Source of the DNA: a virus
Direction: 5' to 3' (one strand)
Virus record (IMG/VR): IMGVR_UViG_3300046474_000239
Span: 40,449 to 104,448 of that record
DNA length: 64,000 nucleotides
A model generated the notes under the pieces. It had not been told where the DNA came from. It saw nothing but the letters and a program-made list of their open reading frames with translations, and did no database searches. Position numbers and translations under genes: made by a program. This document shows, one piece after another, positions 1 through 64,000 of the stretch. Position 1 is the stretch's first letter. The number at the start of each line of letters is the position of its first letter.

Positions 1-87
1 AGCAGGCGCACCTGCATCACATCCTAGGCGTACAGTCGGTCATGCTGATCCGTCGCCACGCACGCACAGCCAAGTAAGGGGACTGCC

Positions 88-303
88 ATGCAAACCACCA
101 CACGCGACACCATAGCGCTAGCCATGGCAGCCTTTGAACAATCGGGCGGCTCTATTACCCAATGCCCTACAGGGGAACACAGCCCTACCTATGACGCTGC
201 ATTCAAGCGCGCACTAGACCGCGCACAGTATGGATGCGCATGCGGTTGTAAGGGGGATTGGACAGAACACAGCATGCGCCTAGGCGAGCAGGGTATACGC
301 TAA
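88..303 (+). CDS. hypothetical protein (71 aa, CxCxC motif)
   Basis: ORF with AGGGG RBS upstream; no family recognised. Confidence 0.6.
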   Translation: MQTTTRDTIALAMAAFEQSGGSITQCPTGEHSPTYDAAFKRALDRAQYGCACGCKGDWTEHSMRLGEQGIR

Positions 304-308
304 CCGCG

Positions 309-322
309 TGCAATCAATTGCA
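309..322. repeat. 14-bp motif copy 1 (TGCAATCAATTGCA)
   Basis: exact copy, intergenic. Confidence 0.95.
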
Positions 323-370
323 CCAACTAACGGGCGGGATATGCCGCCCTTCTTATATAGGGGCTACATC

Positions 371-592
371 ATGACTATTCATATCGTTAAGCGCAGGGCT
401 ACATGCGGGAAGAGTACTAAGCGCGTACGGGGTAGAGAGTTCGCTAGCATGCGCACACACGCAAACACACAAGTAAGGCGAGTACTCATTGCATACTCCC
501 CTTATGACAAGATGCGGGTATGTCGGGGCGGGGACTACCAGACAAGGTACGCCATATACAGAATGTCGAATAACCAACTAATGCAGTACTAA
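371..592 (+). CDS. hypothetical basic protein
   Basis: ATG at 371 within ORF 308..592; Arg/Lys rich. Confidence 0.45.
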   Translation: MTIHIVKRRATCGKSTKRVRGREFASMRTHANTQVRRVLIAYSPYDKMRVCRGGDYQTRYAIYRMSNNQLMQY

Positions 593-602
593 GGGGTAGA
601 CC

Positions 603-785
603 ATGACCTATGTATTCAGAAGGCTAGACGGGCGGTTAGATTACATATACCGCAAAGGCCTACCATTCAGAGAGCGCACAGCACCATCAGTAGTCCGTCG
701 CCTTACACGCATCACCCGCCGTATGCCTATCCACTACAGAAGCATACGCGAAGCAAAGGCACGCATTGATCAGGCGTGCAATTGA
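603..785 (+). CDS. hypothetical Arg-rich protein
   Basis: AGGGG RBS; stop codon lies inside motif copy 2. Confidence 0.5.
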   Translation: MTYVFRRLDGRLDYIYRKGLPFRERTAPSVVRRLTRITRRMPIHYRSIREAKARIDQACN

Positions 786-790
786 TTGCA
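777..790. repeat. 14-bp motif copy 2 (TGCAATTGATTGCA)
   Basis: exact copy, reverse orientation. Confidence 0.95.
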
Positions 791-1063
791 CGGACTCACA
801 CGCGAAACGGGCGGATAGAATACCCTATCCACCCATAGGCAATACCCATGCCAGTACACAGAAAAATCCACCATAGAAAGTTTGGTGAAACGACAATACC
901 GTGCGCCGGACATTTTTTATGGGTACGAGTTTTGATTCCATGCTACCTAGATTCTTCGTCTACATTGTTTATCGTGCATCCAGCAATCACTCAGGTCATG
1001 ACAAGAACATGTCAGGTATTTGAGAGAGTCACGAGAGAGACAAATACAAACTCACACCTGGCG

Positions 1064-1077
1064 TGCAATTGATTGCA
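1064..1077. repeat. 14-bp motif copy 3 (TGCAATTGATTGCA)
   Basis: exact copy, upstream of TATAAT at 1126. Confidence 0.95.
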
Positions 1078-1093
1078 TCAGCGATGTCAAATG

Positions 1094-1131
1094 TCGGTGG
1101 TTAAAAATCTTCGGGGTGACCAGGGTATAAT
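1094..1131 (+). promoter_or_regulatory. putative early promoter
   Basis: TATAAT at 1126-1131; TCGGTGGTT at 1094 with the same spacing as at 11843. Confidence 0.5.
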
Positions 1132-1183
1132 GAGCGTGCAAGGGCATAACAATGAATGCCCAAAAATCGAAGGGGTGATCGCT

Positions 1184-1387
1184 ATGTTCCAACTAACCTA
1201 CTGGGCGAACGACACTATCGTCTGCAACAAAGATCGCCAGTCAGTATTGCCCGTAGTAGGCGACACCGTTTTCCTGGACGTGCCCTCTCCTGCACACTAT
1301 GTCGTGACGGCGCGCTGCATTGTCTACGCCGGGCTCGTTACACGAGTGGACCTCTTCGTAACCGTCACTCAAAAATCTAGAGGTTGA
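1184..1387 (+). CDS. hypothetical protein, paralog family A
   Basis: LPVVGDTVFL...YVV motif shared with 2442..2690 and 4268..4522. Confidence 0.6.
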   Translation: MFQLTYWANDTIVCNKDRQSVLPVVGDTVFLDVPSPAHYVVTARCIVYAGLVTRVDLFVTVTQKSRG

Positions 1388-1388
1388 A
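1358..1388 (+). repeat. 31-bp gene-junction direct repeat, copy 1
   Basis: GTAACCGTCACTCAAAAATCTAGAGGTTGAA; 29/31 identical to 1614-1644. Confidence 0.85.
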
Positions 1389-1392
1389 CGCT

Positions 1393-1617
1393 ATGAGCAA
1401 CTTGAACAACGCGGGGCCGACGCTCTCCTACAAACAGAAACGTGAAGTCGAACAGCTCGTGCGTGCCAAGGCTGCCGACTACTTGCGCACTATGGAAGTG
1501 CCACCTGTCTACCTGGTCGAGGCTACGAAAGCTCAGCAGGCCCTTGCACACGAGTACGCAATCGAAGTGCGCAACGACATGGCCAACGTCCTGCACATCG
1601 AAGCCACGCACCTGTAA
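1393..1617 (+). CDS. hypothetical protein
   Basis: GAGG RBS, phage-like codon usage. Confidence 0.6.
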   Translation: MSNLNNAGPTLSYKQKREVEQLVRAKAADYLRTMEVPPVYLVEATKAQQALAHEYAIEVRNDMANVLHIEATHL

Positions 1618-1644
1618 CCGTCACTCAAAAATCCAGCGGTTGAA
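1614..1644 (+). repeat. 31-bp gene-junction direct repeat, copy 2
   Basis: GTAACCGTCACTCAAAAATCCAGCGGTTGAA. Confidence 0.85.
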
Positions 1645-1655
1645 TGGAGAATCAA

Positions 1656-1934
1656 ATGGACACAGACAACCCAAGCGTTCGCTACCTGCACTTCATCCTC
1701 CTTGCGCGGAGCCACGGTTTGGAGAAGGACTGGCCTACTCTCATGCTGCGCAATCACGACAAGAGCCCGAAAGACGAGTTCGCTCGGGAGGTGTTCGAGT
1801 CGTTGGTTCTCCTGGGGCACATGACGCGAGAGGAGTTCGGAGTGTCGTTCCATGCAGGAGTTCGCTACTCCGTCACTGAGTCTGGCAAGGAGTTCTTCCT
1901 GGCCCTCGATAGCCAAAAACCTTTAGGAGGCTGA
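1656..1934 (+). CDS. small winged-helix-like protein
   Basis: L..LG.....YSVTESGKEF wing motif; GGAG RBS. Confidence 0.5.
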   Translation: MDTDNPSVRYLHFILLARSHGLEKDWPTLMLRNHDKSPKDEFAREVFESLVLLGHMTREEFGVSFHAGVRYSVTESGKEFFLALDSQKPLGG

Positions 1935-1935
1935 C

Positions 1936-2181
1936 ATGCACTACCCAGCGATTGGCCCGTTCTTCGGCTACCTCTTTATGTTGTCAGCGTTGCTGTACAT
2001 CGCAAAGACATCCTGGGTGATGTACAAAGGCGACTCCGGGCGGACTGGGCACCTTGCACTGACCTGCATCAGTCTAGGTCTCCTCCTGTTCATGACTGTC
2101 GTACCTACAGTCAGCGTCATGTCTATGCCTTCAACGTATGTTCCCTATCGCGAGTTCAACCCAACTCCAGGAGTATTTTAA
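1936..2181 (+). CDS. small membrane protein (2 TM)
   Basis: AGGAGG RBS; two hydrophobic stretches. Confidence 0.6.
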   Translation: MHYPAIGPFFGYLFMLSALLYIAKTSWVMYKGDSGRTGHLALTCISLGLLLFMTVVPTVSVMSMPSTYVPYREFNPTPGVF

Positions 2182-2208
2182 ATGAGCCAAAACCTTTAGG
2201 AGGTTGAA

Positions 2209-2445
2209 ATGACTACAGAGCAACGGCTGCGTGATTGCGCGACCCAAGGAGCCTGGCCTACCTGGCACGTCACGTCTCGCGAGCTGATGGAAAGTGATGC
2301 ACTGCGCCTTGAGATGTTGGACCTTCAACGGCTCGGCTACATCACCTGGCACCAGACCTCTACCATCAACCCCTTGCTCATTGTGGATGTCACACAGGCG
2401 GGTAAGGCCCACTACTTCTCACTCGTACACGGAACACAGCCATGA
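2209..2445 (+). CDS. small winged-helix-like protein
   Basis: AGGAGG RBS; LQRLGYI...VTQAGKAHY wing motif. Confidence 0.5.
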   Translation: MTTEQRLRDCATQGAWPTWHVTSRELMESDALRLEMLDLQRLGYITWHQTSTINPLLIVDVTQAGKAHYFSLVHGTQP

Positions 2446-2690
2446 ACCAACAAAACCACTTCGTTACCGTCATGCACAACGGCGAGATGATCTATGACAT
2501 CAGCGACGTTGAGCAGGTCCCGTCCATCGGTCACCAACTCGACTTGCGCAACAGCGATTTGCTCAACGCCATGTACACAGTAGTCGGTGTCACTTGGGAT
2601 CTTGCGGCGAGGAGCGTAGAACTTGACGTAGAACTCACCGAGATGTGTACCGACACACCTCCACTACCGTCAACAAACTTCAAGGGGTAA
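2442..2690 (+). CDS. hypothetical protein, paralog family A
   Basis: VPSIGHQLDL...YTVVGVTW; ATGA overlap with previous gene. Confidence 0.6.
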   Translation: MNQQNHFVTVMHNGEMIYDISDVEQVPSIGHQLDLRNSDLLNAMYTVVGVTWDLAARSVELDVELTEMCTDTPPLPSTNFKG

Positions 2691-2693
2691 ATC

Positions 2694-3005
2694 ATGCCTA
2701 CCCGCATCGTCACACTCTCCCAGTTGGCACTCCTACCCAAGGGCACCTTGGTTTGCCACGTCAACGCAGACAGCGACGGAGTGGCAGAGTTCGACATCCA
2801 GGGGACACTCCAGGTCGGGCCTCCTCACCACCTGACTGGGGTAGACGAGTCGTGGGTAGAACTGACGCCTGCCTTGCCTGACGTGAAGGTCGTGGACGGG
2901 CGGGTAGAGACAGGTTTCCCTCCTACAGACTACTGCCGTAACAGCAACTACCCTCATCGCTTCGTCGCGTACTCAGACATGGACCTCAGAAGGAGTAAGT
3001 CATGA
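2694..3005 (+). CDS. hypothetical protein
   Basis: tightly packed ORF with RBS. Confidence 0.55.
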   Translation: MPTRIVTLSQLALLPKGTLVCHVNADSDGVAEFDIQGTLQVGPPHHLTGVDESWVELTPALPDVKVVDGRVETGFPPTDYCRNSNYPHRFVAYSDMDLRRSKS

Positions 3006-3157
3006 TCGACTACATGCTGTTCTGGTTGGCCTTGTTCATTATCCTGGCTAGCCTGATCGCCTTCGGCTTCATCTGCCTGCTAGCGTTGGGTGCCCTCGTA
3101 ACGTTCAAGGATTGGCTGGCAGATGTCCGTTGCAGGCGCGCAAGGAGAAAGGCATGA
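3002..3157 (+). CDS. small single-TM membrane protein (51 aa; not in ORF track)
   Basis: AGGAG RBS, MIDYMLFWLALFIILASLIAFGFICLLALG..., ATGA overlaps at both ends. Confidence 0.6.
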   Translation: MIDYMLFWLALFIILASLIAFGFICLLALGALVTFKDWLADVRCRRARRKA

Positions 3158-3375
3158 GCATGTTCCACCGCTTGACCAAACTGGCCCGCCTTGTACACTG
3201 CGCGGCCAGCGGGCACCCCGGCTACGTGAAACACCCCGGCTACGACAGGCGCGTCACTGACACCGTGACGTACGAATGCACCATCTGTGGCGAGTGCACG
3301 ACGATGTACGCAGTGGGAGGGGCTCATGACCGTTTCCTTGAAAAGCACAGGTCAAAAATCGAGGGGATGAGATGA
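3154..3375 (+). CDS. small Cys/His zinc-binding protein, paralog family B
   Basis: C...GH....YECxxC; AGGAG RBS. Confidence 0.55.
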   Translation: MSMFHRLTKLARLVHCAASGHPGYVKHPGYDRRVTDTVTYECTICGECTTMYAVGGAHDRFLEKHRSKIEGMR

Positions 3376-3674
3376 TAAGCCTGTTCCACATAACTGCCCG
3401 AGTTGTACGGCGCGCTGTCATGCGCATCGGTTGCGTGTTTCGCGGGCACCACTACTACCCGTCGTTCCACCACCGGTACAAGCAGGAAGCCTGGTACTTG
3501 GCCCGTAAGGAAGAGACCTTCACCTATGAGTGTTGCGACTGCGACACACCTTTCGTAGTAAAAGGTAAGGCAGCTCACAAAGAGTTCCTTGCAGCGAAGT
3601 GCCCGAGCTGGGGCGGCCGAGGGTCAGACAGCCAGGGCTACAAATCTGACACCGAAAATTCCGCAGGAGAATGA
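3372..3674 (+). CDS. small Cys/His zinc-binding protein, paralog family B
   Basis: CVFRGH....YECCDC. Confidence 0.55.
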   Translation: MISLFHITARVVRRAVMRIGCVFRGHHYYPSFHHRYKQEAWYLARKEETFTYECCDCDTPFVVKGKAAHKEFLAAKCPSWGGRGSDSQGYKSDTENSAGE

Positions 3675-4186
3675 AGATGTATTGCACACCTCATAGCGTC
3701 ATCCATATGCAGGAGCGGGAGAACGGTATCGACTCCGCCGTCCACGATCTGATCATCCTGCACATCCGCAGCTCCCAGGTGATCGAGGGTGGCCCTCTCT
3801 ACGTCGCCACGGACCTCGACGGGCTGAACAGCGTGATGGTCTGCCTGGCTTCTCACCATCGCCCAGGTAAGAACACCCTGTTCAATCGTTGCAGGCCCAC
3901 ACCGTCTGCGGCAGCCATTGAATGGTGCAAGTTCCAGAACGTAGAAGCCGACTTCATCTACCACACGGGCGGATACGTCGACGGCGACAGACCGATCCCT
4001 GAGATCATCCCAAGCGGCGAACGTCGTTCCTGGGTTCCTCAATGGGAGGAGGGTCTCCCAGAGACGCGGAAGGACGTTCTCCTGGAGCTGCTGACCAAGG
4101 GCGAGGCGGTCATCACCCCCAAGTGCACTTGCGGCGAGCGCGACCACTTCGAGCCTCACGGCCCTAACTGCCCCACGCGCAGGTAG
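3671..4186 (+). CDS. hypothetical protein
   Basis: AGGAG RBS; C-terminal CxC...H..C. Confidence 0.6.
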   Translation: MKMYCTPHSVIHMQERENGIDSAVHDLIILHIRSSQVIEGGPLYVATDLDGLNSVMVCLASHHRPGKNTLFNRCRPTPSAAAIEWCKFQNVEADFIYHTGGYVDGDRPIPEIIPSGERRSWVPQWEEGLPETRKDVLLELLTKGEAVITPKCTCGERDHFEPHGPNCPTRR

Positions 4187-4267
4187 GCATCGGTGTCGGG
4201 TGCAAACGCGATACAACTTGTAGGACAATGCAAACACCACCTAAGCCAAACAACCAAAAGGATCAAG

Positions 4268-4522
4268 ATGATGAAACGCACCCGACTGAACTACCTGGAC
4301 GAATGGGGCAATGTGGTCGCAGAGCTGTCCCGCGTTCGCAACGTCCCAGCCAAAGGTGACGACGTGATCATCCACACCCTGGAAGAGGAGATCCCTTGCT
4401 CCGCCTCCTACGAGGTCATGCGCCGCACCTGGAACGCTGACGGTAGCGAAGTCGACGTGGTCGTCTCCCGCCAATCCCCTCTCGTTCCTACCTCCACCGC
4501 AGTATCCGAAGGCGAGGAGTAA
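4268..4522 (+). CDS. hypothetical protein, paralog family A
   Basis: VPAKGDDVII...YEVMRRTW. Confidence 0.6.
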   Translation: MMKRTRLNYLDEWGNVVAELSRVRNVPAKGDDVIIHTLEEEIPCSASYEVMRRTWNADGSEVDVVVSRQSPLVPTSTAVSEGEE

Positions 4523-4525
4523 GCC

Positions 4526-4744
4526 ATGGCGCGGCTCACCCGGCAGAAAAAGCACCAAATCCGTGGGGTCCTGAACAAGGCGATGGCTGCGAGGATCCGC
4601 ACCACCAACGCCGCTGAAGCGCTCACCAGCAGCCCGGATATGCCCGAGGCTACCGAGGACGAGCTGGCGTACGCCCAGAACTGGGTCAACGTCACCGCAG
4701 CAATGGTCGGCCGCGAGGCCACTGCCGAACCAGAAGGGTCCTGA
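4526..4744 (+). CDS. hypothetical protein
   Basis: GAGGAG RBS. Confidence 0.6.
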   Translation: MARLTRQKKHQIRGVLNKAMAARIRTTNAAEALTSSPDMPEATEDELAYAQNWVNVTAAMVGREATAEPEGS

Positions 4745-4746
4745 AT

Positions 4747-5178
4747 ATGACTGATACCAAATACACCATCGAGCTGAAAGAGATAATCGACCTGGGCATT
4801 TACTCCCGCGCAGAACGCACCATTCACCAGCTACTCAAAGGCCGCATCCTGCTGGTCGTCCGCACCTCCGACGAGTTTGATCACGGGCGGCGGGCGGCTC
4901 CAACATACCAAGCTTTGAGCGCTGAGGTGCTCGGGCAGCCAGGCTTCCTCAGCGATGCTTGGTTCGACACCCGAGACCAGGCTATCGACAACTGGGTACG
5001 CAGCATTCATGGCGTGGGGATGGCCTGGGTGCAGACCAAGACGGTCCAGGACGTACTCAGCCCGGATGCAATCATTCACAGCAAGGCCCTGTTCGTCTAC
5101 GCCCTCCTGCTGGACACCGACCCGGACATGGTGACCAGGCTCCTGGACAACAACGGCTACCGAACGGGTTCACTGTAG
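4747..5178 (+). CDS. hypothetical protein
   Basis: tightly packed ORF. Confidence 0.55.
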   Translation: MTDTKYTIELKEIIDLGIYSRAERTIHQLLKGRILLVVRTSDEFDHGRRAAPTYQALSAEVLGQPGFLSDAWFDTRDQAIDNWVRSIHGVGMAWVQTKTVQDVLSPDAIIHSKALFVYALLLDTDPDMVTRLLDNNGYRTGSL

Positions 5179-5238
5179 CTAGTCAAAGGGATTCGACTTT
5201 AGATACATTCAACTATGAAACTCTAAAGGAACCCTCCC

Positions 5239-5439
5239 ATGTCCACCAACACGTTCGCCCTGGCACTAGAGGCCTTCGCCCTCCTCTCGATGACACTGTG
5301 TTTCCTGCGGTACACGCAAGTGCCGGGAAGCTCGCATTGGACCGTCTGGGACTTCGTCGGCGCGGTCTCTCTTGGCATGGCGATTCTCTGCCTGGCTTTG
5401 CTGGCGCTCACCGTTCTGGCGATGTTCGGGTTCATGTAA
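5239..5439 (+). CDS. small membrane protein (2 TM)
   Basis: hydrophobic; AAGGA RBS. Confidence 0.55.
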   Translation: MSTNTFALALEAFALLSMTLCFLRYTQVPGSSHWTVWDFVGAVSLGMAILCLALLALTVLAMFGFM

Positions 5440-5448
5440 GGAGTCCCC

Positions 5449-6222
5449 ATGGAAGAGTTTTTCAATGCCCGGCCGGGCCTCGCCATTGCCTCAGTATTGT
5501 TCTGGGGCATGGCCATTTTCGTGGTCCTGGGGATGCTCGACGGGCCTGTCCGCAGATGGCGAAGAAGTATGATGTCAAGGTTCTGGGCCTGGAACGACCG
5601 CAAGTACGGACCTAAGGGCGGCTTGACTGTTGATCCGCCACCTCCGGCCAATACAGTCCCGTTGATTAGGCAGCGTCCCAATATGCGGGGTCCGGGCGGC
5701 CAGGCAACCCTCCACCTACAGGATCGCCGAGTCCAAAGGGTGCCCAGGTTCTTGGGCGTCGACATCCCGCGAGGGGTCGTGATGGAGACAAACCCCGGCA
5801 TGCCTAACAGATACGGGCTCAGGTTCCCCAGGGGCTTCTATTTGCCGCGAGAAGACCAGCGCCGTCTACAGACCCGAGCTGGTAACGCCTTCCACTTCGA
5901 GGTCTTCACCGACCAGCGCACCCAGAGCACCTTTATCAACGTCACCGAGCAACTGTCTCTGGAGTTCATGGCCGACTCCCAGGAAGGGCGCGAATACCTG
6001 TCTGAAATCGTTGCCGAGGTGTGCAGCCTGTATGCGGACTGGGCCATCGGCAAGGCAAACGCCCAGGTGGCCGACAAGGTTGAGAAGGCTGAGAAGCCCG
6101 TGGTAGAGCCTTCGCGGAGTGTTCGCATGCGCCAGCGGCGGGCGGCCAGTGTAGAGAGACAGAGTAGTAACAAAAGCGATACAGTTGACCCATCAAAACA
6201 GGAGAAACCTGATGAACAATGA
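5449..6222 (+). CDS. N-terminally membrane-anchored hypothetical protein
   Basis: AAGGAG RBS; one TM; Arg-rich C-terminal region. Confidence 0.6.
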   Translation: MEEFFNARPGLAIASVLFWGMAIFVVLGMLDGPVRRWRRSMMSRFWAWNDRKYGPKGGLTVDPPPPANTVPLIRQRPNMRGPGGQATLHLQDRRVQRVPRFLGVDIPRGVVMETNPGMPNRYGLRFPRGFYLPREDQRRLQTRAGNAFHFEVFTDQRTQSTFINVTEQLSLEFMADSQEGREYLSEIVAEVCSLYADWAIGKANAQVADKVEKAEKPVVEPSRSVRMRQRRAASVERQSSNKSDTVDPSKQEKPDEQ

Positions 6223-6823
6223 CAGCAAACCCTTGTACCTCAGTGACGTGCAATCAATTGCATTGGACGTTTTGCAAGCCCAAGTCGGCGCCTGGTTGCT
6301 ACAGATGTGGGGTCCGCTTTCGGCGGGCGATGTGCCTGAGCGTGTTCAGCGCTTCCAGGAAGAAGCCAATGAGCTGTGCCAGGCCATGGGCCTCACCCGC
6401 AAAGAGGCGCACATGCTGGTCGAATACACCTGGGACCGCCCGGTAGGTGAGCCGCACCAGGAAGTGGGCGGAGCGATGACCACCCTTGCCGCCCTTTGCT
6501 TCGCGTCAGGCCTGGACCTGCAAGCCGCCACGGCAGCAGAGTTCAACCGCTGCAACGGCCCGGCCGTGATGCAACGCATCCGCGAGAAGCAAGCACTCAA
6601 GCCGAAAAGCAGCCCGCTCCCAGGGCCTACCGAGATCGACTGGGCGGCAGAGCGAGAGCTGTTCCACCAGCGCCACCCGATGCCTGAAGGCGTAATCCTA
6701 TACAACAGCCCCAGCCTGCGTAATGCCGCGTACGGCTACGAGCACGTACGCTGTATTTCCGCAGCGATCAGCCACGACAAGCTGTGGTTCGGGTGGCGGT
6801 CCTGCGTGGAAGCTCACCAGTAA
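6212..6823 (+). CDS. MazG-like NTP pyrophosphohydrolase-fold protein
   Basis: ERVQRFQEEANELCQA...QEVGGAMTTLAALC pattern; AGGAG RBS. Confidence 0.55.
   Translation: MNNDSKPLYLSDVQSIALDVLQAQVGAWLLQMWGPLSAGDVPERVQRFQEEANELCQAMGLTRKEAHMLVEYTWDRPVGEPHQEVGGAMTTLAALCFASGLDLQAATAAEFNRCNGPAVMQRIREKQALKPKSSPLPGPTEIDWAAERELFHQRHPMPEGVILYNSPSLRNAAYGYEHVRCISAAISHDKLWFGWRSCVEAHQ
6249..6262. repeat. 14-bp motif copy 4 (TGCAATCAATTGCA)
   Basis: exact, intragenic (VQSIA). Confidence 0.95.
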
Positions 6824-7221
6824 TGCGCTACGTGATCTACAACAAACTCAAGCCTTGGTATTCCTGCGCCGAGGTTTGGACCCGCGACGGAACAATCACC
6901 GCCGCAACCCGCGCTTATGAGTGGGCAGTAGGAAAGGACGTTGGTTACCTGGTTGGGTGGGCCAGCGATAACGGAAGAGTCTGGATTTGCGAAGGCGCGG
7001 AGACTGCGCCGGGGGTGAACCATGAAAGACACAGCACTGCAATCACTGATGGATCAACTAAAGGGAATTTGGGAAGGCAACGAATCGCCTACAACGCTGC
7101 ATGGAAAGGAGTTGCAGCCAGGCGGGTTCCGGGCGGGGGACTTCATCCTGATGGTGAGTACGCCCCAGCCAAGCGAGAGGAGCAAGACCCTCCCGCCCGC
7201 GATCATGATGCACGTAGTTAA
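6823..7221 (+). CDS. hypothetical protein (3' end uncertain, overlaps next ORF by 200 nt)
   Basis: TAATG coupling to previous gene. Confidence 0.35.
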   Translation: MRYVIYNKLKPWYSCAEVWTRDGTITAATRAYEWAVGKDVGYLVGWASDNGRVWICEGAETAPGVNHERHSTAITDGSTKGNLGRQRIAYNAAWKGVAARRVPGGGLHPDGEYAPAKREEQDPPARDHDARS

Positions 7222-7345
7222 GGGGCGCCTGGGCGGTAACGGCCAGTACCTCGTCAGGCCAGACAGACTGATCGACGCCCTGGACAGCATCGCCGGTAAC
7301 CTGCCAAAAGGCTTTACGCGCATCTTCAAGGAGGGCGAGCAATGA
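7022..7345 (+). CDS. hypothetical protein
   Basis: GGGGGTG RBS; couples to next gene. Confidence 0.5.
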   Translation: MKDTALQSLMDQLKGIWEGNESPTTLHGKELQPGGFRAGDFILMVSTPQPSERSKTLPPAIMMHVVKGRLGGNGQYLVRPDRLIDALDSIAGNLPKGFTRIFKEGEQ

Positions 7346-7611
7346 TGATCTACCTAACTGCCTTCTGGTTAGCCGCCCTGTCGGCTTTCTTCAAGGGCTT
7401 CCAGCACAAGAACGTGCTGCACAGCATGTATTGGTGGGTCGCCGCGACCAGCGCAGCCATCGGGGTAGGTGACGCCTTCATGGTCAAGATGGTGTACGAC
7501 AACCATTGGAGCCTGGGGCTCTGCACAGGGCTAGGAGCGGCCCTGGGGATGGTGGCAGCTATCTACGTCCACGGCAGATTTGTTATGCCGCGTAAGGAAG
7601 TCGTAGGCTAA
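7342..7611 (+). CDS. small membrane protein (3 TM)
   Basis: GGAGG RBS; three hydrophobic segments. Confidence 0.65.
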   Translation: MMIYLTAFWLAALSAFFKGFQHKNVLHSMYWWVAATSAAIGVGDAFMVKMVYDNHWSLGLCTGLGAALGMVAAIYVHGRFVMPRKEVVG

Positions 7612-7692
7612 GTCAAGTCTGTGTCTTAGGACAGGATCTAGCCAGGGTTATAAAATGGCCCTGTACAACGGAAAGTCAGAAGAGGTGCAACG

Positions 7693-7911
7693 ATGCCGTA
7701 TCTTCCTGCAATACTTGGATTGATTCTTTTATCCCTTCTTGCAACATGTTCGACGGCCACACTCAACCTACCCTCTATCCAGATCACCACCCGCCAGTGG
7801 GACCATGTTTTCAACGTAGCGCTGGTCTTGGGGCTCCTTGCCCTGGCCGGACTTGCCACTATGTTCTACCTGGACTGCATCGCGACCCCTCGCGTGTACC
7901 GATACCTCTAA
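7693..7911 (+). CDS. small membrane protein
   Basis: GAGG RBS; two hydrophobic segments. Confidence 0.55.
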   Translation: MPYLPAILGLILLSLLATCSTATLNLPSIQITTRQWDHVFNVALVLGLLALAGLATMFYLDCIATPRVYRYL

Positions 7912-7919
7912 GGAGACTC

Positions 7920-8165
7920 ATGATGTACGCACTAGCCCTACTCCTGCTCAGCGCGGGCGCCGGACTCTTACCGGCCCTGATCTACGTCATCGCTCAGATG
8001 AACCGGATCCGCGCACTGTACGGCGCTCCGCGCCAGGACAACGCCCCGTACTACAAGGCGTCGGAAAAGGCACTTCGCCGCTTCTACGTTATCTGGGTAG
8101 TCGCGACGATCCTGCTACTCCTCTGCCTGCCCAGCTCGGGCGCCTTCCCTGATACCCGCTACTAA
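7920..8165 (+). CDS. small membrane protein (2 TM)
   Basis: AAGGAG RBS. Confidence 0.6.
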   Translation: MMYALALLLLSAGAGLLPALIYVIAQMNRIRALYGAPRQDNAPYYKASEKALRRFYVIWVVATILLLLCLPSSGAFPDTRY

Positions 8166-8176
8166 GGAGAGCCATC

Positions 8177-8659
8177 ATGGAACTTTTTCAAATCTACGGA
8201 ACCTGGTACTTGGGCATCGTGTTGATTGCTATGTCACTCAGCGCGAGAATCGGCAACGCCGCAGGCACACTGACCAGGCGTGGCAAGGTGCAGATCGCGG
8301 TAGGGTCATTGATCTGGCCGATCATGACCGTGGTCATAGTGGGCACGTTCGTAGTCCACCTCCTGGCATCGGTATTCGCGGGGCGGAGTGCGCCAAAGCC
8401 CAAGAAGATGGCACCGGCAGCAACGAGTGACCTAGACCCCACGAACCTCCTGATTATGCTTGGGGTGACGAACACCAAGGATGGGGAGACCGAACTCCTG
8501 AGCCTGTACAGCGAACTGGAGAAGTCCCTCAGCACACTGCGAACTTACGCCCAGGGGGTGGCCGAGATCCGCCATGGACAGCTTGCCCTTTCGACGATTG
8601 AGGCGATCAACCGGGCGCGGCTTCAGAAGATGGAACAGAGGAAGGAGGCAGCACGTTGA
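8177..8659 (+). CDS. membrane protein (2 TM + coiled coil)
   Basis: AAGGAG RBS. Confidence 0.6.
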   Translation: MELFQIYGTWYLGIVLIAMSLSARIGNAAGTLTRRGKVQIAVGSLIWPIMTVVIVGTFVVHLLASVFAGRSAPKPKKMAPAATSDLDPTNLLIMLGVTNTKDGETELLSLYSELEKSLSTLRTYAQGVAEIRHGQLALSTIEAINRARLQKMEQRKEAAR

Positions 8660-8790
8660 AGGTACTGGTTGAGCTTATAGACCTTTCGTTGCGGGTGGCT
8701 GGGATGCTGGCGCTGTGCGCCCTGGCCATACCCGAGAAGAACCAGACGGCACAGACAGTTCACGCACTGGCCGTCACCCTCCTGACCTGA
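8656..8790 (+). CDS. small hydrophobic protein (44 aa, TTG start; not in ORF track)
   Basis: AAGGAGG RBS, fills gap, stop abuts motif copy 5. Confidence 0.35.
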   Translation: MKVLVELIDLSLRVAGMLALCALAIPEKNQTAQTVHALAVTLLT

Positions 8791-8804
8791 TGCAATCAAT
8801 TGCA
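8791..8804. repeat. 14-bp motif copy 5 (TGCAATCAATTGCA)
   Basis: exact, immediately before GGAG RBS of 8816. Confidence 0.95.
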
Positions 8805-8815
8805 CGGAGCGAAAC

Positions 8816-9106
8816 ATGGCTAAGTTAGGGACCAAATACTTCACGCGGGGCAAGGTGATGATAGGTATCGCTGCCGAAGGCATTAACCGCCCGCTGATCC
8901 CCTTCGATCCACGGGTGGACAAGATTGACTACTGCGAACTGACCAAGAAGTGCGAGGGCATCACAGCCGTACAAGCTGAGGGCCTGTTTGCCGACCTGGA
9001 GAAACACTTCATGGGGCAGGTGGCTACCGAGTGGCTCAAGCTGCCGGGCTTCGTGGACCTGGCCGACACCCGCAAGATCCGTGTATTGAACGAGGAAGTG
9101 GCATGA
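8816..9106 (+). CDS. hypothetical protein
   Basis: GGAG RBS. Confidence 0.6.
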   Translation: MAKLGTKYFTRGKVMIGIAAEGINRPLIPFDPRVDKIDYCELTKKCEGITAVQAEGLFADLEKHFMGQVATEWLKLPGFVDLADTRKIRVLNEEVA

Positions 9107-9276
9107 GACAGTTCCAGCTCCACTACGACGTGGCGATCCTGATTTACACGCTGATCGCCGGGTACTTCATCTTCGCGGATCCGATGATCGACCGAGCCAT
9201 AGCCAAGGGGTTCTTCTTCCTGGCCTTCCCGCTCATCCTGTCGATCTACGTCCGCCCCAAAAAGGAAACCGTGTGA
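9103..9276 (+). CDS. small membrane protein (2 TM)
   Basis: GAGGA RBS; hydrophobic. Confidence 0.55.
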   Translation: MRQFQLHYDVAILIYTLIAGYFIFADPMIDRAIAKGFFFLAFPLILSIYVRPKKETV

Positions 9277-9638
9277 TGCAACTCCCCATCCCCAGAGAGA
9301 TCAGCGTGAGCCTGGACAGCGAGGGCTTCGGTGTTCGCTTCGAGAGCTTAGATGAAATGGCAGTCATCGCCCTTGCCAGCAACTACTCCCGCCGCAGCGG
9401 TCTGCGCCATGTGGGCTCTTGCCGCACCACCACCTGCAACATCACCCCGGAGCCAAGCAACGTCGAGGCAGACCTCGGTGTACCTTCCGCCCACTTCATG
9501 TTTTTGGTATCACATGTAAACCTGGAGTTCGCAGGCAACCGGGAGCCGGAGACCACCACGGTCTACCGCACCCTCACGTTCAAGGCAGGAACCGAGGAGC
9601 CTCAGTGGCTCTATCACTTCACCGTAGAGTTCAAGTAA
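9276..9638 (+). CDS. hypothetical protein
   Basis: TGATG coupling. Confidence 0.55.
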   Translation: MQLPIPREISVSLDSEGFGVRFESLDEMAVIALASNYSRRSGLRHVGSCRTTTCNITPEPSNVEADLGVPSAHFMFLVSHVNLEFAGNREPETTTVYRTLTFKAGTEEPQWLYHFTVEFK

Positions 9639-9648
9639 GGAGAACGAC

Positions 9649-9948
9649 ATGACCTGGTACAAATGGATATGGTGGCGTTTCGCGTGGGGCCTGAACTGGG
9701 GCGGCGAATGCAAGGACTGTCATGGCCGCTGGAAGGCGTTCGGCTATCTGAACATTCTGGTAGAAAGGCGTGTGTCGTACCCAGTGGGCGAGCCGAACCT
9801 CTACAAACAGGTCTACCATGAACTCCGCAATCGTGGTTTCAGCCACGATGAATGCGTGGACATCGCCGCCGACGCCCTTGAGGCATACGGCAGTCACCGG
9901 GCGCTGTCTCACAACCAACTCAACGACATAATCGAAGAGGTTTCCTGA
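9649..9948 (+). CDS. hypothetical protein
   Basis: AAGGAG RBS. Confidence 0.6.
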   Translation: MTWYKWIWWRFAWGLNWGGECKDCHGRWKAFGYLNILVERRVSYPVGEPNLYKQVYHELRNRGFSHDECVDIAADALEAYGSHRALSHNQLNDIIEEVS

Positions 9949-9950
9949 CC

Positions 9951-11147
9951 ATGAAGATCGAGAACGGCTTGTACATGCTCCTGGGGGCTGCCTCGGTGCG
10001 CCTGCATACGGGGGTGTTGGAGAACGGGGACGGCCCGCTCCTGACCTCCTGGCTGGGCACCTGCCGTAAGGATGCGTTCGACGTGGTAGGCAACGAAGAG
10101 TGGCCTAACCAGACGCAACCCGCGATCCAGCTAGGCCTTCACGGAGAGCACGGCATCGTGACCCTCCTGCACTCCCTGGGGTTGCTCGACTCCGCCAAGT
10201 CTACCGGCCACATCTACTACGACAAGGGCCAGTGGGTCGGCTACGACGAAGCAGGGCTGGAGTACTGCCGCGACACCAACTACCTGAAAGTACGGGCGGA
10301 GATCCACGCCTACTGCGAAGTCCTGGATGTGCCGCTCGATGGTCGTATCCCAGCCTCGGGCGAGACCTGGAAGCACTCCAACGGTAACGAGTATGTGATT
10401 GACAAGCTGGCCAACCAGTACAGCGACCGTGCAGAGTACCCGCCCACCGTGGTCTACCAGGGTGCCAACGGCAAAGTCTGGAGCAAGACGCTCCTGAATT
10501 TCCTGCGGAAGATGACCTACGTCAGTAGCCCCGAGCCAGTGGCGTGTGGCCAGTTGTCGATCCCCGGCCTGGACATAGTCGGCGTGCGTAAAGGCAACAC
10601 TTGGCCAGCCAACGAGGCGGAAGACAGCACCCCGCAGGCGGACATCGACCTGGAATACTCGAAAGGGAGCAAGCTCTGCGCCTCCAGCGACCGCATGTGG
10701 TACGGGGCGGTCTTGGTCAATGGCCAGACGATGGAGCACGCGGAAGAGCTGCGGGACATGGTAGTGGAAGGTCTGAAGGTCGTGACCGGCAACACCTGCG
10801 AGGAAGAAGGCTGCCCGCACTACGGCACCCCTCACGCGCACTCGAAGCCGTTGCAGCCGGTAGACCAGGATGGCGAACCATTTGCCCAGGATCAATGGTG
10901 GGTCACGGAGCTGGAGAACGTCCTTTACAGCCAGCCGGTCACCAAGGACCAGGCGCGGGCGTGCCGCGTGGCCCTGAACCTGGTGAAGTCGGTACTGCCT
11001 ATCACCGTGGTCATGCCTCAGATGGATGACGAGGCTAAGCAGAAGTTCATCGAAGCATGGAGCGCAGTTGATCACAGCAGAACCAAACTGATTGGCCTGG
11101 ATCCGCAGGATCACATGTACGACCGCTTCACCAAACAACCAGACTGA
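9951..11147 (+). CDS. mosaic multi-domain protein containing a DUF1653-like domain
   Basis: WKHSNGNEYVI...TVVYQGANGKVWSK. Confidence 0.6.
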   Translation: MKIENGLYMLLGAASVRLHTGVLENGDGPLLTSWLGTCRKDAFDVVGNEEWPNQTQPAIQLGLHGEHGIVTLLHSLGLLDSAKSTGHIYYDKGQWVGYDEAGLEYCRDTNYLKVRAEIHAYCEVLDVPLDGRIPASGETWKHSNGNEYVIDKLANQYSDRAEYPPTVVYQGANGKVWSKTLLNFLRKMTYVSSPEPVACGQLSIPGLDIVGVRKGNTWPANEAEDSTPQADIDLEYSKGSKLCASSDRMWYGAVLVNGQTMEHAEELRDMVVEGLKVVTGNTCEEEGCPHYGTPHAHSKPLQPVDQDGEPFAQDQWWVTELENVLYSQPVTKDQARACRVALNLVKSVLPITVVMPQMDDEAKQKFIEAWSAVDHSRTKLIGLDPQDHMYDRFTKQPD

Positions 11148-11160
11148 AAAGGAATCGGCC

Positions 11161-11655
11161 ATGTCAGCCAAAATTAGTCAATGCGGAAGATACCGTTGGG
11201 TGCTGACTCGCCGTGTAACCGGGCGCATCACCTCTCACAAGATCAAGCCAGGCGTTCTGCTCTGGGTGATGCTCAACCCGTCGACCGCAGATGCGGAAGT
11301 GGACGATGCAACCATCCGCAAGATCACAGGGTTCGCCCGCTCCTGGGGCTACCGTGAGTTCGTCGTGGTCAACCTGTATGCGTACCGTGCTACCGACCCT
11401 TCGGAGCTTCGCGATGTGCGGGATCCTGTAGGTGCGGAGAACGACGCCTGGATCTACGCAGCCAGCGTCCGCGCCTCAATGGTCATACTCGGGTGGGGAA
11501 ACGAGGCAGACCCCGCCCGTGCGAAGGCAGTGGTCGATATTCTCACCACCGACAACCCTGTCTTGTACTGCCTGGGTGTCAACAAGAACGGCTCGCCTAA
11601 ACATCCGCTGTACCTGAAGGGAACCAGCGTTCCTGAGATCTGGGAGGCAGCATGA
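11161..11655 (+). CDS. DUF1643 domain protein
   Basis: SQCGRYRW.L.R, WVMLNPSTAD..DDATIR, VVNLYAYRATDP, GSPKHPLY. Confidence 0.85.
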   Translation: MSAKISQCGRYRWVLTRRVTGRITSHKIKPGVLLWVMLNPSTADAEVDDATIRKITGFARSWGYREFVVVNLYAYRATDPSELRDVRDPVGAENDAWIYAASVRASMVILGWGNEADPARAKAVVDILTTDNPVLYCLGVNKNGSPKHPLYLKGTSVPEIWEAA

Positions 11656-11819
11656 ACCTCGTGCTGCTCGACACGCTGTTCGCGCTGGTCAAGATGCTGT
11701 ACTTCCTCAGCGCCTGGGAGGTGGCCACGTCGTCCGTGGCCATGATCAGCAAGCGCCAGTACATCCTGCCTATCCTCGCTCTCTGCGTACTGCTCGTCCT
11801 AGACCGGTACGTCCCATAG
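11652..11819 (+). CDS. small membrane protein (55 aa; not in ORF track)
   Basis: GGAGG RBS, ATGA overlap, hydrophobic. Confidence 0.5.
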   Translation: MNLVLLDTLFALVKMLYFLSAWEVATSSVAMISKRQYILPILALCVLLVLDRYVP

Positions 11820-11822
11820 CCG

Positions 11823-11836
11823 TGCAATTGATTGCA
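11823..11836. repeat. 14-bp motif copy 6 (TGCAATTGATTGCA)
   Basis: exact, intergenic, just upstream of promoter. Confidence 0.95.
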
Positions 11837-11842
11837 CGAGCA

Positions 11843-11880
11843 TCGGTGGTTCTGACTTCCTAAAAGCACAGCGGTATACT
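11843..11880 (+). promoter_or_regulatory. sigma70-like promoter
   Basis: CTGACT(11852-57)-17 bp-TATACT(11875-80). Confidence 0.55.
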
Positions 11881-11907
11881 CCAGGCACCAACCCAGGAGT
11901 AACCGCC

Positions 11908-12420
11908 ATGAACCCAGGAAACGGCTTTGTCCAGATTCGTTACGGCCTCGTAGAGCCGGGCGATAAGATCTACATCCCCACCATCGGCTCCCACGTAGAA
12001 GTGGAACAGGACTCGATTTTCCAGGGTTCCTCGGTTGCCGCCCACAAAGCGGTTTGGCGTGCGTCCCACAGGGTCAACGTCTCCCCCTCCTTTGCCAGCT
12101 CCACGGAGCGCTGCGACCACGTCAGCGAGCTGGACCATTGCGTTCTGCGCCAGGACGGCTACTACGACCTGCACCGCGTCGTGGTTGGCAAGGACAACGA
12201 GTTCGTCTACCTCCGCCCGGTGGCGCAGGCAGGGGCCTCGGGCCGGACCAGCACCACCACCAACAAGGTCTGCCGCCGCACTGGCAAGGCCTGGAAGTGG
12301 GACGAGACGGGCTGGACCGGCATGCCGGGCACCGAGCTGCGGGCGGAGGGAGAGATAGGTTTCCGCGTGAGCGCCCCTACCGCAGACCCAGTACGCAGCT
12401 CCGCGTTTTACGGTGATTAA
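11908..12420 (+). CDS. hypothetical protein
   Basis: AGGAG RBS. Confidence 0.6.
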   Translation: MNPGNGFVQIRYGLVEPGDKIYIPTIGSHVEVEQDSIFQGSSVAAHKAVWRASHRVNVSPSFASSTERCDHVSELDHCVLRQDGYYDLHRVVVGKDNEFVYLRPVAQAGASGRTSTTTNKVCRRTGKAWKWDETGWTGMPGTELRAEGEIGFRVSAPTADPVRSSAFYGD

Positions 12421-13264
12421 GATGACAGAACTTGAGTTTCGTAGGGTCTACGACTTCAGGCTGGCTTACGACCTCCTGATGGGCTTTACAGCCCCGCGTA
12501 TTTCAGGGTTTGGAGACCAAGACACCGCGCCAGACACTGACTCGGTGTTCTACACCCAAGCGAGGGATCGCCTTGTATGGCTCTTACTATCGCCTTACGG
12601 CCTTACGGTAAGAACAAGCCACCTAGCATTGAGAGAGCTTTACGACTTGTACGACGAAGCGTTACTGGCTGAGCTGCTCGTGCTGCGGGACATAGCACGG
12701 GAGGCTGCAAGACTGCGCCGCCAGGAGCGTGAAGAAATCACACCTGGTCGACCCTTCGCCCCGCCCCAGTCGAGCCCGGACTTCCGCAGGGTGGACCAGC
12801 AGCGCCGGGAGGAAAACAGGCAGCTCCGGGCGGAGGTAGCCCGCACCCGCCGAGCCGCAGACCCACCCCAGATCCGCAGAGGTAACGAGCTGCCTACACG
12901 CGGTCAACCCGTACCACCTGTACCCGTCGAGGCGGTAGACGCTGACTACGTCAGCCCGCGCACCAGGGCCGGGCGGATAGCTCGCATTAACAGGCAGATC
13001 AACTCCCTGGAGCAGGAGCACGAGGAGGACTACTTGCTACCTCCAGCAGAGCGCGCTCGCCGGGCGGGCGAGATGGTGGACCGATTGACCGAGTTTGCTC
13101 AGCAGCTCGAAGACCTGGGACACGACAGCAGCAAGATGAGGAAGAAACAGTCCAAGACCAAGAAGGTGACCGAGAGGACCAAACCTGAACCGAAACCAAA
13201 GGTCATCAAACGTCGACTCACTGTCGGCAAGAAACGTCCATCAGTGCCGCCGCACCAAGAGTGA
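12413..13264 (+). CDS. hypothetical Arg/Pro-rich protein with Lys/Arg tail
   Basis: long ORF, atypical codon usage in 5' part. Confidence 0.5.
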   Translation: MIKMTELEFRRVYDFRLAYDLLMGFTAPRISGFGDQDTAPDTDSVFYTQARDRLVWLLLSPYGLTVRTSHLALRELYDLYDEALLAELLVLRDIAREAARLRRQEREEITPGRPFAPPQSSPDFRRVDQQRREENRQLRAEVARTRRAADPPQIRRGNELPTRGQPVPPVPVEAVDADYVSPRTRAGRIARINRQINSLEQEHEEDYLLPPAERARRAGEMVDRLTEFAQQLEDLGHDSSKMRKKQSKTKKVTERTKPEPKPKVIKRRLTVGKKRPSVPPHQE

Positions 13265-13305
13265 CCGTGCGGTAAGCTGAACCCATAACCACGAGGAGCA
13301 ACACC

Positions 13306-13656
13306 ATGCCAGTAATGAACAACATCTCCGACGTGCTGACCTTCGTAGGCAGCCAGGACGCCCGCGCCGTGCCGATCAAGTTGCCTATCGGTTTCAACGA
13401 ATGGAGCGAGGCCAGGAAGCAGCTCGAAGAAGACAACGCGGAGTTTTTCACCACCGCCGACCCGGTCCCGGTTGACGCCCAGATTTGCGCGCTGTGGACC
13501 GAGAACGGCAAGCGCGGCTTCATGCTGGTCCAGGAAAACCCAAAGCGCTACATCTGCACCAACTGGCTGAAGAACCTGGTACAGCGCCCGGTAGAAGCCC
13601 CGATCCCTAACCTGATGCGTCACCAGATGCGCCAGGCCTTCAAAGGGAGCAAGTGA
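13306..13656 (+). CDS. hypothetical protein
   Basis: GAGGAG RBS. Confidence 0.65.
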   Translation: MPVMNNISDVLTFVGSQDARAVPIKLPIGFNEWSEARKQLEEDNAEFFTTADPVPVDAQICALWTENGKRGFMLVQENPKRYICTNWLKNLVQRPVEAPIPNLMRHQMRQAFKGSK

Positions 13657-14228
13657 TGGATAAGCCAGACAATGCGGTCTTCGAGACCTTGGGTCAGGCC
13701 TTCTCCACGGTGGCCACCTGGTTCATCGACTTCCGCCACCAGCACGTACACGCGGGGCTCAGCCTGGTAAACCAGGGCGATGCCTCGGAAGGACAGCTCG
13801 TGCACTGGGTCTGCGTCGAGCACTCGGACAAGATCCTGTACACCATCGCCCGCATTACGCCGATCAGCATGCCGCCGCTCGACGGGAGGGAGCGCTGGAA
13901 CTGGCGAGTGGAGTTCCGTCAGCCCGGCGAGATCATCTCTCTGGTATTCGATAACTACGCCCGCGCCTGCGGCCGGGAGCGGTACACCCGCAACGAGGCT
14001 ATCCAGGCCTTCGAGGACCACAACCAGGAGTTCCACCCAGGTGCAACGCTTAGTTTCACCGCCTCTGCACCGGGGCGCACAGTGGTACGGCGGAAAGCTG
14101 ACGAAGGGGCATGGCAGGTGGTTTGCGGGGTGATCCTCGACGAAGCCGTCATCCAAGGCCTCAAGATAACCAAGCACCCCCAGCGCGGGATCTTCGAGAA
14201 GGCCTTTGGCATCGACATCATAGGGTGA
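13653..14228 (+). CDS. hypothetical protein
   Basis: GGGAG RBS, coupled start. Confidence 0.6.
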   Translation: MMDKPDNAVFETLGQAFSTVATWFIDFRHQHVHAGLSLVNQGDASEGQLVHWVCVEHSDKILYTIARITPISMPPLDGRERWNWRVEFRQPGEIISLVFDNYARACGRERYTRNEAIQAFEDHNQEFHPGATLSFTASAPGRTVVRRKADEGAWQVVCGVILDEAVIQGLKITKHPQRGIFEKAFGIDIIG

Positions 14229-14231
14229 ACC

Positions 14232-14549
14232 ATGCAAGCGATTAAGCGAGCGTTGCAGCGTCTCAGGCTGGCCCTGGCGCCGGTCAAGCCTGTGAACAAG
14301 GTGGGCAAGCTGGGCCTGTGGGAGCGGGGCGAGGTGATGGACTACGGGGACTGCTTCGTAGCCCACATCACGGTCAATGGCACCCCAGGGGCGGTTATGG
14401 TGCGAGCCCCCACCAAGGCCTCAGCCGCAGCCCGCCGCGACCTGATAGTCCAGACGATGATGCAGGAATCCCGCGAAGAGGCGGCGGTGCAATTGATTGC
14501 ACGAACCTCCGGCGACGAGACCGTAAACCTGGTGAAGTCAAGTCAGTGA
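14232..14549 (+). CDS. hypothetical protein
   Basis: packed ORF; carries motif copy 7. Confidence 0.55.
   Translation: MQAIKRALQRLRLALAPVKPVNKVGKLGLWERGEVMDYGDCFVAHITVNGTPGAVMVRAPTKASAAARRDLIVQTMMQESREEAAVQLIARTSGDETVNLVKSSQ
14488..14501. repeat. 14-bp motif copy 7 (TGCAATTGATTGCA)
   Basis: exact, intragenic (VQLIA). Confidence 0.95.
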
Positions 14550-14619
14550 ACATGGGCGCGCGGGCGTCTATTAGGTAAACTTCTTGGTATGTTCACCACA
14601 ACAATTCAGAGGAAAGACC

Positions 14620-15408
14620 ATGGACCCCAAGGCCCGTCTTGAGAAGAACTTCGCATCTGCCATCGTGGGGATGATGGACCGCAGCTACTTTCCATCCACC
14701 CTGCTTTGGGTAGAAACCAACAACCCTCGCGTGCGCGGCGTCGACCGGGACTGGCAAGTCTTCCTGCATGGCGTGGAGAACGGGGCCAAGGCCTCCCTTG
14801 AGCGGATACAGCCCACGATTGAGCGTGGCGAAGACGCCGTTGTAAAGTGCTTCACGCACCTGGAAAACGCCCTGGCCAAGAGCGATGACCTGAGCGTTGG
14901 CGCCTTGGAGGACTTACTGGCTGCCCGCAACGTGATGACCGAGTACACCCAGTTCGTCTGGAAGGGCTTCTACAACGCGCTGAAGGACTGGGCATCGGGT
15001 GTACTGGGCCTACAGGTTGATCGCCTGGGAGCGAGCGCTGAGACGGAGACTGCCGCCCTGGCTGCGATTCTCATGGGCATACTTCAGCAAGACGCCTACC
15101 ACCCGTTCTTCGGATGGGCGCTGGCCACTTACAAGGATCGCCGCGACATCCACATCTCGGATCTGCGGGAGGTGACGGTCCAGTACTTGCGCACGCCTCC
15201 TACCGATAAGGAGATGTTGGACCTGCTCAACGCCATGAACGTACAGTCGGCGGTAGGCCAGTACCTGAAGTGGGCTCGCCTGGAGTACAAGGAGGTGAAA
15301 CAGAAAGTTATGGAGAAAAGCCATGGCATGACTCTGCCGAGGGCGGAGCTGTCTGAGTGGATCGCGACGGCGCTGTTCAACGAGGGCGAGGATGATGACG
15401 ACGAGTAA
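14620..15408 (+). CDS. hypothetical helical protein with acidic tail
   Basis: GAGGA RBS before ATG 14620. Confidence 0.65.
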   Translation: MDPKARLEKNFASAIVGMMDRSYFPSTLLWVETNNPRVRGVDRDWQVFLHGVENGAKASLERIQPTIERGEDAVVKCFTHLENALAKSDDLSVGALEDLLAARNVMTEYTQFVWKGFYNALKDWASGVLGLQVDRLGASAETETAALAAILMGILQQDAYHPFFGWALATYKDRRDIHISDLREVTVQYLRTPPTDKEMLDLLNAMNVQSAVGQYLKWARLEYKEVKQKVMEKSHGMTLPRAELSEWIATALFNEGEDDDDE

Positions 15409-15661
15409 ACGCGATAACCCTTGCAACGACCTTGACGACACAGTCAAGGAGATCCCCGAGTTCATTGACTTGGCGCGGGAGGTGTTGAAGGGGTGGGAGG
15501 CAGGTAAGACCTTCTTGCTACCCACCGTTGCAAAGGGCCTGCGTGACGCCTACGAGATGGGCCGCAAGGGCAAGCGACCGAAGGTCAAAGCTCGGGAGGA
15601 AGAACCCGAGGAAGAAGAGCAACCGACCCCGGCAGTGCGTCGAGTACGGCGAACCCGGTAA
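15392..15661 (+). CDS. hypothetical protein ending RRVRRTR
   Basis: overlapping start; acidic patch then Arg tag. Confidence 0.6.
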   Translation: MMTTSKRDNPCNDLDDTVKEIPEFIDLAREVLKGWEAGKTFLLPTVAKGLRDAYEMGRKGKRPKVKAREEEPEEEEQPTPAVRRVRRTR

Positions 15662-15681
15662 CCCATTGACAGGAGACACCC

Positions 15682-16101
15682 ATGAGCAATGAGCAAGAGT
15701 ATTCCCAGGTCCTGGCAGCGTTCGCGCCAGCAGACCGCCATGTACACGGATCGGGCGCCCTCCTGGATGCAGTATGCCGCTACATGGATACCGGCCTCCC
15801 CGACGTGGCCTACGCCCTGGCCAAGTCCGGCTCGTCCATCATGCAGCACGACGACGCCTTCGACTTCGAGAACAAGGACTGGACGGACATCTACCTGGAA
15901 GCCTTCCGCCGCGCCTTCTTCGACAAGGAGACCGCCCCGGACTTCGGTTGCGAGCACATCGCCAACAACCCGTCGATGCTGAAGATGGTCTCGGTCGAGC
16001 TGATCACCGAAGCGCTGTCGATCAAGGCTGTCGACGTGATGGACCCGAACGACCTTCCGGCAAACGTCTGCCTCTTCCCCGCCGTACGCACCAGACAGTG
16101 A
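15682..16101 (+). CDS. hypothetical protein
   Basis: AGGAG RBS. Confidence 0.6.
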   Translation: MSNEQEYSQVLAAFAPADRHVHGSGALLDAVCRYMDTGLPDVAYALAKSGSSIMQHDDAFDFENKDWTDIYLEAFRRAFFDKETAPDFGCEHIANNPSMLKMVSVELITEALSIKAVDVMDPNDLPANVCLFPAVRTRQ

Positions 16102-16108
16102 GGTCACC

Positions 16109-17158
16109 ATGGGCGTCCTGAATCCAACCCGCACGAGACTTTCGCCGCACTTCCTCCTGTCGGACATGATGGGCTGCAACTCGGTCTACGCCGAGGGATA
16201 CCCCAACGTGTTCAACAAGCAAGCCGGGTTCGACGAGCGCCTGGCAAACGGTAAAGCGCTGTGCGAGAACGCCCTGGAGCCTATCCTGGCGCTGATCGGA
16301 CCCATCTCAATTTCCTACGGGTTCATCTCGCCCTCGCTGTCCGACAAGATCGTCAAGTACCAGGACCCGCGCAAGCCAAGCCATCATCGGTGGGACTTGG
16401 GTGCAGCCGTAGACATCTGCCCGCATGCCTGGGTGCAGCTTCTGACCCCGGACGCCAACGTGGGCGGAGACTCACCAATCAGCTTCGCGCTGAACCACCT
16501 CCAGGACCTACAACTGAGCCGACTGATTACCTACAGCGAATCGCCCTACATCTGCATCGCCGTGAGCGACGAAGAAGTGCGCACCGGCAAGCCGCGTATG
16601 GCCTGGTACGAAAACCGGTACACCGGCAAGTCTGGGGTGAAGCCCGACTACCGCAAGTACCCGAACCAGGGAGCCCGCGACCGTGCGCTTGCCAGGCTCC
16701 TGGAAGACGGTATGGACTTCGACTGGGTAGGCAAGGGCTTCCCCACGTACCACGGCGGCGGGCGGAAGCAGATGCACCACATTCGCACCTCGAAGTACAC
16801 CATGATGACCGACTGGCTGTACGACGAAGAGTGGGTCACCGAAGGAGTGAAGAACGTCCCCAGCGTGCTTGACCCTGCGGTATTGGAGGCCTTCAGCCTG
16901 GCCGGTGAGGTCTATGACAAGCTGATCGAGATCACAGGTTTGCCGCGCTTCAGCATCGTCTCCGGTTACACTTCTCCGCGTAGCGCCGGATGGATCCCCA
17001 ACCACGACTGGCGCGGCGACACCATTGAGTTCGAGCTGGTCCCACCCGAGTACAAGAAGCCGGAGGAGATTATCCTGTCGGTACTGTTCGGGGGCTGGCC
17101 GAAAGACACCTACATCAAGGCGGTAGATGACCGCCTACTGATCACCATCGAGCGATAG
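16109..17158 (+). CDS. Peptidase M15-like (Zn D-Ala-D-Ala carboxypeptidase fold) protein
   Basis: RLSPHFLLSDM..., LEPI....GPISISYGF, SHH...GAAVDI. Confidence 0.6.
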   Translation: MGVLNPTRTRLSPHFLLSDMMGCNSVYAEGYPNVFNKQAGFDERLANGKALCENALEPILALIGPISISYGFISPSLSDKIVKYQDPRKPSHHRWDLGAAVDICPHAWVQLLTPDANVGGDSPISFALNHLQDLQLSRLITYSESPYICIAVSDEEVRTGKPRMAWYENRYTGKSGVKPDYRKYPNQGARDRALARLLEDGMDFDWVGKGFPTYHGGGRKQMHHIRTSKYTMMTDWLYDEEWVTEGVKNVPSVLDPAVLEAFSLAGEVYDKLIEITGLPRFSIVSGYTSPRSAGWIPNHDWRGDTIEFELVPPEYKKPEEIILSVLFGGWPKDTYIKAVDDRLLITIER

Positions 17159-17160
17159 CC

Positions 17161-18036
17161 ATGGTCAATTTACGTGAAGCACGCAGGCTCCTGGCAGGCA
17201 CCAAGAAGCCAGAGAAACCTGTAGAAGAAACCAAGGCCGAGATCAAGACAGCGGTCGCGGTGGCCGGTGCAGGAGTCTCCGTACTGAACTCCATGGTGCA
17301 GGCACGGATGAGTGAGCAGCTCATGGCCAACATAGACGACTGGGTACTCAACGGCGGCCAGAACGACACACCGCGCAACGTGAACCTACAGGACTGGAAC
17401 CAGCTCTTGAGTGAGCCCTCGCTGATAGCGCAACTGCAACAGATTGAGGTCACATCACTCTCCAACCCGCCGATCATTCAGCAGCTAGCGAACCGTGTGA
17501 TGGGGTTCGACCCCGCGCAGCCGGGCAGCGAGCGGACGGTAGTACGGGTACACACCACCAACACGCTGGCGCGGGCGATGGAGTCGGCTAGGTCGACCCT
17601 GACGGAGACCGCCGTAGAGGTGCAGGTCAGGCACATAGGCAGGATCAACGGGTTGCTGGACCAGTTCAATACCAAGTCCGAGCAGGCGCTACGCAGGGAA
17701 GGGATCACCAACGGCGGGGCGGGCGTACGCCCAAGGGACATGGTGCCCGGTAACAACGACCTGAGCAGCTTCTTCAGGCGCGAGGGTGGCCCGGACCACG
17801 TCGAGTCGATCCAGGCCGTTGTCTACTGGGGCTACGGAGACAGGCGTATCTGCATCATGGAGTGCACGATGGACGTGTATAACCCCCATCGAGGGACTGA
17901 TACGAACCAGGCGCTACTGGCCTTCAAGGTTCGCGATACTCAGAACTTCGGCATACAGCCCTTTCGCGGGTCGGCCAACTACAACGAGACGGTAGGATTC
18001 TTCATCTACCAGGCCCAGCAGGGAGGGCGCCTATGA
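17161..18036 (+). CDS. hypothetical protein
   Basis: 291-aa packed ORF. Confidence 0.55.
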   Translation: MVNLREARRLLAGTKKPEKPVEETKAEIKTAVAVAGAGVSVLNSMVQARMSEQLMANIDDWVLNGGQNDTPRNVNLQDWNQLLSEPSLIAQLQQIEVTSLSNPPIIQQLANRVMGFDPAQPGSERTVVRVHTTNTLARAMESARSTLTETAVEVQVRHIGRINGLLDQFNTKSEQALRREGITNGGAGVRPRDMVPGNNDLSSFFRREGGPDHVESIQAVVYWGYGDRRICIMECTMDVYNPHRGTDTNQALLAFKVRDTQNFGIQPFRGSANYNETVGFFIYQAQQGGRL

Positions 18037-18398
18037 TCAACCAGGAGCGCAAGAAGTTCGCACTCGCCCAGGCACGGAAGCCAAGCGATACCGGTGCAGC
18101 AAGGACTTTGGCCAGAACGGTTTTAGTTCATGCACCGAACGAGACTGGGTACTGCTATATTGCATTCAGCGAGGAGTTCCTCGCGTTCGTAGCGAGGGAG
18201 CTACCTCGGGGCCTGGCCCCATTTGATCCGGCGTTTATCCGGGTGAGTCACCTCGGCGACCTCTGGCAAGTCGAGGCGGTGTATGTACAAGACGGCACCA
18301 GCGAGATCCTTTGGCGCACGCCAGAGATCCCGAAGTGGGTGGGAAAACTGAGGAAGGAGAAGGTCGATGGCAGTGATACGGAGGCAACGAACGACTGA
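18033..18398 (+). CDS. hypothetical protein
   Basis: GGAGG RBS. Confidence 0.55.
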   Translation: MINQERKKFALAQARKPSDTGAARTLARTVLVHAPNETGYCYIAFSEEFLAFVARELPRGLAPFDPAFIRVSHLGDLWQVEAVYVQDGTSEILWRTPEIPKWVGKLRKEKVDGSDTEATND

Positions 18399-18804
18399 CT
18401 GGGACAAGACCCCAGCGGAACCGGTCAGGATCGTGGAGCCCGAGCGCCGGGCGGCGGTAGAGGATGAAGATGACGAGGAGGGAGGCGACCGCAGCTCCCG
18501 CGCCGCGTCAGGCCGAGTCGACTATCAGGCAGTATGCGAACGCTTCACAGCCGGTGTGACGAACCGGAAGACAGCCATCCGTGCAATGTGCGTCACCTGC
18601 ATGGGCGGCATGGTCTACGAGGTCGCCAAGTGCACCTCGAACACTTGCCCTCTGTTCGAGTACCGGATGGGTGAGAACCCGAACGACGCTCGCACCATTG
18701 CGGCGAAACTGAAACGCGAGGCCGAGGCAGCCGCCAAAGCCACACCAAAGGCAGCGTCCAAACCGCCAGCGGCGGGACGGACAACACGACGTACAAGAGG
18801 ATAA
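18367..18804 (+). CDS. Cys4 zinc-finger-like phage protein with Arg-rich termini
   Basis: AIRAMCVTC...C....CPLFEYRMG; AAGGAG RBS. Confidence 0.65.
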   Translation: MAVIRRQRTTDWDKTPAEPVRIVEPERRAAVEDEDDEEGGDRSSRAASGRVDYQAVCERFTAGVTNRKTAIRAMCVTCMGGMVYEVAKCTSNTCPLFEYRMGENPNDARTIAAKLKREAEAAAKATPKAASKPPAAGRTTRRTRG

Positions 18805-18808
18805 GGAA

Positions 18809-19474
18809 ATGGCACAAATTGTGGCGCTCCACTCACTGCCGAGAGCAGGAAAGGACACCTTGGCTGGGCTGCTGGTCGAGAAGTACGACTACACCCGCGT
18901 GGCGTTCGCGACGGCCCTTTACCGGGAGGTGAGTGAAGCCTTTGACGCGAGCGTTGAGCTACTTCAGTCGCATGATTGGAAGACCCGCCCCCAGAAGTCA
19001 CTTGCGTTGCTGAATTGCTCAGACCGCGACTTCGTCCGGGTGGCTCTAAGCCACGGCGTAGCCATCGGGGAGCCTCTCACCTCCCGCCAGGTACTTCAGT
19101 TCTGGGGCACGGAGTATCGCCGCCGCCAGGACAAGGAATACTGGATAGACCAGTTCGACGAGGAGCTGACTCGGCTGTACGAAGAAGGCAGACGCCTTTT
19201 CGTCGTGTCGGACACTCGCGCCTACAACGACGAGAGTGGGCAGCCGCTGTACAACGAAGCCGAGTACATCCTCCAGCGCTGCATCGAGCTGGGTGTCGGC
19301 TACGCCATGGTGGAGATCCTTCGGGAGGGGGTGGTACACACCGGCCACACCAGCGACGACCGCTTCCCGGACGACTTCATCACCAACACCGTACACAACA
19401 ACGGCGACCCTGTGGACATGCTGCCGCAGATCGCTCCCTTCATCGCAGGCACACCTGAGTACAACCCGGAGTAA
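18809..19474 (+). CDS. deoxynucleoside monophosphate kinase
   Basis: P-loop HSLPRAGKDT, FATALYREV, RQVLQFWGTEYRR. Confidence 0.85.
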   Translation: MAQIVALHSLPRAGKDTLAGLLVEKYDYTRVAFATALYREVSEAFDASVELLQSHDWKTRPQKSLALLNCSDRDFVRVALSHGVAIGEPLTSRQVLQFWGTEYRRRQDKEYWIDQFDEELTRLYEEGRRLFVVSDTRAYNDESGQPLYNEAEYILQRCIELGVGYAMVEILREGVVHTGHTSDDRFPDDFITNTVHNNGDPVDMLPQIAPFIAGTPEYNPE

Positions 19475-19480
19475 GAGCAC

Positions 19481-20356
19481 ATGAATATCCACTCGAAGAC
19501 CTTCTTCACTGGCGACACCCTGGAGCGCCTCGCGGGTGTATCGCGGATGATGGTGGAATTGCAGAATAAGCAAAACGTGATCGTGAACCCGCAGTGGCAC
19601 ACCGCAGGGTATCCGTTCATGCGGGCGGCCTGGACCGAAGCCAGCGAGGCAATGGGTCACACCACCTGGGAATGGTGGAAGAACCTGGACAACAACTACC
19701 ACGATGCGTTCCGTGAGGAGAAGGACATCGCAGAGTTCCACATGGAGCTGGTCGACGCCCTGCACTTCCTGATCAGTGACCACCTGCAAAGCTACATGCA
19801 CAGTGACCCGGTTCACCCCTTTGCCTTGAACAACGCCGCGCAAAGCCTGATGACCATGCTGGACAGAGGCTACGAGAAGCACGTCGATGATTCCTGGGTC
19901 GAGCGCTTCGCCCCGATGGACGAAACGCCATCCAAACTGGGCACCCCGGAGCAGACTCTGCGCCGCACTGAGGCACTCATCTCGGCTTGCCTGGATACCG
20001 ACACCCGGAGTGCCTTCGAGCTGCTGGTCGAGGTGGCAGAACACACCGAGCTGGGTCTGGTTGGCTTGATCGGGCGGTACTTCGCCAAGGCCACCTTGAA
20101 CCAGCACCGCTGGGCCAACGGCTACAAGGAAAAGACCTATATCAAGAACTGGGGTGACGGTAAGGAAGACAATACTTACCTGAACGAAATCGTCATCAAC
20201 CAGCTCGAAGGCTTGTCGCTGGAGGACCTGCTCGAAGCGTTGAACCTCGGCGTTTGGCAAGCAGAGCTGGCGGAAGAATTAAACGACCTGTATGACAACG
20301 TGAAACGGACTGGCCACGCCCACCACCGGGCGGTTATGGTGCGATCCCCGTCCTAG
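19481..20356 (+). CDS. dut: dimeric (all-alpha) dUTPase
   Basis: EASEAM...WEWWK, ELVDALHFLIS, K..LN..R...GYK...YIK.W...EDN. Confidence 0.85.
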   Translation: MNIHSKTFFTGDTLERLAGVSRMMVELQNKQNVIVNPQWHTAGYPFMRAAWTEASEAMGHTTWEWWKNLDNNYHDAFREEKDIAEFHMELVDALHFLISDHLQSYMHSDPVHPFALNNAAQSLMTMLDRGYEKHVDDSWVERFAPMDETPSKLGTPEQTLRRTEALISACLDTDTRSAFELLVEVAEHTELGLVGLIGRYFAKATLNQHRWANGYKEKTYIKNWGDGKEDNTYLNEIVINQLEGLSLEDLLEALNLGVWQAELAEELNDLYDNVKRTGHAHHRAVMVRSPS

Positions 20357-20359
20357 CCG

Positions 20360-20373
20360 TGCAATTGATTGCA
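20360..20373. repeat. 14-bp motif copy 8 (TGCAATTGATTGCA)
   Basis: exact, between dut stop and terminator. Confidence 0.95.
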
Positions 20374-20377
20374 CCAG

Positions 20378-20406
20378 ACCCCGCCTAACCAGCGGGGTTT
20401 TTCTTT
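20378..20406 (+). terminator. rho-independent terminator
   Basis: ACCCCGC-loop-GCGGGGT then TTTTCTTT. Confidence 0.8.
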
Positions 20407-20462
20407 GCCTGAAGATAAGTTTGTGTTGTAAGCTCGCGCCAGTTCGGTATGGGAGATGCAAG

Positions 20463-20822
20463 ATGAACGAGAACGAAGAAAGGACGCTCAAAGCAGAGGT
20501 CGTCCAGGTGTTCTCGGCAGATGATTTGATCGTTTTGGTGGACCTCGGCGTAGAGAACCTTTTCAAGAAACAGCGGGTTCGATTGCACGGAGTAGATGCC
20601 CCAAACGCGGTCAGGTCTGGACCCGAGACCACCGCTGGAAAATTACGCTCTTATGTCAAGTCGCTGTGCAAGGGCAAGACGCTGAGGTTGGAGATCAAAA
20701 GTCGCGGGGTCAGTAGCTGGGTGGTAGTTGCCTGGGTGATCAACGATGACGGTCTTGAAAAGAATCTGAACGAGGACCTGATGGCTCAGGGCTTCGCCTA
20801 CAAACGGGAGAACAGCGCATGA
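20463..20822 (+). CDS. thermonuclease (SNase)-fold protein, degenerate active site
   Basis: V..V.SADDL....DLG....QRVRLHGVDAP...LNEDLMAQGFA. Confidence 0.7.
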   Translation: MNENEERTLKAEVVQVFSADDLIVLVDLGVENLFKKQRVRLHGVDAPNAVRSGPETTAGKLRSYVKSLCKGKTLRLEIKSRGVSSWVVVAWVINDDGLEKNLNEDLMAQGFAYKRENSA

Positions 20823-22429
20823 GCACCCTCAGTTCCACTCGACGCATCACCCGGTCCCGTTTGCGCGGCAGCCCGGAGGTAGAGGCCAGGTCCACTATCA
20901 TCCAGGTTCAGCGGGCGGAGTCCGACACCTCCCAACAACTTGAGTACATCGACGAGTTCGCTCTGGCCTATGGCTCGGGTGACTTCATCCTCCCACCTCC
21001 CTATGCCATCCACCGCCTGTTCGAGGTAATCGAGAACTCGAACGCATTGCGTCCGTGCATTGACGCCTACGTGACCAACGTGGTCCGCCCAGGCTGGGAG
21101 ATCGCACCGATCCGCCGCGATGCAAAGATCAACGAAGGTGAGAAGGCCGAGACCCAGTCCTTTCTGGAGAACGCCAACGCCGAAGAAGATCTGCCGACCG
21201 TTATGGCCAAGGTGATCCGCGACCGCGAGTCGGTAGGCTTCGGCTTCCTGGAAGTGATCCGCGACGTGTCCAGCGAGCTGTCCCTCCTGCGCCACGCACC
21301 AGCGATCATCACCCGGCTGTGCCCGAAGCATAAGACTGAGGTCCTGGTCGAATACACCATCCCTCGTGGTCGCCGTGTCAGCACCGTGAAAGAGTTACGC
21401 AAGTTCCGCCGCTTCCAGCAGCGCGTTATGGGTGCGGTCGTGTACTTCAAAGAGTTCGGTGACCCTCGCGACATGAACCGGAAGACTGGCCTGTTCCCGG
21501 AAGACGCGGGCTATGAGCCAGGCAACAGTGCCACCGAGATCATCCACTTCAAGCTGCCGTCGAATGAACCCTACGGCGTGCCTCGGTGGATCAACCAGTT
21601 GCCTTCGATCATTGGCAGCCGGGAGTCGGAAGAAGTGAACATGCGCTACTTCCAGGACAACACCGTGCCACCGATGATGCTGACGGTCGCGGGCGGCAAG
21701 CTGACGAACCAGTCCTACAAAGAGCTGACCAACATGCTCTCCAAAGGCGACGTAGGTAAGAACCGCCAGAACCGCATCATGTTGGTGGAAGCAGTAGGCG
21801 TCAGCGACAGCATGGACGGCAACGGCACCCCGGTGCAGCTCAAAGTCGAGAAGCTGACCGACTCCCGCCAAAGCGATGCACTGTTCAAAGAGTACGACCA
21901 AGCCAACATGGCCAAAGTTCGGTCGGCCTGGCGTCTTGGTTCCGTCCTGGTCGGCATGGGCGCCGACGCTAACTATGCGAACTCCCAAGTGGCTGTAGCA
22001 CTCGCGGAGTCCCAAGTATTCGGCCCTGACCGGTCGGAGCTGGACGAGATCCTGAACAAGAAGGTCTTCATCGGTGCCAACGGCATGAAGATGAAGTCTG
22101 TCCGCATCGTCAGCCGCGTACCCGCGATCACCTCGCCGGAGACCACCATCAAGGCGTTGACCGCGCTGAACGTGATGGGCGCCGTGACCCCACGCACCGC
22201 AGTAGAGTCGGCGAACACCTTCCTGCAAGCCGAGCTGCCTGAGTACCCACAACCGGGCGAAGCAGGCTACCAAGAGTGGATGGACCAACCTCTCCAGTTG
22301 ACTACCGGGGCGGCCAAGACCCACGACGAACAGGCTGCCAAGGACCAGGAAGCGAAGGACCTCGAAGCCAGTGGCGACACGAGCCTCAAGCAGCCTGAAC
22401 ATGGCAAGGAAGGGGAGATTCTCAAATGA
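20819..22429 (+). CDS. portal protein
   Basis: 536 aa; G.GFLEVIRD, EIIHFK....YGVPRW, YFQDNTVPPMMLTV.GG; position. Confidence 0.9.
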   Translation: MSTLSSTRRITRSRLRGSPEVEARSTIIQVQRAESDTSQQLEYIDEFALAYGSGDFILPPPYAIHRLFEVIENSNALRPCIDAYVTNVVRPGWEIAPIRRDAKINEGEKAETQSFLENANAEEDLPTVMAKVIRDRESVGFGFLEVIRDVSSELSLLRHAPAIITRLCPKHKTEVLVEYTIPRGRRVSTVKELRKFRRFQQRVMGAVVYFKEFGDPRDMNRKTGLFPEDAGYEPGNSATEIIHFKLPSNEPYGVPRWINQLPSIIGSRESEEVNMRYFQDNTVPPMMLTVAGGKLTNQSYKELTNMLSKGDVGKNRQNRIMLVEAVGVSDSMDGNGTPVQLKVEKLTDSRQSDALFKEYDQANMAKVRSAWRLGSVLVGMGADANYANSQVAVALAESQVFGPDRSELDEILNKKVFIGANGMKMKSVRIVSRVPAITSPETTIKALTALNVMGAVTPRTAVESANTFLQAELPEYPQPGEAGYQEWMDQPLQLTTGAAKTHDEQAAKDQEAKDLEASGDTSLKQPEHGKEGEILK

Positions 22430-23031
22430 CCGCCCAAGTCCGCATCGTCCAGCGAGATGATCGGCAGTTCGAGCAGGTAGTATTGGCCGAGCTGCTGGTC
22501 CCCTACGTGCCGAACTCCTACGGTGATGTCTACACCCCGGAGGCCATCAAGGAGTTCTGCTACACCTTCAGCCAGAAAGGCTTTGGCCTGGACGTTGACC
22601 ACGACGGGGTGGACGTTGACGGTAAGCAGTACATCTTGGTCGAGAGCTTCATCGCCCGCTCCGGGGACCCAGACTTCATCGAAGGGTCCTGGGTTGTGGG
22701 AGCGAAGATCCTGGACGCAGCCCTGTGGCAGCGCATCCTGGACGGCGAGATCAACGGGTTCTCCTTCGAGGCCAGCGTGTTCATGATCCCGGTTAACCTG
22801 GAGTACGACACCGATACATGGATCGTCTCCGGGCTGACCGAACCTGATCCTTTTGATGGACATACACACACATATACGGTAGTTCTAGGACCCTTGAACG
22901 GAGTAATCTCTGGTGGTACAGGGGTAACGGACGGGCACTCGCACTCGATCACGGGCGCCACGGTGACCGGAGAAGCTGCCGGACACACTCACCGCTACCA
23001 AGTAATTGAGGACGAGGACGATGAGATCTAA
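22426..23031 (+). CDS. XkdF-like prohead serine protease domain with His-rich C-terminal repeats
   Basis: LVP...YGD....E.I, DVDHD, VESFIA, GSWVVG, W..I.DGEINGFS; GHTH/GHSH repeats. Confidence 0.8.
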   Translation: MTAQVRIVQRDDRQFEQVVLAELLVPYVPNSYGDVYTPEAIKEFCYTFSQKGFGLDVDHDGVDVDGKQYILVESFIARSGDPDFIEGSWVVGAKILDAALWQRILDGEINGFSFEASVFMIPVNLEYDTDTWIVSGLTEPDPFDGHTHTYTVVLGPLNGVISGGTGVTDGHSHSITGATVTGEAAGHTHRYQVIEDEDDEI

Positions 23032-24454
23032 ACGAATCAAGCGGAGCGCCACGGTGGAAGGAAACCTCGTCACCGTCGATGACCCAGCGTTCATTACCCT
23101 GGTGAAGAAACCAGCCAACCAAAGAGCTTTCGGGATTCTCCGATCCGCCCAAGAGGACGACAACGTGAGCAAACCAGCATCCAAGCGCGTACCGCGCACC
23201 CGGCGTAGCGAAGGCGCCGACAACCTCGTCCGCATCAGCCTCCCCGGTTCCCTGGATGAAGCTGGCGTGGCTGAGACTCTGGCCTCCTACGGCCTGGCCA
23301 ACTTCACCGTTACCCGCAGCGAGGATGACACCTCCTGGGTAGCCCAGAACCCAGGTGCAATCAATTGCACCGACGTGACCACGGTCAACCTGGCTGACGG
23401 CATCGTGGCGCAGATCAAGCGCACCGAAGAGACCGAACCAACCGAAGGTAAGACCAAGCTGACCGTCGTGACTCTGGAATTCGATGCAGGTTCCTTCCCT
23501 GACGCAGCCTCCTGCGCAGAATGGTGCCAGCGGAATTCTGTTGACTTCGATGAAAAAGCTCTGAACAATCCGTCTGGCAATCTTGTGTTGCAGCGGGCGG
23601 AGGTCCCTGAAGGCGAAGAAGTTCGCTTGATGGAGTTGGAAGGCGGTGTCACGGCGACGATCATTCGTTCGCAAGTTGGCGACATCCCGGACGGCTTCAT
23701 CGCAGTGATCAACGAGTATGCGTACGGTGGTTGGGGTTGGGGCCAACTGGACTTCAACGCGGCGATGGCAGATGAGTCAGTAACAGAAGCGCTGAACGAC
23801 GGGATGTGGATGCTGTCCGATTTGTTCCGCCAAATCCTGTTCTATAGCGAACTGCCGGTCGATGTGAAGAAGGACTTGGTAACCCGCGCCTGCGGTCAGT
23901 TTGCTGAATACGCGAACGGGCTGCTGGACTCCCTCCCACGCCAGCTACTGGTATCTGTTGCATCAATCCAGCGAAAAGAGAAGGAGCACGAAATGACTAC
24001 CGCAGCGAAGAAAGACGAAAAGCCGCTGGATGTGCAGCGCAGCGAACCAGTCGCCGCCCCTGCCCCTGGCACTCCTGAGTTCATCACCGCCGTCGCCGAA
24101 ACTGTTGCTACCGTTCTCGCCCAGCGCGAAGAAGCGGCCAAGAAAGCCGACGACGACCGCATCAAGCGCGAAGAAGACGAAGCAGCCGACAAGCTGAAAG
24201 GCGAAGAAGCTGTCATCGCCCGCCGCGCCGAGATCACCGAAGCGGTGACCCTGGCTACTGCTCCACTGATGGAAAAGATCACCAAGCTGGAAGGCACCAC
24301 CATCCTGCGCGGTGAAGGTGGCGAGCAACTCCCTGTTAAGCAGGAAGTGAAGCGCGGCACTGGCGACCTGTTCAAAGGCGTGTTTGGCACGGTCACCCGT
24401 ACCGAGCGTGCTGCTGACCCTGAAGATGGTGCCGAGACTGGCGCTGACCAATAA
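23021..24454 (+). CDS. head maturation/scaffold protein
   Basis: between protease and MCP; N-terminal ITLVKKPAN; charged helical C-terminus; internal RBS+ATG at 23993. Confidence 0.7.
   Translation: MRSKRIKRSATVEGNLVTVDDPAFITLVKKPANQRAFGILRSAQEDDNVSKPASKRVPRTRRSEGADNLVRISLPGSLDEAGVAETLASYGLANFTVTRSEDDTSWVAQNPGAINCTDVTTVNLADGIVAQIKRTEETEPTEGKTKLTVVTLEFDAGSFPDAASCAEWCQRNSVDFDEKALNNPSGNLVLQRAEVPEGEEVRLMELEGGVTATIIRSQVGDIPDGFIAVINEYAYGGWGWGQLDFNAAMADESVTEALNDGMWMLSDLFRQILFYSELPVDVKKDLVTRACGQFAEYANGLLDSLPRQLLVSVASIQRKEKEHEMTTAAKKDEKPLDVQRSEPVAAPAPGTPEFITAVAETVATVLAQREEAAKKADDDRIKREEDEAADKLKGEEAVIARRAEITEAVTLATAPLMEKITKLEGTTILRGEGGEQLPVKQEVKRGTGDLFKGVFGTVTRTERAADPEDGAETGADQ
23356..23369. repeat. 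14-bp motif copy 9 (TGCAATCAATTGCA)
   Basis: exact, intragenic (GAINC). Confidence 0.95.
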
Positions 24455-24501
24455 CCCGGCGCGAGCCACGTAACCAAATCCATGGATTCTAGGAGTCGAA
24501 A

Positions 24502-25527
24502 ATGACCACCTCCGCAAGCAATATCATTACTCGCGCCGACATCGCCCTGGCAGACTTCGCAGCCAACGGCGGCCTCCTGTTGCCCGAGCAAGCAAACCAG
24601 TTCATCGACTTCATCTACGATGAGCCGACCATCCTGAAACAGTCGCGCTTCATCCGCATGACTGGCCCTCAGAAGAAAATCAACCGCATGGGCTTCGGCT
24701 CTCGCATCCTGCGCGCTGCTCGCCAAACTGGCGGCGACCTGGACGCGGGTGGTAACGACCGCTACGTTCGCGCTGCGGATCGTGCCAAGCCGACCACCAG
24801 CCAGATCCAACTGAGCACCTCCGAAGTGATCGCGGAAGTTCGCATCCCTTACGAAGTGCTGGAAGACAACATCGAAGGCGAAAGCTTCGAAGCCCACGTT
24901 CTCCGCGCCATCGCTACCCGCGTAGCAATCGACCTGGAAGAACTGGCACTGTGGGGCGACACTGCGTCGGGTGATGCTTACCTGGCTCTGCAAAACGGCT
25001 GGATGAAGCGTGCCTCGGTACACGTTCTGGACAACCTGAACGCTGGCTTCACCCACGACACCGCCGCCGCCGCGCTGTTGCTGATGCCTCCGAAGTACCT
25101 GCGTAACCTGCCGCAAATGAAGGGCTTCGTTTCGCTGGCCAACCGCATCCGCTACGCTCAGTACCTGTCGGCTCGTGGCACTGCCCTGGGTGACGCTGCA
25201 CTGACCGGTAACGTACCGCTTCACGCGGCTGGTCTGGTCATCGAAGGCGCTGGCATGTTGGACGTACACGGCACCGGTAACCAGGGTCTGGTCACCATGC
25301 CTCAGAACTTGCTGTTCGGCATCCAGCGCGAAATCAGCATCGAGACCGACAAAGACATCCGCAGCCGCGAATACGTCATCGTCGTAACCGCTCGTGTTGC
25401 GCTGCAAGTCGACGACACCGACGCACTGGTCCGCCTGGATAACCTGGGTAACGCTGCTGATCGTTCGCTGCCGGTTCGTATCACCAACACCATCGCCGAT
25501 CCGGTCAACACCAACGAAGTGCCTTAA
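24502..25527 (+). CDS. major capsid protein (HK97 fold)
   Basis: GGLLLPEQANQFIDFI, IPYEVLEDNIEG, DLEELALWGD; strong codon bias; terminator follows. Confidence 0.9.
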   Translation: MTTSASNIITRADIALADFAANGGLLLPEQANQFIDFIYDEPTILKQSRFIRMTGPQKKINRMGFGSRILRAARQTGGDLDAGGNDRYVRAADRAKPTTSQIQLSTSEVIAEVRIPYEVLEDNIEGESFEAHVLRAIATRVAIDLEELALWGDTASGDAYLALQNGWMKRASVHVLDNLNAGFTHDTAAAALLLMPPKYLRNLPQMKGFVSLANRIRYAQYLSARGTALGDAALTGNVPLHAAGLVIEGAGMLDVHGTGNQGLVTMPQNLLFGIQREISIETDKDIRSREYVIVVTARVALQVDDTDALVRLDNLGNAADRSLPVRITNTIADPVNTNEVP

Positions 25528-25550
25528 TCGGCCTTCTTGGATCGACAAAG

Positions 25551-25573
25551 AAGGGGCCTCACGGCCCCTTTTT
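25551..25573 (+). terminator. rho-independent terminator after MCP
   Basis: AAGGGGCC-TCAC-GGCCCCTT-TTT. Confidence 0.8.
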
Positions 25574-25607
25574 CACTAGGAATGGAATAACCCCGAGGTA
25601 ACTACCC

Positions 25608-26192
25608 ATGAGCACTTTCCTCAAGTCTGTTCAGATCGAGAACATCTCTCTCCCCTCCCTTTTCGCTAACCCCGTCCGCAAGGGCGAGATCGTCGAAGTC
25701 CGCAGTGACGACGTGGCGACCACTCTGCTCACCCGCAGTCATTGGGAAGCAAAAGAAGAGGGCGGCGTGCCGGTAGAGTTGTTCCACTGGGAAAAGTCCA
25801 CTGCCAAAGAGTATAAGGCCCAGGAAGACGCCAAGGCCGAAGCGGTAGCAGGCCAGAGGCCGAACGTACGCACTGAGCCGGTGAAAGATGACACCAACGA
25901 ACAATCGAACGAACCCGAAGGCACCCACCCTCCGAAGGCAGCCGCTGCCGAGCAGGACGAGGAGCACGAGGAAGAAGAGGAAGATCCAGTCGATCCTCCT
26001 GCGGGCGGCGAGTCCGGTGACATTCGTATGACCGACCTGTCGGAAGACGGCGCTGGCAAGAACACCGAGACCACTGCACCGAAAGCCCCTGCTACACCAA
26101 AGGCGCCAAAGGCGGTCACCAAGCCAGCCGCAGCAAAAGCCCCGGCTAAGGCCCCTGCACGGCGAGCAGCACCGGTACAGCGCAAGAAGTGA
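25608..26192 (+). CDS. hypothetical virion-module protein with acidic and Ala/Lys/Pro tail
   Basis: GAGG RBS; low-complexity C-terminus. Confidence 0.6.
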   Translation: MSTFLKSVQIENISLPSLFANPVRKGEIVEVRSDDVATTLLTRSHWEAKEEGGVPVELFHWEKSTAKEYKAQEDAKAEAVAGQRPNVRTEPVKDDTNEQSNEPEGTHPPKAAAAEQDEEHEEEEEDPVDPPAGGESGDIRMTDLSEDGAGKNTETTAPKAPATPKAPKAVTKPAAAKAPAKAPARRAAPVQRKK

Positions 26193-26212
26193 TCTAACTG
26201 CCTGGAGGCTCT

Positions 26213-26848
26213 ATGTACATTCTCAATAACACCGAACTTACAAAGGGCACCTCGGCTGGTTCTAGTAACGCCTGCGGCGCGGGTACACCGGAACAGTTCG
26301 AGGACCTCCAGCGCACCATCCGTACCCGTGTGGAAGAAGCTCTCGGCATTGAAACCCTTGACCGGGTGGATTGCCGGGACACTTTCCAGATAACGGGCTG
26401 TGGCGCACAGGAATGCTTGCTGCGCACTACAAACGCATTCCTTACCATCGACACACCTGTGTTTCTCGACAGCGCGGGGGAAGTTCTGGAAATCACCCCT
26501 TCGCTAGTGGATCGGAAGTATGGCGTGATCACCGTAACGCTTGACCCTGGCACGTACACCGTCACGTACACCAGCGGGTTCCTCGCGGAGCCGGGATCGA
26601 ACGTCTACAAGTTTTTGCCGGACTGGGTGAAATCAATTGCACTGGCCACCGTGATCATGTGGCGGCGGTCGACCAACCTGGCGGCCACTGACAAGAACTC
26701 CTCGCACCAGGACTTGAACGCCTCGATTGTCCGGGAGCTGAATGCCCGGATCTTCAACCGCTACGACAGGCCTCGCTTCATGCACGAGTTCCCTGTGAAG
26801 TCGGAGCACCGGGCGGCTGGCACTACCGGAGACTGGAACGAATGGTAG
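26213..26848 (+). CDS. head-tail adaptor (putative)
   Basis: position; VTYTSGF....LPDWVK pattern typical of connector proteins. Confidence 0.6.
   Translation: MYILNNTELTKGTSAGSSNACGAGTPEQFEDLQRTIRTRVEEALGIETLDRVDCRDTFQITGCGAQECLLRTTNAFLTIDTPVFLDSAGEVLEITPSLVDRKYGVITVTLDPGTYTVTYTSGFLAEPGSNVYKFLPDWVKSIALATVIMWRRSTNLAATDKNSSHQDLNASIVRELNARIFNRYDRPRFMHEFPVKSEHRAAGTTGDWNEW
26628..26641. repeat. 14-bp motif variant copy 10 (TGAAATCAATTGCA)
   Basis: 1 mismatch, intragenic (VKSIA). Confidence 0.8.
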
Positions 26849-27327
26849 ATGACACGAAGTTCGTAAAGGGCGCGGCAAAACTGGGGCGAAGGATCGCCTC
26901 CATCCGTAGAGCCCTGAACCTCCCCGCCCTCACTGACGAGATCGGGGATTTGTTGTTAAAGCGGGTGCGGTCACGTTTCAGAGCCATGGTCGACCCAGAC
27001 GGAACACCCTGGGTAGATCTAGCCCCGGCAACCCTCCGACGCAAAGCCCAACTGGGGTACGGCGGGGAGCAGAAGCTGGTACGTAAGGGCTCCATGCGGG
27101 ACGCTATTCAAGTTATCAAGGGTGGGCTCGGGTCTACCTTCTTCAACACAGGGGCGGGGCTGCGGATCGGTATTCAAGATCCTGAGATAGCCGAGTACGC
27201 CAGGGTACAAAACAAGGGGCAACCTGGCCGGATCCCGGCGCGGCGGTTCTTGGGTATAGGCAGGCTGGATGTACGAGCCGTCGACTCCCTGCTGCGAAGG
27301 AAAGCCCAGCAACTGGAGAACGTGTAA
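26842..27327 (+). CDS. virion morphogenesis / tail completion protein
   Basis: RF....DPDGTPWVDL...TLRRK, EYARVQN.G, IPARRFLGI. Confidence 0.8.
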   Translation: MVDDTKFVKGAAKLGRRIASIRRALNLPALTDEIGDLLLKRVRSRFRAMVDPDGTPWVDLAPATLRRKAQLGYGGEQKLVRKGSMRDAIQVIKGGLGSTFFNTGAGLRIGIQDPEIAEYARVQNKGQPGRIPARRFLGIGRLDVRAVDSLLRRKAQQLENV

Positions 27328-27854
27328 TGGCTACCCAACTGCAAGACCGGCAAGACCTGCTGACCGTCCTGGAGAACGACCTGATCAACAAGGTCAAAGA
27401 AGCGGTCTGCAACGAGCAAATAGACGGGACCGTGCATGGCTGCTTCAGCCTGGACGACCTGGAGAAGAAGACAGGGGACTCCCTGTGCGGCGGTATCGCG
27501 TTCGGGATCGGCTACCAGGGTTGTGCACCAATCACCCCGGACAAGGCACAGTTAAACCCCCCGCAAGGCAACGCCGTGCAGATGGGCAACTTCATGTTTA
27601 TGGTTTTGGTTGCAGCCCCTGTGGACGCTTTTTGTTCACAAAGGCTGACAGCGACAACTCTTTTGACTATTCTGCGCCAAGGTATCCTCGGCAAACCGGT
27701 AGTAGCCGACAGAGTTTCGGGGCGGAATGAAGTTCAGCGGACCTGGACCTTTGTGCAGGAGAAGCCCGAACTGAGTGAATCGACAGAAACAATGCTGTAC
27801 TATACGCAGGTCTGGAGACTTGTGTTACCAATGAAAGGCAACTTTGCATCGTAG
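27327..27854 (+). CDS. tail terminator (putative)
   Basis: position immediately before tail tube gene. Confidence 0.5.
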   Translation: MATQLQDRQDLLTVLENDLINKVKEAVCNEQIDGTVHGCFSLDDLEKKTGDSLCGGIAFGIGYQGCAPITPDKAQLNPPQGNAVQMGNFMFMVLVAAPVDAFCSQRLTATTLLTILRQGILGKPVVADRVSGRNEVQRTWTFVQEKPELSESTETMLYYTQVWRLVLPMKGNFAS

Positions 27855-27864
27855 GAGAATCGCT

Positions 27865-28653
27865 ATGAGCGTCAATCGAGTTATCCCGCAGTCGCACTAC
27901 TACTCGGGTCAAGGTCGCCTGATCATTGGTGAACGCGATCCACTCACCGGTAAGTCCATCAGTCTGCGCCAGATCGGTAACTGCACCGCGCTGGAAGTGA
28001 CTGTGCAGACCACCAAGACCGACCACAAAGAGTCTCAGTCCGGCGAACGCGCCATCGACCTGACTCTGGTTACCGAGAAATCGGCAACCTTCAACGTGAC
28101 CTGTGAATCCATCAGCCTGGAAAACCTGGTGATGGGTCTCTGGGGTTCGATCACCACCGGCCTCGCGGCTACCGTGGTTGACGAATCGCACGAAATCGCC
28201 AAGGGCGGCTTCATCGCGCTGGACGCCCAGAACGTGTCGGCGGTAGTTGTTGAAACCGACGAGACCACTCCGGTCACGCTGGTACTCAACACCGACTACA
28301 CCCTGGACCCAGACTTCGGCACCATCCAGTTCACCCAGTCCGTGACCGTCCCTACTGGCGGCAAGGTCAACGTGAGCTACACCGGTGCTGCGGGCAACAA
28401 GACTCTGCAAGGCCTCACCGAGGTTATGCCTCCTGAGCGGTTCGTGCGCTTCGAAGGTATCAACACCGTCGACGGCGACCTGGTTCTGGTAGAGATCCCG
28501 CGTGCGTCGTTCGAGCCGCTGCAAAACCTGCCGTTGATCAACGAAGAGCTGGCCAGTTTCCAAATGACCGGCACCATCCTCCGCGACAACACCATCACCG
28601 ATGCAACCCTGTCGAAGTACTTCCGGCAGACCTACCTCACCCCTGCCGCGTAA
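27865..28653 (+). CDS. major tail (tube) protein
   Basis: YYSGQG.L.IGERD, RFEGINT..GD.VLVEI.R, LPLINEE; AGGAG RBS; terminator follows. Confidence 0.85.
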   Translation: MSVNRVIPQSHYYSGQGRLIIGERDPLTGKSISLRQIGNCTALEVTVQTTKTDHKESQSGERAIDLTLVTEKSATFNVTCESISLENLVMGLWGSITTGLAATVVDESHEIAKGGFIALDAQNVSAVVVETDETTPVTLVLNTDYTLDPDFGTIQFTQSVTVPTGGKVNVSYTGAAGNKTLQGLTEVMPPERFVRFEGINTVDGDLVLVEIPRASFEPLQNLPLINEELASFQMTGTILRDNTITDATLSKYFRQTYLTPAA

Positions 28654-28672
28654 CGCGGGCCTGGGTTGGACT

Positions 28673-28703
28673 AAAAAGGGGCCACTTCGGTCCCTTTTTC
28701 TTT
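28673..28703 (+). terminator. rho-independent terminator after tail tube gene
   Basis: AAAAAGGGGCC-ACTTC-GGTCCCTTTTT. Confidence 0.75.
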
Positions 28704-28716
28704 GGAGGAAAAGAAA

Positions 28717-29073
28717 ATGCAATCAATTGCACCGACGATCAAACTCGAACTCCTGGCCGACGACATCAGTATCAAAGGCGTCAGGAAGAACCCAGGCGAT
28801 GTAGTAGAGGTCTCGCGAAGCGCAGCCAAGTCTTTGTTGGCCGCAAAGAAGGCGGTCATCTGGACCACCGAGCGGGCAGCCAAAAGCGCAGCAACGGCAC
28901 CAGAAGCGGGAGGTGAGGCAGAGGCCGAGCCAGACCACGAGCACCAAGAACCTCTGGACGAGGCGGGCGGTGCCGATTACAGTGCCGAAGTACCCGCAGT
29001 TCAAGAACCTGTCGAGGCGGAGAGTGTGGCTCCGGCAGGACGAGCAGCCAAACGCATCCAACGGACCAAATAG
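28717..29073 (+). CDS. hypothetical protein
   Basis: GGAGG RBS; start codon overlaps motif copy 11. Confidence 0.6.
   Translation: MQSIAPTIKLELLADDISIKGVRKNPGDVVEVSRSAAKSLLAAKKAVIWTTERAAKSAATAPEAGGEAEAEPDHEHQEPLDEAGGADYSAEVPAVQEPVEAESVAPAGRAAKRIQRTK
28718..28731. repeat. 14-bp motif copy 11 (TGCAATCAATTGCA)
   Basis: exact, overlaps ATG (MQSIA). Confidence 0.95.
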
Positions 29074-29085
29074 TAGGGGTGGATC

Positions 29086-29646
29086 ATGACCGACACACAA
29101 GCAGAGATGAGTCCAGAAATGGCTCAAGAGTTGAACGTAACCGCAACCTTGATCAACGCGGTGCACGAACTCTTCGGCGATGACCGGGCGGACTGCCCGA
29201 TACCCTCCCTGGGCAATCGGATGGTGAAGTTCAAGGCAGCTAAGTTCAAGCACCTGGAAGAGATCAGCGAATTAGTCTTCTCCATGATCGCCGGATTCAG
29301 CGGCAGCGAACTGAACAAGATCGTCTCTACCGTGTCGGCTGAGCAGGAAGCCAAGATTGCAGCGGGCGACAGCCCCTACGCCCTGGACACCTCTCGACTG
29401 GTTCGCGATGCGGCAGGCCCGGACGGGGCGGTCTACATGAAGCTTATGTCCGGGTGCCTGCGCACCTTGCCGAAACTGGCGCCTATGTTTACCGACCTGA
29501 CCGCTGAAGAGTTTGGCGAGCTGGACGCAGACGAAGCGATGATCGTGGCGTTCGGGATCTTCCAGCGAAACTACGCTTTTTTTACCCAACGCTTGCTCCC
29601 CGTAATAGCCGCCTTTATCGCCCAGCAAAAACGCCGGACGAAGTAA
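29086..29646 (+). CDS. tail assembly chaperone (gpG-like)
   Basis: upstream of TMP; slippery T TTT TTT at 29577-29583. Confidence 0.75.
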   Translation: MTDTQAEMSPEMAQELNVTATLINAVHELFGDDRADCPIPSLGNRMVKFKAAKFKHLEEISELVFSMIAGFSGSELNKIVSTVSAEQEAKIAAGDSPYALDTSRLVRDAAGPDGAVYMKLMSGCLRTLPKLAPMFTDLTAEEFGELDADEAMIVAFGIFQRNYAFFTQRLLPVIAAFIAQQKRRTK

Positions 29647-30002
29647 GAGACGACAAGCGCAAGCAGGCCAAAGCTGAATCGGAAAAGCGCAAGGGGAAAG
29701 TGAAAGGAAAGCCCGAGCGCTACCGAGGCATAGGGCCACGATGGGTTGAATACGCAGTGACTAAGCTTACAAAGAACGGTCACCTGTTCCGTGAGATACC
29801 AGACTACAGCCTCCAGCAGGTAACGATGCTCCTGGATGGGATTGAGAAGGACGAGGCTGCAACGCGGTCGGCAACCCTCATGGACCTGGGTGTAACTATC
29901 TCAGGAGTCTTGGGCGGATCAACAGCCTTTGCCGAGCACCTCGAAGAAATTGACGACAGCCGATTCGAGGTGATTGATCATGGCGAACGAAAGCAACATT
30001 GA
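29583..30002 (+). CDS. tail assembly chaperone -1 frameshift extension (gpGT-like)
   Basis: -1 frame checked open from 29583 into ORF 29700..30002. Confidence 0.7.
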   Translation, partial: YPTLAPRNSRLYRPAKTPDEVRDDKRKQAKAESEKRKGKVKGKPERYRGIGPRWVEYAVTKLTKNGHLFREIPDYSLQQVTMLLDGIEKDEAATRSATLMDLGVTISGVLGGSTAFAEHLEEIDDSRFEVIDHGERKQH

Positions 30003-33000
30003 CGTAAATGTCCGGGCCACGGACGGGCTAACGCCCCAACTGGCCCAGATGGAATCCAAGCTGATTCGCTTTGTGGGCGCCGTCTCTTCGGCATTTACCG
30101 CCCTCAAGGTGGTCGGCTTTCCTGTTACTGCCGTACGCCAGTTTGAAGCGCAGATGGCGGCGGTCCAGAAGACCACCAACTTCACCGACACCCAGATCCG
30201 TAACCTGGGTGATTCGCTTGTCGACCTTTCCCGCAAGATCAACGTCTCTGCCGTAGACCTGGCCAAGATCGCTTCGGCGGCAGGGCAACAGGGCTTGGGC
30301 AAAGAGGGTGTGGAGGGTATTCGCCAGTTCACTGAGTCCGTCTCCCGGATGGCCTCGGTACTGGACCTGACAGCCGAACAAGCGGGCGCCTCGGTCGGTA
30401 AGATCGCATCTATCTTCAAGGTGAGCCTCCGGGACATCGAAGGGGTGTCGTCCGCATTCAACCAGGTATCCAACAACTCCACCGCGACGGGCGAACAGCT
30501 CCTGGACGTAGTGAAGCGGATCGGTAACGCAGCGGGCTCGATCAACCTCCAGCAGTCCATCGGCCTCGCCGCTACCGGCCTTGACCTCGGTCAGTCGCCT
30601 GAAGTCGTGGGCACCTCCTACGCCAAGATCTTTTCGGAGATGTTCAGCCAGGCTGACAAGTTCGCGAAGCTCCTGGGTATGACGGTGAAGGACTACGTCG
30701 CTGACCTGTCTAAGGATGGTATCGGGACCTACAAGAAGTACCTGGCCGCCCTGCGCACCCTGAAGCCCGATCAGCAACAGAAAGCCATCAAGACCATGTC
30801 GGGCGGTGGTCGTATCGGCGTGCTCGTAACCAAAGGCATCCAGGACACCGACAACGCAGTACTGGACAAGAACCTGCGTAACGCCGAGGAAGGTCGTGCG
30901 TCTGGTACGTCCGCGATCAAAGAACAGTTGACCGTACTCAAGACCCTGGACGCGCAGATCGCTGAGCTGGGTAACAGCTTCCAGGCACTGGGCATCAAAT
31001 CTGGTGAAGTCTTCGGCCCACGACTGACCGGCTACATCGGCCAACTAAAGGTTGCCCTGGCGGACCCTGCGATCATCCACTTTGCTGAGGATGTAGGTAA
31101 GACGTTCCTGGACCTGTTCAACTCCATCGCGAAGGGTGTGAAGTACGTCGCCAGCCTGAACATCAACTGGGAGAACTTTGTCACCGTGGCCAAGGTGATC
31201 CTGGAGCTGAAGCTGGCCCAGTGGATCATGTCGTCCCTTAGCACCCTGCCACTCCTCGGCACGGCAATGACCAAGCTTGGCCTTGACGCCGTGAGAGCGG
31301 GCGAGCAGCAAGTAGCTGGGTCGGCCGCAGCTAACACCGCCATCCAGAACCAGGTAGCCCGGATCAAGGAACTCCTCGCAGCGCGCACCGCCTATGGTGA
31401 AGCCAACGCCAAACTGACTGCCGCAGAGATTGCCCAGTCGAAGGCCCTGGAGAACCAGAAGAAAGCTGAAGCGGCGAACCTGGTTGCGGCTAACGCACTC
31501 AAGCTGAACACAGGGCTCGCCCGTACGAATATCGCGGGCGCGAGCGCCGGTATCACTGCGGCGAAGTCCGGGGTGGCGAGTGCTGAGGCAAGTGCCCTTG
31601 CGGCCAACGCAGCAGCACGCGATCAGTTGAATAACAAGATCGCAGCCGCTGAAGTACGGCACCAGGCCCGCCTTGCACAGATCGTTGCTGAGGGTGAGGC
31701 TGCTCGGGCGGAGGCTCGTGCTGCGGGTAGCAAACTAGGCGTGGCTGCAATCAACGGCGCCGTAGCTGAGATGACTGCGGCGGAGGTCACGTTCCAGACC
31801 CGGTCCCTGGCTTCGCTGAACGCCTACCACACCAAACGCATCGCGGCCATTGAAGCATCGGGAGCGGCGGAGGTAGTTGCACGTAAGGTCGCCCTCATGG
31901 CCTCCCTTACCCAGTTCGACACAGTAGCGAAAGGCACAGGCTTCGGCGTACTGACCGTAGGTGCCCAGAAGGCTGCTATCGCCCTGGCCAACGCGGACCG
32001 AGAAGTAGTGCGTACCACGGCTGCGTTGACTCTGGCCCAGCGGGCGGCGGCTGTAGCAGCAACCGGCTTCACTGCCCTGGGTACTGCGGTCAAGCTGATC
32101 GGCAACGCCTTCGGACTGTTCATCAGCATTGCTGGTAAAGCATTCTTCTGGATCACGATCATCTACACCGCGCTCGATGCGTTCGGCCTACTCGATAACG
32201 TGAACGGCACGTTGCAGAAGATGACCGACTGGCTGGGTCTGACCTCGGAAGCACAGCGCAAGAACGCTGAGGCTGCCAAGCAGGCTACCGACGAGCAAGA
32301 GAAGTACAACAAGAAGCTGAACGAAAGTATCGAGGTGATGCAGAAGTTCATCGACAAACGTACTGGCCTGTTTGCTGGGGGCTCACTGGAAACGCTGAAG
32401 CTGAACCTGGGCAGCGCTGACGCCAACACCGCAGACGGTGCCCGTGACCAGCTCAAGACGATGGTGGCCGGTGCGTACGCTGACCTGGAGAAAGCAGGCA
32501 AGACGCAAAGCGCGCTGCCTGGCCTGGCCGAGAACACCAAAGCCGAGCTGGACAAGACTGAGGCGGCTATCGCTGCGGGTAACAAACGCATTGAAGAACT
32601 GCGAGCACAGCAGGCCGGTAACGCGGGTTCCCGCTTCGGTGGCGTGGTGCAGGCTGGCCAGATTTCCCAGACCCAGACCCAGGTGGCGGCGCTTGAGACC
32701 TTGGCTATCCGCCTGCGCGGTCAACTGATAAACATCGGCCCAGAAGCGGCTAAGGCAACGGACGGGGCGGTACAGACCACCACCAAGAACCTGGAGACCC
32801 TGAAGGCCTACGTCACTGATGCGTTCTCGCCGCAGTCGGCCGAGGCCTACACGAAGTTCGTGCCGTCGTACCTGACTGCCATCGACAACGTGAAGGCTGC
32901 AACCGAGGAGGCGCAGAAAGCGGCGGAGACCTATACCAACTCCCGTGGCACAGCATCCGAGGCAGCGAACAAAGAGATCGCATCGGCGGCTATCGCTTCC

Positions 33001-35160
33001 CTGGATGCAGCCAACCGCGTGAAGGACCAGGTAGAGAAGGACCTGAACCTCTACATCAATCAGCTCAAGGCATCGGGTGGTTTGAGTGAGGCCGTGGTCG
33101 GCTCCCTGGATCGTCTGCCGGATTGGTTGCGCTCGTCTGAACCACAACTGCGCGGCATCCTACGGATCATCCAGGAGATCGCGGGTACGGCTCCTGCTAC
33201 CGCCCCGAACTTCCGTACGCCAGGCAAGAACGCCACAGGCAAAGGCTTCGGCAACTTCACCGGTAACCTGGCGGGTATTTCTGCGCCTGACGTATCCGGC
33301 GATGGTGATGCACCGAAGACCGATACCGGTGGCGAAGCCCGTGCGCTGTCCAAGGCCCGCGTCGACTTGATCCGGGCGGGTCTGCAAGCGGAGGCCAACC
33401 TATCCAAGCAGCACATCACCGAGCAGCAGGCTGCCCTGGAGAACGCCAACAAGCTGCAACTCAAGTCGATCCGTGATTACTTCGCGCAGCGTCTGACGCT
33501 GAACCAGGCGAACAACGACATCGAGCAGAAGTTGAAGCGCGATGAAATTGCTGCCCTGGGTAAAGAGCAGGGTGAGGCCGACAAAGAGTCGTCGCGTGTC
33601 CGCATCCAAGGCCAGATCGTTAAGGCCCAGGGTGAACTTGACCTACTGGTACAGCAGCGCCGTGCCCTGACCGACACGAACAACCGGGACCAGGCAGACG
33701 CTGTCCGCGAGTTCAGCGACAAGGTGCACAACCAGCAATCCGAACTGGTGGACTTTTTTGGCGCAACGACGGACACCGAAGCGTTCCAGACTGCACTCCA
33801 GTCGGGTGAGGACGCCTACCGCGACTTCATCCAGAAATTGAAGTCTGAGTCGGCTGATAACCCCGCGCTGCTGAAGATCATTGATCAGGTAGAGCTGAAG
33901 AAGCAGTTCGACGCTGTCGACGCAGCGCTGGGCCATATTCAACGTGTGGCGGCCATCTCGCAGACCCAGTTCGACCAGGTTAGCCAGAACGTAGCCAACA
34001 TGCTGGAGAACGGTCAGATCACCCAGATTCAGGCATCCGGCATGTACGCGGAGATCCGCACGCAAGTCGTGGCCGTGAAGGAGGCGGAGCTGGCCCGCAG
34101 CGAGGCGCAACTTGCACAGCTCTACGACGCTAACAAAACGCTGGAAGAGCAGAGCATTAAGTACAAGGAATTGGCCCTGACCATCTCGGGCTCGAAGATC
34201 ACCATTGACCAGTTGAAGGTGCAAGCCAACGACACGGCCAAGGAGATCAACACCGGCTTGAAGGGCTCACTATCCGGCCTGTTCACCGACCTGTCTTCGG
34301 GCGAGGGTGTACAGAACGCGCTGGATAACTTCGCGCTCAACGTTGTGAACTCGATTGCTAAGGTGGCAGCAGACGGTCTGTCTGAAACCATCATGGGTGC
34401 AATGGGCGGCATGGCGGGCGGTGTCGGCGGCTTCTTCTCCAGCCTGTTTGGTGGTGGCGGCGAAGGGCTAGACACCAAGGGCACCGAGCTGAACCCTATG
34501 GTCGTGAAGCAGGCCACGCTTGACCCGTTAGGTAATGTTAAGGACGCGCTGAGTCCTGAAGACGGCATCATCTCCAAAGGACTGGACGCAGTGACGGGTG
34601 GAGTCAAGAGCCTCGGCGGCACCCTGATGGGCGGCCTGGACTCGGTTACCAGCGGGGTCGGGGGATTCTTCACCGATGGCATCAACGGCTTGATGAGCTT
34701 TATCAGCCCGCTCTTCAGTGCACTGATCGCAGCAGTCTTCGCGGCACCACAAGCGGCAGCGGCAACGGAGGGGGTATCGAAAGGCTTCGGGGCAGCAGCA
34801 GCAGCAGTACTGGCGCACAGTGGCGGTATCGCAGGGCACTTGACCATGAGCCGTAACGGTATGGGTGGTCTGGGTAACGCGACCTACTACCACACGGGCG
34901 GCGAGGTAGGTCTCAAGCCTGACGAGGTGTCTGCCGTACTGCGCAAAGGTGAGGAGGTCATCACCGCAGACGATCCACGTCACCGAAACAACCTGGGCAA
35001 AGGCAACAAGGAAACCGGCGATGCCGGGCGCAGCGTCCGGGTTGTACCAGTGCTTGACCCGTCGTCGATCCACGAGGCCATCTCCAGCTCCCAGGGAGAA
35101 GATGTTATCGTCGCGGTCATGAAGCGTAAGGCAAGTGTTCTTCGGCAAATTCTGAAATAA
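29980..35160 (+). CDS. tail tape measure protein
   Basis: about 1726 aa, Ala-rich helical; TP901-like N-terminal core; HSGGIAG...LKPDEVSAVLRKGEEV C-terminus. Confidence 0.92.
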   Translation: MANESNIDVNVRATDGLTPQLAQMESKLIRFVGAVSSAFTALKVVGFPVTAVRQFEAQMAAVQKTTNFTDTQIRNLGDSLVDLSRKINVSAVDLAKIASAAGQQGLGKEGVEGIRQFTESVSRMASVLDLTAEQAGASVGKIASIFKVSLRDIEGVSSAFNQVSNNSTATGEQLLDVVKRIGNAAGSINLQQSIGLAATGLDLGQSPEVVGTSYAKIFSEMFSQADKFAKLLGMTVKDYVADLSKDGIGTYKKYLAALRTLKPDQQQKAIKTMSGGGRIGVLVTKGIQDTDNAVLDKNLRNAEEGRASGTSAIKEQLTVLKTLDAQIAELGNSFQALGIKSGEVFGPRLTGYIGQLKVALADPAIIHFAEDVGKTFLDLFNSIAKGVKYVASLNINWENFVTVAKVILELKLAQWIMSSLSTLPLLGTAMTKLGLDAVRAGEQQVAGSAAANTAIQNQVARIKELLAARTAYGEANAKLTAAEIAQSKALENQKKAEAANLVAANALKLNTGLARTNIAGASAGITAAKSGVASAEASALAANAAARDQLNNKIAAAEVRHQARLAQIVAEGEAARAEARAAGSKLGVAAINGAVAEMTAAEVTFQTRSLASLNAYHTKRIAAIEASGAAEVVARKVALMASLTQFDTVAKGTGFGVLTVGAQKAAIALANADREVVRTTAALTLAQRAAAVAATGFTALGTAVKLIGNAFGLFISIAGKAFFWITIIYTALDAFGLLDNVNGTLQKMTDWLGLTSEAQRKNAEAAKQATDEQEKYNKKLNESIEVMQKFIDKRTGLFAGGSLETLKLNLGSADANTADGARDQLKTMVAGAYADLEKAGKTQSALPGLAENTKAELDKTEAAIAAGNKRIEELRAQQAGNAGSRFGGVVQAGQISQTQTQVAALETLAIRLRGQLINIGPEAAKATDGAVQTTTKNLETLKAYVTDAFSPQSAEAYTKFVPSYLTAIDNVKAATEEAQKAAETYTNSRGTASEAANKEIASAAIASLDAANRVKDQVEKDLNLYINQLKASGGLSEAVVGSLDRLPDWLRSSEPQLRGILRIIQEIAGTAPATAPNFRTPGKNATGKGFGNFTGNLAGISAPDVSGDGDAPKTDTGGEARALSKARVDLIRAGLQAEANLSKQHITEQQAALENANKLQLKSIRDYFAQRLTLNQANNDIEQKLKRDEIAALGKEQGEADKESSRVRIQGQIVKAQGELDLLVQQRRALTDTNNRDQADAVREFSDKVHNQQSELVDFFGATTDTEAFQTALQSGEDAYRDFIQKLKSESADNPALLKIIDQVELKKQFDAVDAALGHIQRVAAISQTQFDQVSQNVANMLENGQITQIQASGMYAEIRTQVVAVKEAELARSEAQLAQLYDANKTLEEQSIKYKELALTISGSKITIDQLKVQANDTAKEINTGLKGSLSGLFTDLSSGEGVQNALDNFALNVVNSIAKVAADGLSETIMGAMGGMAGGVGGFFSSLFGGGGEGLDTKGTELNPMVVKQATLDPLGNVKDALSPEDGIISKGLDAVTGGVKSLGGTLMGGLDSVTSGVGGFFTDGINGLMSFISPLFSALIAAVFAAPQAAAATEGVSKGFGAAAAAVLAHSGGIAGHLTMSRNGMGGLGNATYYHTGGEVGLKPDEVSAVLRKGEEVITADDPRHRNNLGKGNKETGDAGRSVRVVPVLDPSSIHEAISSSQGEDVIVAVMKRKASVLRQILK

Positions 35161-35171
35161 GGGGAAGCATC

Positions 35172-37691
35172 ATGACCATCAAGCTTTGGCCGTTCCGCCC
35201 AGACTGGGAAGGCGGCGTTCTGGAGAGACTGGAATGGCTGACGGATGTCATGGCAAGCACAAAGGGGGCGGAGCAACGCCGCCCCCAGCGGCTCACGCCA
35301 CGCAAGACCTTGGAGGTGACCTTCCTGCCGCACGGTCGCGGGCGGTCTGTCTTCGACCTCTACGTCATGCAGAAGGGCAATGACGATTGGTACATCCCAC
35401 TCTGGTATGACGTGGGTGTCCTTCGACAGCCTGTCGCGATAGACGCCGGGGTGGTCATGACCGACGTAACCTTCCGCGAGTTCACGTTAAACGGCCTGGC
35501 GGTCATCCGCACGGCGCCGTCTGCCGACGACGAAAGCACGACGTTCACTTACGAGATCGTGAAGGTCCTGGGGCGCAGCTCAGGCAGTCTTCTGGTACAG
35601 CGTGCCCAGGAAGGTACGACAGCGCGAGTCTGGGGAAAGGGGTCTGAGATCTACCCGCTCCGCAAGGCAAGATTCACGGACCAACCGAAGGCCGACATCG
35701 TGGCCGCGTCGGTACACTCCACGCAGATGTCTTTTACGATCACCGAGCCGAACGAGTGGCAAGGCGTAAGCCAAACCGCAGGGTACGGGGCGGCGTATAG
35801 CCAGAGCTGGGCGATGAGCGCTGACGTGTCACCCCTTACGCCGATGGCCAACCTGGGGCGTGTACGGGCGCCAGAAAACCTACCTCTGTTTGAGGGGTTC
35901 CGCGTACTCACCATCAAGCCGGACTACGCACAAGACATGTCCATCGCCTACGACCGGGTGCTGAACGAGCTGGATAACGGCAACGGCATTCCAAGGTCCT
36001 CGGATACCCTGGGCTTCGCCGTGCCTACCCAGCGACACACCTGGTTCATCCAAGGCCGAGAAGACGCCGCCAACCTCCGCACGCTGTTGTACTGGCTGCG
36101 CGGCAAGGTGCGTCCGTTGTGGGTGCCTACGTTCAACGACGACGTGCAATTGATTGCACCGGCCGCCTCGGGTGCGATGTATGTGGACATTCAGGACATT
36201 GGCTTCGTCGAGCTGGGCGGAGGCATTGGTCGTCAGGTACTGGCGATCAACCTCAACGACAACTCCTGGATCTTCCGCAGGGTAGTAAGCGCGGTGGTCG
36301 GGGCTGGCTTCGAGCGACTTGAATTGTCGGAGGCCCTGCCGCAGGCGCTGAACCTGGAGGACATTTATAAGATCAGCTTCATGGCGGTAAACCGACTGGC
36401 GCAGGACACCGTAGAGATCAACCACGTCACGGACCTCGAAGGTCTGACCAAGGTAGTGACCACGTTCCGAGCTTCGCCCGACTTGCGCCAGTATCTGCCG
36501 TGGACCGCCAAGATCCCGTCCGCGCCTGCATCCTGCCCTAAGACGTGCGAAGGCATGACGCGGGTGGACGACTTCATGAACTTCGGTCTCCCCAACTTCT
36601 CGTGGTCCGCAGAAGCCTGCCTGACGACGGCCAAGGGTGCGTACATGCGCTACAAGCTGGCGTACTCGCAGACCTTCGTCTCCTGGTACGACACGGAGAT
36701 CACGGACAACGCCCTCTACCTGGCGGCGGACTTGGCGAACCGGGACTACTGGACGGCGCATGCCGGGTGGGTCTACGACCAAACAGCGGACAGTGCCTTT
36801 TACGAAGCGCAGAAAGTGTTGTACTGGTCCCATACCAGAGTGGAGGGGCAGCAGTGGATCTCCGATAACTTGCCGCTTGGCGTTGCCGTGTACGCGGCCA
36901 GTCTCAGCGATGCTGCCTTCCAGGAGTACTACGTGAAGCAGCGGGCGCAGAAGGACTTCGAGGTCTACACCCACGACACCGAGTTGCTCATGGCCTGCCA
37001 CCCTCGCCGCTGGCTGCCTATGGCCAAGATGGAGACAGTGCCCGCCACCTGCGAAGGCGGCATGCTGGGGACCTTCTGTATGCAGTCCATGTGGTCGGTA
37101 GAGGAAGGGAGGACCTACCCCAACCAAACGCGAGGGGCGGCCACGCTGTATACAGCCGGGGTGGTCGAGAGACTCCAGGGAGTAGACCCAGGCACCTGGC
37201 CTACATCGTTAGCCTCGCAGCAAGGTATCTATTACCGCATGGTGGGCGCACCGCTCAGCACTAACGGGGTGTACCGCAACTGCGGGTGCATACCTCTACA
37301 GTTCGAGGAGAACCACCAGCGCCTGTCTGCCCCTACAAGTGGTATTGAGGACCCGACCTGGGTGCAGTGGTTTCACTACTCCCAGATAGCGCTGCTTACT
37401 CCAGACGCTTGGCCGACCGAGATCCGGGTGCTAGTGTACGACTCTCTTTCCAGTGTTCTTTTGCGCACCATGGACATCACCATCGAGAACTTCGAGGTGA
37501 CCGCCAAGGCGGACGAGTACCACGCCCTGTCTGGGGATGATGATTACACCGCAAACCTCGTCGTCTTCCGGGAGATGTACAACCGAGAAGCGGATGGACA
37601 GACCACCTTCCACCCAGACCCGTGGGATGGTGCCTGGAACCTGGTTCCGGTGGCGGTCGACGGGATCAAAGTAGAAATTTACGCACGATAG
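35172..37691 (+). CDS. distal tail protein-like with long C-terminal extension
   Basis: WPFRPDWEGGVLERLEWLTDV..., LRG...PLWVPTF; follows TMP. Confidence 0.7.
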   Translation: MTIKLWPFRPDWEGGVLERLEWLTDVMASTKGAEQRRPQRLTPRKTLEVTFLPHGRGRSVFDLYVMQKGNDDWYIPLWYDVGVLRQPVAIDAGVVMTDVTFREFTLNGLAVIRTAPSADDESTTFTYEIVKVLGRSSGSLLVQRAQEGTTARVWGKGSEIYPLRKARFTDQPKADIVAASVHSTQMSFTITEPNEWQGVSQTAGYGAAYSQSWAMSADVSPLTPMANLGRVRAPENLPLFEGFRVLTIKPDYAQDMSIAYDRVLNELDNGNGIPRSSDTLGFAVPTQRHTWFIQGREDAANLRTLLYWLRGKVRPLWVPTFNDDVQLIAPAASGAMYVDIQDIGFVELGGGIGRQVLAINLNDNSWIFRRVVSAVVGAGFERLELSEALPQALNLEDIYKISFMAVNRLAQDTVEINHVTDLEGLTKVVTTFRASPDLRQYLPWTAKIPSAPASCPKTCEGMTRVDDFMNFGLPNFSWSAEACLTTAKGAYMRYKLAYSQTFVSWYDTEITDNALYLAADLANRDYWTAHAGWVYDQTADSAFYEAQKVLYWSHTRVEGQQWISDNLPLGVAVYAASLSDAAFQEYYVKQRAQKDFEVYTHDTELLMACHPRRWLPMAKMETVPATCEGGMLGTFCMQSMWSVEEGRTYPNQTRGAATLYTAGVVERLQGVDPGTWPTSLASQQGIYYRMVGAPLSTNGVYRNCGCIPLQFEENHQRLSAPTSGIEDPTWVQWFHYSQIALLTPDAWPTEIRVLVYDSLSSVLLRTMDITIENFEVTAKADEYHALSGDDDYTANLVVFREMYNREADGQTTFHPDPWDGAWNLVPVAVDGIKVEIYAR
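36145..36158. repeat. 14-bp motif copy 12 (TGCAATTGATTGCA)
   Basis: exact, intragenic (VQLIA). Confidence 0.95.
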
Positions 37692-37702
37692 GAGCGGTAG
37701 CT

Positions 37703-38530
37703 ATGCCTTTACCTTCCAGCTACGCCGAGATGACAAACTACGAGGGGCGGCCGGTACAGCTCTTCGACTTCAACCGTGGCTCCATCCATTGGCGGTATGC
37801 GCGGGCGGACCAGGACATCACCTTCAACGGCGACCTGTACGTAGCCCTGCCCGGCATCAGCGAAACAGGGGTGCAGCAAAACTCTGGCGCCAGCGACAAC
37901 GACCTGTCCATCACCGTACCCAGTGACTCGGACATCGCGCAGCTCTACGTGACGAACACGCCTAGTGACCGGATGTACATCACTATCTGGGTTTTCGATG
38001 TAGACAGTGCGGATCGCGGTCGTCTGTACTGGAAGGGCTCCGTGGCAGGTAGATCCGCAGGCGACAACGGTGCAGCGAGGCTGAACTGCCAGGACCTGGC
38101 TGTAGGCTTCTCCCGCTCCGGTCTTCGGCTGTCCTGGGAGCGGGGCTGCCCGCACACGCTGTACGACGAACAGTGCCGAGTAGACCGTACGCTGTACGCG
38201 GTGCACGACACGCTACTGGCCACAGGCGTGGTCCTTCAGGCCGCAGCGCTGGACGCCTTCACGGATGGCTGGTTCGCGGGCGGGTACTGCGAATGGGAGA
38301 TCGCCACTGGGGTTTTCCAGCGCCGAGGTATCGAGAGCCACACAGGCTCCCAGGTTACCGTGGTAGGCAGTACGGGCGGGCTGAACGTCGGAGATCCTGT
38401 AACCTTCTACCCAGGCTGTGCCCATACCAAAACCACTTGTAATTCCAAGTTCGGCAACCATCTGAACTTCGGGGGGTTCGAGTACATGAGAGGTACATCG
38501 CCTTTCGACGGCACGCCCGTGTTTAACTGA
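37703..38530 (+). CDS. tail hub protein (BR0599/DUF2163, gpL-like)
   Basis: CPHTLYD..C, PGC.H....C.SKFGN.LNFGGF. Confidence 0.8.
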   Translation: MPLPSSYAEMTNYEGRPVQLFDFNRGSIHWRYARADQDITFNGDLYVALPGISETGVQQNSGASDNDLSITVPSDSDIAQLYVTNTPSDRMYITIWVFDVDSADRGRLYWKGSVAGRSAGDNGAARLNCQDLAVGFSRSGLRLSWERGCPHTLYDEQCRVDRTLYAVHDTLLATGVVLQAAALDAFTDGWFAGGYCEWEIATGVFQRRGIESHTGSQVTVVGSTGGLNVGDPVTFYPGCAHTKTTCNSKFGNHLNFGGFEYMRGTSPFDGTPVFN

Positions 38531-38540
38531 GGAACCTATC

Positions 38541-38777
38541 ATGCAAATCCTTTACTACGTCGCGGTGCTCGTCATCAGCTACTTCGTCGGCCAGGCCATG
38601 GCGACCAAGCCAAAGAAACCGAAGCCTGCTGCGATTGAGGACTTTGAGTTTCCGCAGTACGACGAAGGCACTCCGCAGTGCGTGTTCTGGGGAGATTGCT
38701 GGACCGAAGACTGGATGGTTCTGGACTACGGCAACTACCGCACCAAGAAGGTCAAATCGAAGAGTGGTAAAAAGTGA
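38541..38777 (+). CDS. small tail tip protein
   Basis: DFEFPQ.DEGTPQ.VFWGD.W. Confidence 0.7.
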   Translation: MQILYYVAVLVISYFVGQAMATKPKKPKPAAIEDFEFPQYDEGTPQCVFWGDCWTEDWMVLDYGNYRTKKVKSKSGKK

Positions 38778-38786
38778 GGTGATGAA

Positions 38787-38999
38787 GTGGACGATCACTC
38801 TGATGTACTGGTCGAGATACGCCACATACGTGGCCTTTTTTGTTCCAGGGGTGCCCGACAACTCGCAGCCCACCTAGGGTTCGACTGGTTCCACTTCCTA
38901 CAGCACGGCGTTACCGCAGACAAACTAATAGCCACTGGGGATGCACTGGCCATCCAATTGGCCCAGGTAGCCATCAAGGAGAAACAAAATGGGCGGTAG
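38787..38999 (+). CDS. small tail assembly protein
   Basis: C.RGAR......DW..FL..G.....L.ATGDALA. Confidence 0.7.
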   Translation: MDDHSDVLVEIRHIRGLFCSRGARQLAAHLGFDWFHFLQHGVTADKLIATGDALAIQLAQVAIKEKQNGR

Positions 39000-41355
39000 T
39001 AAAAGTACAACCATAGGCTTCCGATACTACTTCACCATGGTGATGGGTCTGGGCCGTGGCCCGATTAATGAGCTGGTAGAGATCCGCGTAGGTGGCAAGC
39101 TTGCGTGGTACGGCAGCGCGGCAACGTCCGGCAACTACGGAATCGACGCAGGTAACCTGTTCAACGGCGACAAGGGCGAGGGCGGCATTGAGGGCTCGTT
39201 CGACCTCTGCATGGGGGAGAAGACCCAGGGGCAGAACGCTCGCGTCGTGGGCATGCGCGGGTCTCTGGTATCCGCCATGCGCGGCGTGTGCGTCATGGTG
39301 TACGACGGACTCATCTGCTCGATGAACCCTTACCCCAAAGAGTGGAAGATGCGCGTACGCCGGACCACAGCCGGGTGGGACCAAGACCCTTGGTATCCAG
39401 AGCGGGCGGCCATTTACTTCCTGGACAACGTGACCGCCCTGGATGCGCCCACGGTCGACGTTGGGTTCATCGGTGACCCTGCTGACTACACACCGGCCGA
39501 GTGGCAGTTGCTCTATTACGCCAAACTCGCAGAGCTGCAAGCTGACGCCCAGTTGGGCCGCCGCCTGGTTTGCTCGATGAACCCCGCGCACATGCTTATG
39601 GAGATCGCCACAAACCGGGAGTGGGGTCGTGGCATGCCGATGGATCAGATAGACCTGAACCTGTACAAGGTCGCGGCGGACAATCTGTACTGCGAGGGCT
39701 TCGGCATGTGCCTGCGCTGGAACCGGCAGAGCAGCCTGGACGACCTGGTCGCAGAGATCATCAGCACCATCGGTGGCATGCAGTACGTTAGCCGCACCAC
39801 TGGGCTCCTCACGCTGCGCCTGCTCCGCAACGACTACGTCATAGAAGACCTGCCCGTGTTTGCCCGCGACGGCCGAGGCATCCTGAGTATCGAATCCGAA
39901 GAGTCGTCTGGGTCTGAAGCCGGGTTCAACGAAGTAGTGGTCAAGTACCGCTCCGCGCTGAACGGGGACGTGGCGTCTGTCCGCTACCAGAACCTGGGCA
40001 GCATCATGTCGGACGGCGGGGTGAACTCCACCACCACCGAGTACCTAGGCATCGCAGACCGTAACATCGCTGTCCGGGTGGCTGCGCGAGACGTGAAGTC
40101 CAACACGGGGGATCTGCGGAGACTGAAGCTGACCCTAGACCGTCGTGGCTACCCGCTGGAGCCAGGTGTGCCGTTCATCATCTCGGACCCAGAGAGCGGT
40201 ATCGAGTCGATGATCATGCGGTCCGTTACCATCACCAACGAGGACTTCGTCAGCGGCACCATCACGCTGTCCTGCCTGACTGATGTATTCGGCCTGCCGG
40301 ACACCGCGTACGTGGGCGAGGAAGCTGCGCCGCCTGACTTACCGAGTGCAGCCCCTGCGCTGCCCGTGGACCAGCGGCTGCTCGAAGTACCGTACCGCTC
40401 TCTCTACCAGAACACCGACAAGGCCAACTTCGACCTGCTCACCGATGACGTGGCGTTCCTCGGGGCGGCGGCTGTGCGTCCTAACTTCAACAACCCGAAC
40501 TATGACCTGATCTACAAGTCGCACTCAGCGACTGAGTACCTGCCAGAAGATGACGTACCAGGAGAATGGTGCGCGTCGGTCTTGTTGCCTCGCACCCTGT
40601 CACCGCTGGACGACCTGATCACCTTCACCACAGTAGACCTGAGTGCGGTGACCGTAGGGCTGATGGCGCTGATCGACGACGAAGAGGTCCAGGTGACAGC
40701 GATGGACACGGTAGCCAAGACCCTGACGATTGCCAGGGGTTGTCTAGACACCGTACCGACCGAGCACGCACGCCTGACCCGCGTGTGGTTCTACGAGACT
40801 GGCGAGACGTTCTCAACCAAAGAGTTCACGCTGGGCGAGCAGGTGGACGGCAAGGTCCTGTCCAACGCCGCAGCAGGGGTACTCAATCCAACCCTGGCCC
40901 AGGAGATGACATTGACCATGGTTGGGCGGTTCGGCAGGCCGTACCCTCCAGGCAAAGTGCAGATAGAAGGGGAGGACATTTTCCTCGTGCAATCAATTGC
41001 ATCGGGAGACACACTGACTTGGGCGCGGAGGAACAGGATCACCCAGGCTGACGTAGTGCAGGACTTCCACGTAGCCGACATCACGCCCGAGGCAGGCCAG
41101 ACCACTACCGTCCGCACCTACCGCCAGGACACCAACGCGCTCTTGGAGGAGTACACCGGGATCACAGGCACAAGCCAGGTGCTGACTCCAGGCTACGTCG
41201 GGGTCATTCGCGTGGAGGTCTCCTCCGTGCGGGGCGGCCTGGAGAGCCACCAGAAGTATGCAGTAGTGCTTGGCAGCGACACCCCTTACATGACTACCGT
41301 GACCGGCGAGTTCATGACCACCGTATCCGGCTACTACCTGACTGAAGGAGCATAA
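38989..41355 (+). CDS. central tail tip / host-specificity (gpJ-like) protein
   Basis: MGGSKSTTIGFRYY, GEGGIEG, MNPAH.L.E..TN.EWGRG, RGC.DTVP..H. Confidence 0.8.
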   Translation: MGGSKSTTIGFRYYFTMVMGLGRGPINELVEIRVGGKLAWYGSAATSGNYGIDAGNLFNGDKGEGGIEGSFDLCMGEKTQGQNARVVGMRGSLVSAMRGVCVMVYDGLICSMNPYPKEWKMRVRRTTAGWDQDPWYPERAAIYFLDNVTALDAPTVDVGFIGDPADYTPAEWQLLYYAKLAELQADAQLGRRLVCSMNPAHMLMEIATNREWGRGMPMDQIDLNLYKVAADNLYCEGFGMCLRWNRQSSLDDLVAEIISTIGGMQYVSRTTGLLTLRLLRNDYVIEDLPVFARDGRGILSIESEESSGSEAGFNEVVVKYRSALNGDVASVRYQNLGSIMSDGGVNSTTTEYLGIADRNIAVRVAARDVKSNTGDLRRLKLTLDRRGYPLEPGVPFIISDPESGIESMIMRSVTITNEDFVSGTITLSCLTDVFGLPDTAYVGEEAAPPDLPSAAPALPVDQRLLEVPYRSLYQNTDKANFDLLTDDVAFLGAAAVRPNFNNPNYDLIYKSHSATEYLPEDDVPGEWCASVLLPRTLSPLDDLITFTTVDLSAVTVGLMALIDDEEVQVTAMDTVAKTLTIARGCLDTVPTEHARLTRVWFYETGETFSTKEFTLGEQVDGKVLSNAAAGVLNPTLAQEMTLTMVGRFGRPYPPGKVQIEGEDIFLVQSIASGDTLTWARRNRITQADVVQDFHVADITPEAGQTTTVRTYRQDTNALLEEYTGITGTSQVLTPGYVGVIRVEVSSVRGGLESHQKYAVVLGSDTPYMTTVTGEFMTTVSGYYLTEGA
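40988..41001. repeat. 14-bp motif copy 13 (TGCAATCAATTGCA)
   Basis: exact, intragenic (VQSIA). Confidence 0.95.
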
Positions 41356-41357
41356 AC

Positions 41358-41837
41358 ATGACGAACACAACTCTCCCGGCGCTGCTTGTCAGCGACCCGG
41401 CACCGTTGAACCTCCAGGACACCGACATAGTCTGGGTATGCCAGGGCGGGGTGGACGTAGCCATGACCGGTTTGCAGATCAAGACCGGCGTGTTGGCTGG
41501 CCGACCTGTAGACATCTACGGGGAGATGCAGGGCACGCCCGACTATGACAAGCGGTGGAACTACGTGTTCACCCGAGGGTGCACTCTACCTGCCTCGCTC
41601 ACCGGCTCCAGGGCGGGGGTTCAGTACCAGCCCACCGGTACGGTCTCCTACAAGATCTACAAAAACGCAACGCAGATCGGGACCATGAACTTCACAGCGG
41701 GCAGCATCGCCGTCAGCTTCACCTTTGCGTCTGCCGTGACGTTCGCAGCGGGTGACCTGTTACGGGTGGAAGCGCTCGCAACACCTGACGCAACACTCAA
41801 GGGTCTGTACTTCACCTTCGTGGGTGCGTTGACCTAA
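41358..41837 (+). CDS. tail-associated beta-rich protein
   Basis: AAGGAG RBS; C-terminal domain paralogous to next gene. Confidence 0.6.
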   Translation: MTNTTLPALLVSDPAPLNLQDTDIVWVCQGGVDVAMTGLQIKTGVLAGRPVDIYGEMQGTPDYDKRWNYVFTRGCTLPASLTGSRAGVQYQPTGTVSYKIYKNATQIGTMNFTAGSIAVSFTFASAVTFAAGDLLRVEALATPDATLKGLYFTFVGALT

Positions 41838-41911
41838 TCGCCCGTGGCACGGAGGCTGCCCCGTGGTAACCTCCGACCATTACACGGCTAGAACAGATAT
41901 AGGAGAGGGTG

Positions 41912-42616
41912 ATGAGTATCAGACGATTGAGTAACGCGGGGCTGCGCTTCGGCTGGATCCCGTACGAGGACAACTGGGCGTCCACAGGCGTTGACGCAAA
42001 CTGGCAGTGGATGGACGCCCTCGCCGGGCGGGTAGTCCTCGACGTGGTCACCACCCTGCCTACCACCGGCTTGTCCGCAGGCAACTTGTACCTGATGGCC
42101 GCAGACGCAGGCTCCCAGCCGAACAAGCTGGCGTTGTACACCGTCCTGATCGCCGCTGATGGTGCGGAGACGTTTGCGTGGGACTTCCTGGCCCCTGCCA
42201 ACAACTTCAGCATCTTCGTCGCCACCAAGAAAGCGCCGTACAAGTTCAACGGCACCACCTGGGCGGCGGACTCGCCTGCTGCAATCAGCTTCTACGCGGG
42301 TGGGGTTCTGACGGACTCCCAGCTCATAGCCGTACTGCTGCCGACCGTTCTGCTAGATCTGCCAGCGGGGCTCACAGGATCGCGTGCGACTGCCCAGACA
42401 GCTCCTACAGCGACCACGGTTATCTCCGTCCGTAAGAACGGTAGCGAAGTGGCAACTATCACCTTCTCGGCAGGCGTAACCGTGGGCACCCTGGCGGCTG
42501 CTTCAGCCATCGCGCTGATCACCTCAGACGAGTTGTCCTTCGTAGGCCCGGCCACCGCTGATGCCACCTTCGCAGGCCTGGCGGTATCACTTCTCGGCTT
42601 GAGGAAATCCGCATGA
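41912..42616 (+). CDS. tail-associated protein (DUF2793-like N-terminus)
   Basis: GW...ED.W...VDANW..MDAL, W.FLAP; AGGAG RBS. Confidence 0.6.
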   Translation: MSIRRLSNAGLRFGWIPYEDNWASTGVDANWQWMDALAGRVVLDVVTTLPTTGLSAGNLYLMAADAGSQPNKLALYTVLIAADGAETFAWDFLAPANNFSIFVATKKAPYKFNGTTWAADSPAAISFYAGGVLTDSQLIAVLLPTVLLDLPAGLTGSRATAQTAPTATTVISVRKNGSEVATITFSAGVTVGTLAAASAIALITSDELSFVGPATADATFAGLAVSLLGLRKSA

Positions 42617-45075
42617 CTACCTACTACATCGACCCCGAGGGCGGTAACGACGCGAACAATGGGCTGTCGTTTGCGAACCGCTGGAGGACGTTCAAGAACA
42701 CCAACGCTATCACCGTGGGGCAGAACGACGAGTTCCGCCTTATGTCCAGTCGCGCCAAGCAAAACCTGGGCAACGCCGCGTGGGTAGACAACCAGGACTG
42801 GGTGACCCTGTCGTCCCCGCCATTCGCGGTACTGACTGACGGCACCACCCTGATGACCGGCACGACTAACGTGACCATCTCGGGCGACTTCAACGCCTCG
42901 CCGGTTGTCTCGACGCAGTGCAACTTGATCCGCTGCACCACCTCCGGCAAGTCAGGCAAGATCGCGTACCTGGCCCTGGGCAGCACGATGAACTTGTCCG
43001 CGTACACGCACCTCAGCCTAGCCCTGCGTTCGGACTCGGACACCTACCCCAGCGTCCTGAGTGACATCACGCTGAACCTCTGCTCCGACTCGACTGGCGA
43101 TGTCGTGGTGCTTGCCTTGCCGCTGGCAGCCACGTACCGCAGTTCGGCGCTGACTCAACTGCTCACCAACGGCGGGGCGGCACTGCCTACCGGGATCAAC
43201 TCCATCTCGCTGACTCTGACCGTGGCAACCCCAGGCACCAACCGGGCTATTTTCTTTGTAGGCCTGATTGCCTGCCAGGGTCCCGACCACGCCAGCCACA
43301 TCTCCCACGCATCCCTCCTGTCCAAACAGACTTCAGGGGCACCTGAGTGGATGGCCATTCGCAGCTTCCAGACTGGCGGCAAAGTGTTCATGGGTGGCAG
43401 GGCCAGTACGACCGGTGAGCGCACCTGGCGCGGTACGTCCGAGACCGTGAACACCTGGGCGCGTCTGCCTACTCGCGTCAACTTCTCCGCCACCAACGAA
43501 CCTGTCTTCGACACGATCAAGGACGGGGTGAAGATCCGGGGCGGATGGAACCGGACTGACATGTCGACACAGGACGACCTCACCTGGGTCAGCGGTGAGT
43601 TCCGGTCCATCTCGGGTACGGCCAACTCGAACGGCTTCTGCAACGTGCTGAACGTGACCGACACCCGCACCACGGCAGCAGAGTTCAACAAGATCGGCCT
43701 GTGCCACTACTTCTATCAGCCGACCAACTTCTCGACGATGACGATGAAGATCGCGCTGGAGGGTATGGCCCACTGCAAACGCGGCATGCCAGTTCCGTAC
43801 GGCGACTCGCAGAGTGACTTCGGTGATGTGACCTTCTGCCCTACAGGGATGGTCGACGCTACCCCAGTCGTGGCCCAGGGTGACTTTGCCCTGATCAAGG
43901 CGCGGAAGATCATGGGCTGCCAGTTCCCCTACTTCCCGTCTACAGGTCTGTCCAATCGCCGGATCGTGGCCGACTACATCGAGAACGCCGAGGGCGGGAT
44001 TCAGAAGTCCTCCGGCGTGACCAAGGTCAGCAACGTGACATTCCGGTATAACTACCAGGACCTCGTGGTAACCGGCGATGCGTGCGTGTGGTTGACTCAC
44101 CCGACCTTCCCGCTCAGCGGCGGCTTCCCTTCTATCGGCCTCTTCGTCGACGTGACGAGCGCGGAAGTCAGGATGGATTGCGTCAACGGTAACGCCTGGG
44201 ATAACCGGGTACAGGGTGCTCGCAGCTCGCGGGTTGTGGAGGATACTTTCCGCACGGCTGGCAAGCGGTCTGTACTTCTTGAGCGTTCGCACACCTCGAC
44301 AGGCAAACGCCTCGTGGATCGCGTAGCACTGGTCCCTGTCCGGGGTGGGGAGGCAGTCAAGGTCAGTGGGTACGTGCAGACCTCTCTTGGTTCGGTAGGT
44401 GACAAGGCATCCTTGTCGATCCTGGAAGGCAGCTTCCCTGGCATCGCCTACACCAAGGCCGAGGGGCAGCGCCTACCTGGCTACTGGTCGAAGGTAGTCC
44501 TGGAGGTAACCCCTGCGGTAGACGGACTGCTGCCCATTCACTTTGAGGGCGAGGGCAGCGGCACCTATCCGTGGTACGTCACGGAGGTCGGGGTCGACAC
44601 AACGGGGGTTCCTGCGGACCCTGCACCTACCATGACCTTGGTGGACTCGATGACCTTCGTAGGGGTCGATGACCTGTACTGGGACTCGGACCCATCCGTA
44701 ACGGCAGGCGACACGTTCGCGCAAGCGGTAAGCGATGACTGGGGCGGCTATATGCCCACCTGGCCAAGCGGCTCGATGACACCGGGCGGCGGTCTCATGC
44801 GCGGCGTTACCTGGACCAACTACGGGTCGCCCGGCACGCTGACTAACGTGAGCCTGGAAGTTCTCACGACCGGACTGACTGACCTGGAGAAGCAAGGCTG
44901 CCGTGTGGTCGTCAAGAGCGCGGGCGGCACCGTACTGCTCGACTACCATGACGCCCCTGGCACCATCGGCACTCTCCCTGACGACACCAAGTACGTGCAG
45001 TTCAGCATGTACATGTCCGGCCTGGAGATGATCGCGGGTACGACCTACACCGTCGAGTTCTACCGACTGATCTAA
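42613..45075 (+). CDS. tail fibre / tailspike, possible receptor-binding or depolymerase protein
   Basis: 820 aa; TYYIDPEGGNDANNGLS...W.T start typical of beta-helix proteins; Thr/Ser/Gly rich. Confidence 0.65.
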   Translation: MTTYYIDPEGGNDANNGLSFANRWRTFKNTNAITVGQNDEFRLMSSRAKQNLGNAAWVDNQDWVTLSSPPFAVLTDGTTLMTGTTNVTISGDFNASPVVSTQCNLIRCTTSGKSGKIAYLALGSTMNLSAYTHLSLALRSDSDTYPSVLSDITLNLCSDSTGDVVVLALPLAATYRSSALTQLLTNGGAALPTGINSISLTLTVATPGTNRAIFFVGLIACQGPDHASHISHASLLSKQTSGAPEWMAIRSFQTGGKVFMGGRASTTGERTWRGTSETVNTWARLPTRVNFSATNEPVFDTIKDGVKIRGGWNRTDMSTQDDLTWVSGEFRSISGTANSNGFCNVLNVTDTRTTAAEFNKIGLCHYFYQPTNFSTMTMKIALEGMAHCKRGMPVPYGDSQSDFGDVTFCPTGMVDATPVVAQGDFALIKARKIMGCQFPYFPSTGLSNRRIVADYIENAEGGIQKSSGVTKVSNVTFRYNYQDLVVTGDACVWLTHPTFPLSGGFPSIGLFVDVTSAEVRMDCVNGNAWDNRVQGARSSRVVEDTFRTAGKRSVLLERSHTSTGKRLVDRVALVPVRGGEAVKVSGYVQTSLGSVGDKASLSILEGSFPGIAYTKAEGQRLPGYWSKVVLEVTPAVDGLLPIHFEGEGSGTYPWYVTEVGVDTTGVPADPAPTMTLVDSMTFVGVDDLYWDSDPSVTAGDTFAQAVSDDWGGYMPTWPSGSMTPGGGLMRGVTWTNYGSPGTLTNVSLEVLTTGLTDLEKQGCRVVVKSAGGTVLLDYHDAPGTIGTLPDDTKYVQFSMYMSGLEMIAGTTYTVEFYRLI

Positions 45076-45085
45076 GGAGATCGCC

Positions 45086-45289
45086 ATGCCAGTTGATCCA
45101 GTGAACGACTTTGGCGAGATGGACTTCGGTCACCAAGGGGACGTATTCGATCCGCGCACGTCTACCACGGTGAACGATCCATTTACCGACTACGGCTTCC
45201 AAGGGGACTCGTATGCAGTAGTCTCCCCAGAGGAACCACCAGCGCCGGGCGGCGGGGGTGGAGTGGTTATCTTCATGCTATCTATCTAA
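45086..45289 (+). CDS. small hypothetical protein
   Basis: AAGGAG RBS; internal DFG.QGD / DYG.QGD repeat. Confidence 0.55.
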   Translation: MPVDPVNDFGEMDFGHQGDVFDPRTSTTVNDPFTDYGFQGDSYAVVSPEEPPAPGGGGGVVIFMLSI

Positions 45290-45309
45290 CCCTCTTCGGA
45301 GGGTTTTTT
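45288..45309 (+). terminator. rho-independent terminator ending tail module
   Basis: AACCCTC-TTCG-GAGGGTT-TTTT. Confidence 0.8.
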
Positions 45310-45379
45310 AATGGCCACTATTTACAACTGTGTTGCCACTATGTAGGACCGCTGATACGCTCAGCCTCAATTAGCGGAA

Positions 45380-45393
45380 TGCAATTGATTGCA
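45380..45393. repeat. 14-bp motif copy 14 (TGCAATTGATTGCA)
   Basis: exact, upstream of lysis cassette. Confidence 0.95.
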
Positions 45394-45420
45394 CGAAGAC
45401 AACTTGAGGGGGATACCGTG

Positions 45421-46020
45421 ATGATGATGAACAAAATTTGGGCGGCTTGCATGGCGTTCATCCTGGCAAACATCTGCATTCTGTTCTACGTCTACGGATC
45501 CGCCACCTCGGGTGAAGAGAAGGTAGCAGCGCAGCAGATCGCACGACTCATCTCGACGTATGCCGAGCCCGAGTCCAACCCGACGTTCCTGGTTCGGGCG
45601 GAGGATCGCTGCCGGTTCTATGGTCCGTCCTACTGCCAGATTGCTTCCGCACAGCGAGCCAATGCCCTGTCCCTATTCACCAGTCCAATCGTGTTGACCG
45701 TCAAGCCTACAACTGAGGTCTTCTATAACGACTACCTGGCTGCTCGTGCCCGCCTGATCAAAGCCACTGACGACTACGCCACCCTCCTGGACGGCAAGCC
45801 TGAGACTCGTGCCTACATCGTCGCCAGCTCTTCGTTCGAGAAGGAAGCCGGGATGCTGATCGGCACCATCGTCTCCAACCTCTACGCACTCCAGGACTCC
45901 ACTCTTAAGGAGGCTGATCACACAGGTAGCTGGGTGTTCGCCTTGGGGTATCTCTGCAACTTCGTTCTGTTCGCACTTGTCGTGTACGCACGAAGGCTGA
46001 ATAACCAAAAAAGGGGATAA
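45421..46020 (+). CDS. membrane protein, two TMs flanking a soluble (likely periplasmic) domain
   Basis: hydrophobic N- and C-terminal segments; GAGGGGG RBS. Confidence 0.6.
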   Translation: MMMNKIWAACMAFILANICILFYVYGSATSGEEKVAAQQIARLISTYAEPESNPTFLVRAEDRCRFYGPSYCQIASAQRANALSLFTSPIVLTVKPTTEVFYNDYLAARARLIKATDDYATLLDGKPETRAYIVASSSFEKEAGMLIGTIVSNLYALQDSTLKEADHTGSWVFALGYLCNFVLFALVVYARRLNNQKRG

Positions 46021-46024
46021 GGCC

Positions 46025-46360
46025 ATGACCGCAACGGCTGACGTTTTAAGCCTCCCCGTGTCGACGTACGCTTGGGTCATCGGGGTGGCGGTTGTAGGCG
46101 GTCTGGTTGGCGTTATGAACAAAGCTGTCACGTACACAGTCAAAGACTTCGTCAAGGCAGGATTGACTAGCGGTTTTACCGGGTTCTTGGCGTTCTGCGC
46201 CTGCTTTGAGGCCGGAGCAAGTATGGGGTGGACTCTGTTCGCTGTAGGCGTTGCTGGACTGATGGGCAAACGAGCCTGGGACGACATGGAAAACATTCTT
46301 AGAATGCGCGCCGGGATCCCTCCCAAGGCGCCAGACAATGGATCGAGCGAGGCACAATGA
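46025..46360 (+). CDS. holin (3 TM)
   Basis: Gly-rich TMs, charged C-terminus, upstream of endolysin. Confidence 0.7.
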   Translation: MTATADVLSLPVSTYAWVIGVAVVGGLVGVMNKAVTYTVKDFVKAGLTSGFTGFLAFCACFEAGASMGWTLFAVGVAGLMGKRAWDDMENILRMRAGIPPKAPDNGSSEAQ

Positions 46361-46839
46361 TGAACAAGGTCAAAGCATATTGCGATGCAGGGTGGAGTGC
46401 TTTGAGCATGGCCGTGACGGTTGGCCTGCTTTGCGCACTTGCCTACTGGACGGTCCTCCAGCGGCCTGTACTCACCTTTACCACTGAGGGGCTGAAGACG
46501 ACATACACAGTCACCCCTGGATCGGTGGCTTACCTTGAGAACCCCGTCTACCCACCAGATACCACCTTGCGTTTGCAGATTAGCGGCGAGCTGCGCAGGG
46601 TGGACGGCATGGGCGGTGGATACAGACTGGCATCTGTCGACAGCCGGGACGGCTTCAGGCCCGGCAAAGACGAACAGCGCCTGTCCTATGTCCGCCCTGG
46701 CTACCCCGTCTACAGCGTGTTCATTCCCTCGTATGTCACAACGGGGACATACACCTACCGCGCCACAGCGACCTACCGACTGAATCTATTCCGAACGACG
46801 ACGCTGAGTCTTCCTGACTTAACGGTGATCGTGGAGTAA
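46357..46839 (+). CDS. single-TM membrane-anchored protein in lysis cassette
   Basis: N-terminal TM then beta-rich domain. Confidence 0.55.
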   Translation: MMNKVKAYCDAGWSALSMAVTVGLLCALAYWTVLQRPVLTFTTEGLKTTYTVTPGSVAYLENPVYPPDTTLRLQISGELRRVDGMGGGYRLASVDSRDGFRPGKDEQRLSYVRPGYPVYSVFIPSYVTTGTYTYRATATYRLNLFRTTTLSLPDLTVIVE

Positions 46840-46843
46840 CCCG

Positions 46844-46864
46844 AGCCCGCATAACGCGGGCTTT
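46844..46864 (+). terminator. hairpin / weak terminator abutting motif copy 15
   Basis: AGCCCGC-ATAAC-GCGGGCT-TT. Confidence 0.45.
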
Positions 46865-46877
46865 GCAATTGATTGCA
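46864..46877. repeat. 14-bp motif copy 15 (TGCAATTGATTGCA)
   Basis: exact, just before AGGAG RBS of endolysin. Confidence 0.95.
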
Positions 46878-46890
46878 CTAGGAGAATGAG

Positions 46891-47565
46891 ATGTGCCAGT
46901 TATCCGTAGCAAATCTGCTGAAGGTAGCGCCCGGCGCCAGCAAGGCGCCTAACATCAACGCACTTGTATCCGCGATCAACGCCTCCGCAGCCCGCTACGG
47001 ATTCAACCAGTCACCTCGTCGAATGTGTTACTTCTTGGCCCAGACAGCGAAGGAGACCCAGGAGTTCACCAAGCTGGTAGAGAACCTCTTCTACACCGAC
47101 CCTGCCCGCGTGGCGCAGATCTTCAAGTCAGGCTTTGACCTGGATAAGGACAGCGTCGTCGACCCGGAGGAGATCGAGTTCGCCAAGGCCTACATCCGCA
47201 ACCCCGAGAAGCTGGCCAACCGTGCGTACGCCAACCGCTTCGGCAACGGCGACGAAGCCTCGGGTGACGGGTGGAAGTTCATCGGCTCTGGCCTGATCCA
47301 CACCACCTTCCGTGATAACTACCTCAAGGCCTCCCTGGCAATCTACGGCGATGATCGTCTGGTCAAGAACCCAGGCCTCCTGCGTGACACCACCACCTAC
47401 GAAGCGGGCGCCCTGGCAGCCGGTCAGTTCTGGGTGGACAACCACCTCAACGAGCTGGCAGATGCCGACGCCTTCACTCAGGTGACCAAGCGCGTCAACG
47501 GGTCGACCGTTACCGTGCCCGAGCGCCTGGTCTACCTCAAACGTGCAAACAGTCTGATCATGTAG
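46891..47565 (+). CDS. endolysin, glycoside hydrolase family 19
   Basis: FLAQTAKET, ENLFY, LANRAYANRFGNGDEASGDGWKF.G.GLI, VTKRVNG. Confidence 0.85.
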   Translation: MCQLSVANLLKVAPGASKAPNINALVSAINASAARYGFNQSPRRMCYFLAQTAKETQEFTKLVENLFYTDPARVAQIFKSGFDLDKDSVVDPEEIEFAKAYIRNPEKLANRAYANRFGNGDEASGDGWKFIGSGLIHTTFRDNYLKASLAIYGDDRLVKNPGLLRDTTTYEAGALAAGQFWVDNHLNELADADAFTQVTKRVNGSTVTVPERLVYLKRANSLIM

Positions 47566-47575
47566 GGAGAGCGTC

Positions 47576-47989
47576 ATGTTCAACGGAAAGCTGAGGCTGG
47601 AAGCGTACGTGCCGGACGAGTGGGTGGTCCTGGCGCTCTTCGCATTCATTGCAATGCTGCCCAACCCCAAGATCGTGGTCCCCCGTGGGTTCATCACGGA
47701 CCTGGCCTCGATCCCTCGCTTGCTGCGCTGGCTGTTCGATGTCAACGGCGTGTCGAGGCAGGCGGCGGTACTGCATGACTACCTGTACTCGACACAGCCC
47801 CTCAGCCGGGCGGATGCAGATGCACTCTTCCTGGAGGCATTGAAGTCTCTGGGAGCGTCGAAGTGGGAGTGCTTCGGTCTGTACTACGGCGTGCGGATCG
47901 GTGGATGGTGGGCCTGGCACAAACACCAGAGCGATACCTTCAGCGACAACTTCGTTTCGGAATCCTACTGGGCCGACGAGGCCGCTTGA
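47576..47989 (+). CDS. DUF1353 domain protein
   Basis: VPRGFITDLASIPR, AAVLHDYLY, ADALFLEAL. Confidence 0.85.
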   Translation: MFNGKLRLEAYVPDEWVVLALFAFIAMLPNPKIVVPRGFITDLASIPRLLRWLFDVNGVSRQAAVLHDYLYSTQPLSRADADALFLEALKSLGASKWECFGLYYGVRIGGWWAWHKHQSDTFSDNFVSESYWADEAA

Positions 47990-47997
47990 GGTGCACT

Positions 47998-48369
47998 ATG
48001 TTCACGGGAGTATTCGACAGCATCAAGATGTACGCCCTCTGCGCGGGGATCGGGCTGCTCGGGGCGGTCTGCACCTACGGTGCCTGGAAGTGGCAGGGCT
48101 CGAACATCGCCGACGCGGTGGCGGCAGCCGAGAAGGTCAAGGACGAACAGATCCGCGTTGAGCGGACCTACACCAAGAAGTGGCGGGACCGGGCGGAGGC
48201 ACTGAGCCAGCCCGCCAACGCAGCGAAGACCCAGGCAGCCGTAGTGCACTCGACCGCAACCCAGGCAATAAAGGCGGAGCGTGCTGGAACTGACAAGGCC
48301 TTCTATGAGCAAGTCATTCCAGCGAAAGGGGTTGAACAATGGGACGCCGCACGATCACTTATGCGTTAG
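47998..48369 (+). CDS. inner-membrane spanin (Rz-like)
   Basis: N-terminal TM, helical periplasmic domain, overlaps lipoprotein gene. Confidence 0.65.
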   Translation: MFTGVFDSIKMYALCAGIGLLGAVCTYGAWKWQGSNIADAVAAAEKVKDEQIRVERTYTKKWRDRAEALSQPANAAKTQAAVVHSTATQAIKAERAGTDKAFYEQVIPAKGVEQWDAARSLMR

Positions 48370-48650
48370 CAGTATTCGCCCTCCCAATGGTCGGATGCAC
48401 CACTAAGCCGGTGCCCGCACCCAACGAGTACGAGGTCGCGATCAAGAGCCTGGACAAGGCATGGCTGGTCGAATGTCGGGGGCTAGGTGACCGGCCCGAT
48501 GGACAGGTAGGCAGCCTGCTCCAGGACTTCACCGACCTCAGTGCAGTTGCAGCGCCTTGCCGGGCGGATCACAATGCCTTGGTCAAATACCTGGCCCCTC
48601 TCATGAAGAAGGCCGCAGCCGAGGACACATCCAATGACGTACCAGATTAA
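48339..48650 (+). CDS. outer-membrane spanin lipoprotein (Rz1-like)
   Basis: signal peptide + lipobox MVGC; two further Cys. Confidence 0.65.
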   Translation: MGRRTITYALAVFALPMVGCTTKPVPAPNEYEVAIKSLDKAWLVECRGLGDRPDGQVGSLLQDFTDLSAVAAPCRADHNALVKYLAPLMKKAAAEDTSNDVPD

Positions 48651-48894
48651 AGCCGTAGTCGTGAAGGGTGGGGAGACCTCTACGATCCAGGTAGCGGAGC
48701 GTCACCTCTCTCCACGCGAGATCATCCAGATCATGGAGCAGAAGAAGCTGGACTTGGGTTACGACTACGTCATGGACATCTACATGATGCAAGGATGGGT
48801 GGCCCAGCCAGGCTGGACAGGCACCGCCGAGGTGGACGCAGTAGCAGTAATGAAGGCGCTACAAACCGACCTGCCCGGATTAGTCCGCCGCTAA
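48634..48894 (+). CDS. hypothetical protein
   Basis: GAGGA RBS; ends before terminator. Confidence 0.55.
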   Translation: MTYQIKAVVVKGGETSTIQVAERHLSPREIIQIMEQKKLDLGYDYVMDIYMMQGWVAQPGWTGTAEVDAVAVMKALQTDLPGLVRR

Positions 48895-48908
48895 CCGGCC
48901 AAACAGAG

Positions 48909-48932
48909 ACCCGCTTCGGCGGGTTTTCTTTT
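48909..48932 (+). terminator. rho-independent terminator ending lysis module
   Basis: ACCCGC-TTCG-GCGGGT-TTTCTTTT. Confidence 0.85.
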
Positions 48933-48943
48933 GTCCAGTGTTT

Positions 48944-48971
48944 TTGATTAATCTTACAATTTTGATATTAT
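48944..48971 (+). promoter_or_regulatory. sigma70-like promoter of the AAA operon
   Basis: TTGATT(48944-49)-16 bp-TATTAT(48966-71) with extended TG; AT-rich. Confidence 0.6.
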
Positions 48972-48984
48972 AGGGATGTCGTCG

Positions 48985-48998
48985 TGCAATTGATTGCA
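48985..48998. repeat. 14-bp motif copy 16 (TGCAATTGATTGCA)
   Basis: exact, just downstream of predicted TSS (operator-like position). Confidence 0.95.
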
Positions 48999-49057
48999 CC
49001 GACCTGGTCTTTAAAGACTGAGCCTTTCCGGCTCCAACCAAGCTCAAGGAAAACAAC

Positions 49058-50755
49058 ATGACCACACCAGCAGTCTCCACCCTCGGCACGTCCGAGCAGC
49101 AACTAATGGACAGCGTGTACAAGCTCTCGGATGCCGGGGGTTCGATTATCCAGATCCGTTCGCGGGAGGTTCCGCGTACCTTGACGACCCTGCGCAAATC
49201 CATCCTGGCGGACGACACCAACGTCTACAAGGAATGGGACCAGATCAACGGGTGGCGCAACATCTTCAGTCTGGAGAACTTCAGCGAGCACATCACGCCT
49301 GGCGACAGTCAGTTGGACTATGACACCGCAGTCCTGGCGCCGATGAACGATATGCGCAACGCGACCAGCGCGGTAAATGCGGACAGCGACAAGATGCACT
49401 ACTTCATCTATGTCGACTTCCACACCTTCATCGAAGGCAACCCACGGATCATTGCCGCGATGCAGCAGTACGCCGCAGTCCTGCCCGCTCGTAACGTCTG
49501 CATCATCCTGCTCACGCCGGAGGTCAACTTGAGCGACCTGCCACTGGGCACCGTCCTGTCCGTCGACGCACCTACCCCTACGGCTGAAGAGCTGGAAGGT
49601 TGCTTGCGCCGCCTGGTAGAAGCCAGCTCCGATGCCTGGCCCGAAGAGCTGGACATCAAGGACGCCGACTATCACCTGATCAGCCACCTCGGCCTGGGCA
49701 TGACACGCTACGAGTTCGAGACGTATGCATCCATCGCCATCGTCGAAGCGGGGCACAAGAAAGACCCAATGCTGACCGCCGAAGACCTGGTTCACGGCAT
49801 CAGCGTGGGTAAGACCGAGGTCGTGAAACAGTCCGACATCCTGGAGCTGTTCCACACCGAGGACATGAGCGAAGTGGGCGGCATGCAGCGCTTGAAGGAC
49901 TGGATCAACAACCGGGCGGACGCCTTCAGCGACGAGGCCCAAGAGTTCGGCGTGGAAGCACCGAAGGGTATTGCTATCGTCGGCGTGCCAGGCACCGGTA
50001 AGTCCCTCGTAGCCAAGGCCATCGCCAGCGCCCTGAACGCCCCACTCCTGCGCCTCGACTTCGGCCGGGTCTTCAGCAAGTTCATCGGCGACTCCGAAAG
50101 CCGTATGCGCTCCGCCTTGAAGATGGTTGAGTCCATGGGCCACCTGGTTCTGTTCGCGGACGAGATCGACAAGGGTCTGGGCGGTATTGGCCAGGGCGGC
50201 GGCGACAGCGGCACCAGCTCCCGCGTACTGGGTGCGTTCCTCACCTGGATGCAGGAGAACAAGTCCAAGGTCTTCGTTATCGTGACCGCCAACCGTATCG
50301 ACGGCCTGCCGCCTGAGCTGTTCCGCAAGGGCCGCCTGGACCAAGTCTTCTCGGTAGGCCTGCCGTCACCGGCCGAGCGCGTCGAAGTCCTGGAAGTGCA
50401 CTTGCGCAAACGCGGGCGGGACATCAATGACTTCACCGACAAGGAAGTCAATGCGTTCAAGGCCGCCAGCGAAGGCCGGGTGCCCGCAGAGATCGAAGCA
50501 TCTGTAAAGGATGGCCTGGTCTCCGCGTTCAACGATGACGATGCACAGGACCTGGAGATGCACCACATCATCGACGCGCTCGAAGAGTCGGTGCCTATGT
50601 CCAAGTCTCACGCTACCGCCATCAATGCCATGGTCGAATGGGCTCGCGACAATGCCACGCCCGTCAACTACGAAGACGTGCCGGTAGTACCAAAGTCCGC
50701 TGGCCCAGGCGGGGAACCAGTACGCCGCAGCGTAGTACGTCCACGCCGAGTCTGA
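49058..50755 (+). CDS. Ycf46-like AAA+ ATPase
   Basis: VGGMQRLKDW, PKGIAIVGVPGTGKS (Walker A), LRLDFG, VLFADEIDKG (Walker B), GDSGTSSRV.G.FLTWMQE, TANRIDGLPPELFRKGRLD; degenerate N-terminal AAA domain. Confidence 0.88.
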   Translation: MTTPAVSTLGTSEQQLMDSVYKLSDAGGSIIQIRSREVPRTLTTLRKSILADDTNVYKEWDQINGWRNIFSLENFSEHITPGDSQLDYDTAVLAPMNDMRNATSAVNADSDKMHYFIYVDFHTFIEGNPRIIAAMQQYAAVLPARNVCIILLTPEVNLSDLPLGTVLSVDAPTPTAEELEGCLRRLVEASSDAWPEELDIKDADYHLISHLGLGMTRYEFETYASIAIVEAGHKKDPMLTAEDLVHGISVGKTEVVKQSDILELFHTEDMSEVGGMQRLKDWINNRADAFSDEAQEFGVEAPKGIAIVGVPGTGKSLVAKAIASALNAPLLRLDFGRVFSKFIGDSESRMRSALKMVESMGHLVLFADEIDKGLGGIGQGGGDSGTSSRVLGAFLTWMQENKSKVFVIVTANRIDGLPPELFRKGRLDQVFSVGLPSPAERVEVLEVHLRKRGRDINDFTDKEVNAFKAASEGRVPAEIEASVKDGLVSAFNDDDAQDLEMHHIIDALEESVPMSKSHATAINAMVEWARDNATPVNYEDVPVVPKSAGPGGEPVRRSVVRPRRV

Positions 50756-50765
50756 GGAGAGCGCC

Positions 50766-51386
50766 ATGAGCGACGGCACACAACGGGTCAGCCTGACCTA
50801 CGGGAAAGTCAACCTGAAGAACTCCAGCCTTACGCTGGCCAGCCTTCGGATTACGGCCCCGTTCAAACGTGAATCGGCTGCTAACACCGGCCGAGCCGAA
50901 CAATACTCGAAGGAGTACATCCAGAGCACCCGCTACCGTGACATCGGCGGCGGCTTCACCAGGCAGCGCGTGATTCACCCTTCGGGGACATTGCTGAGCG
51001 TGCAGGCGACGAAGACCAAGAACGGCGTTCTCAACGCAGAAGCGGTGATCCTGCTCCGGCTGCGCACAGGGGCGGACATGCTCTCGATCAACATCAAGCT
51101 GCCAACCAGCCCAGACAGCCTCCTGGGGGATACCCTCCAGGCGTTTGTCGGGGAGGCAGACATCATTAGCTGGGAAGAGCTGCGGATCCTGGGCATCGAC
51201 TGCCCGAAGTCCTACCAGAACCGCTACGGTAACGAAGACGAGATAGACGAGCTGCTGGAGGTCAACGTGGTCCGCAGGGGCAACATCAGCAAACCACAGC
51301 TCGTAGCCGTCTCCACGTCGGAAGGCACCGTGGTCCGGGCGGTGGGTACTGAGGCGGTTCGCCGCGTCAAGATAAGGAGGCACTGA
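50766..51386 (+). CDS. hypothetical protein
   Basis: GAGGAG RBS; ends RRVKIRRH. Confidence 0.65.
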   Translation: MSDGTQRVSLTYGKVNLKNSSLTLASLRITAPFKRESAANTGRAEQYSKEYIQSTRYRDIGGGFTRQRVIHPSGTLLSVQATKTKNGVLNAEAVILLRLRTGADMLSINIKLPTSPDSLLGDTLQAFVGEADIISWEELRILGIDCPKSYQNRYGNEDEIDELLEVNVVRRGNISKPQLVAVSTSEGTVVRAVGTEAVRRVKIRRH

Positions 51387-51387
51387 C

Positions 51388-52371
51388 ATGTCGAACGACG
51401 ACGACGACGAGATAAGGGGTACTGCGGACTTTCCTACGCTGAGTGCCCAGGTGGCCCAGGCGCTGCTCGACGACCCGCCGCCGCCAAACCCTGCGCTTAT
51501 GCGTCTGCTATCCACTGAGCGGAGCGGTAGACAACCAGACCCGCCGAACTACCAGTCAATGCCGGACCCCGGACAGTCACCCTTCGATAGAGCGTTCGTG
51601 GAAGTGCGTAGGGCGACGGAGAACATTGCGCTGGGGTTAGCTGGCGTAGGGCGGGCCACCTACGCTCAGCGTATCAACGAGATGGCCCGCAGGGTGGACC
51701 CACGGCTGAACGAGTTCCGCATGACTCTGCCGGGCGGGGTCATCCAGTCAGTTCAGATGGAGCGGGTGGTAGCCCAGGCTAGGTACGACTACCACCATGT
51801 AGAACACACCATGGTGAGCCTGGGCAACCCGTTCAACGGGTCGATGGGCCAGGAGATCTTCAACCGGATACAAGTCGCCACGGGAGGAAACAGGGAGCTG
51901 CTCCAGTTAATGCCCGCTATCCTAAACCAGTTCCAGGGCGCACAAGGTTCCACCGCTCGCGACCAGATGGTACTGGCGACCTGCATAATGCTCCTGGTCG
52001 AGGATGACGCTTGGCACGACTCCGGGATGAACAACGTCACCGGGTACGAGTTCCAGGTGGATCGAGACATCAGGACCATGGAGCACCACCTCGTCATGCA
52101 CGGGCGGAGGGCGGTCGACACTGCCCAGCAGCTCATGAATGCGAGTGGCCCGGCACGCAATGCGGCCAGCACCTACACCGAGTCACTGCGGCCGTCGCGT
52201 CCAACGGAGAAGAAAGCCCCAGAGTTGCCTAAAGCGCCAACCGGCCGCAGGCTGCGACTGGGTAAGGCAGTAAGCAACGTAGAACCAGGGGATGTCAGTG
52301 TCCCTACACAACCCTCGTCCGATGGGCGAGAATCGACTCGTAAGGTAAATCTCCGCAAGCGGCGGACCTAA
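51388..52371 (+). CDS. hypothetical protein with Arg-rich C-terminus
   Basis: AAGGAGG RBS. Confidence 0.6.
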   Translation: MSNDDDDEIRGTADFPTLSAQVAQALLDDPPPPNPALMRLLSTERSGRQPDPPNYQSMPDPGQSPFDRAFVEVRRATENIALGLAGVGRATYAQRINEMARRVDPRLNEFRMTLPGGVIQSVQMERVVAQARYDYHHVEHTMVSLGNPFNGSMGQEIFNRIQVATGGNRELLQLMPAILNQFQGAQGSTARDQMVLATCIMLLVEDDAWHDSGMNNVTGYEFQVDRDIRTMEHHLVMHGRRAVDTAQQLMNASGPARNAASTYTESLRPSRPTEKKAPELPKAPTGRRLRLGKAVSNVEPGDVSVPTQPSSDGRESTRKVNLRKRRT

Positions 52372-52378
52372 ATCAAAG

Positions 52379-52392
52379 TGCAATCAATTGCA
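52379..52392. repeat. 14-bp motif copy 17 (TGCAATCAATTGCA)
   Basis: exact, just before GGAGG RBS of the DUF1257 gene. Confidence 0.95.
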
Positions 52393-52404
52393 CGGGAGGA
52401 AGAT

Positions 52405-52848
52405 GTGTCTCACACCAGCGCAGTCAAAGCCATCGCAATCAGCTCCATTGAGTCCCTGCAAGCTGCGATCACCGAGCTGAACAGCATGGGCGTAAAGTGC
52501 AGCCTGATCGCCAACGCCAAACCTCGTGCCTACTTCCAGAACCAGGAAGGCATGGGTCAAGCCGACTTCGTAATCAAGCTGGATGACAGCCGTTACGACG
52601 TAGGCCTGTACAAGACTCCCTCGGGCGGTTACGAGGCTCGCACCGACTGGTTCGGCCAGGACGTGGAGAAGATCCTCGGCACCAAGAACTACAACAAGGG
52701 CAACCAGGAGCAGGCCAAGCTGGGCAAGTTGTTCCAGATGTATGGCGTGCACGCGGCGATGAACGAAGCCCGCCGCAAGGGGCTCCAGGCTACCCGCCAG
52801 AAAGGCGCGGACGGCAAGGAACAAGTGATAATTACGGGCTACCGCTAA
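52405..52848 (+). CDS. DUF1257 (Ycf35-like) domain protein
   Basis: GTG start; MSHTSAVK....ESLQAA..EL, ADFVI, YDVGL.....GGY....DW, L.Q.Y.......EARRKG. Confidence 0.75.
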   Translation: MSHTSAVKAIAISSIESLQAAITELNSMGVKCSLIANAKPRAYFQNQEGMGQADFVIKLDDSRYDVGLYKTPSGGYEARTDWFGQDVEKILGTKNYNKGNQEQAKLGKLFQMYGVHAAMNEARRKGLQATRQKGADGKEQVIITGYR

Positions 52849-52891
52849 CAGTCGGTAGAAACTCCCCACCCACAACCAGTAGGACACCATC

Positions 52892-53092
52892 ATGCAGAAG
52901 CGAGTAGTTGTCACCGTGGACCCGGACGGGACCACCTCCATCGACGCCCAGAACTTCAAGGGCAAAGGCTGCCAAGATGCGACCGAGCAAGTTGCCCTGG
53001 CCTTGGGCGGCGTAACCCGCGATAAGTCGGATGACCGTAAAAAGCCCGATTACTTCGCGACCAACCCCGGCACCAACACCCTGAAGGGCTAA
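52892..53092 (+). CDS. DUF2997 domain protein
   Basis: VTVDPDGTTSIDAQNFKGKGCQDATEQVALALG......KKPDYF. Confidence 0.8.
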   Translation: MQKRVVVTVDPDGTTSIDAQNFKGKGCQDATEQVALALGGVTRDKSDDRKKPDYFATNPGTNTLKG

Positions 53093-53096
53093 GGCC

Positions 53097-53492
53097 ATGA
53101 AGGACGAGAAGGAGATGGACATGGGAATGCTATCGAACAACCTCGACAAACCGCAGGATGCTTTGGTGATCACGTTCGATGAATTCGGCGCGGCCGAGTC
53201 ATTGCACATTGATCAATTCGACCTGGGGTTCCTGGGGAGCAAGAAGATCACGCGAGCTACGGACATCCTGTTTGACGAGGCTTCGCAGTCCTGGACCATC
53301 TACCTTCTCACTGAAGGTAAAGACCCAACCTTGCCCTGGAAGGGGTGCAAGGGTCTGCCGACCTACGAGGTCGCACGGTCTGTCGAAGTGGCCTGGCTGA
53401 ACCTCTGCCGAGTCAACGACGCGGACCCGAAGAGCGATACAGGGCATGTGTATTTGAACCAAGCTCGGAAGGTTAACGGTCTCGCAATTTGA
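53097..53492 (+). CDS. hypothetical protein resembling partners of Ycf46/DUF1257/DUF2997 operons
   Basis: ITFD..G....L....DL..LG...ITRA....F......W....A...EVAWL. Confidence 0.6.
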   Translation: MKDEKEMDMGMLSNNLDKPQDALVITFDEFGAAESLHIDQFDLGFLGSKKITRATDILFDEASQSWTIYLLTEGKDPTLPWKGCKGLPTYEVARSVEVAWLNLCRVNDADPKSDTGHVYLNQARKVNGLAI

Positions 53493-53508
53493 CACTTTCC
53501 CACCTTAT

Positions 53509-53529
53509 GCCCTCCTCGGAGGGCTTTTT
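53509..53529 (+). terminator. rho-independent terminator ending the AAA operon
   Basis: GCCCTC-CTCG-GAGGGC-TTTTT. Confidence 0.8.
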
Positions 53530-53543
53530 ATTAACTGGAGTAC

Positions 53544-53584
53544 ATCTTACCAAAATTGACCCACCCCGGTCAAAAAGGTAAGAT
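53544..53584. promoter_or_regulatory. palindromic sigma70-like promoter/operator of the replication operon
   Basis: TTGACC(53556-61)-17 bp-TAAGAT(53579-84); mirror image on minus strand. Confidence 0.7.
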
Positions 53585-53613
53585 AGACTCACCAACGAGA
53601 GGAGGTACAAGCA

Positions 53614-53961
53614 ATGCAGACGTTCAGCGAAGTAGAAGCGGGCAAGGCCCTCACCAGGCTCGCCCAGCGCAAGCTGCGAGACACCACCATCAAGCCGACA
53701 GCGGTATGCCTGTTCGCCTGGCTGGCAGCCGAAGCGGCCCGCGAAAACATCAACCCGGTGCAAACCACCATCAGTGACATGTTCTTCGGATTCACCGCTC
53801 GCGGCGACGGCGAGGAAGTAGAGATCTGCCGGGTGGGTATGTCGATCAACACAATCAAGGCCTGCCTGGAGAACCTGGAAGATACGGGCTTCATTGCCAC
53901 CGACCGTATCGCCAGCACTCGTGGACAGAAGATCAATGTAGAGATCGTCATCGGGGCGTAA
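53614..53961 (+). CDS. winged helix-turn-helix DNA-binding protein
   Basis: VGMSINTIKACLENLEDTGFI + wing; GGAGG RBS. Confidence 0.65.
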   Translation: MQTFSEVEAGKALTRLAQRKLRDTTIKPTAVCLFAWLAAEAARENINPVQTTISDMFFGFTARGDGEEVEICRVGMSINTIKACLENLEDTGFIATDRIASTRGQKINVEIVIGA

Positions 53962-53964
53962 GCC

Positions 53965-54495
53965 ATGAAAATAGTGCAACAGCCTTTGGTCCCACGGGAG
54001 GAGTTTGCGGAGGCCTACCGAAAGCTGAAGCTATGGTGGGGTATGCGCCATATCGAGGAAGAGGCGTACATCCTGGGAGTGCACCTGCTAGCCAAGATGG
54101 TTCGCCAGGACAGCAAGGAAATATCGGCCACCTGGGCAGAGTTCCAGAACGAGGTAGTCGTTCGCGGTGATGAGGTGGTAGCTGGACCACTGCATGGGGT
54201 GGAGTTCCTCTTTCTCGGGGCGGTGCAGCAACTACACACCACCGTGGGGATATTCAGCCACATCAGCCAGGAAGGCATGGAGCGAAGCCTGTTAGAAGCC
54301 AGAGAGCACAACTTCATCAGCCAGCACTTCACCAAGTCGCCGGGCCAGGAAGAAGACCTGCTAGGGCCACACACCCCTATGCTGTTCGTCTTGGTGCCTT
54401 GGGCGGGGTACGACCCAGACAAGACCTGGAGCACCTACGCAGACGGGGGGCATGTACGCAAACTGCCCGCGTGGATCAACAAAACAAAAGGGTGA
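53965..54495 (+). CDS. hypothetical protein
   Basis: packed ORF in replication operon. Confidence 0.55.
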   Translation: MKIVQQPLVPREEFAEAYRKLKLWWGMRHIEEEAYILGVHLLAKMVRQDSKEISATWAEFQNEVVVRGDEVVAGPLHGVEFLFLGAVQQLHTTVGIFSHISQEGMERSLLEAREHNFISQHFTKSPGQEEDLLGPHTPMLFVLVPWAGYDPDKTWSTYADGGHVRKLPAWINKTKG

Positions 54496-54499
54496 TTCC

Positions 54500-55849
54500 A
54501 TGCAACACACTCACGCGCACGTCGCGTTGAGCGCACTACGGCAAAGCCTGACCCAGAAGGACGACCTCTACTTTGTTGCATGGGTAAAAGTGAACTCCGT
54601 TTTAGGGAAGTTTTGGCCAGAGCGGTTCAGCGCAAGTGAGTATCTTGTTCTACTTTTCATAGTGAGCAGGACACTGATGTTCAGGAAGAAGGCGGAAGTA
54701 ATAACCAAAAAACACTTCGCAGAGGGTGTAACGTCCAGCAGAAGTGTCACCTGTTCTGGGTGTGGGGTAGGAGAAACAGCGCTGAAGAAGGCCTTAAAGA
54801 GGTTGTGCGATGAAGATTTCCTTCACGTTCACAGCTTTAAGGAGGGTAATACAGAGACCGTACCAAGGATTTACGAGCTGAATTTCGTCAAAATCCTAGA
54901 CGGATACGACACGGACGAGGTGCACAACATGCTCAAACGAGGAAAATCCGCCGTACAAAACGACGCCAAAGAGGACGAAGATGACCCGTTTTTAGGGGGG
55001 TTACATGTAAGGGGGGAGGGGGGTCGCAATCGTGGGTACATAACAGAGGTATTACATACCTCTAATAAAGCATTAATAACTAATAAGTCCGCCGAGGCGG
55101 AGACGGGAGGAGAAGCAGTACTACGGGTGGGTAAACGTAGACGTACAGATGCAACTGATTGCACGGACAAACCCAAGCCTATCTCTGGTAATGCCAGGGA
55201 GCGGTTGGCACAGATGCAGGCTATGGCCGCAGGTAACCGGGCGAAGCGTCTTCACTCTGTTCGTGGGCTACCCGAGCGTCGATGGGACATCAAGGACCTA
55301 CAAGCGCTACTCGACGAAGCACGTACTCAGTGTGGCCTATCAGTACCGCGTGTGATGGCTACCGCGAAAGGCGCGGGCGTTCTGTTCAAGCGGATGAAAG
55401 CCGCAGAGATCAACGACTCCCTGGAGTTCTTCACCTGGGCCTTCACGCACTGGTCCACCGTGGCGAACGCCAACCGCCGCAGCAAGGCACGGCAGCTCAA
55501 GGATACGAAGACGGTGAACAGCGAGATGTCGCTTATCCCCAACTTCGCAGAACTGGCCTACCGCTTCCCTTACATCCTGGCCTTCTTCAACGACCGTAAG
55601 TTCGCTGAGGTGCAGGAAGAGGAGAAAGTCGAACGCCGGGTGCGGGCGGATGATCGCCGACACGAGGAGCAGCAGGTGGCTATCGAGCGCCGTCGCCAGC
55701 TAACCCGTGAAGAGGACCTTCGCAAACGCGATGCAGAGCAAGAACAACAAACGCGGTTCGTAGAACGCCGCCGCCGACCGCGCCCCGTGGTCGATGACGA
55801 CGAAGAAGATCCGGTCCCACAATTCCGCGAAAGAGAATGGAGAGGTTGA
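54500..55849 (+). CDS. replication initiator-like protein (lambda O-like N-terminal wHTH)
   Basis: VLLFIVSRTL.FRKK...IT..HF, GVGETALKKALKRL..EDFL; upstream of DnaC-like and DnaB genes. Confidence 0.6.
   Translation: MQHTHAHVALSALRQSLTQKDDLYFVAWVKVNSVLGKFWPERFSASEYLVLLFIVSRTLMFRKKAEVITKKHFAEGVTSSRSVTCSGCGVGETALKKALKRLCDEDFLHVHSFKEGNTETVPRIYELNFVKILDGYDTDEVHNMLKRGKSAVQNDAKEDEDDPFLGGLHVRGEGGRNRGYITEVLHTSNKALITNKSAEAETGGEAVLRVGKRRRTDATDCTDKPKPISGNARERLAQMQAMAAGNRAKRLHSVRGLPERRWDIKDLQALLDEARTQCGLSVPRVMATAKGAGVLFKRMKAAEINDSLEFFTWAFTHWSTVANANRRSKARQLKDTKTVNSEMSLIPNFAELAYRFPYILAFFNDRKFAEVQEEEKVERRVRADDRRHEEQQVAIERRRQLTREEDLRKRDAEQEQQTRFVERRRRPRPVVDDDEEDPVPQFREREWRG
55150..55163. repeat. 14-bp motif variant copy 18 (TGCAACTGATTGCA)
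   Basis: 1 mismatch, intragenic (ATDC). Confidence 0.8.
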
Positions 55850-55850
55850 T

Positions 55851-56408
55851 ATGAGTGCGACCACCGACAAATTCATGAAGGCAGGCATCCCACGTTCATG
55901 CTGGGGCATCAGCGCGGAGGGCACCGGGAGGGGCTCGATTAACACCTGGGCGCTGGGCATGAAGGAGCGGGCGGAGCAGAAGGGTGCGTTACTCAGCGCC
56001 TACGTGCACATGGGCGGCGAAGACCGTAAGGACCGGGCGCGTCATGTCCTCGGTATCGAGCACGTCGAACTACTCGCTCGCCAGGCTTGCGTCAATGGCC
56101 AATCGGTGAAGTTGGTCCCGTTCTACAAACTGGTACACAATCTGGATCACCCAGCACCCCAGGACGAAGCGGAAGACTATTCCCCGCTTGTATTAGTCCT
56201 GGCCGTGCCGTACGTCCCAACCCCCGACCAGGCTGCCTGCTCAGTCCACCAGTACGTGACAATCATTGATCACCTGCTTGAGCACATCTACGATGGGGGC
56301 GCCCTGATCATTGGGGGCAATCAAACGATCAGCAAACATCTCAAGAGCGGTTACCCCGCCGCCCTTGAGCGCATGCTCGTCGAGAACGCAGAACTGTTCG
56401 AGGTGTAA
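55851..56408 (+). CDS. DnaC/IstB-like helicase loader, degenerate
   Basis: N-terminal KAGIP, position between initiator and helicase; no intact Walker A. Confidence 0.45.
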   Translation: MSATTDKFMKAGIPRSCWGISAEGTGRGSINTWALGMKERAEQKGALLSAYVHMGGEDRKDRARHVLGIEHVELLARQACVNGQSVKLVPFYKLVHNLDHPAPQDEAEDYSPLVLVLAVPYVPTPDQAACSVHQYVTIIDHLLEHIYDGGALIIGGNQTISKHLKSGYPAALERMLVENAELFEV

Positions 56409-56411
56409 CGG

Positions 56412-57686
56412 ATGAGCACTGGACTTAAATTCCTGTCGGCTGCCATGGCCAACGGTGCCGGGAACGCGATCTTGCGTCTCGACGCCAACCTGCTCCACGA
56501 AGAGCAGGAGATCATGGCCTACGAGTTCATCAGGAACTTCTATCGGGATTACCGAGAATGCCCGACTGCCTCGGCGGTCCAGGAGCAGACAGGCATTCGA
56601 CTACCTCGGGCGGACGGACCGCTGAAGTTCCATGAGGACAGCCTTCACGAACGGTACGAGTTCGAGATCATGCGGGAGAGCTACCAGTCTCTCCGCGAGA
56701 TGGTCAAGGACGGCAGACCGCGCCCGATGCAGGAGGTGATGGAAAACACGATCCGTCGCATCCGTCGCACGCACCGAGGTCCTGGCCTGATCAACATCGG
56801 CGATGCGATGGAGCTGTCCATCGACCGTCTGCAAAACATGCAGATGCAGGGCGGTATGTCCGGGGTCCCGACTCCGTGGCGCACCCTGAACATCATCACC
56901 TCGGGCTACCAGAACGGCGACCTGATCACCTGGGTGGGGCGGACCTCCCTGGGTAAAACGATGATGCTCCTGCACCAAGCGGAGTACGCTTACGATGCCG
57001 GGTACTCGGTCCTGTTCGTAACAACCGAGATGGCTGCCGAGGCAATCGCTCGACGCTGGATGGCGATGAAGTGGGGCTTCGATCCAGAGGCCCTGAAGAA
57101 CGCCCAGGTGTCGACCTACACGCTGCGCAAGATGCGAGCCCTCAATGCTGAGTTGCTCGGGCGGGAACGCTTCCGCCTACTGCCTGCCGGGATGAACTCT
57201 GACCTGTCAATCGTTGAAGCAGCAATCGACGAGATGCAGCCGGACATCCTGTTCCTCGACGGTGTGTACCTGATGAAGCCCAGCGGCAAGCAAGTACACC
57301 GCAGCAAGACCGAACAGGTCTCGGCAGTGTTCGACGAACTGAAGCAACGCAACATCGACGCCAACATCCCCTTCGTCGTGAACACGCAGTTCAGTCGACA
57401 AGCGGGTAAGGGCGGCAAGGACGGCAGCCTGGAATCCATCGGTCTGTCTGACACAATCGGTCAACACAGTTCCATCGTCATCGCGGTCAAGCCTGGCCCA
57501 ACCGACGATTGGAAGCGCTCCAGGGAACTGGACTTGCTCAAGGGTCGAGAAGGTGAAGAGGGTAAGGTCTACGTGAACTATTTGTTCAAGCCTACCAACC
57601 TCACTGAGATGACCGCAGCAGAGCTGGCAGCGGTACAGGAAGACTCCGGCCCGTCGATTGGGGCGGATGGCGAGATTTACAACTGA
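56412..57686 (+). CDS. dnaB: DnaB-like replicative helicase
   Basis: SGYQNGDLITWVGRTSLGKT, VLFVTTEM, FLDGVYL, TQFSR, KGREG. Confidence 0.9.
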   Translation: MSTGLKFLSAAMANGAGNAILRLDANLLHEEQEIMAYEFIRNFYRDYRECPTASAVQEQTGIRLPRADGPLKFHEDSLHERYEFEIMRESYQSLREMVKDGRPRPMQEVMENTIRRIRRTHRGPGLINIGDAMELSIDRLQNMQMQGGMSGVPTPWRTLNIITSGYQNGDLITWVGRTSLGKTMMLLHQAEYAYDAGYSVLFVTTEMAAEAIARRWMAMKWGFDPEALKNAQVSTYTLRKMRALNAELLGRERFRLLPAGMNSDLSIVEAAIDEMQPDILFLDGVYLMKPSGKQVHRSKTEQVSAVFDELKQRNIDANIPFVVNTQFSRQAGKGGKDGSLESIGLSDTIGQHSSIVIAVKPGPTDDWKRSRELDLLKGREGEEGKVYVNYLFKPTNLTEMTAAELAAVQEDSGPSIGADGEIYN

Positions 57687-57696
57687 GGACGAACCC

Positions 57697-60588
57697 ATGC
57701 CATGCGACACAACGTTGTGCCAAGGCTGCCCCATCGAAGGACTTCATAGGCCGGTAGAACCGACCGGCTTCGAGGACGCACCCTACCTGATCGTCACGGA
57801 CACCCCGAGCAAGGCCGGTGCCAAGGAAGGGCGGTTGATCCCTCCTGCATCGAACCTGATGCTGTTCAAGAATCTGGACAAGGAGGGCTTTGACCCCGAC
57901 GACTTCCAGGTGCACCCGTTGTGCCTCTGCGCCTATGACCAGAACCTGTACAAGAACACCGAGAAGAAGAAAATCCACAAGCACTGCCGTGCTCACCTGG
58001 AAGACTTCATCGACGAGGTTCGGCCGCGTGCGATCCTGCCCCTGGGTGCCGAAGCCGCGAGCCAGGTATTCAACAAGTCCACTAAGATCACGCAGGTGCG
58101 CGGTCTGGGTCACATGTCCGAAGAGTTCGGCGTACCCATCTTCCCGCTGATGTCCCCAGGCCTCGCTGTGATGTACGCGCAGAACGAACCGGTACTCGCC
58201 GCTGACTGCCGATCCTTCGGCCGCTTGGCAGATGCGAACTTCGACGTGGACGCTGCGGATGACTTCGTGACCGGTGAATACATAGAGATCGACGACCTAC
58301 AATTCCTGATCGACATGAAGCCAGAGCTGGTCTCATTCGACACCGAGACCACAGGTCTGCGTTGGTATCAGCGCGGGGTCAACGTGCGGACCTACGTCGA
58401 GTCTAAGCACAAGGGCAAGCCATGGTTCCAACCGCGCTTCCAGATCCTCACCATGCAGTTCACCGTGGAATCCGGTAAGGCGTATGTCCTGGTCTGGGAC
58501 CACCCAGAACGCCCGATACCCGAGGACCGTAAGCCTCGCCTACGCAACCAACTCCGCAAGCTGCTCTGCAACCCAGAAACGCTGGTAATCGGTCAGGGGC
58601 TCAAGTTCGATAACGTAGGCCTTTGGATGTCCGAAGGGATCCGCTTCGAGATCGGCGGCGACACCGCAATGCTGTGCGCTATCCACGACGAAAACCTGCC
58701 AGAGAAGAACCTCGACATCCTGACCAAGCTCCACGTCCCAGAGATGGCCGGGTACGCCGACCGGTTCAACACGACAGTGGACAAGTCGCGGATGTGGGAA
58801 GTGCCGATCAAGACGATGATCCCGTACGGCGGTGGCGACACCGACGCGGCGTTCCGCGTGTACGAGAAACTCGAAGACCTGGTAGCGGCGGATGCCAAGA
58901 ACTGGAACCACTACTGCGAGGTATCCATCCCAGGGCTGAACGCGATGGCTGGCCTGGAGACGCGAGGCATGTACGTCGACCTGGACCACGCCCTGCCAGA
59001 GTTCCAGACCTTCCTGGAAGCGGAGGTACTCAAGCAGCGGGACGCATTGCTGGCCCAGGTGCACCGCGACATCAAGCTGAAACATATCGAGCTGAAGAAG
59101 GGCAACGTCGAAGAGGCGCTCAAGCTGTCGCGCCAGGACTTCCTCAAGGACATCCTGTTCTACCATCCGAAGGGTTTCCGTCTGAAGCCAAAGGTCTTCA
59201 CCAAGACTACCGAGAAGCTGCCCGACCACATGAAGGAACCTTCATGCAGCTCGAAGGACCACCTGCCGTACTTCTTCGAAGACTGCCCGTTCACTTTCGA
59301 GCTGGCTGAGTACGTGAAGGACGCCACCCTGCTCAACAACAACGTGGTCAACTTCCAAGAAAAGTTCGTGGTCGACGGCATGGTTCGCCCGACGTACTTC
59401 CTGGACAAGGCGGTCACCCGGCGCACCAGCTCGAAAGACCCGAACGGCCAGAACTTCCCGAAGCGCGGCAAGAAAGCAAAGATGTACCAGAAGAGCTTTG
59501 TTGCTCCCGAGGGCTGGGTCGTCATCCAGTGCGACTTATCGCAGGCTGAGTTGCGCATCGCCGGGGACATGGCGAACGACCAAGAGATCATCAGGATCTA
59601 CAACGCCAACGGCGACATCCACATCACCACCGCTTGCCTGGCACTCAACGTCACTGAAGCGCAGTTCAAGTTACTGCCTGAGAAGGAGCGGAAGGACTGG
59701 CGTCAGAAGGCCAAGGCGATCAACTTCGGATTCATCTACGGCATGTCCTGGCGGAAATTTATGGTCTACGCCAAAACTCAATATGGCGTGGAGTTCACCG
59801 AGAAAGAAGCCAAGGCGATCCGTACCAACTACTTCAAAAAGTACAAGGGCCTGGCACGCTGGCACGAAGTCGTCAAAGCGTACGTCGCACAGCACGGCCA
59901 GATTCGCTCCTACAGCGGCCTGCTGCGCCACCTGCCACAGGTCAACAGCGAGGAGGAGTACATCCAGGCGGAAGCCATGCGCCAAGGCATCAACAGCCCG
60001 GTGCAAGAGTTCGGCTCAACCCTGGGCGTGATCAGCCTCGGGCGGATGAACGAAGAGATCGACCCCGAGTACATGCGCGTCTTCGGCTTCATCCACGATG
60101 CGATCTACGCCTACGTCCGGGAGGAGCATGTCGACTGGGGTCTCAAGGTTCTGAAGAGCTACATGCAGGGCAACGACCTGGAGAAACTTTTCGGCCGTAA
60201 AATGAAAGTGCCGATCATCGCTGACGCGGCCTTCGGCTGGAACCAGGGTGAGCTGTTCGAGCTGGGTGACTTCGGCGGGTTCAGCCTGACCGAACCGTAC
60301 GACTTCACGCAGATCAAAGACAAGGACGGCAAGCAGTTGGTAAACCTGCCCCGGCAGACCACTCCGCCTAACCGTGGACGCCTGCGGGGCTCGCCCTACA
60401 CCCTGGCTACAGACCTCGAAGATGAGACCGTGCAGCACATTGCCAGGCTTCGTCGGACAGGGGTGGGAGTTGCCAGTCGGCCAGGGGGCCGGACCACTAG
60501 CGCCAAGCGGATTGTCAGGCCTCCGCGTGTCGAGGAAGAGGCGCCATCGCCGACCCCAAGGCTCAGGCGCACTAGGGCTTCGGTGTAG
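57697..60588 (+). CDS. polA: family A DNA polymerase with N-terminal UDG-family-4-like domain and 3'-5' exonuclease
   Basis: CxxC Fe-S-type start, FDTETTG (ExoI), RTSSKDPNGQN, DLSQAELR (A), RQKAKAINFGFIYG (B), IHDA (C). Confidence 0.92.
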   Translation: MPCDTTLCQGCPIEGLHRPVEPTGFEDAPYLIVTDTPSKAGAKEGRLIPPASNLMLFKNLDKEGFDPDDFQVHPLCLCAYDQNLYKNTEKKKIHKHCRAHLEDFIDEVRPRAILPLGAEAASQVFNKSTKITQVRGLGHMSEEFGVPIFPLMSPGLAVMYAQNEPVLAADCRSFGRLADANFDVDAADDFVTGEYIEIDDLQFLIDMKPELVSFDTETTGLRWYQRGVNVRTYVESKHKGKPWFQPRFQILTMQFTVESGKAYVLVWDHPERPIPEDRKPRLRNQLRKLLCNPETLVIGQGLKFDNVGLWMSEGIRFEIGGDTAMLCAIHDENLPEKNLDILTKLHVPEMAGYADRFNTTVDKSRMWEVPIKTMIPYGGGDTDAAFRVYEKLEDLVAADAKNWNHYCEVSIPGLNAMAGLETRGMYVDLDHALPEFQTFLEAEVLKQRDALLAQVHRDIKLKHIELKKGNVEEALKLSRQDFLKDILFYHPKGFRLKPKVFTKTTEKLPDHMKEPSCSSKDHLPYFFEDCPFTFELAEYVKDATLLNNNVVNFQEKFVVDGMVRPTYFLDKAVTRRTSSKDPNGQNFPKRGKKAKMYQKSFVAPEGWVVIQCDLSQAELRIAGDMANDQEIIRIYNANGDIHITTACLALNVTEAQFKLLPEKERKDWRQKAKAINFGFIYGMSWRKFMVYAKTQYGVEFTEKEAKAIRTNYFKKYKGLARWHEVVKAYVAQHGQIRSYSGLLRHLPQVNSEEEYIQAEAMRQGINSPVQEFGSTLGVISLGRMNEEIDPEYMRVFGFIHDAIYAYVREEHVDWGLKVLKSYMQGNDLEKLFGRKMKVPIIADAAFGWNQGELFELGDFGGFSLTEPYDFTQIKDKDGKQLVNLPRQTTPPNRGRLRGSPYTLATDLEDETVQHIARLRRTGVGVASRPGGRTTSAKRIVRPPRVEEEAPSPTPRLRRTRASV

Positions 60589-60645
60589 CTAGGAGGGGGC
60601 GGGAACGCCCCTTAAACTTCAGGAATCAACACAAGGAATTTCATC

Positions 60646-61107
60646 ATGTCCGAACGCATAATCCGCCGTACCAGAGCCGTTGCTCGCGGGGTCCTCCGTC
60701 AAGAGAACACCCACATCAAAGACATCGACGAGCGCATGCAATCAATTGCACGGAAGCGTCAGGAGATGCTCGCGGCGGCTCAAGAGATCAGTGAGCTGGA
60801 GAAGGAAGTCGAGGAGCTGATGAAGGCTGGCAAGCTCGAAGAGCACCAGTACCTGGACCTCCTGGCCCACTACGTCGAGACCAAGACCAACGCCAGCACC
60901 TTCGTCGATCCGAAAGTCCTGTACGCCAAGCTGAAAAACAAGGACGACTTCTTCAGTGTGGTCAAGGTCCAGGTCGGTGAGCTGAAGAACGTCATGACCG
61001 AGAAGGAGATCGAGCAGGTCGGCAAGGTCACCCCTGGCAAGGTCACCGGCAAGAAGTTCGAGATCATCGTCCCCAAAGACAAGGCAGGGCGCGGGAGGGG
61101 TAAATGA
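60646..61107 (+). CDS. coiled-coil hypothetical protein (possibly Gam/gp157-like)
   Basis: AAGGA RBS; helical N-terminal half, Lys-rich C-terminal half. Confidence 0.55.
   Translation: MSERIIRRTRAVARGVLRQENTHIKDIDERMQSIARKRQEMLAAAQEISELEKEVEELMKAGKLEEHQYLDLLAHYVETKTNASTFVDPKVLYAKLKNKDDFFSVVKVQVGELKNVMTEKEIEQVGKVTPGKVTGKKFEIIVPKDKAGRGRGK
60737..60750. repeat. 14-bp motif copy 19 (TGCAATCAATTGCA)
   Basis: exact, intragenic (MQSIA). Confidence 0.95.
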
Positions 61108-61685
61108 GCAAGCGCATAGACGACAACGCGGTAGAGCACTTCGCTATCGCGCTGAAGCAGAAGATGGATGCGTCTCGCAAGAAAGGGCGGAACGGCTGGC
61201 ATGATCCAGGCCTCTGCCCTGCGTCGTTCCTGGCGGACCAGTTCATCGGCCACATCTATAAGGGCAACGCCGGGACCTTCGAGGACCTCGCAATCTTCTG
61301 CATGATGCTCCACCAGCGCGGCGAAGATCCGAAGGTCTTGGTCGAAGCGGCCCAGCGCAAGCAAGCGATACTCCTGCGGGGCCTGGAGGACGTGGTCTAC
61401 AACAAGACCCGCCTGGACGAAGCCGAGGAGCTACTCCAGGACGCGCTCAACAACTGCTCCCGCGAGAACCGCCACTCGATCAAGGACTTTTTCGAGAAGT
61501 ACAAGATCGAGATCCGGCCCGAGGAAGAGCCGGACTGCAAGGAGGAGGGCGCGGAAGCCTTCAGCAGCGGAGCCAACCTCAAGGCCAACCCGTACAAGGA
61601 AGGCTGTGACTGGCACGAGCTTTGGATCGCCGGGTGGAAAGAGGCTCAGACCGCTTTCGTGGCCTACGTGGACGCTAAGGAGTAG
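61104..61685 (+). CDS. hypothetical two-domain protein with C-terminal Rmf/CrpP-like motif
   Basis: KGRNGW.DP..C...DLAIFCMMLHQRG domain; EG..AF..G....NPY......W.AGW. Confidence 0.6.
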   Translation: MSKRIDDNAVEHFAIALKQKMDASRKKGRNGWHDPGLCPASFLADQFIGHIYKGNAGTFEDLAIFCMMLHQRGEDPKVLVEAAQRKQAILLRGLEDVVYNKTRLDEAEELLQDALNNCSRENRHSIKDFFEKYKIEIRPEEEPDCKEEGAEAFSSGANLKANPYKEGCDWHELWIAGWKEAQTAFVAYVDAKE

Positions 61686-61688
61686 TAG

Positions 61689-62687
61689 ATGGACCGGGAG
61701 CAAATCAAGGAAGTCTGCCGCGAAGTATTCGGGCGGAACCACGACATGAAAGATCTGGGCAACTGGGTAGGTATGAAGTGCGTCCTCGCTCCCTGGACCC
61801 ATGCGAAGGGACACGACACCTCGCCCTCGGCCGGTGTGTCCGTCATCCCAGACGGAACCAGCATCTACAACTGTTTCACCTGCGGATCCCCCAAGCCGTT
61901 CCACCGCATGCTGGCTGACTATGCCGACTACAGCGGCGAAGACCTGGACGACCTGATCGAAGAGCTGGAAGAGGGTGAGTTCCTAGGTCCACTCAACGTG
62001 CCCGGCTACGACAAGATCCTTTCCGAGCGAGCCACCGACGAAGGCATACCGATGCCGATCCAGGAAGGCCTGTACATGGGTCTGTTCGAGTCGGCGGAGG
62101 GCCACCCCTACCTGCGGGAGCGGGGCATCTCACGAGCCATCACACGAGCCCTGGAGCTGCGCTTCGACCCATCCGATAGCGAGGGCGAACCACGTATCCT
62201 TTTCCCGGTACGCGGCCCGGACGGTCTCTTGTATGGCTTCAGCGGGCGGGCGATATACGAGGACGCGAGACTCAAGGTCCGCGACTACCACGGCCTGGTT
62301 AAGTCGGCCATGCTCCTGGGGAGTCACCTGGTACAGCCGAGCGATGACGTGTTAGTCGTAGAGGGCCTGTTCGACTACGCCAACGCCCATCAGTGTGGCT
62401 ATGCAGGCTGCGCGGTAATGCACTCTACTATGACAGACATCCAGGCGAGCATAGTCCGCAACCTCGGGCGCCCCACCTACCTGTTCTACGACAACGACGA
62501 CGCAGGGTTCAAAGGCGTAGTCCATGCCCGGAACAAGCTGGTAGGCCACGTACCCACGTTCGAGGTCACGTATCCCCGGATCAAGATTGAAGACGACTCC
62601 GAGCGCGGTTGGCATTGGCTGAAGGACCCAGGGGAGATGATCCCCGAAGACTTCGAGAGAATGCTCAAGGACGCGGAGCTTTTTTGA
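61689..62687 (+). CDS. DNA primase (Zn finger + TOPRIM)
   Basis: C....H...NCFTC, YLRERGI, RILFPV, GFSGR, VVEGLFD, YDNDDAG, KDPGE. Confidence 0.88.
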   Translation: MDREQIKEVCREVFGRNHDMKDLGNWVGMKCVLAPWTHAKGHDTSPSAGVSVIPDGTSIYNCFTCGSPKPFHRMLADYADYSGEDLDDLIEELEEGEFLGPLNVPGYDKILSERATDEGIPMPIQEGLYMGLFESAEGHPYLRERGISRAITRALELRFDPSDSEGEPRILFPVRGPDGLLYGFSGRAIYEDARLKVRDYHGLVKSAMLLGSHLVQPSDDVLVVEGLFDYANAHQCGYAGCAVMHSTMTDIQASIVRNLGRPTYLFYDNDDAGFKGVVHARNKLVGHVPTFEVTYPRIKIEDDSERGWHWLKDPGEMIPEDFERMLKDAELF

Positions 62688-62722
62688 CAGGTAAGGGGCT
62701 CGTCCCTAGTATCGGTACTTAC

Positions 62723-63109
62723 ATGACGACTCGTCATATTGCGAACCCAGACCTGCTGCTAGCCCACCTGAGACCTTTGCTCCAGGGAACGGCTGTAAAG
62801 CTCGTCGTAGAAATCAAACGCACCTACGGCAAGAAAGAACGCCTAGTGCAAAAAGGATTACTTATCGCTCCTGGAAGTGCCTACGGGCTAGTTGACCGGG
62901 CGGTAGTAGTCTCACTCCTTGGGAGTGGGAGTTGCGTCATCTTCCCGATGGCGAACACAAGCAAGGGTCAGTTGGTTAGAGCCGGGTTATCTCCCCAGCT
63001 AGCCATGGCTCTAATTGATCGACTGCAAATCCTCTACGGAGATTCACAAAATGGCACCACGCACTCGTACACCAAGCGCCGGTACAGGTCGAGACCGCGA
63101 CAGCGGTAA
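62723..63109 (+). CDS. hypothetical protein (uncertain)
   Basis: fills gap between primase and SSB; atypical codon use; overlaps SSB start. Confidence 0.35.
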   Translation: MTTRHIANPDLLLAHLRPLLQGTAVKLVVEIKRTYGKKERLVQKGLLIAPGSAYGLVDRAVVVSLLGSGSCVIFPMANTSKGQLVRAGLSPQLAMALIDRLQILYGDSQNGTTHSYTKRRYRSRPRQR

Positions 63110-64000
63110 GTCGGCTGCCCCCCGTGCGGCCTATCGCGGGGGCGCTGGCCTTCGCCAGATGGAAGAAGAAGCCAAACGCCAGGACGCGGCCAAAGAGGCA
63201 CGCAAGGCTAAAGGCTTTGAACCCTTCCGCTTTTGGACGCCAGTCACCGAGACCCGACAGCTCGTCATCATCGACGATGCGCCGGACTTCTTCCGCTATG
63301 AACACGCCCTGAAGGACAAGCGCAGCGGGCGCTATGACAACTTCCTTCCCTGCGTCAACGAAGACGCCAACTGCCCGGTCTGCTCGATCAGCGAGAAGCC
63401 TGCGTACTTCGCTATGTACCTCACCGTCATCGACCTGACCCCGTACGAAAACAAGGACGGCGACGAAGTCCCTTGGTCGAAGAAAATGCTCGTGGTCAAG
63501 CCTGCCCAGCAGAAGAAGATCGCCCGCCTCTACGAGAAGCACGGCACTCTGCGCGGTATGATCCTGGACATGACTCGCGACGGTGACAAAGACGCGGCCA
63601 TCGGCAACGACATCGAGTTCGTTGACTTCATGACAGAGAAAGAACTCGACGACTTCTACGACACCTACAAGGACAAGGAAGGTAAGAAGGTCGAGATCAT
63701 TGGTAGCGAAGTCTTCGACTACGACAAGATCTACCCAGAGATGACCGAGAAGCAGCTCGCCACCGTGGCAGGCGTTTCCGACACCTCGACGGGTCGCCGT
63801 GACGACGATGACAGAGCCATCGGTCGTACCCGTGGCCGCACCAGCAGCCGTGACGAAGAAGAGCCTCCAGCTCGCGGACGTTCGGCACCTCGCCGTGGCT
63901 CCCGCGACGAAGAAGAACCGGAAGCCGATGCCCCTACTCGCGGTGCCCGCCGTGGCCGCCGTGAAGAGCCAGAGGACGAGCCGGAGCCAGCACCTCGCCG
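63051..64000 (+). CDS. single-stranded DNA-binding protein (T4 gp32-like), truncated by window end; not in ORF track
   Basis: GGAG RBS, ATG 63051; own translation gives PFRFW..., YEH, PC....NCPVC, YLTVID, then long Arg/Glu block tail; frame open to 64000. Confidence 0.75.
   Translation, partial: MAPRTRTPSAGTGRDRDSGKSAAPRAAYRGGAGLRQMEEEAKRQDAAKEARKAKGFEPFRFWTPVTETRQLVIIDDAPDFFRYEHALKDKRSGRYDNFLPCVNEDANCPVCSISEKPAYFAMYLTVIDLTPYENKDGDEVPWSKKMLVVKPAQQKKIARLYEKHGTLRGMILDMTRDGDKDAAIGNDIEFVDFMTEKELDDFYDTYKDKEGKKVEIIGSEVFDYDKIYPEMTEKQLATVAGVSDTSTGRRDDDDRAIGRTRGRTSSRDEEEPPARGRSAPRRGSRDEEEPEADAPTRGARRGRREEPEDEPEPAPR

Follow-up and report, generated by a model that had tools for sequence, protein, structure and literature searches.

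A dispersed TGCAAT palindrome carried in lineage dialects by Proteobacteria siphophages: a putative DNA site array for a dimeric protein

The analyzed stretch of viral DNA (the window) comprises 64,000 nucleotides, bases 40449–104448 of a 104,448-bp virus record, in which all genes lie on the plus strand. It contains 19 copies of a 14-bp palindrome, TGCAAT-CA/TG-ATTGCA, of which 17 are exact, while the copies at 26628 and 55150 carry one mismatch each, in a TGAAAT half-site and in the center (CTGA), respectively (Table 1). All 19 had been listed in the original prediction, as had the largest gap in the window, 7.4 kb between 28718 and 36145. The claim that the copies exceed chance is borne out by 100 dinucleotide-preserving shuffles of the window, which yielded no match. 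The whole record holds 31 exact copies, 18 in the CA form and 13 in the TG form on the coding strand, corresponding to a mean density of about one palindrome per 3 kb. Position −1 is G in 21 copies, A in 10 and T in one, and position +1 is C in 28 and T in four; hence the proposed R…Y flanks hold, and the effective element in this phage is a 16-bp dyad, [G]TGCAAT-CA/TG-ATTGCA[C]. Across genomes, the general site is [G/T]TGCAA-N4-TTGCA[C/A], where the spacer is invariably four bases and the half-site centers therefore lie 10 bp apart. No paper describing the motif was found in the searchable literature, so that it still counts as undescribed.

Table 1. Copies of the palindrome in the window, their surroundings and their counterparts in related phages.
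Copy	Position	Context	Counterpart in relatives
CA center	309..322	Intergenic, gene-poor region; terminator-like hairpin next (~332-349)	
TG center	777..790	Intergenic, gene-poor region	
TG center	1064..1077	Intergenic, at end of ORF 848-1072	
CA center	6249..6262	26 nt past stop of 5449-6222; inside or at start of next called gene	
CA center	8791..8804	Abuts stop of 8656-8790; 11 nt before ATG 8816, directly 5' of Shine-Dalgarno	
TG center	11823..11836	3 nt past stop; promoter-like CTGACT-17-TATACT 15 nt downstream	Center flipped at orthologous G003 junction
TG center	14488..14501	Within gene 14232-14549	Homologous codons in G003
TG center	20360..20373	3 nt past stop of 19481-20356; intrinsic terminator next	Orthologous SM1 junction has SM1 dialect
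CA center	23356..23369	Within 466-aa head-module gene	Homologous codons in G003 and SM1; SM1 Asn to Ala, accommodating its own center
One mismatch (TGAAAT half-site)	26628..26641	Within gene 26213-26848	Some relatives use TGAAAT as their full dialect
CA center	28718..28731	Overlaps ATG of gene after major tail protein	Same place in G003 and SM1
TG center	36145..36158	Within 839-aa tail gene	Identical codons in G003
CA center	40988..41001	Within 788-aa tail gene	Absent at that place in G003 and SM1
TG center	45380..45393	Intergenic; ~+12 to +25 downstream of promoter-like TTGCCA-17-TACGCT	Layout kept in G003 and SM1
TG center	46864..46877	After terminator-like hairpin; 13 nt before ATG 46891	Junction conserved in G003 and SM1
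TG center	48985..48998	Just downstream of TTGATT-16-TATTAT, promoter of AAA+ ATPase operon	Same layout in G003 and SM1
CA center	52379..52392	7 nt past stop; 12 nt before ATG 52405 (DUF1257 gene)	
One mismatch (TGCAAC-TG-ATTGCA)	55150..55163	Within replication-protein-O-like ORF 54452-55849	
CA center	60737..60750	Within gene 60646-61107	Same codons in G003; center flipped (Ser to Leu)

A large phage clade with cultured as well as uncultured members shares the palindrome array, written in local dialects. Relatives in IMG/VR carry 16–52 copies per genome, cultured carriers include phages of Pseudomonas (SM1/PaMx31), Stenotrophomonas (DLP3, which has the identical 14-mer), Vibrio, Aeromonas and Rhizobium, and Rhodobacter phages hold 9–27 copies; the control, the pattern read backwards, gave 0–2 matches. 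With evolving dialects, the array occurs in phages whose hosts belong to six or more proteobacterial genera. The same architecture with lineage-specific centers occurs in G001–G005, SM1/PaMx31, RHph_I4, L338C, HJ05, RcZahn, DLP3, V-YDF132 and RcMenchie. The center is CG in RcMenchie, SM1, G005 and HJ05, TA in V-YDF132 and RcZahn, and any dinucleotide in the Rhizobium phages; CA/TG, CG and TA are all pyrimidine-purine steps. In some relatives the arms are altered symmetrically (TGAAAT…ATTTCA), arm changes being seen even between close relatives at 58% ParB identity, and the flanks in V-YDF132 are T…A. The earlier statements that the center is never CG or TA and that an asymmetric CA/TG core defines the motif are accordingly correct for the window phage but describe a lineage dialect elsewhere. 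More distant relatives lack the motif. Siphophages of Proteobacteria with genomes of 80–110 kb form a large clade in which the array is best read as an ancestral feature under selection.

About 75% of the copies are intergenic, as opposed to about 10% non-coding DNA in the genome, a bias which the original prediction had missed together with the many starts directly past stop codons. Across five genomes, 47 of the 99 intergenic copies start within 0–8 nt of the preceding stop codon, long intergenic regions included, and 26 end at most 20 nt from the next start. Orthologous junctions retain a site, each in the local dialect, between genomes with 44–58% protein identity. Intragenic copies are held at homologous codons even where amino acids change, with Asn-to-Ala and Ser/Leu substitutions accommodating the motif, and third-codon positions inside the motif are identical in 23 of 25 cases against a background of about 0.5. 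Furthermore, spacing is more even than random in nine of ten genomes (gap CV 0.47–0.75 vs. about 0.96 for random placement), the exception being RcMenchie (0.88, not significant), and the gap CV also stays below a junction-sampled null in the five genomes compared with it. The sites are thus real, conserved in place and evenly spread, and the intragenic copies are kept by nucleotide-level selection. A selfish mini-palindrome, spreading by insertion and functionless for the phage, would account for copies that are exact within a genome, found in both orientations and mostly intergenic; this reading is nevertheless near refuted because the positions are conserved, and neither the even spacing nor the absence of flanking duplications or of a larger repeat unit around the copies agrees with it.

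In four lineages, about one third of the copies end 5–12 nt upstream of consensus −35 boxes and therewith upstream of the transcription start. Of the 32 strong promoters of G002, 11 have the motif ending 5–12 nt 5' of TTGACA, and 13 have it within 20 nt; the corresponding counts are 11 of 35 in RHph_I4, 10 in V-YDF132 and two in HJ05. The window phage itself has two copies just downstream of promoters and most copies at gene ends, and the fixed promoter-upstream layout is nearly absent in its subclade (G000, G003, and SM1) and in DLP3; that part of the array is promoter-linked in relatives could not be seen from the window alone. These −35/−10 boxes are separate promoters, located with the motif upstream of −35 in relatives or downstream of −10 in the window phage. 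A sigma-70 promoter within the element was rejected, as the motif holds no −35/−10 hexamer pair at 16–18 bp.

Since all genes share one strand, every copy would be transcribed as a 6-bp stem with a tetraloop, and the element might act in RNA as a site of binding or processing through which the stability of the mRNA, its segmental decay or translation of the following gene is controlled. The placement after stops and before starts (e.g., 8791, 46864, and 52379) fits this, as do the predicted hairpin (ΔG about −6.3 kcal/mol, z-scores −2.2 to −4.6) and the symmetric arm change TGCAA to TGAAA, which keeps pairing. Conversely, copies upstream of −35 boxes lie outside the transcript of that promoter, and positions 6 and 9 stay complementary (45/45, 16/16, and 31/32 copies) although a 2-nt loop is impossible. 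The helix is not extended by the flanks, where no covariation beyond ±1 was seen, and the arm sequence is invariant across hosts beyond what mere pairing demands. Both loop orientations are used at random (18:13) and flip at orthologous sites, in agreement with the earlier view that the sites, unlike stoperators, are unoriented. No U-tract follows the motif, no Rfam family matches it and its association with intrinsic terminators is near chance expectation. Control at the RNA level therefore appears unlikely. The intrinsic terminator or REP-like hairpin class was rejected on account of the 6-bp stem, the missing U-tract and the lack of flank covariation.

A hairpin or cruciform could also form on single-stranded DNA as a signal in replication, recombination or packaging, for instance in priming, helicase loading, junction resolution or terminase handling. 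The proteins common to all motif-bearing genomes are the portal, the capsid, an AAA+ ATPase, a ParB-domain protein and a replication/recombination module (SF2 helicase, RecA, two resolvases, Cas4-like exonuclease, DnaB, PolA, and primase); that most belong to this module, with the ParB-domain protein encoded next to the terminase, is consistent with such a role, and the even 2–3 kb spacing suits a process running along the whole chromosome. With 6 bp, however, the stem is too short to extrude stably, the center displays no strand or replichore polarity, no recombination breakpoints occur at the sites in an 87%-identical relative, and the fixed register to −35 boxes is left unaccounted for, all of which renders this role very unlikely.

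Alternatively, the phages may imitate the site of a host DNA-binding protein, be it a transcription factor or a nucleoid protein, and thereby recruit or titrate that protein. Four Reyranella genomes contain 9–32 dispersed chromosomal copies with the extended consensus (CG)TGCAAT-YR-ATTGCA(CG) and no detectable homologue of the phage ParB-like protein or of g3, g5, and g8. In addition, the same core is a target of the Vibrio cholerae regulator AphA, the half-site TGCAAT is common to two phages that infect a single R. capsulatus strain, and the universal phage proteins contain no recognizable sequence-specific DNA-binding domain. Yet each of 80 evenly sampled Alphaproteobacteria holds 0–2 copies, so that the motif is rare in unrelated genomes. 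Moreover, close relatives differ in dialect, including the arm changes described above, the centers of the two R. capsulatus phages differ within the same host strain (CG vs. CA/TA), the hosts span Rhizobium to Vibrio, and the T…A flanks of V-YDF132 do not fit the A…T of the AphA consensus. A borrowed host site is consequently improbable.

The copies are, on balance, best explained as an array of putative double-stranded DNA sites read by a dimeric regulator or organizer, working like KorB-OB, the stoperators or the Cluster O repeat, an explanation which we hold with moderate confidence. The original proposal of dyad sites for a dimeric protein with genome-wide coverage likewise remains, as judged from sequence and from even spacing in nine of ten genomes, probably the best reading. 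A sequence-specific homodimer would bind each copy, its two monomers contacting TGCAA(T) half-sites that lie one helical turn apart and a flexible pyrimidine-purine step being needed at the center of the dyad; sites and reader may then have drifted together into lineage dialects. The bound protein would serve as a global regulator or organizer of the phage chromosome. Where a site abuts a promoter, that promoter might be repressed or insulated, while elsewhere the sites could provide genome-wide coverage, e.g., by bridging, spreading or sliding, as KorB does from OB on RK2. Some observations count against the dyad-site explanation: the position of 47 of 99 intergenic copies directly after stop codons is not obviously needed by a symmetric DNA site, and the promoter-upstream layout is nearly missing in the window phage's own subclade.

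Several known systems resemble the array in part. LacI-family operators are 14-bp dyads of the generic form TGnAAnCGnTTnCA, with TG, AA, TT, and CA around a central CpG. The same dinucleotides occupy the same positions in the palindrome, and the RcMenchie, SM1 and HJ05 dialects fit exactly; this class was nonetheless rejected, as the center is CA/TG in the window phage and free in the Rhizobium phages, and none of 10 motif-bearing genomes has a match to the LacI-type HTH (PF00356). In Cluster A mycobacteriophages, immunity repressors of the L5 gp71 type bind stoperators, asymmetric sites that follow the direction of transcription. Stoperators are similar in that dozens of near-exact copies occupy short intergenic gaps genome-wide and dialects differ between related phages, whereas the sites described here are dyad-symmetric and unoriented; if they were roadblocks, the copies that abut a stop codon would halt RNA polymerase ahead of it. 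No immunity repressor was recognized among the phage proteins scanned. DLP3 and DLP5, both relatives, are temperate phages (PMC7326821; PMC5834331).

Dispersed copies of a 13–16 bp palindrome characterize ParB-parS, KorB-OB and Noc-NBS sites, and the 16-bp dyad matches this description. KorB, a global regulator of the ParB superfamily, acts from all OB operators of the IncP plasmid RK2 and silences genes at a distance (PMC11790492). Both arrays consist of a short palindrome dispersed over the replicon, with some copies abutting promoters and others distant, and all motif-bearing phages checked have a gene for a ParB-domain protein. Unlike OB, the palindrome reaches 32 sites per 104 kb in the window phage and up to 52 per 98 kb in relatives, with many intragenic, and in the phage protein GHTR replaces the CTP-binding GERR, no HTH is resolved and no KorA-like partner is known. 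Cluster O mycobacteriophages carry a 17-bp dyad repeat, TGTTCGG-N3-CCGAACA, with 34 copies in Corndog (PMC4351075). Here, too, more than 30 copies per genome combine invariant arms with a variable center, show no orientation bias relative to transcription and mix intergenic with intragenic positions, and in both cases reader and function are unassigned; the repeat differs in its 7-3-7 rather than 6-2-6 geometry, in its sequence and in its unrelated actinobacteriophage carriers, and is reported in one cluster only. Finally, AphA, a PadR-family winged-helix dimer, binds ATGCAA-N4-TTGCAT (PMC6855506). As its core TGCAA-N4-TTGCA is identical and is read on duplex DNA by a dimeric protein, sites of this kind can serve as protein targets, although AphA is a host regulator with single promoter sites and not an evenly spaced array. 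The PadR/AphA site class itself was rejected, the flanks being G/T…C/A (G…C in the window phage) and the window phage's genome lacking a PadR (PF03551) match.

The candidate binders named in the original prediction fared poorly. The winged-helix protein at 53614 and the O-like protein at 54452, as well as the product of 53965, are confined to the G000/G003/SM1 subclade, unlike the motif arms, which are conserved clade-wide, and 1656, 2209, and the SNase-like 20463 do not belong to the proteins found in at least four of 10 motif-bearing genomes. The ParB-domain protein encoded next to the terminase is a weak candidate reader, the only one with a precedent in its family. An ORF of 225–312 aa with a ParB_N domain occurs in 10 of 10 motif-bearing genomes and in neither of two motif-free relatives, adjoining the terminase genes where checked; in the window phage it lies outside the window, at genome positions 7854–8627. 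Its ParB_N match scores 25.5 bits, just below the cut-off of 26.3, while it matches PHROG ParB-like families and, in Foldseek, the N-domains of ParB, Noc, and KorB. Canonical CTP-clamp ParB, KorB, and Noc proteins have GERR where GHTR is invariant in the phage protein, and the model, poorly resolved at residues 140–205, contains no clear DNA-binding HTH; both features speak against it as the reader, as do the Reyranella copies without a homologue. It is a slim prospect that the palindromes are parS-like loading sites from which GHTR ParB-domain proteins, loading on phage DNA only, would spread or slide. If so, the proteins would label the whole phage chromosome as self, which could serve its modification, its packaging or the control of transcription. 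One GHTR ParB-domain protein forms a fusion with a methyltransferase and has a carboxy-SAM synthase as its partner.

The complete IMG/VR phage record (104,448 bp, 58.8% GC, terminal repeat of 127 bp), whose genes are essentially all encoded on the + strand, contains 31 exact copies of the dyad TGCAAT-CA/TG-ATTGCA. As the original prediction had it, TGCAATCAATTGCA or its reverse complement is present at each of the 17 positions reported for the window, which covers bases 40449–104448 of this record, and both one-mismatch copies were recovered; 100 dinucleotide-preserving shuffles gave 0 matches. The bases next to the site are biased (G 21, A 10 and T 1 at position −1; C 28 and T 4 at position +1), extending it to a 16-bp dyad. 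About three quarters of the copies are intergenic (23/33 in one count, 24/32 in another), whereas non-coding DNA makes up only about 10% of the genome. Many of them start 0–7 nt past the preceding stop codon and end 11–15 nt ahead of the following ATG. A switch in motif orientation near 37.3 kb of the genome was considered, and runs tests on five genomes were not significant.

The array is a character of the clade and not peculiar to this one genome. An exact-motif scan of IMG/VR revealed further contigs of about 93–100 kb with many copies, and with one mismatch allowed the whole records of these relatives contain 21–52 copies, as opposed to 0 for the pattern read backwards. Judged by the portal protein, the cultured phages nearest to this one are SM1 and PaMx31 (64% identity), both Samunavirus phages of Pseudomonas aeruginosa, and cultured carriers infect several other genera, each phage with its own dialect of the general form TGCAA-N4-TTGCA, in which spacer lengths other than 4 are essentially absent. 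In an uncultured sister lineage (L170, L178, L181, L167, L168), both arms have switched symmetrically to TGAAAT-NN-ATTTCA. The motif does not rise above background in more distant terminase relatives, namely Maribacter phage Colly_1, Rhizobium phage RHph_TM39 and Gordonia phage Camerico, and likewise in 80 evenly sampled Alphaproteobacteria (0–2 copies per genome). The motif is therefore neither absent from close relatives nor as common in unrelated genomes, two outcomes that the original prediction had named as speaking against it.

Copy numbers and dialects of the motif in cultured carrier phages
Phage	Host	Copies	Dialect
SM1, PaMx31	Pseudomonas	30	TGCAA[A/G]CG[C/T]TTGCA
RHph_I4, vB_RleS_L338C	Rhizobium	45, 47	TGCAAC-NN-GTTGCA, free centre
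HJ05	Aeromonas	16	TGCAAC-YR-GTTGCA
RcZahn	Rhodobacter	9	TGCAAT, centre CA or TA
RcMenchie	Rhodobacter	about 27	TGCAATCGATTGCA
V-YDF132	Vibrio	25	TGCAATTAATTGCA
DLP3	Stenotrophomonas	31	14-mer identical to that of the window

The array is real and under selection. Most sites of this genome with orthologous flanking genes have a counterpart at the same junction in SM1 and in the IMG/VR relative G003, each in the local dialect; median protein identity to this phage is 58% for G003 and 44% for SM1. Intragenic copies are located in long genes with no gene junction at hand, and five of them have counterparts in G003 at exactly homologous codons. Inside these motifs, third-codon positions agree in 23 of 25 cases, compared with 0.45–0.54 in the rest of the same genes. 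The constraint is strong enough to mould codon choice and even protein sequence: in a 466-aa head gene, an Asn to Ala swap in SM1 writes SM1's own motif centre, and in a second gene the flip of the centre between this phage and G003 comes at the price of a Ser/Leu change. Furthermore, the copies are evenly spaced, with gap CVs of 0.47–0.75 in nine genomes against about 0.96 under random placement (p from <0.0002 to 0.024), and below a junction-sampling null in all five genomes so tested; RcMenchie is an exception (0.88). Recombination hot spots were rejected, as a relative of 87–90% identity is collinear and shows no breaks at any of the four sites in common. We lean slightly towards reading the array as docking sites at which a putative dimeric DNA-binding protein would regulate or organise the phage genome.

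In several carriers the sites stand in a fixed register with promoters, as expected of a DNA-bound factor. The motif ends 5–12 nt upstream of a consensus TTGACA in 11 of 32 strong promoters of the IMG/VR relative G002 (13 within 20 nt), in 11 of 35 in RHph_I4 and at two sites in HJ05, while all 10 such sites in V-YDF132 fall at 7–10 nt. Nearly identical early-type promoters form families of 10–15 in RHph_I4 (TTGACAAAGGATCGGTT..., L152–L155) and V-YDF132 (TTTGACAAAAC..., L256–L260), with the motif 7–9 nt upstream in each; the promoter-linked copies of RHph_I4, read along the coding strand, favour TT as their centre. This upstream layout is rare in the subclade of the present phage, where in two conserved cases the motif instead spans roughly +2 to +25 relative to a promoter. 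Promoters for a phage RNA polymerase were also considered and rejected: no RNA polymerase gene was found among the large ORFs, and the local TCTCTATAGGG repeats occur in a single region only and have no counterpart in relatives.

The motif could alternatively act at the RNA level, as a hairpin in the transcript. Transcription covers every copy, and the sequence can form a 6-bp stem with a tetraloop (dG about −6.3 kcal/mol). In five genomes, 47 of the 99 intergenic copies begin 0–8 nt past a stop codon; where the intergenic region is 80 nt or longer, 44% of copies lie within its first 15%. This proximity to stop codons counts against docking sites on DNA, and compact intergenic layouts of site, promoter and leader, or of site and Shine-Dalgarno sequence, explain it only partly. 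Against a hairpin, positions 6 and 9 stay complementary (45/45, 16/16, 31/32) although they are unable to pair with only two bases between them, covariation is never seen in the flanks beyond ±1, where pairing in this genome is rarer than chance, and every dialect except that of Rhizobium has a pyrimidine-purine step at its centre. In addition, motif orientation is random and flipped between orthologous sites, and the motif at fixed distance before TTGACA boxes is centred near −50, ahead of the point where transcription begins. An RNA-level signal is improbable. The motif accompanies intrinsic terminators about as often as chance would predict, and an Rfam search of the motif matched no family.

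The binders first proposed are not supported as readers of the site. The wHTH protein at 53614 and the O-like protein at 54452 are restricted to this phage, G003 and SM1, as is the product of 53965, and the remaining candidates (1656, 2209 and the SNase-like 20463) occur in fewer than four of ten carriers. Iterative searches across ten motif-bearing genomes identified as common an SF2 helicase, RecA, two resolvases, a Cas4-like exonuclease, DnaB, PolA, primase, portal, capsid, an AAA+ ATPase (found in 10/10 other motif-bearing genomes), the 129-aa g3, the 489-aa g8, both of unknown family, and a ParB_N protein of 225–312 aa which adjoins the terminase genes where checked. Of these, g3 and g8, the resolvase, the exonuclease, the AAA+ ATPase and the ParB_N protein are missing from two relatives that have no motif. 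With KorB and its OB sites, the ParB family offers the right precedent for a reader; Noc and parS are further precedents for ParB-family site arrays. The phage ParB_N protein has an invariant GHTR at the place of the CTP-clamp GERR, and its N-domain alone is modelled confidently. Phage loci that match in ParB_N alone show the motif just once in 830 kb; presence of the domain by itself therefore does not predict it. Models and searches found neither fold nor family for the other two: g3, present in 9/10 other carriers, is modelled as four long strands and a helix with no PDB match, and the universal g8 matches no family in the Atlas. The SM1 orthologues are gp051 for the ParB-like protein, gp045 for g3 and gp050 for g8, and SM1 gp052 is a ParB-methyltransferase.

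The ParB lead is also weakened by cellular copies of the motif, which mostly occur without the phage ParB-like protein. Four Reyranella genomes (G006–G009, e.g., L397–L416) carry 9–32 dispersed chromosomal copies with the extended consensus (CG)TGCAAT-YR-ATTGCA(CG) and species-specific centres, CG in one species and mostly CA/TG in the others. The ParB-like protein, g3, g8 and a further phage protein, g5, are all undetectable in G007–G009, and G006 has one ParB-like match, N-domain only, on a 2-kb contig. An ArsR-type gene adjoining one Reyranella site has no similarity to the phage wHTH. These chromosomal copies keep alive the reading that the phages copy the recognition site of a cellular DNA-binding protein, which we nevertheless regard as unlikely. 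The phage site looks like LacI-type operators and matches the core sequence that AphA of V. cholerae recognises (PMC6855506); no LacI domain was found in ten motif-bearing genomes and no PadR domain in this phage. By reasoning from consensus sequences, none of IHF, sigma-54, CRP/FNR, PurR and similar factors suits all dialects. Separately, two dense motif clusters in MAG G013 resemble prophages of this clade residing in that genome.

On this reading the array would belong with the dispersed dyad operator arrays of phages and plasmids. Among described phenomena it comes closest to a 17-bp dyad repeat in Cluster O mycobacteriophages, which is present in 34 copies, keeps its arms invariant while its centre is free, and has no orientation (PMC4351075); the nearest mechanism is KorB-OB (PMC11790492). 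Stoperators, by contrast, are asymmetric and oriented. A literature search found neither the 14-mers nor the generic forms in this context, and the motif goes unmentioned in the papers that describe the genomes of DLP3 and the Rhodobacter phages. Both DLP3 and DLP5 are temperate, the latter persisting as a phagemid (PMC7326821, PMC5834331), so some members of the clade may use the sites for prophage silencing. If docking sites are the right reading, a large, widespread phage clade, including therapy candidates against Pseudomonas aeruginosa and Stenotrophomonas maltophilia as well as Vibrio, Aeromonas, Rhizobium and Rhodobacter phages, would have an unrecognised genome-wide protein-DNA system. 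The answer would account for gene control or chromosome handling in phages of essentially unknown regulation, and the co-evolving dialects offer a natural system for how a regulator and dozens of sites shift specificity jointly. Since several carriers are cultured, the question is directly testable.

Locations of individual sites and neighbouring features (window positions unless indicated)
Feature	Position	Observation
CGGGCGG	345–351	example of the 7-mer
Non-coding block AGTTTGTGTTGTAAGCTCGCGCCAGTT	20418–20444	27 nt; upstream of SNase-like and portal genes
One-mismatch copy	26628	half-site exactly that of the TGAAAT-NN-ATTTCA sister lineage
One-mismatch copy	55150	
Promoter-downstream copy	45380	ahead of the next block
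Promoter-downstream copy	48985	start of AAA+ ATPase operon
AAA+ ATPase region	49058–53492	DUF1257 and DUF2997 genes downstream of ATPase gene
Motif copy	52379	within AAA+ ATPase operon
Gene with centre flipped in G003	60646–61107	CA to TG
TCTCTATAGGG(A) repeats	genome 37098–37925 (window −3350 to −2523, outside the window; L131:1095–1939)	five copies, gene-poor stretch; core CTATAGGGAG = T7 promoter initiation region
Motif cluster, MAG G013	contig C7, 101.9–160.5 kb	12 copies
Motif cluster, MAG G013	contig C30, 13.9–60.7 kb	7 copies; contig also codes for g8 homologue

Two further features deserve mention. The 7-mer CGGGCGG is a separate strand-polar oligomer, with 115 occurrences on the coding strand and 8 on the other in this phage and 73 and 14 in G003; SM1, G002 and the IMG/VR relative G005 are unbiased. 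The 27-nt non-coding block is identical in SM1, while the proteins of the two phages are only about 44% identical, and it may represent a late-operon control element or an RNA.

Follow-up and report, generated by a model that had tools for sequence, protein, structure and literature searches.

The plastid and cyanobacterial genes ycf46 and ycf35 have been listed for decades as conserved open reading frames of unknown function. Among AAA+ machines, p97 has an N-domain and a flexible C-terminal tail that serve cofactor docking, and in ClpX with SspB, as in the proteasomal ATPases with HbYX tails, short flexible C-terminal peptides dock proteins on the machine. Reports on the cellular genes have so far concerned induction by stress and ppGpp (PMC13683863), and cyanobacterial Ycf46 is said, in a passage of the same paper that cites its reference 55, to interact with KaiC. 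An MSH N-terminal motif has been reported for essentially all Ycf35 proteins (PMC13060386), and pairs of DUF1257 (Ycf35) and DUF2997 genes have been described in cyanobacteria (PMC4284462). In our literature search, no paper described the module presented below, and none of those that mention DUF1257 or DUF2997 treated these genes as one system.

Here we describe relatives of ycf46, ycf35 and the DUF2997 gene brought together in a compact, strictly co-conserved operon of a rhizosphere phage. The operon (positions 48944-53529) lies in a stretch of 64,000 nucleotides, which we refer to as the window, and forms one promoter-to-terminator unit of six genes, all on the + strand. We favor, with moderate confidence, the reading that it encodes a single protein-remodelling machine with dedicated cofactors, a phage version of the Ycf46/DUF1257 (Ycf35)/DUF2997 system. 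The likeness to the cellular genes extends to ATPase identity, the MSH N-terminus, a glycine and a cysteine of DUF2997, and gene linkage. Unlike the cellular genes, the phage has one operon of five core genes that include an extra orfB and orfF; its DUF1257 protein is longer (147 aa, compared with 116-128 aa in cells), its ATPase has ~30 extra residues at each end, and the setting is a lytic-type siphophage and not a phototroph. The locus yields two testable hypotheses, namely that DUF1257 and DUF2997 form a heterodimer and that a co-evolving C-terminal docking tail is common to the motor and its phage-specific partners.

Layout and regulatory sites of the operon

The features of the operon and its flanks are as follows.

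48906..48927, + strand: terminator-like hairpin CCCGCTTCGGCGGG at the end of the upstream lysis unit, conserved in relatives
48944..48971, + strand: sigma-70-like promoter, TTGATT-16-TATTAT with TG ahead of the -10, predicted from its consensus match only
48984..48999, no strand: 16-bp palindrome GTGCAATTGATTGCAC in an operator-like position, between the -10 hexamer and the RBS
49007..49018, no strand: second palindrome GTCTTTAAAGAC in the leader, in part conserved in L005 and SM1
49058..50755, + strand: Ycf46-like classical AAA+ ATPase, 565 aa (profile matches, alignment, Ycf46 identity)
50766..51386, + strand: orfB, 206 aa, core cassette member, beta-rich with a disordered basic C-terminal tail (co-conservation, fold model)
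51388..52371, + strand: orfC, 327 aa, in a hypervariable slot between orfB and DUF1257, with a basic tail at its end (locus comparison)
52378..52393, no strand: second copy of the 16-bp palindrome (GTGCAATCAATTGCAC), directly 5' of the DUF1257 RBS
52405..52848, + strand: DUF1257 (Ycf35-family) protein, 147 aa, N-terminus MSH as in the family (PF06868)
52892..53092, + strand: DUF2997 protein, 66 aa, predicted partner of DUF1257 (PF11211)
53097..53492, + strand: orfF, 131 aa, fifth core member (phrog_38408, 5e-23)
53509..53524, + strand: terminator-like hairpin with a T-run, end of the unit after orfF

A first-pass annotation of the window had proposed a six-gene promoter-to-terminator unit between lysis and replication genes. 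We recovered all six open reading frames at the starts it gave, on the + strand, found both ends of the unit, and located it between those gene groups. Intergenic gaps from the first gene to the sixth measure 10, 1, 33, 43 and 4 nt. Relatives, Pseudomonas phage SM1 among them, retain the arrangement of elements ahead of the ATPase gene (terminator, promoter, palindrome, second palindrome, RBS), and the promoter lies at the same position in L005 and L006. The 16-bp palindrome 5' of the ATPase gene has an equivalent site in L005, L006 and L007 and a variant form in SM1; the copy upstream of DUF1257 has an equivalent in L004 and L006.

The same annotation had singled out two motif copies in the operon. 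Both exist, but they are not enriched there: the 16-bp palindrome GTGCAATNNATTGCAC occurs 19 times in the 64-kb window (0.08 expected), and two copies in 4.6 kb is close to the genome-wide density, so the motif is not special to this operon. Its positions 5' of the ATPase gene and 5' of DUF1257 are nevertheless retained in close relatives. As we picture it, the unit would be transcribed from its own predicted promoter, with a palindromic operator-like site, just ahead of the replication genes.

The ATPase and its predicted cofactor pair

The ATPase is laid out as an N-domain (residues ~1-270), an AAA core (~295-510), a Pro/Gly linker and then a basic C-terminal tail. HMM searches matched it to PF00004 (3e-28) and phrog_8638 (8e-158), whereas its N-domain matched no Pfam family. 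Walker A (GxxGxGKS at 309-316, with G309, G312, G314, K315 and S316), Walker B (D368 E369), the sensor-1 residue N412 and the arginine fingers R423 and R426 of the second region of homology are invariant in an alignment of 14 homologues. Pore loop 1 reads K341-F-I-G344, and the homologues follow the pattern K, F/Y, I/V, G. Because all the substrate-threading AAA+ motifs are intact, a protein-remodelling machine, already suggested by the first-pass annotation, is the natural reading of this sequence. The motor would be a substrate-threading enzyme of the classical AAA+ clade, presumably hexameric.

The earlier designation of the protein as Ycf46-type is borne out by 36% identity over 428 residues (residues 116-535; E 5e-77) to Nostoc P0391, which its sources name 'stress-responsive protein Ycf46'. 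A profile of the phage ATPase matches cyanobacterial proteins from about profile position 101-123 to 531. At the level of sequence, the ATPase is Ycf46-like beyond the AAA core. That core is closest to the D2 domain of Cdc48/VAT (1e-51 to 1e-52), with the pore loop and arginine fingers intact as in the Cdc48/p97/VAT unfoldases and, by analogy with p97, an N-domain and flexible C-terminal tail that may be available for cofactor docking. Unlike these unfoldases, the phage enzyme has a single AAA ring and not D1 plus D2, an N-domain outside any Pfam family, and putative cofactors that fall in no known p97-adaptor family. The core also shows partial matches to IetA (PADLOC, 66 bits; NCBIfam, 50 bits). 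We rejected an IetA-IetS defence system, as the 50 bits compare with a cut-off of 510 and the five neighbors include no IetS-like protease or PADLOC match; the element that hosts the genes here is moreover a phage and not a host defence island.

Pfam confirmed the assignment of DUF1257 and DUF2997 along with that of the AAA domain, as first annotated. The DUF1257 protein scored 26.1 bits against PF06868 (cut-off 22.2; 25.2 bits in a six-frame search), a match that covers profile positions 18-102 only. Its GTG start at 52405 is borne out by the conserved MSHT N-terminus, in which M1 and S2 are invariant across 39 sequences and S2, H3 and T4 among the eight closest. The DUF2997 protein scored 34.5 bits against PF11211 (Pfam gathering cut-off 24.1) and has one invariant glycine and one invariant cysteine common to the phage and Nostoc proteins.

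A model of the DUF1257-DUF2997 complex scored 0.82, against 0.28 for the best of three controls. In a benchmark, 58 of 80 solved complexes and two of 110 mismatched pairs attained that mark, counts that apply only approximately here since our model was run on alignments of our own. Runs agreed in at least 72% of contacts, with a partner pLDDT of at least 56. The modelling supports binding of DUF1257 to DUF2997, and such a heterodimer would serve as the cofactor or adaptor of the motor. By itself, the DUF1257 model (pLDDT 92.5) had no convincing match among solved folds (best Z 5.7, to KA1 domains), and HMM and structure comparison matched orfB (pLDDT 85.7; best Z 4.3) to no family or known fold; the two folds thus give no functional clue.

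Conservation in phages and cells

The series AAA-orfB-DUF1257-DUF2997-orfF is found, with its order unchanged and always just ahead of replication genes, in 24 other viral loci, of which 12 were fetched via the ATPase and 12 (out of 12) independently via a divergent DUF1257 subgroup. In this phage lineage, conserved gene order reaches well past the cassette, which makes phage synteny alone weak evidence; linkage in cells rescues the argument. Of 61 sampled Cyanobacteriota genomes, 32 bear DUF1257, and in 22 of these the DUF1257 gene comes directly after a ycf46-like gene; DUF1257-DUF2997 pairs are present in cyanobacterial genomes as well. The three genes are contiguous in four Planctomycetota loci. 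Linkage of AAA, DUF1257 and DUF2997 is seen in two bacterial phyla, with differing gene orders. The first-pass annotation had treated the phage genes as a module and pointed to co-occurrence of the three families in cyanobacteria and Planctomycetes; the survey upheld both, with five genes co-conserved in the viral loci and the core linked in bacteria. Neither orfB nor orfF was detected in 12 bacterial loci, and the two would be phage additions to a three-gene core.

The cassette sits immediately upstream of replication genes (an initiator-like gene, a ~200-aa gene, DnaB and a UDG-exonuclease-PolA fusion), both in the window and in all loci of the divergent group that were mapped, and in L012 and L013 orfF directly abuts an initiator-sized gene. 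This placement would suit a replication accessory that acts on the replicative helicase of phage or host, or on the origin complex, and remodels it through ring opening, loading or release, by analogy with the DnaK system, which frees DnaB from lambda P. KaiC is a member of the RecA/DnaB superfamily of ring ATPases. The reported contact between Ycf46 and KaiC would fit this role too, although the passage of PMC13683863 that mentions it does so second-hand. On the other hand, the adjacency may only mirror a layout that a single phage lineage has conserved, the cassette of the window has its own promoter and terminator apart from the replication unit, and the cellular three-gene clusters are not adjacent to replication genes in the loci examined. 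We regard a replication role as unlikely.

Variable slots and shared tails

The first reading of the operon had paired orfB and orfC as two inserted orphans. That pairing fell away, since orfB is a conserved core gene of the five-gene cassette and only orfC is variable. An HMM search found no family for orfC, and the proteins encoded at its position in SM1 and L006 are unrelated to it in sequence. In close relatives, the place between orfB and DUF1257 is either empty or taken by unrelated genes of comparable size. A further variable slot separates DUF2997 from orfF, for which an HMM search found no Pfam family.

Such turnover is what one might expect if the motor unfolded host defence or stress-response proteins, with the slot protein as an exchangeable specificity adaptor in an arms race. 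Host takeover or counter-defence would also suit a unit that has its own promoter outside the structural genes, and slot proteins (those of the window, L006 and SM1) that keep a common tail, as expected of interchangeable adaptors for one dock. However, the slot gene is missing altogether from many cassette copies, so that the core must work without a slot protein, and variable slots are common in phage genomes, where they may hold unrelated accessory genes (morons). No protein of the operon matches a known anti-defence family, the PADLOC matches amounting to a partial likeness of the AAA core to IetA. On balance, we find this role doubtful. Host takeover, anti-defence and complex disassembly, the example uses given in the first-pass annotation, are all conjectural. 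Family searches recognized no peptidase, nuclease or other effector in the operon, and a search of the complete 104,448-bp phage genome for the radical-SAM families PF04055 and PF13353 at E 0.1 gave no match. With regard to ATP-dependent proteases of the HslUV, ClpXP or proteasome type, whose peptidase partner may have an N-terminal-nucleophile fold, DUF1257 does have an invariant N-terminal Ser-His, but its model resembled no solved fold convincingly.

The C-terminal tails of the ATPase and orfB co-vary: similarity was 17.05 for tails from the same locus and 13.37 for tails from different loci (20 distinct loci). Only one of 20000 permutations reached the observed value, a statistic that is inflated by relatedness among the loci. 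In L033, for example, ...GRVVDL is paired with ...GRVLDI. The codons of like tails differ, indicating that the likeness is kept at the protein level; at the end of orfB, an AGGAGG Shine-Dalgarno sequence overlaps part of one tail. A tail common to the ATPase, orfB and slot proteins is reminiscent of ClpX/SspB and HbYX docking; unlike those motifs, the phage tail has an unrelated sequence and is also present on the ATPase itself. Judged from their sequences, the pattern suggests that the ATPase, orfB and slot-protein tails dock at one shared site, although such Arg-rich tails could simply bind nucleic acid.

That the genes are neighbors by descent only, with the ATPase working alone or with host factors, would agree with the far-reaching gene order of the lineage and with the quite different neighbors of ATPase relatives in mycobacteriophage Firecracker and L015-L019, but is highly improbable in light of the linkage recurring in different orders in two bacterial phyla, a DUF1257-DUF2997 model that passes its controls, and the co-varying tails.

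In the single-machine reading that we favor, orfB and slot proteins such as orfC would each bear a short C-terminal tail imitating that of the ATPase; the tails would dock on one common receptor in the machine, and orfB or the slot proteins may act as adaptors, clients or regulators. A bolder version, which we consider very unlikely, is a five-protein machine into which interchangeable orfB/slot clients or adaptors plug through the motor-mimicking tail, with a ring ATPase of the DnaB/KaiC kind as its substrate. If true, the phage copy would open or load the replicative helicase, cellular Ycf46/Ycf35 would act likewise on KaiC-like rings, and ycf46 and ycf35, orphans of plastids and cyanobacteria, would gain a mechanism.

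Some ATPase homologues contain inteins, which usually sit in important genes, suggesting that the gene matters to these phages. The DUF1257 branch comprises 963 clusters at 50% identity, which points to a machine widespread in uncultured phages. Cultured relatives exist as well (Pseudomonas phages SM1 and PaMx31, Rhizobium phages, an Aeromonas phage and Rhodobacter phages), and the system is thus open to ordinary phage genetics.

Operon architecture and genomic setting

The source record is a complete 104,448-bp phage genome with direct terminal repeats. Public runs containing the stretch come from rhizosphere and plant metagenomes, with no RNA run among those listed. Within the window, six closely spaced plus-strand ORFs form a unit whose coordinates, gene starts, and two motif copies, as reported in the first-pass annotation, were all correct when rechecked against the sequence. 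The placement of the unit between lysis and replication genes likewise held, with a holin and endolysin on one side and initiator, DnaB, and PolA genes on the other. The unit and its surroundings comprise the following features.

46025, holin, lysis side
46891, endolysin, lysis side
48906–48927, terminator-like hairpin ahead of the unit
48944–48971, promoter-like site TTGATT-16-TATTAT at the unit start
49058–50755 (+), AAA ATPase
50766–51386 (+), orfB
51388–52371 (+), orfC
52405–52848 (+), DUF1257 protein
52892–53092 (+), DUF2997 protein
53097–53492 (+), orfF
53509–53524, hairpin and T-run closing the unit
53614, wHTH protein, replication side
54452, RepO-like initiator, replication side
56412, DnaB, replication side
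57658–60588 (+), 976-aa UDG–exonuclease–PolA fusion (uracil-DNA-glycosylase-superfamily domain, 3′–5′ exonuclease, and family A DNA polymerase)

The leader order (terminator, promoter, 16-bp palindrome, second 12-bp palindrome, RBS) is conserved as far as Pseudomonas phage SM1. Across the whole window there are 19 copies of the 16-bp palindrome, GTGCAATNNATTGCAC, against 0.08 expected, inside as well as between genes (for example at 308, 776, 11822, 14487, 20359, 23355, 36144, 48984, and 52378). Its 14-bp core was also seen in three viral comparison loci (L006, L007, and L008), four times in Rhodobacter phage RcKickapoo, and once in each of L015–L019. A conserved phage DNA-binding protein probably recognizes the palindrome. 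Just past the operon terminator (53544–53584), a promoter scan found TTGACC-17-TAAGAT (+) and TTGACC-18-TAAGAT (−) in one palindromic stretch. The UDG-superfamily/3′–5′ exonuclease/family A polymerase fusion was found in viral locus L029 as well.

A Ycf46-family motor and its phage partners

Profile searches assigned families to four of the six proteins: the ATPase (PF00004, 3e-28; phrog_8638, 8e-158), DUF1257 (PF06868, 26.1 bits against a cut-off of 22.2), DUF2997 (PF11211, 34.5 bits against 24.1), and orfF (phrog_38408, 5e-23). The three family names proposed in the first-pass annotation were thus recovered by HMM, and searches of Pfam, PHROGs, NCBIfam, and PADLOC placed neither orfB nor orfC in a family. 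The DUF1257 protein starts with M-S-H-T, and an MSH N-terminus is a reported hallmark of essentially all Ycf35 proteins (PMC13060386); because the Pfam match leaves those residues uncovered, this start is independent support for Ycf35 membership.

The ATPase has an AAA core similar to Cdc48/VAT D2, and homologues show no variation in its Walker A and B motifs, pore loop 1 (K-F-I-G), sensor-1, or either arginine finger. The phage ATPase profile matched cyanobacterial proteins of 503–552 aa at ∼1e-100, with matches beginning near profile position 101–123, far N-terminal of the AAA core. The sources of those exact sequences call them "Uncharacterized AAA domain-containing protein ycf46" or "stress-responsive protein Ycf46." Direct comparison with one named Ycf46 gave 36% identity over 428 residues (E 5e-77), bearing out the original description of the ATPase as Ycf46-like. 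By sequence it is a Ycf46-family AAA+ motor of the threading type, with its motifs intact. Two ATPase homologues (P0090 and P0112; 835–840 aa) contain an intein (PF14890).

We labeled the ORFs of every fetched viral locus with profiles from the window and its closest relatives. Twelve loci reached by way of the ATPase have the order AAA-orfB-DUF1257-DUF2997-orfF. So do all 12 loci of a second set, retrieved separately with a divergent DUF1257 subgroup; the ATPases and partners of this set have only distant similarity to those of the window. This neighborhood survey confirmed the suspected co-conservation and revised one part of it: Of the two "inserted orphans" of the first-pass annotation, orfC does occupy a variable slot, whereas orfB, kept throughout both sets of 12 loci, is therefore a core member and not an insert. 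Many loci have no gene in this slot, which separates orfB from DUF1257, and others have unrelated genes there; the ∼320-aa slot proteins of SM1 and L006 showed no similarity to orfC or to one another. Gene content also varies in a second slot, located between DUF2997 and orfF.

Farther away, RcKickapoo retains AAA, DUF1257, and DUF2997 with unrecognizable proteins in the orfB and orfF positions, and more distant ATPases (mycobacteriophage Firecracker and L015–L019) have different neighbors. In L003 (Firecracker gp100–gp94) and L015, an ATPase of this distant branch has a ∼262- to 266-aa partner ending in an acidic D-x-F-E-E tail, with a ParB-like protein a few genes downstream from the partner.

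Searching 12 bacterial loci with profiles of orfB and orfF gave no match at E 0.1, which is weak evidence of absence because both proteins evolve fast. A word-indexed search with orfB returned 14 clusters, every one on phage-sized contigs (≤105 kb), and a separate sequence look-up with orfB matched no genome besides this one. An Atlas search gave no match for orfB and, for orfF, unnamed viral clusters plus one Planctomycetota-rich cluster. Comparison of orfF with DUF1257 and with orfB by hhalign indicated no relation, and contig scans with narrow patterns from the ATPase alignment and a DUF1257 subgroup yielded no relative.

Bacterial linkage and a predicted DUF1257–DUF2997 contact

Bacterial genomes were reached through a HIP1-type DNA pattern and then searched whole (61 Cyanobacteriota and 151 Planctomycetota). 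DUF1257 was present in 32 of the cyanobacterial genomes, and in 22 of these 32 a ycf46-like gene is followed on the same strand, within ∼0.2–0.9 kb, by a short-subtype DUF1257 gene (coordinates compared by hand). A second cyanobacterial DUF1257 paralogue, canonical ycf35, adjoins DUF2997, in agreement with the published duf2997-ycf35-fed7 cluster (PMC4284462). One Nostoc contig has the order DUF1257-DUF2997-87aa-AAA, and its ATPase is also found on a plasmid of Nostoc sp. HK-01. Among Planctomycetota, 14 of 151 genomes had DUF1257, and AAA, DUF1257, and DUF2997 were contiguous in four of the five loci fetched. The co-occurrence of the three families named in the first-pass annotation is therefore real, and the three-gene core is a cellular gene set taken up or shared by this phage lineage. 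Within the lineage, all four partners are inseparable from the motor; DUF1257 and DUF2997 are tied to the motor family in both bacterial phyla as well.

Three other Planctomycetota genomes carry DUF1257 inside a long open frame (655–714 aa); a Pfam scan of two of these frames placed DUF1257 at the C-terminus and found no further family. Two loci have DUF1257 as the C-terminal domain of a protein of at least 565–615 aa, with 450–500 N-terminal residues lacking a Pfam family:

L177, 1483–3330 (−)
L183, 1483–3180 (−)

Two further planctomycete loci were noted (L191, 3970–5547 [+], and L190, 9880–10713 [+]): In one, only 4 bp separate the end of an Hsp70-like gene from the ycf46-like gene behind it, and in the other a weak vWA match, below the Pfam cut-off, follows the ycf46-like gene.

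Structure models gave an alpha/beta two-layer domain for DUF1257 (pLDDT 92.5) and a beta-rich domain with a disordered tail for orfB (pLDDT 85.7). PDB profile searches with either protein returned nothing under E 0.07. Foldseek and VIA-align found no match for the orfB model (best Z 4.3) and, for DUF1257, a weak KA1-like or TBP-like resemblance (Z 5.7) that we do not take as homology. The DUF1257–DUF2997 complex model scored 0.82, against 0.28 for the best of three controls; among solved complexes 58 of 80 attained that mark, compared with 2 of 110 mismatched pairs, counts that hold only roughly because our own alignments were used. Runs agreed in at least 72% of contacts, with a partner pLDDT of at least 56. 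The model shows the DUF2997 N-terminal hairpin (2–15) extending the DUF1257 sheet at its last strand (136–147) and packing on helix 107–125. These predictions support binding between DUF1257 and DUF2997.

Phage and Nostoc DUF2997 sequences share a single invariant Gly and a single invariant Cys. A role as glycyl-radical carrier was dropped, as the window protein carries Asn at the Gly-Phe position and a search of the complete phage genome found no radical-SAM enzyme. DUF1257 as an N-terminal-nucleophile peptidase was likewise set aside, the fold giving no support.

Shared C-terminal tails and a possible remodeling machine

Three consecutive proteins in the window share a similar basic C-terminal peptide. 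Their codons differ, ruling out a DNA-level repeat. Between ATPase and orfB, same-locus tails were more alike than cross-locus tails (mean best 6-residue score 17.05 vs. 13.37 across 20 distinct loci); 1 of 20,000 permutations reached the same-locus score, a count that is not a true probability because the loci are related. Several changes occur jointly on both proteins.

C-terminal tails in the window and at four viral loci with joint changes
Window: ATPase ...VRRSVVRPRRV; orfB ...AVRRVKIRRH; orfC ...TRKVNLRKRRT
L033: ATPase GRVVDL; orfB GRVLDI
L029: ATPase REIDLG; orfB RGFDFG
L028: ATPase RRRAIN; orfB RRRAIS
L013: ATPase RRRSV; orfB RRRSI

Such tails are also found on the slot proteins of L006 and SM1 and on the protein after the ATPase in RcKickapoo, and a planctomycete Ycf46-like ATPase ends in ...VRKIDI. 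Their pattern suggests that the tails may be short motifs by which these proteins dock on a single common receptor.

We propose that the five proteins form one remodeling machine, in which the ATPase would be the threading-type motor, DUF1257 and DUF2997 a bound pair (as modeled), and orfB and the slot proteins would attach through the shared tail. In cyanobacteria, severe stress induces the ycf46 operon through a ppGpp-dependent response, with activity opposite to ribosomal gene expression (PMC13683863), which is compatible with a remodeling role without defining it. As to what such a machine might serve, the cassette invariably sits immediately before the genes for the initiator, DnaB, and polymerase, and cyanobacterial Ycf46 is reported to contact KaiC (PMC13683863); both would fit a replication accessory, which we consider unlikely. 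Hypervariable slot proteins that still keep the tail suggest exchangeable adaptors, as might be expected of a host takeover or counter-defense device, a reading that we regard as equally unlikely.

Motors of this class, and their reliance on dedicated cofactors, are already known; the cofactor set, phage-specific additions, and tail mimicry were not, and the few papers that mention DUF1257 or DUF2997 do not describe the module. The cassette brings ycf46 and ycf35 within reach of experiments in cultured relatives such as phages SM1 and PaMx31 (on laboratory P. aeruginosa) and RcKickapoo (on Rhodobacter capsulatus).

The sole other likely gene with a close tail copy in the 104-kb phage genome (15392–15661, +) lies in the structural region and encodes an 89-aa protein with an acidic stretch followed by a ...PAVRRVRRTR end.
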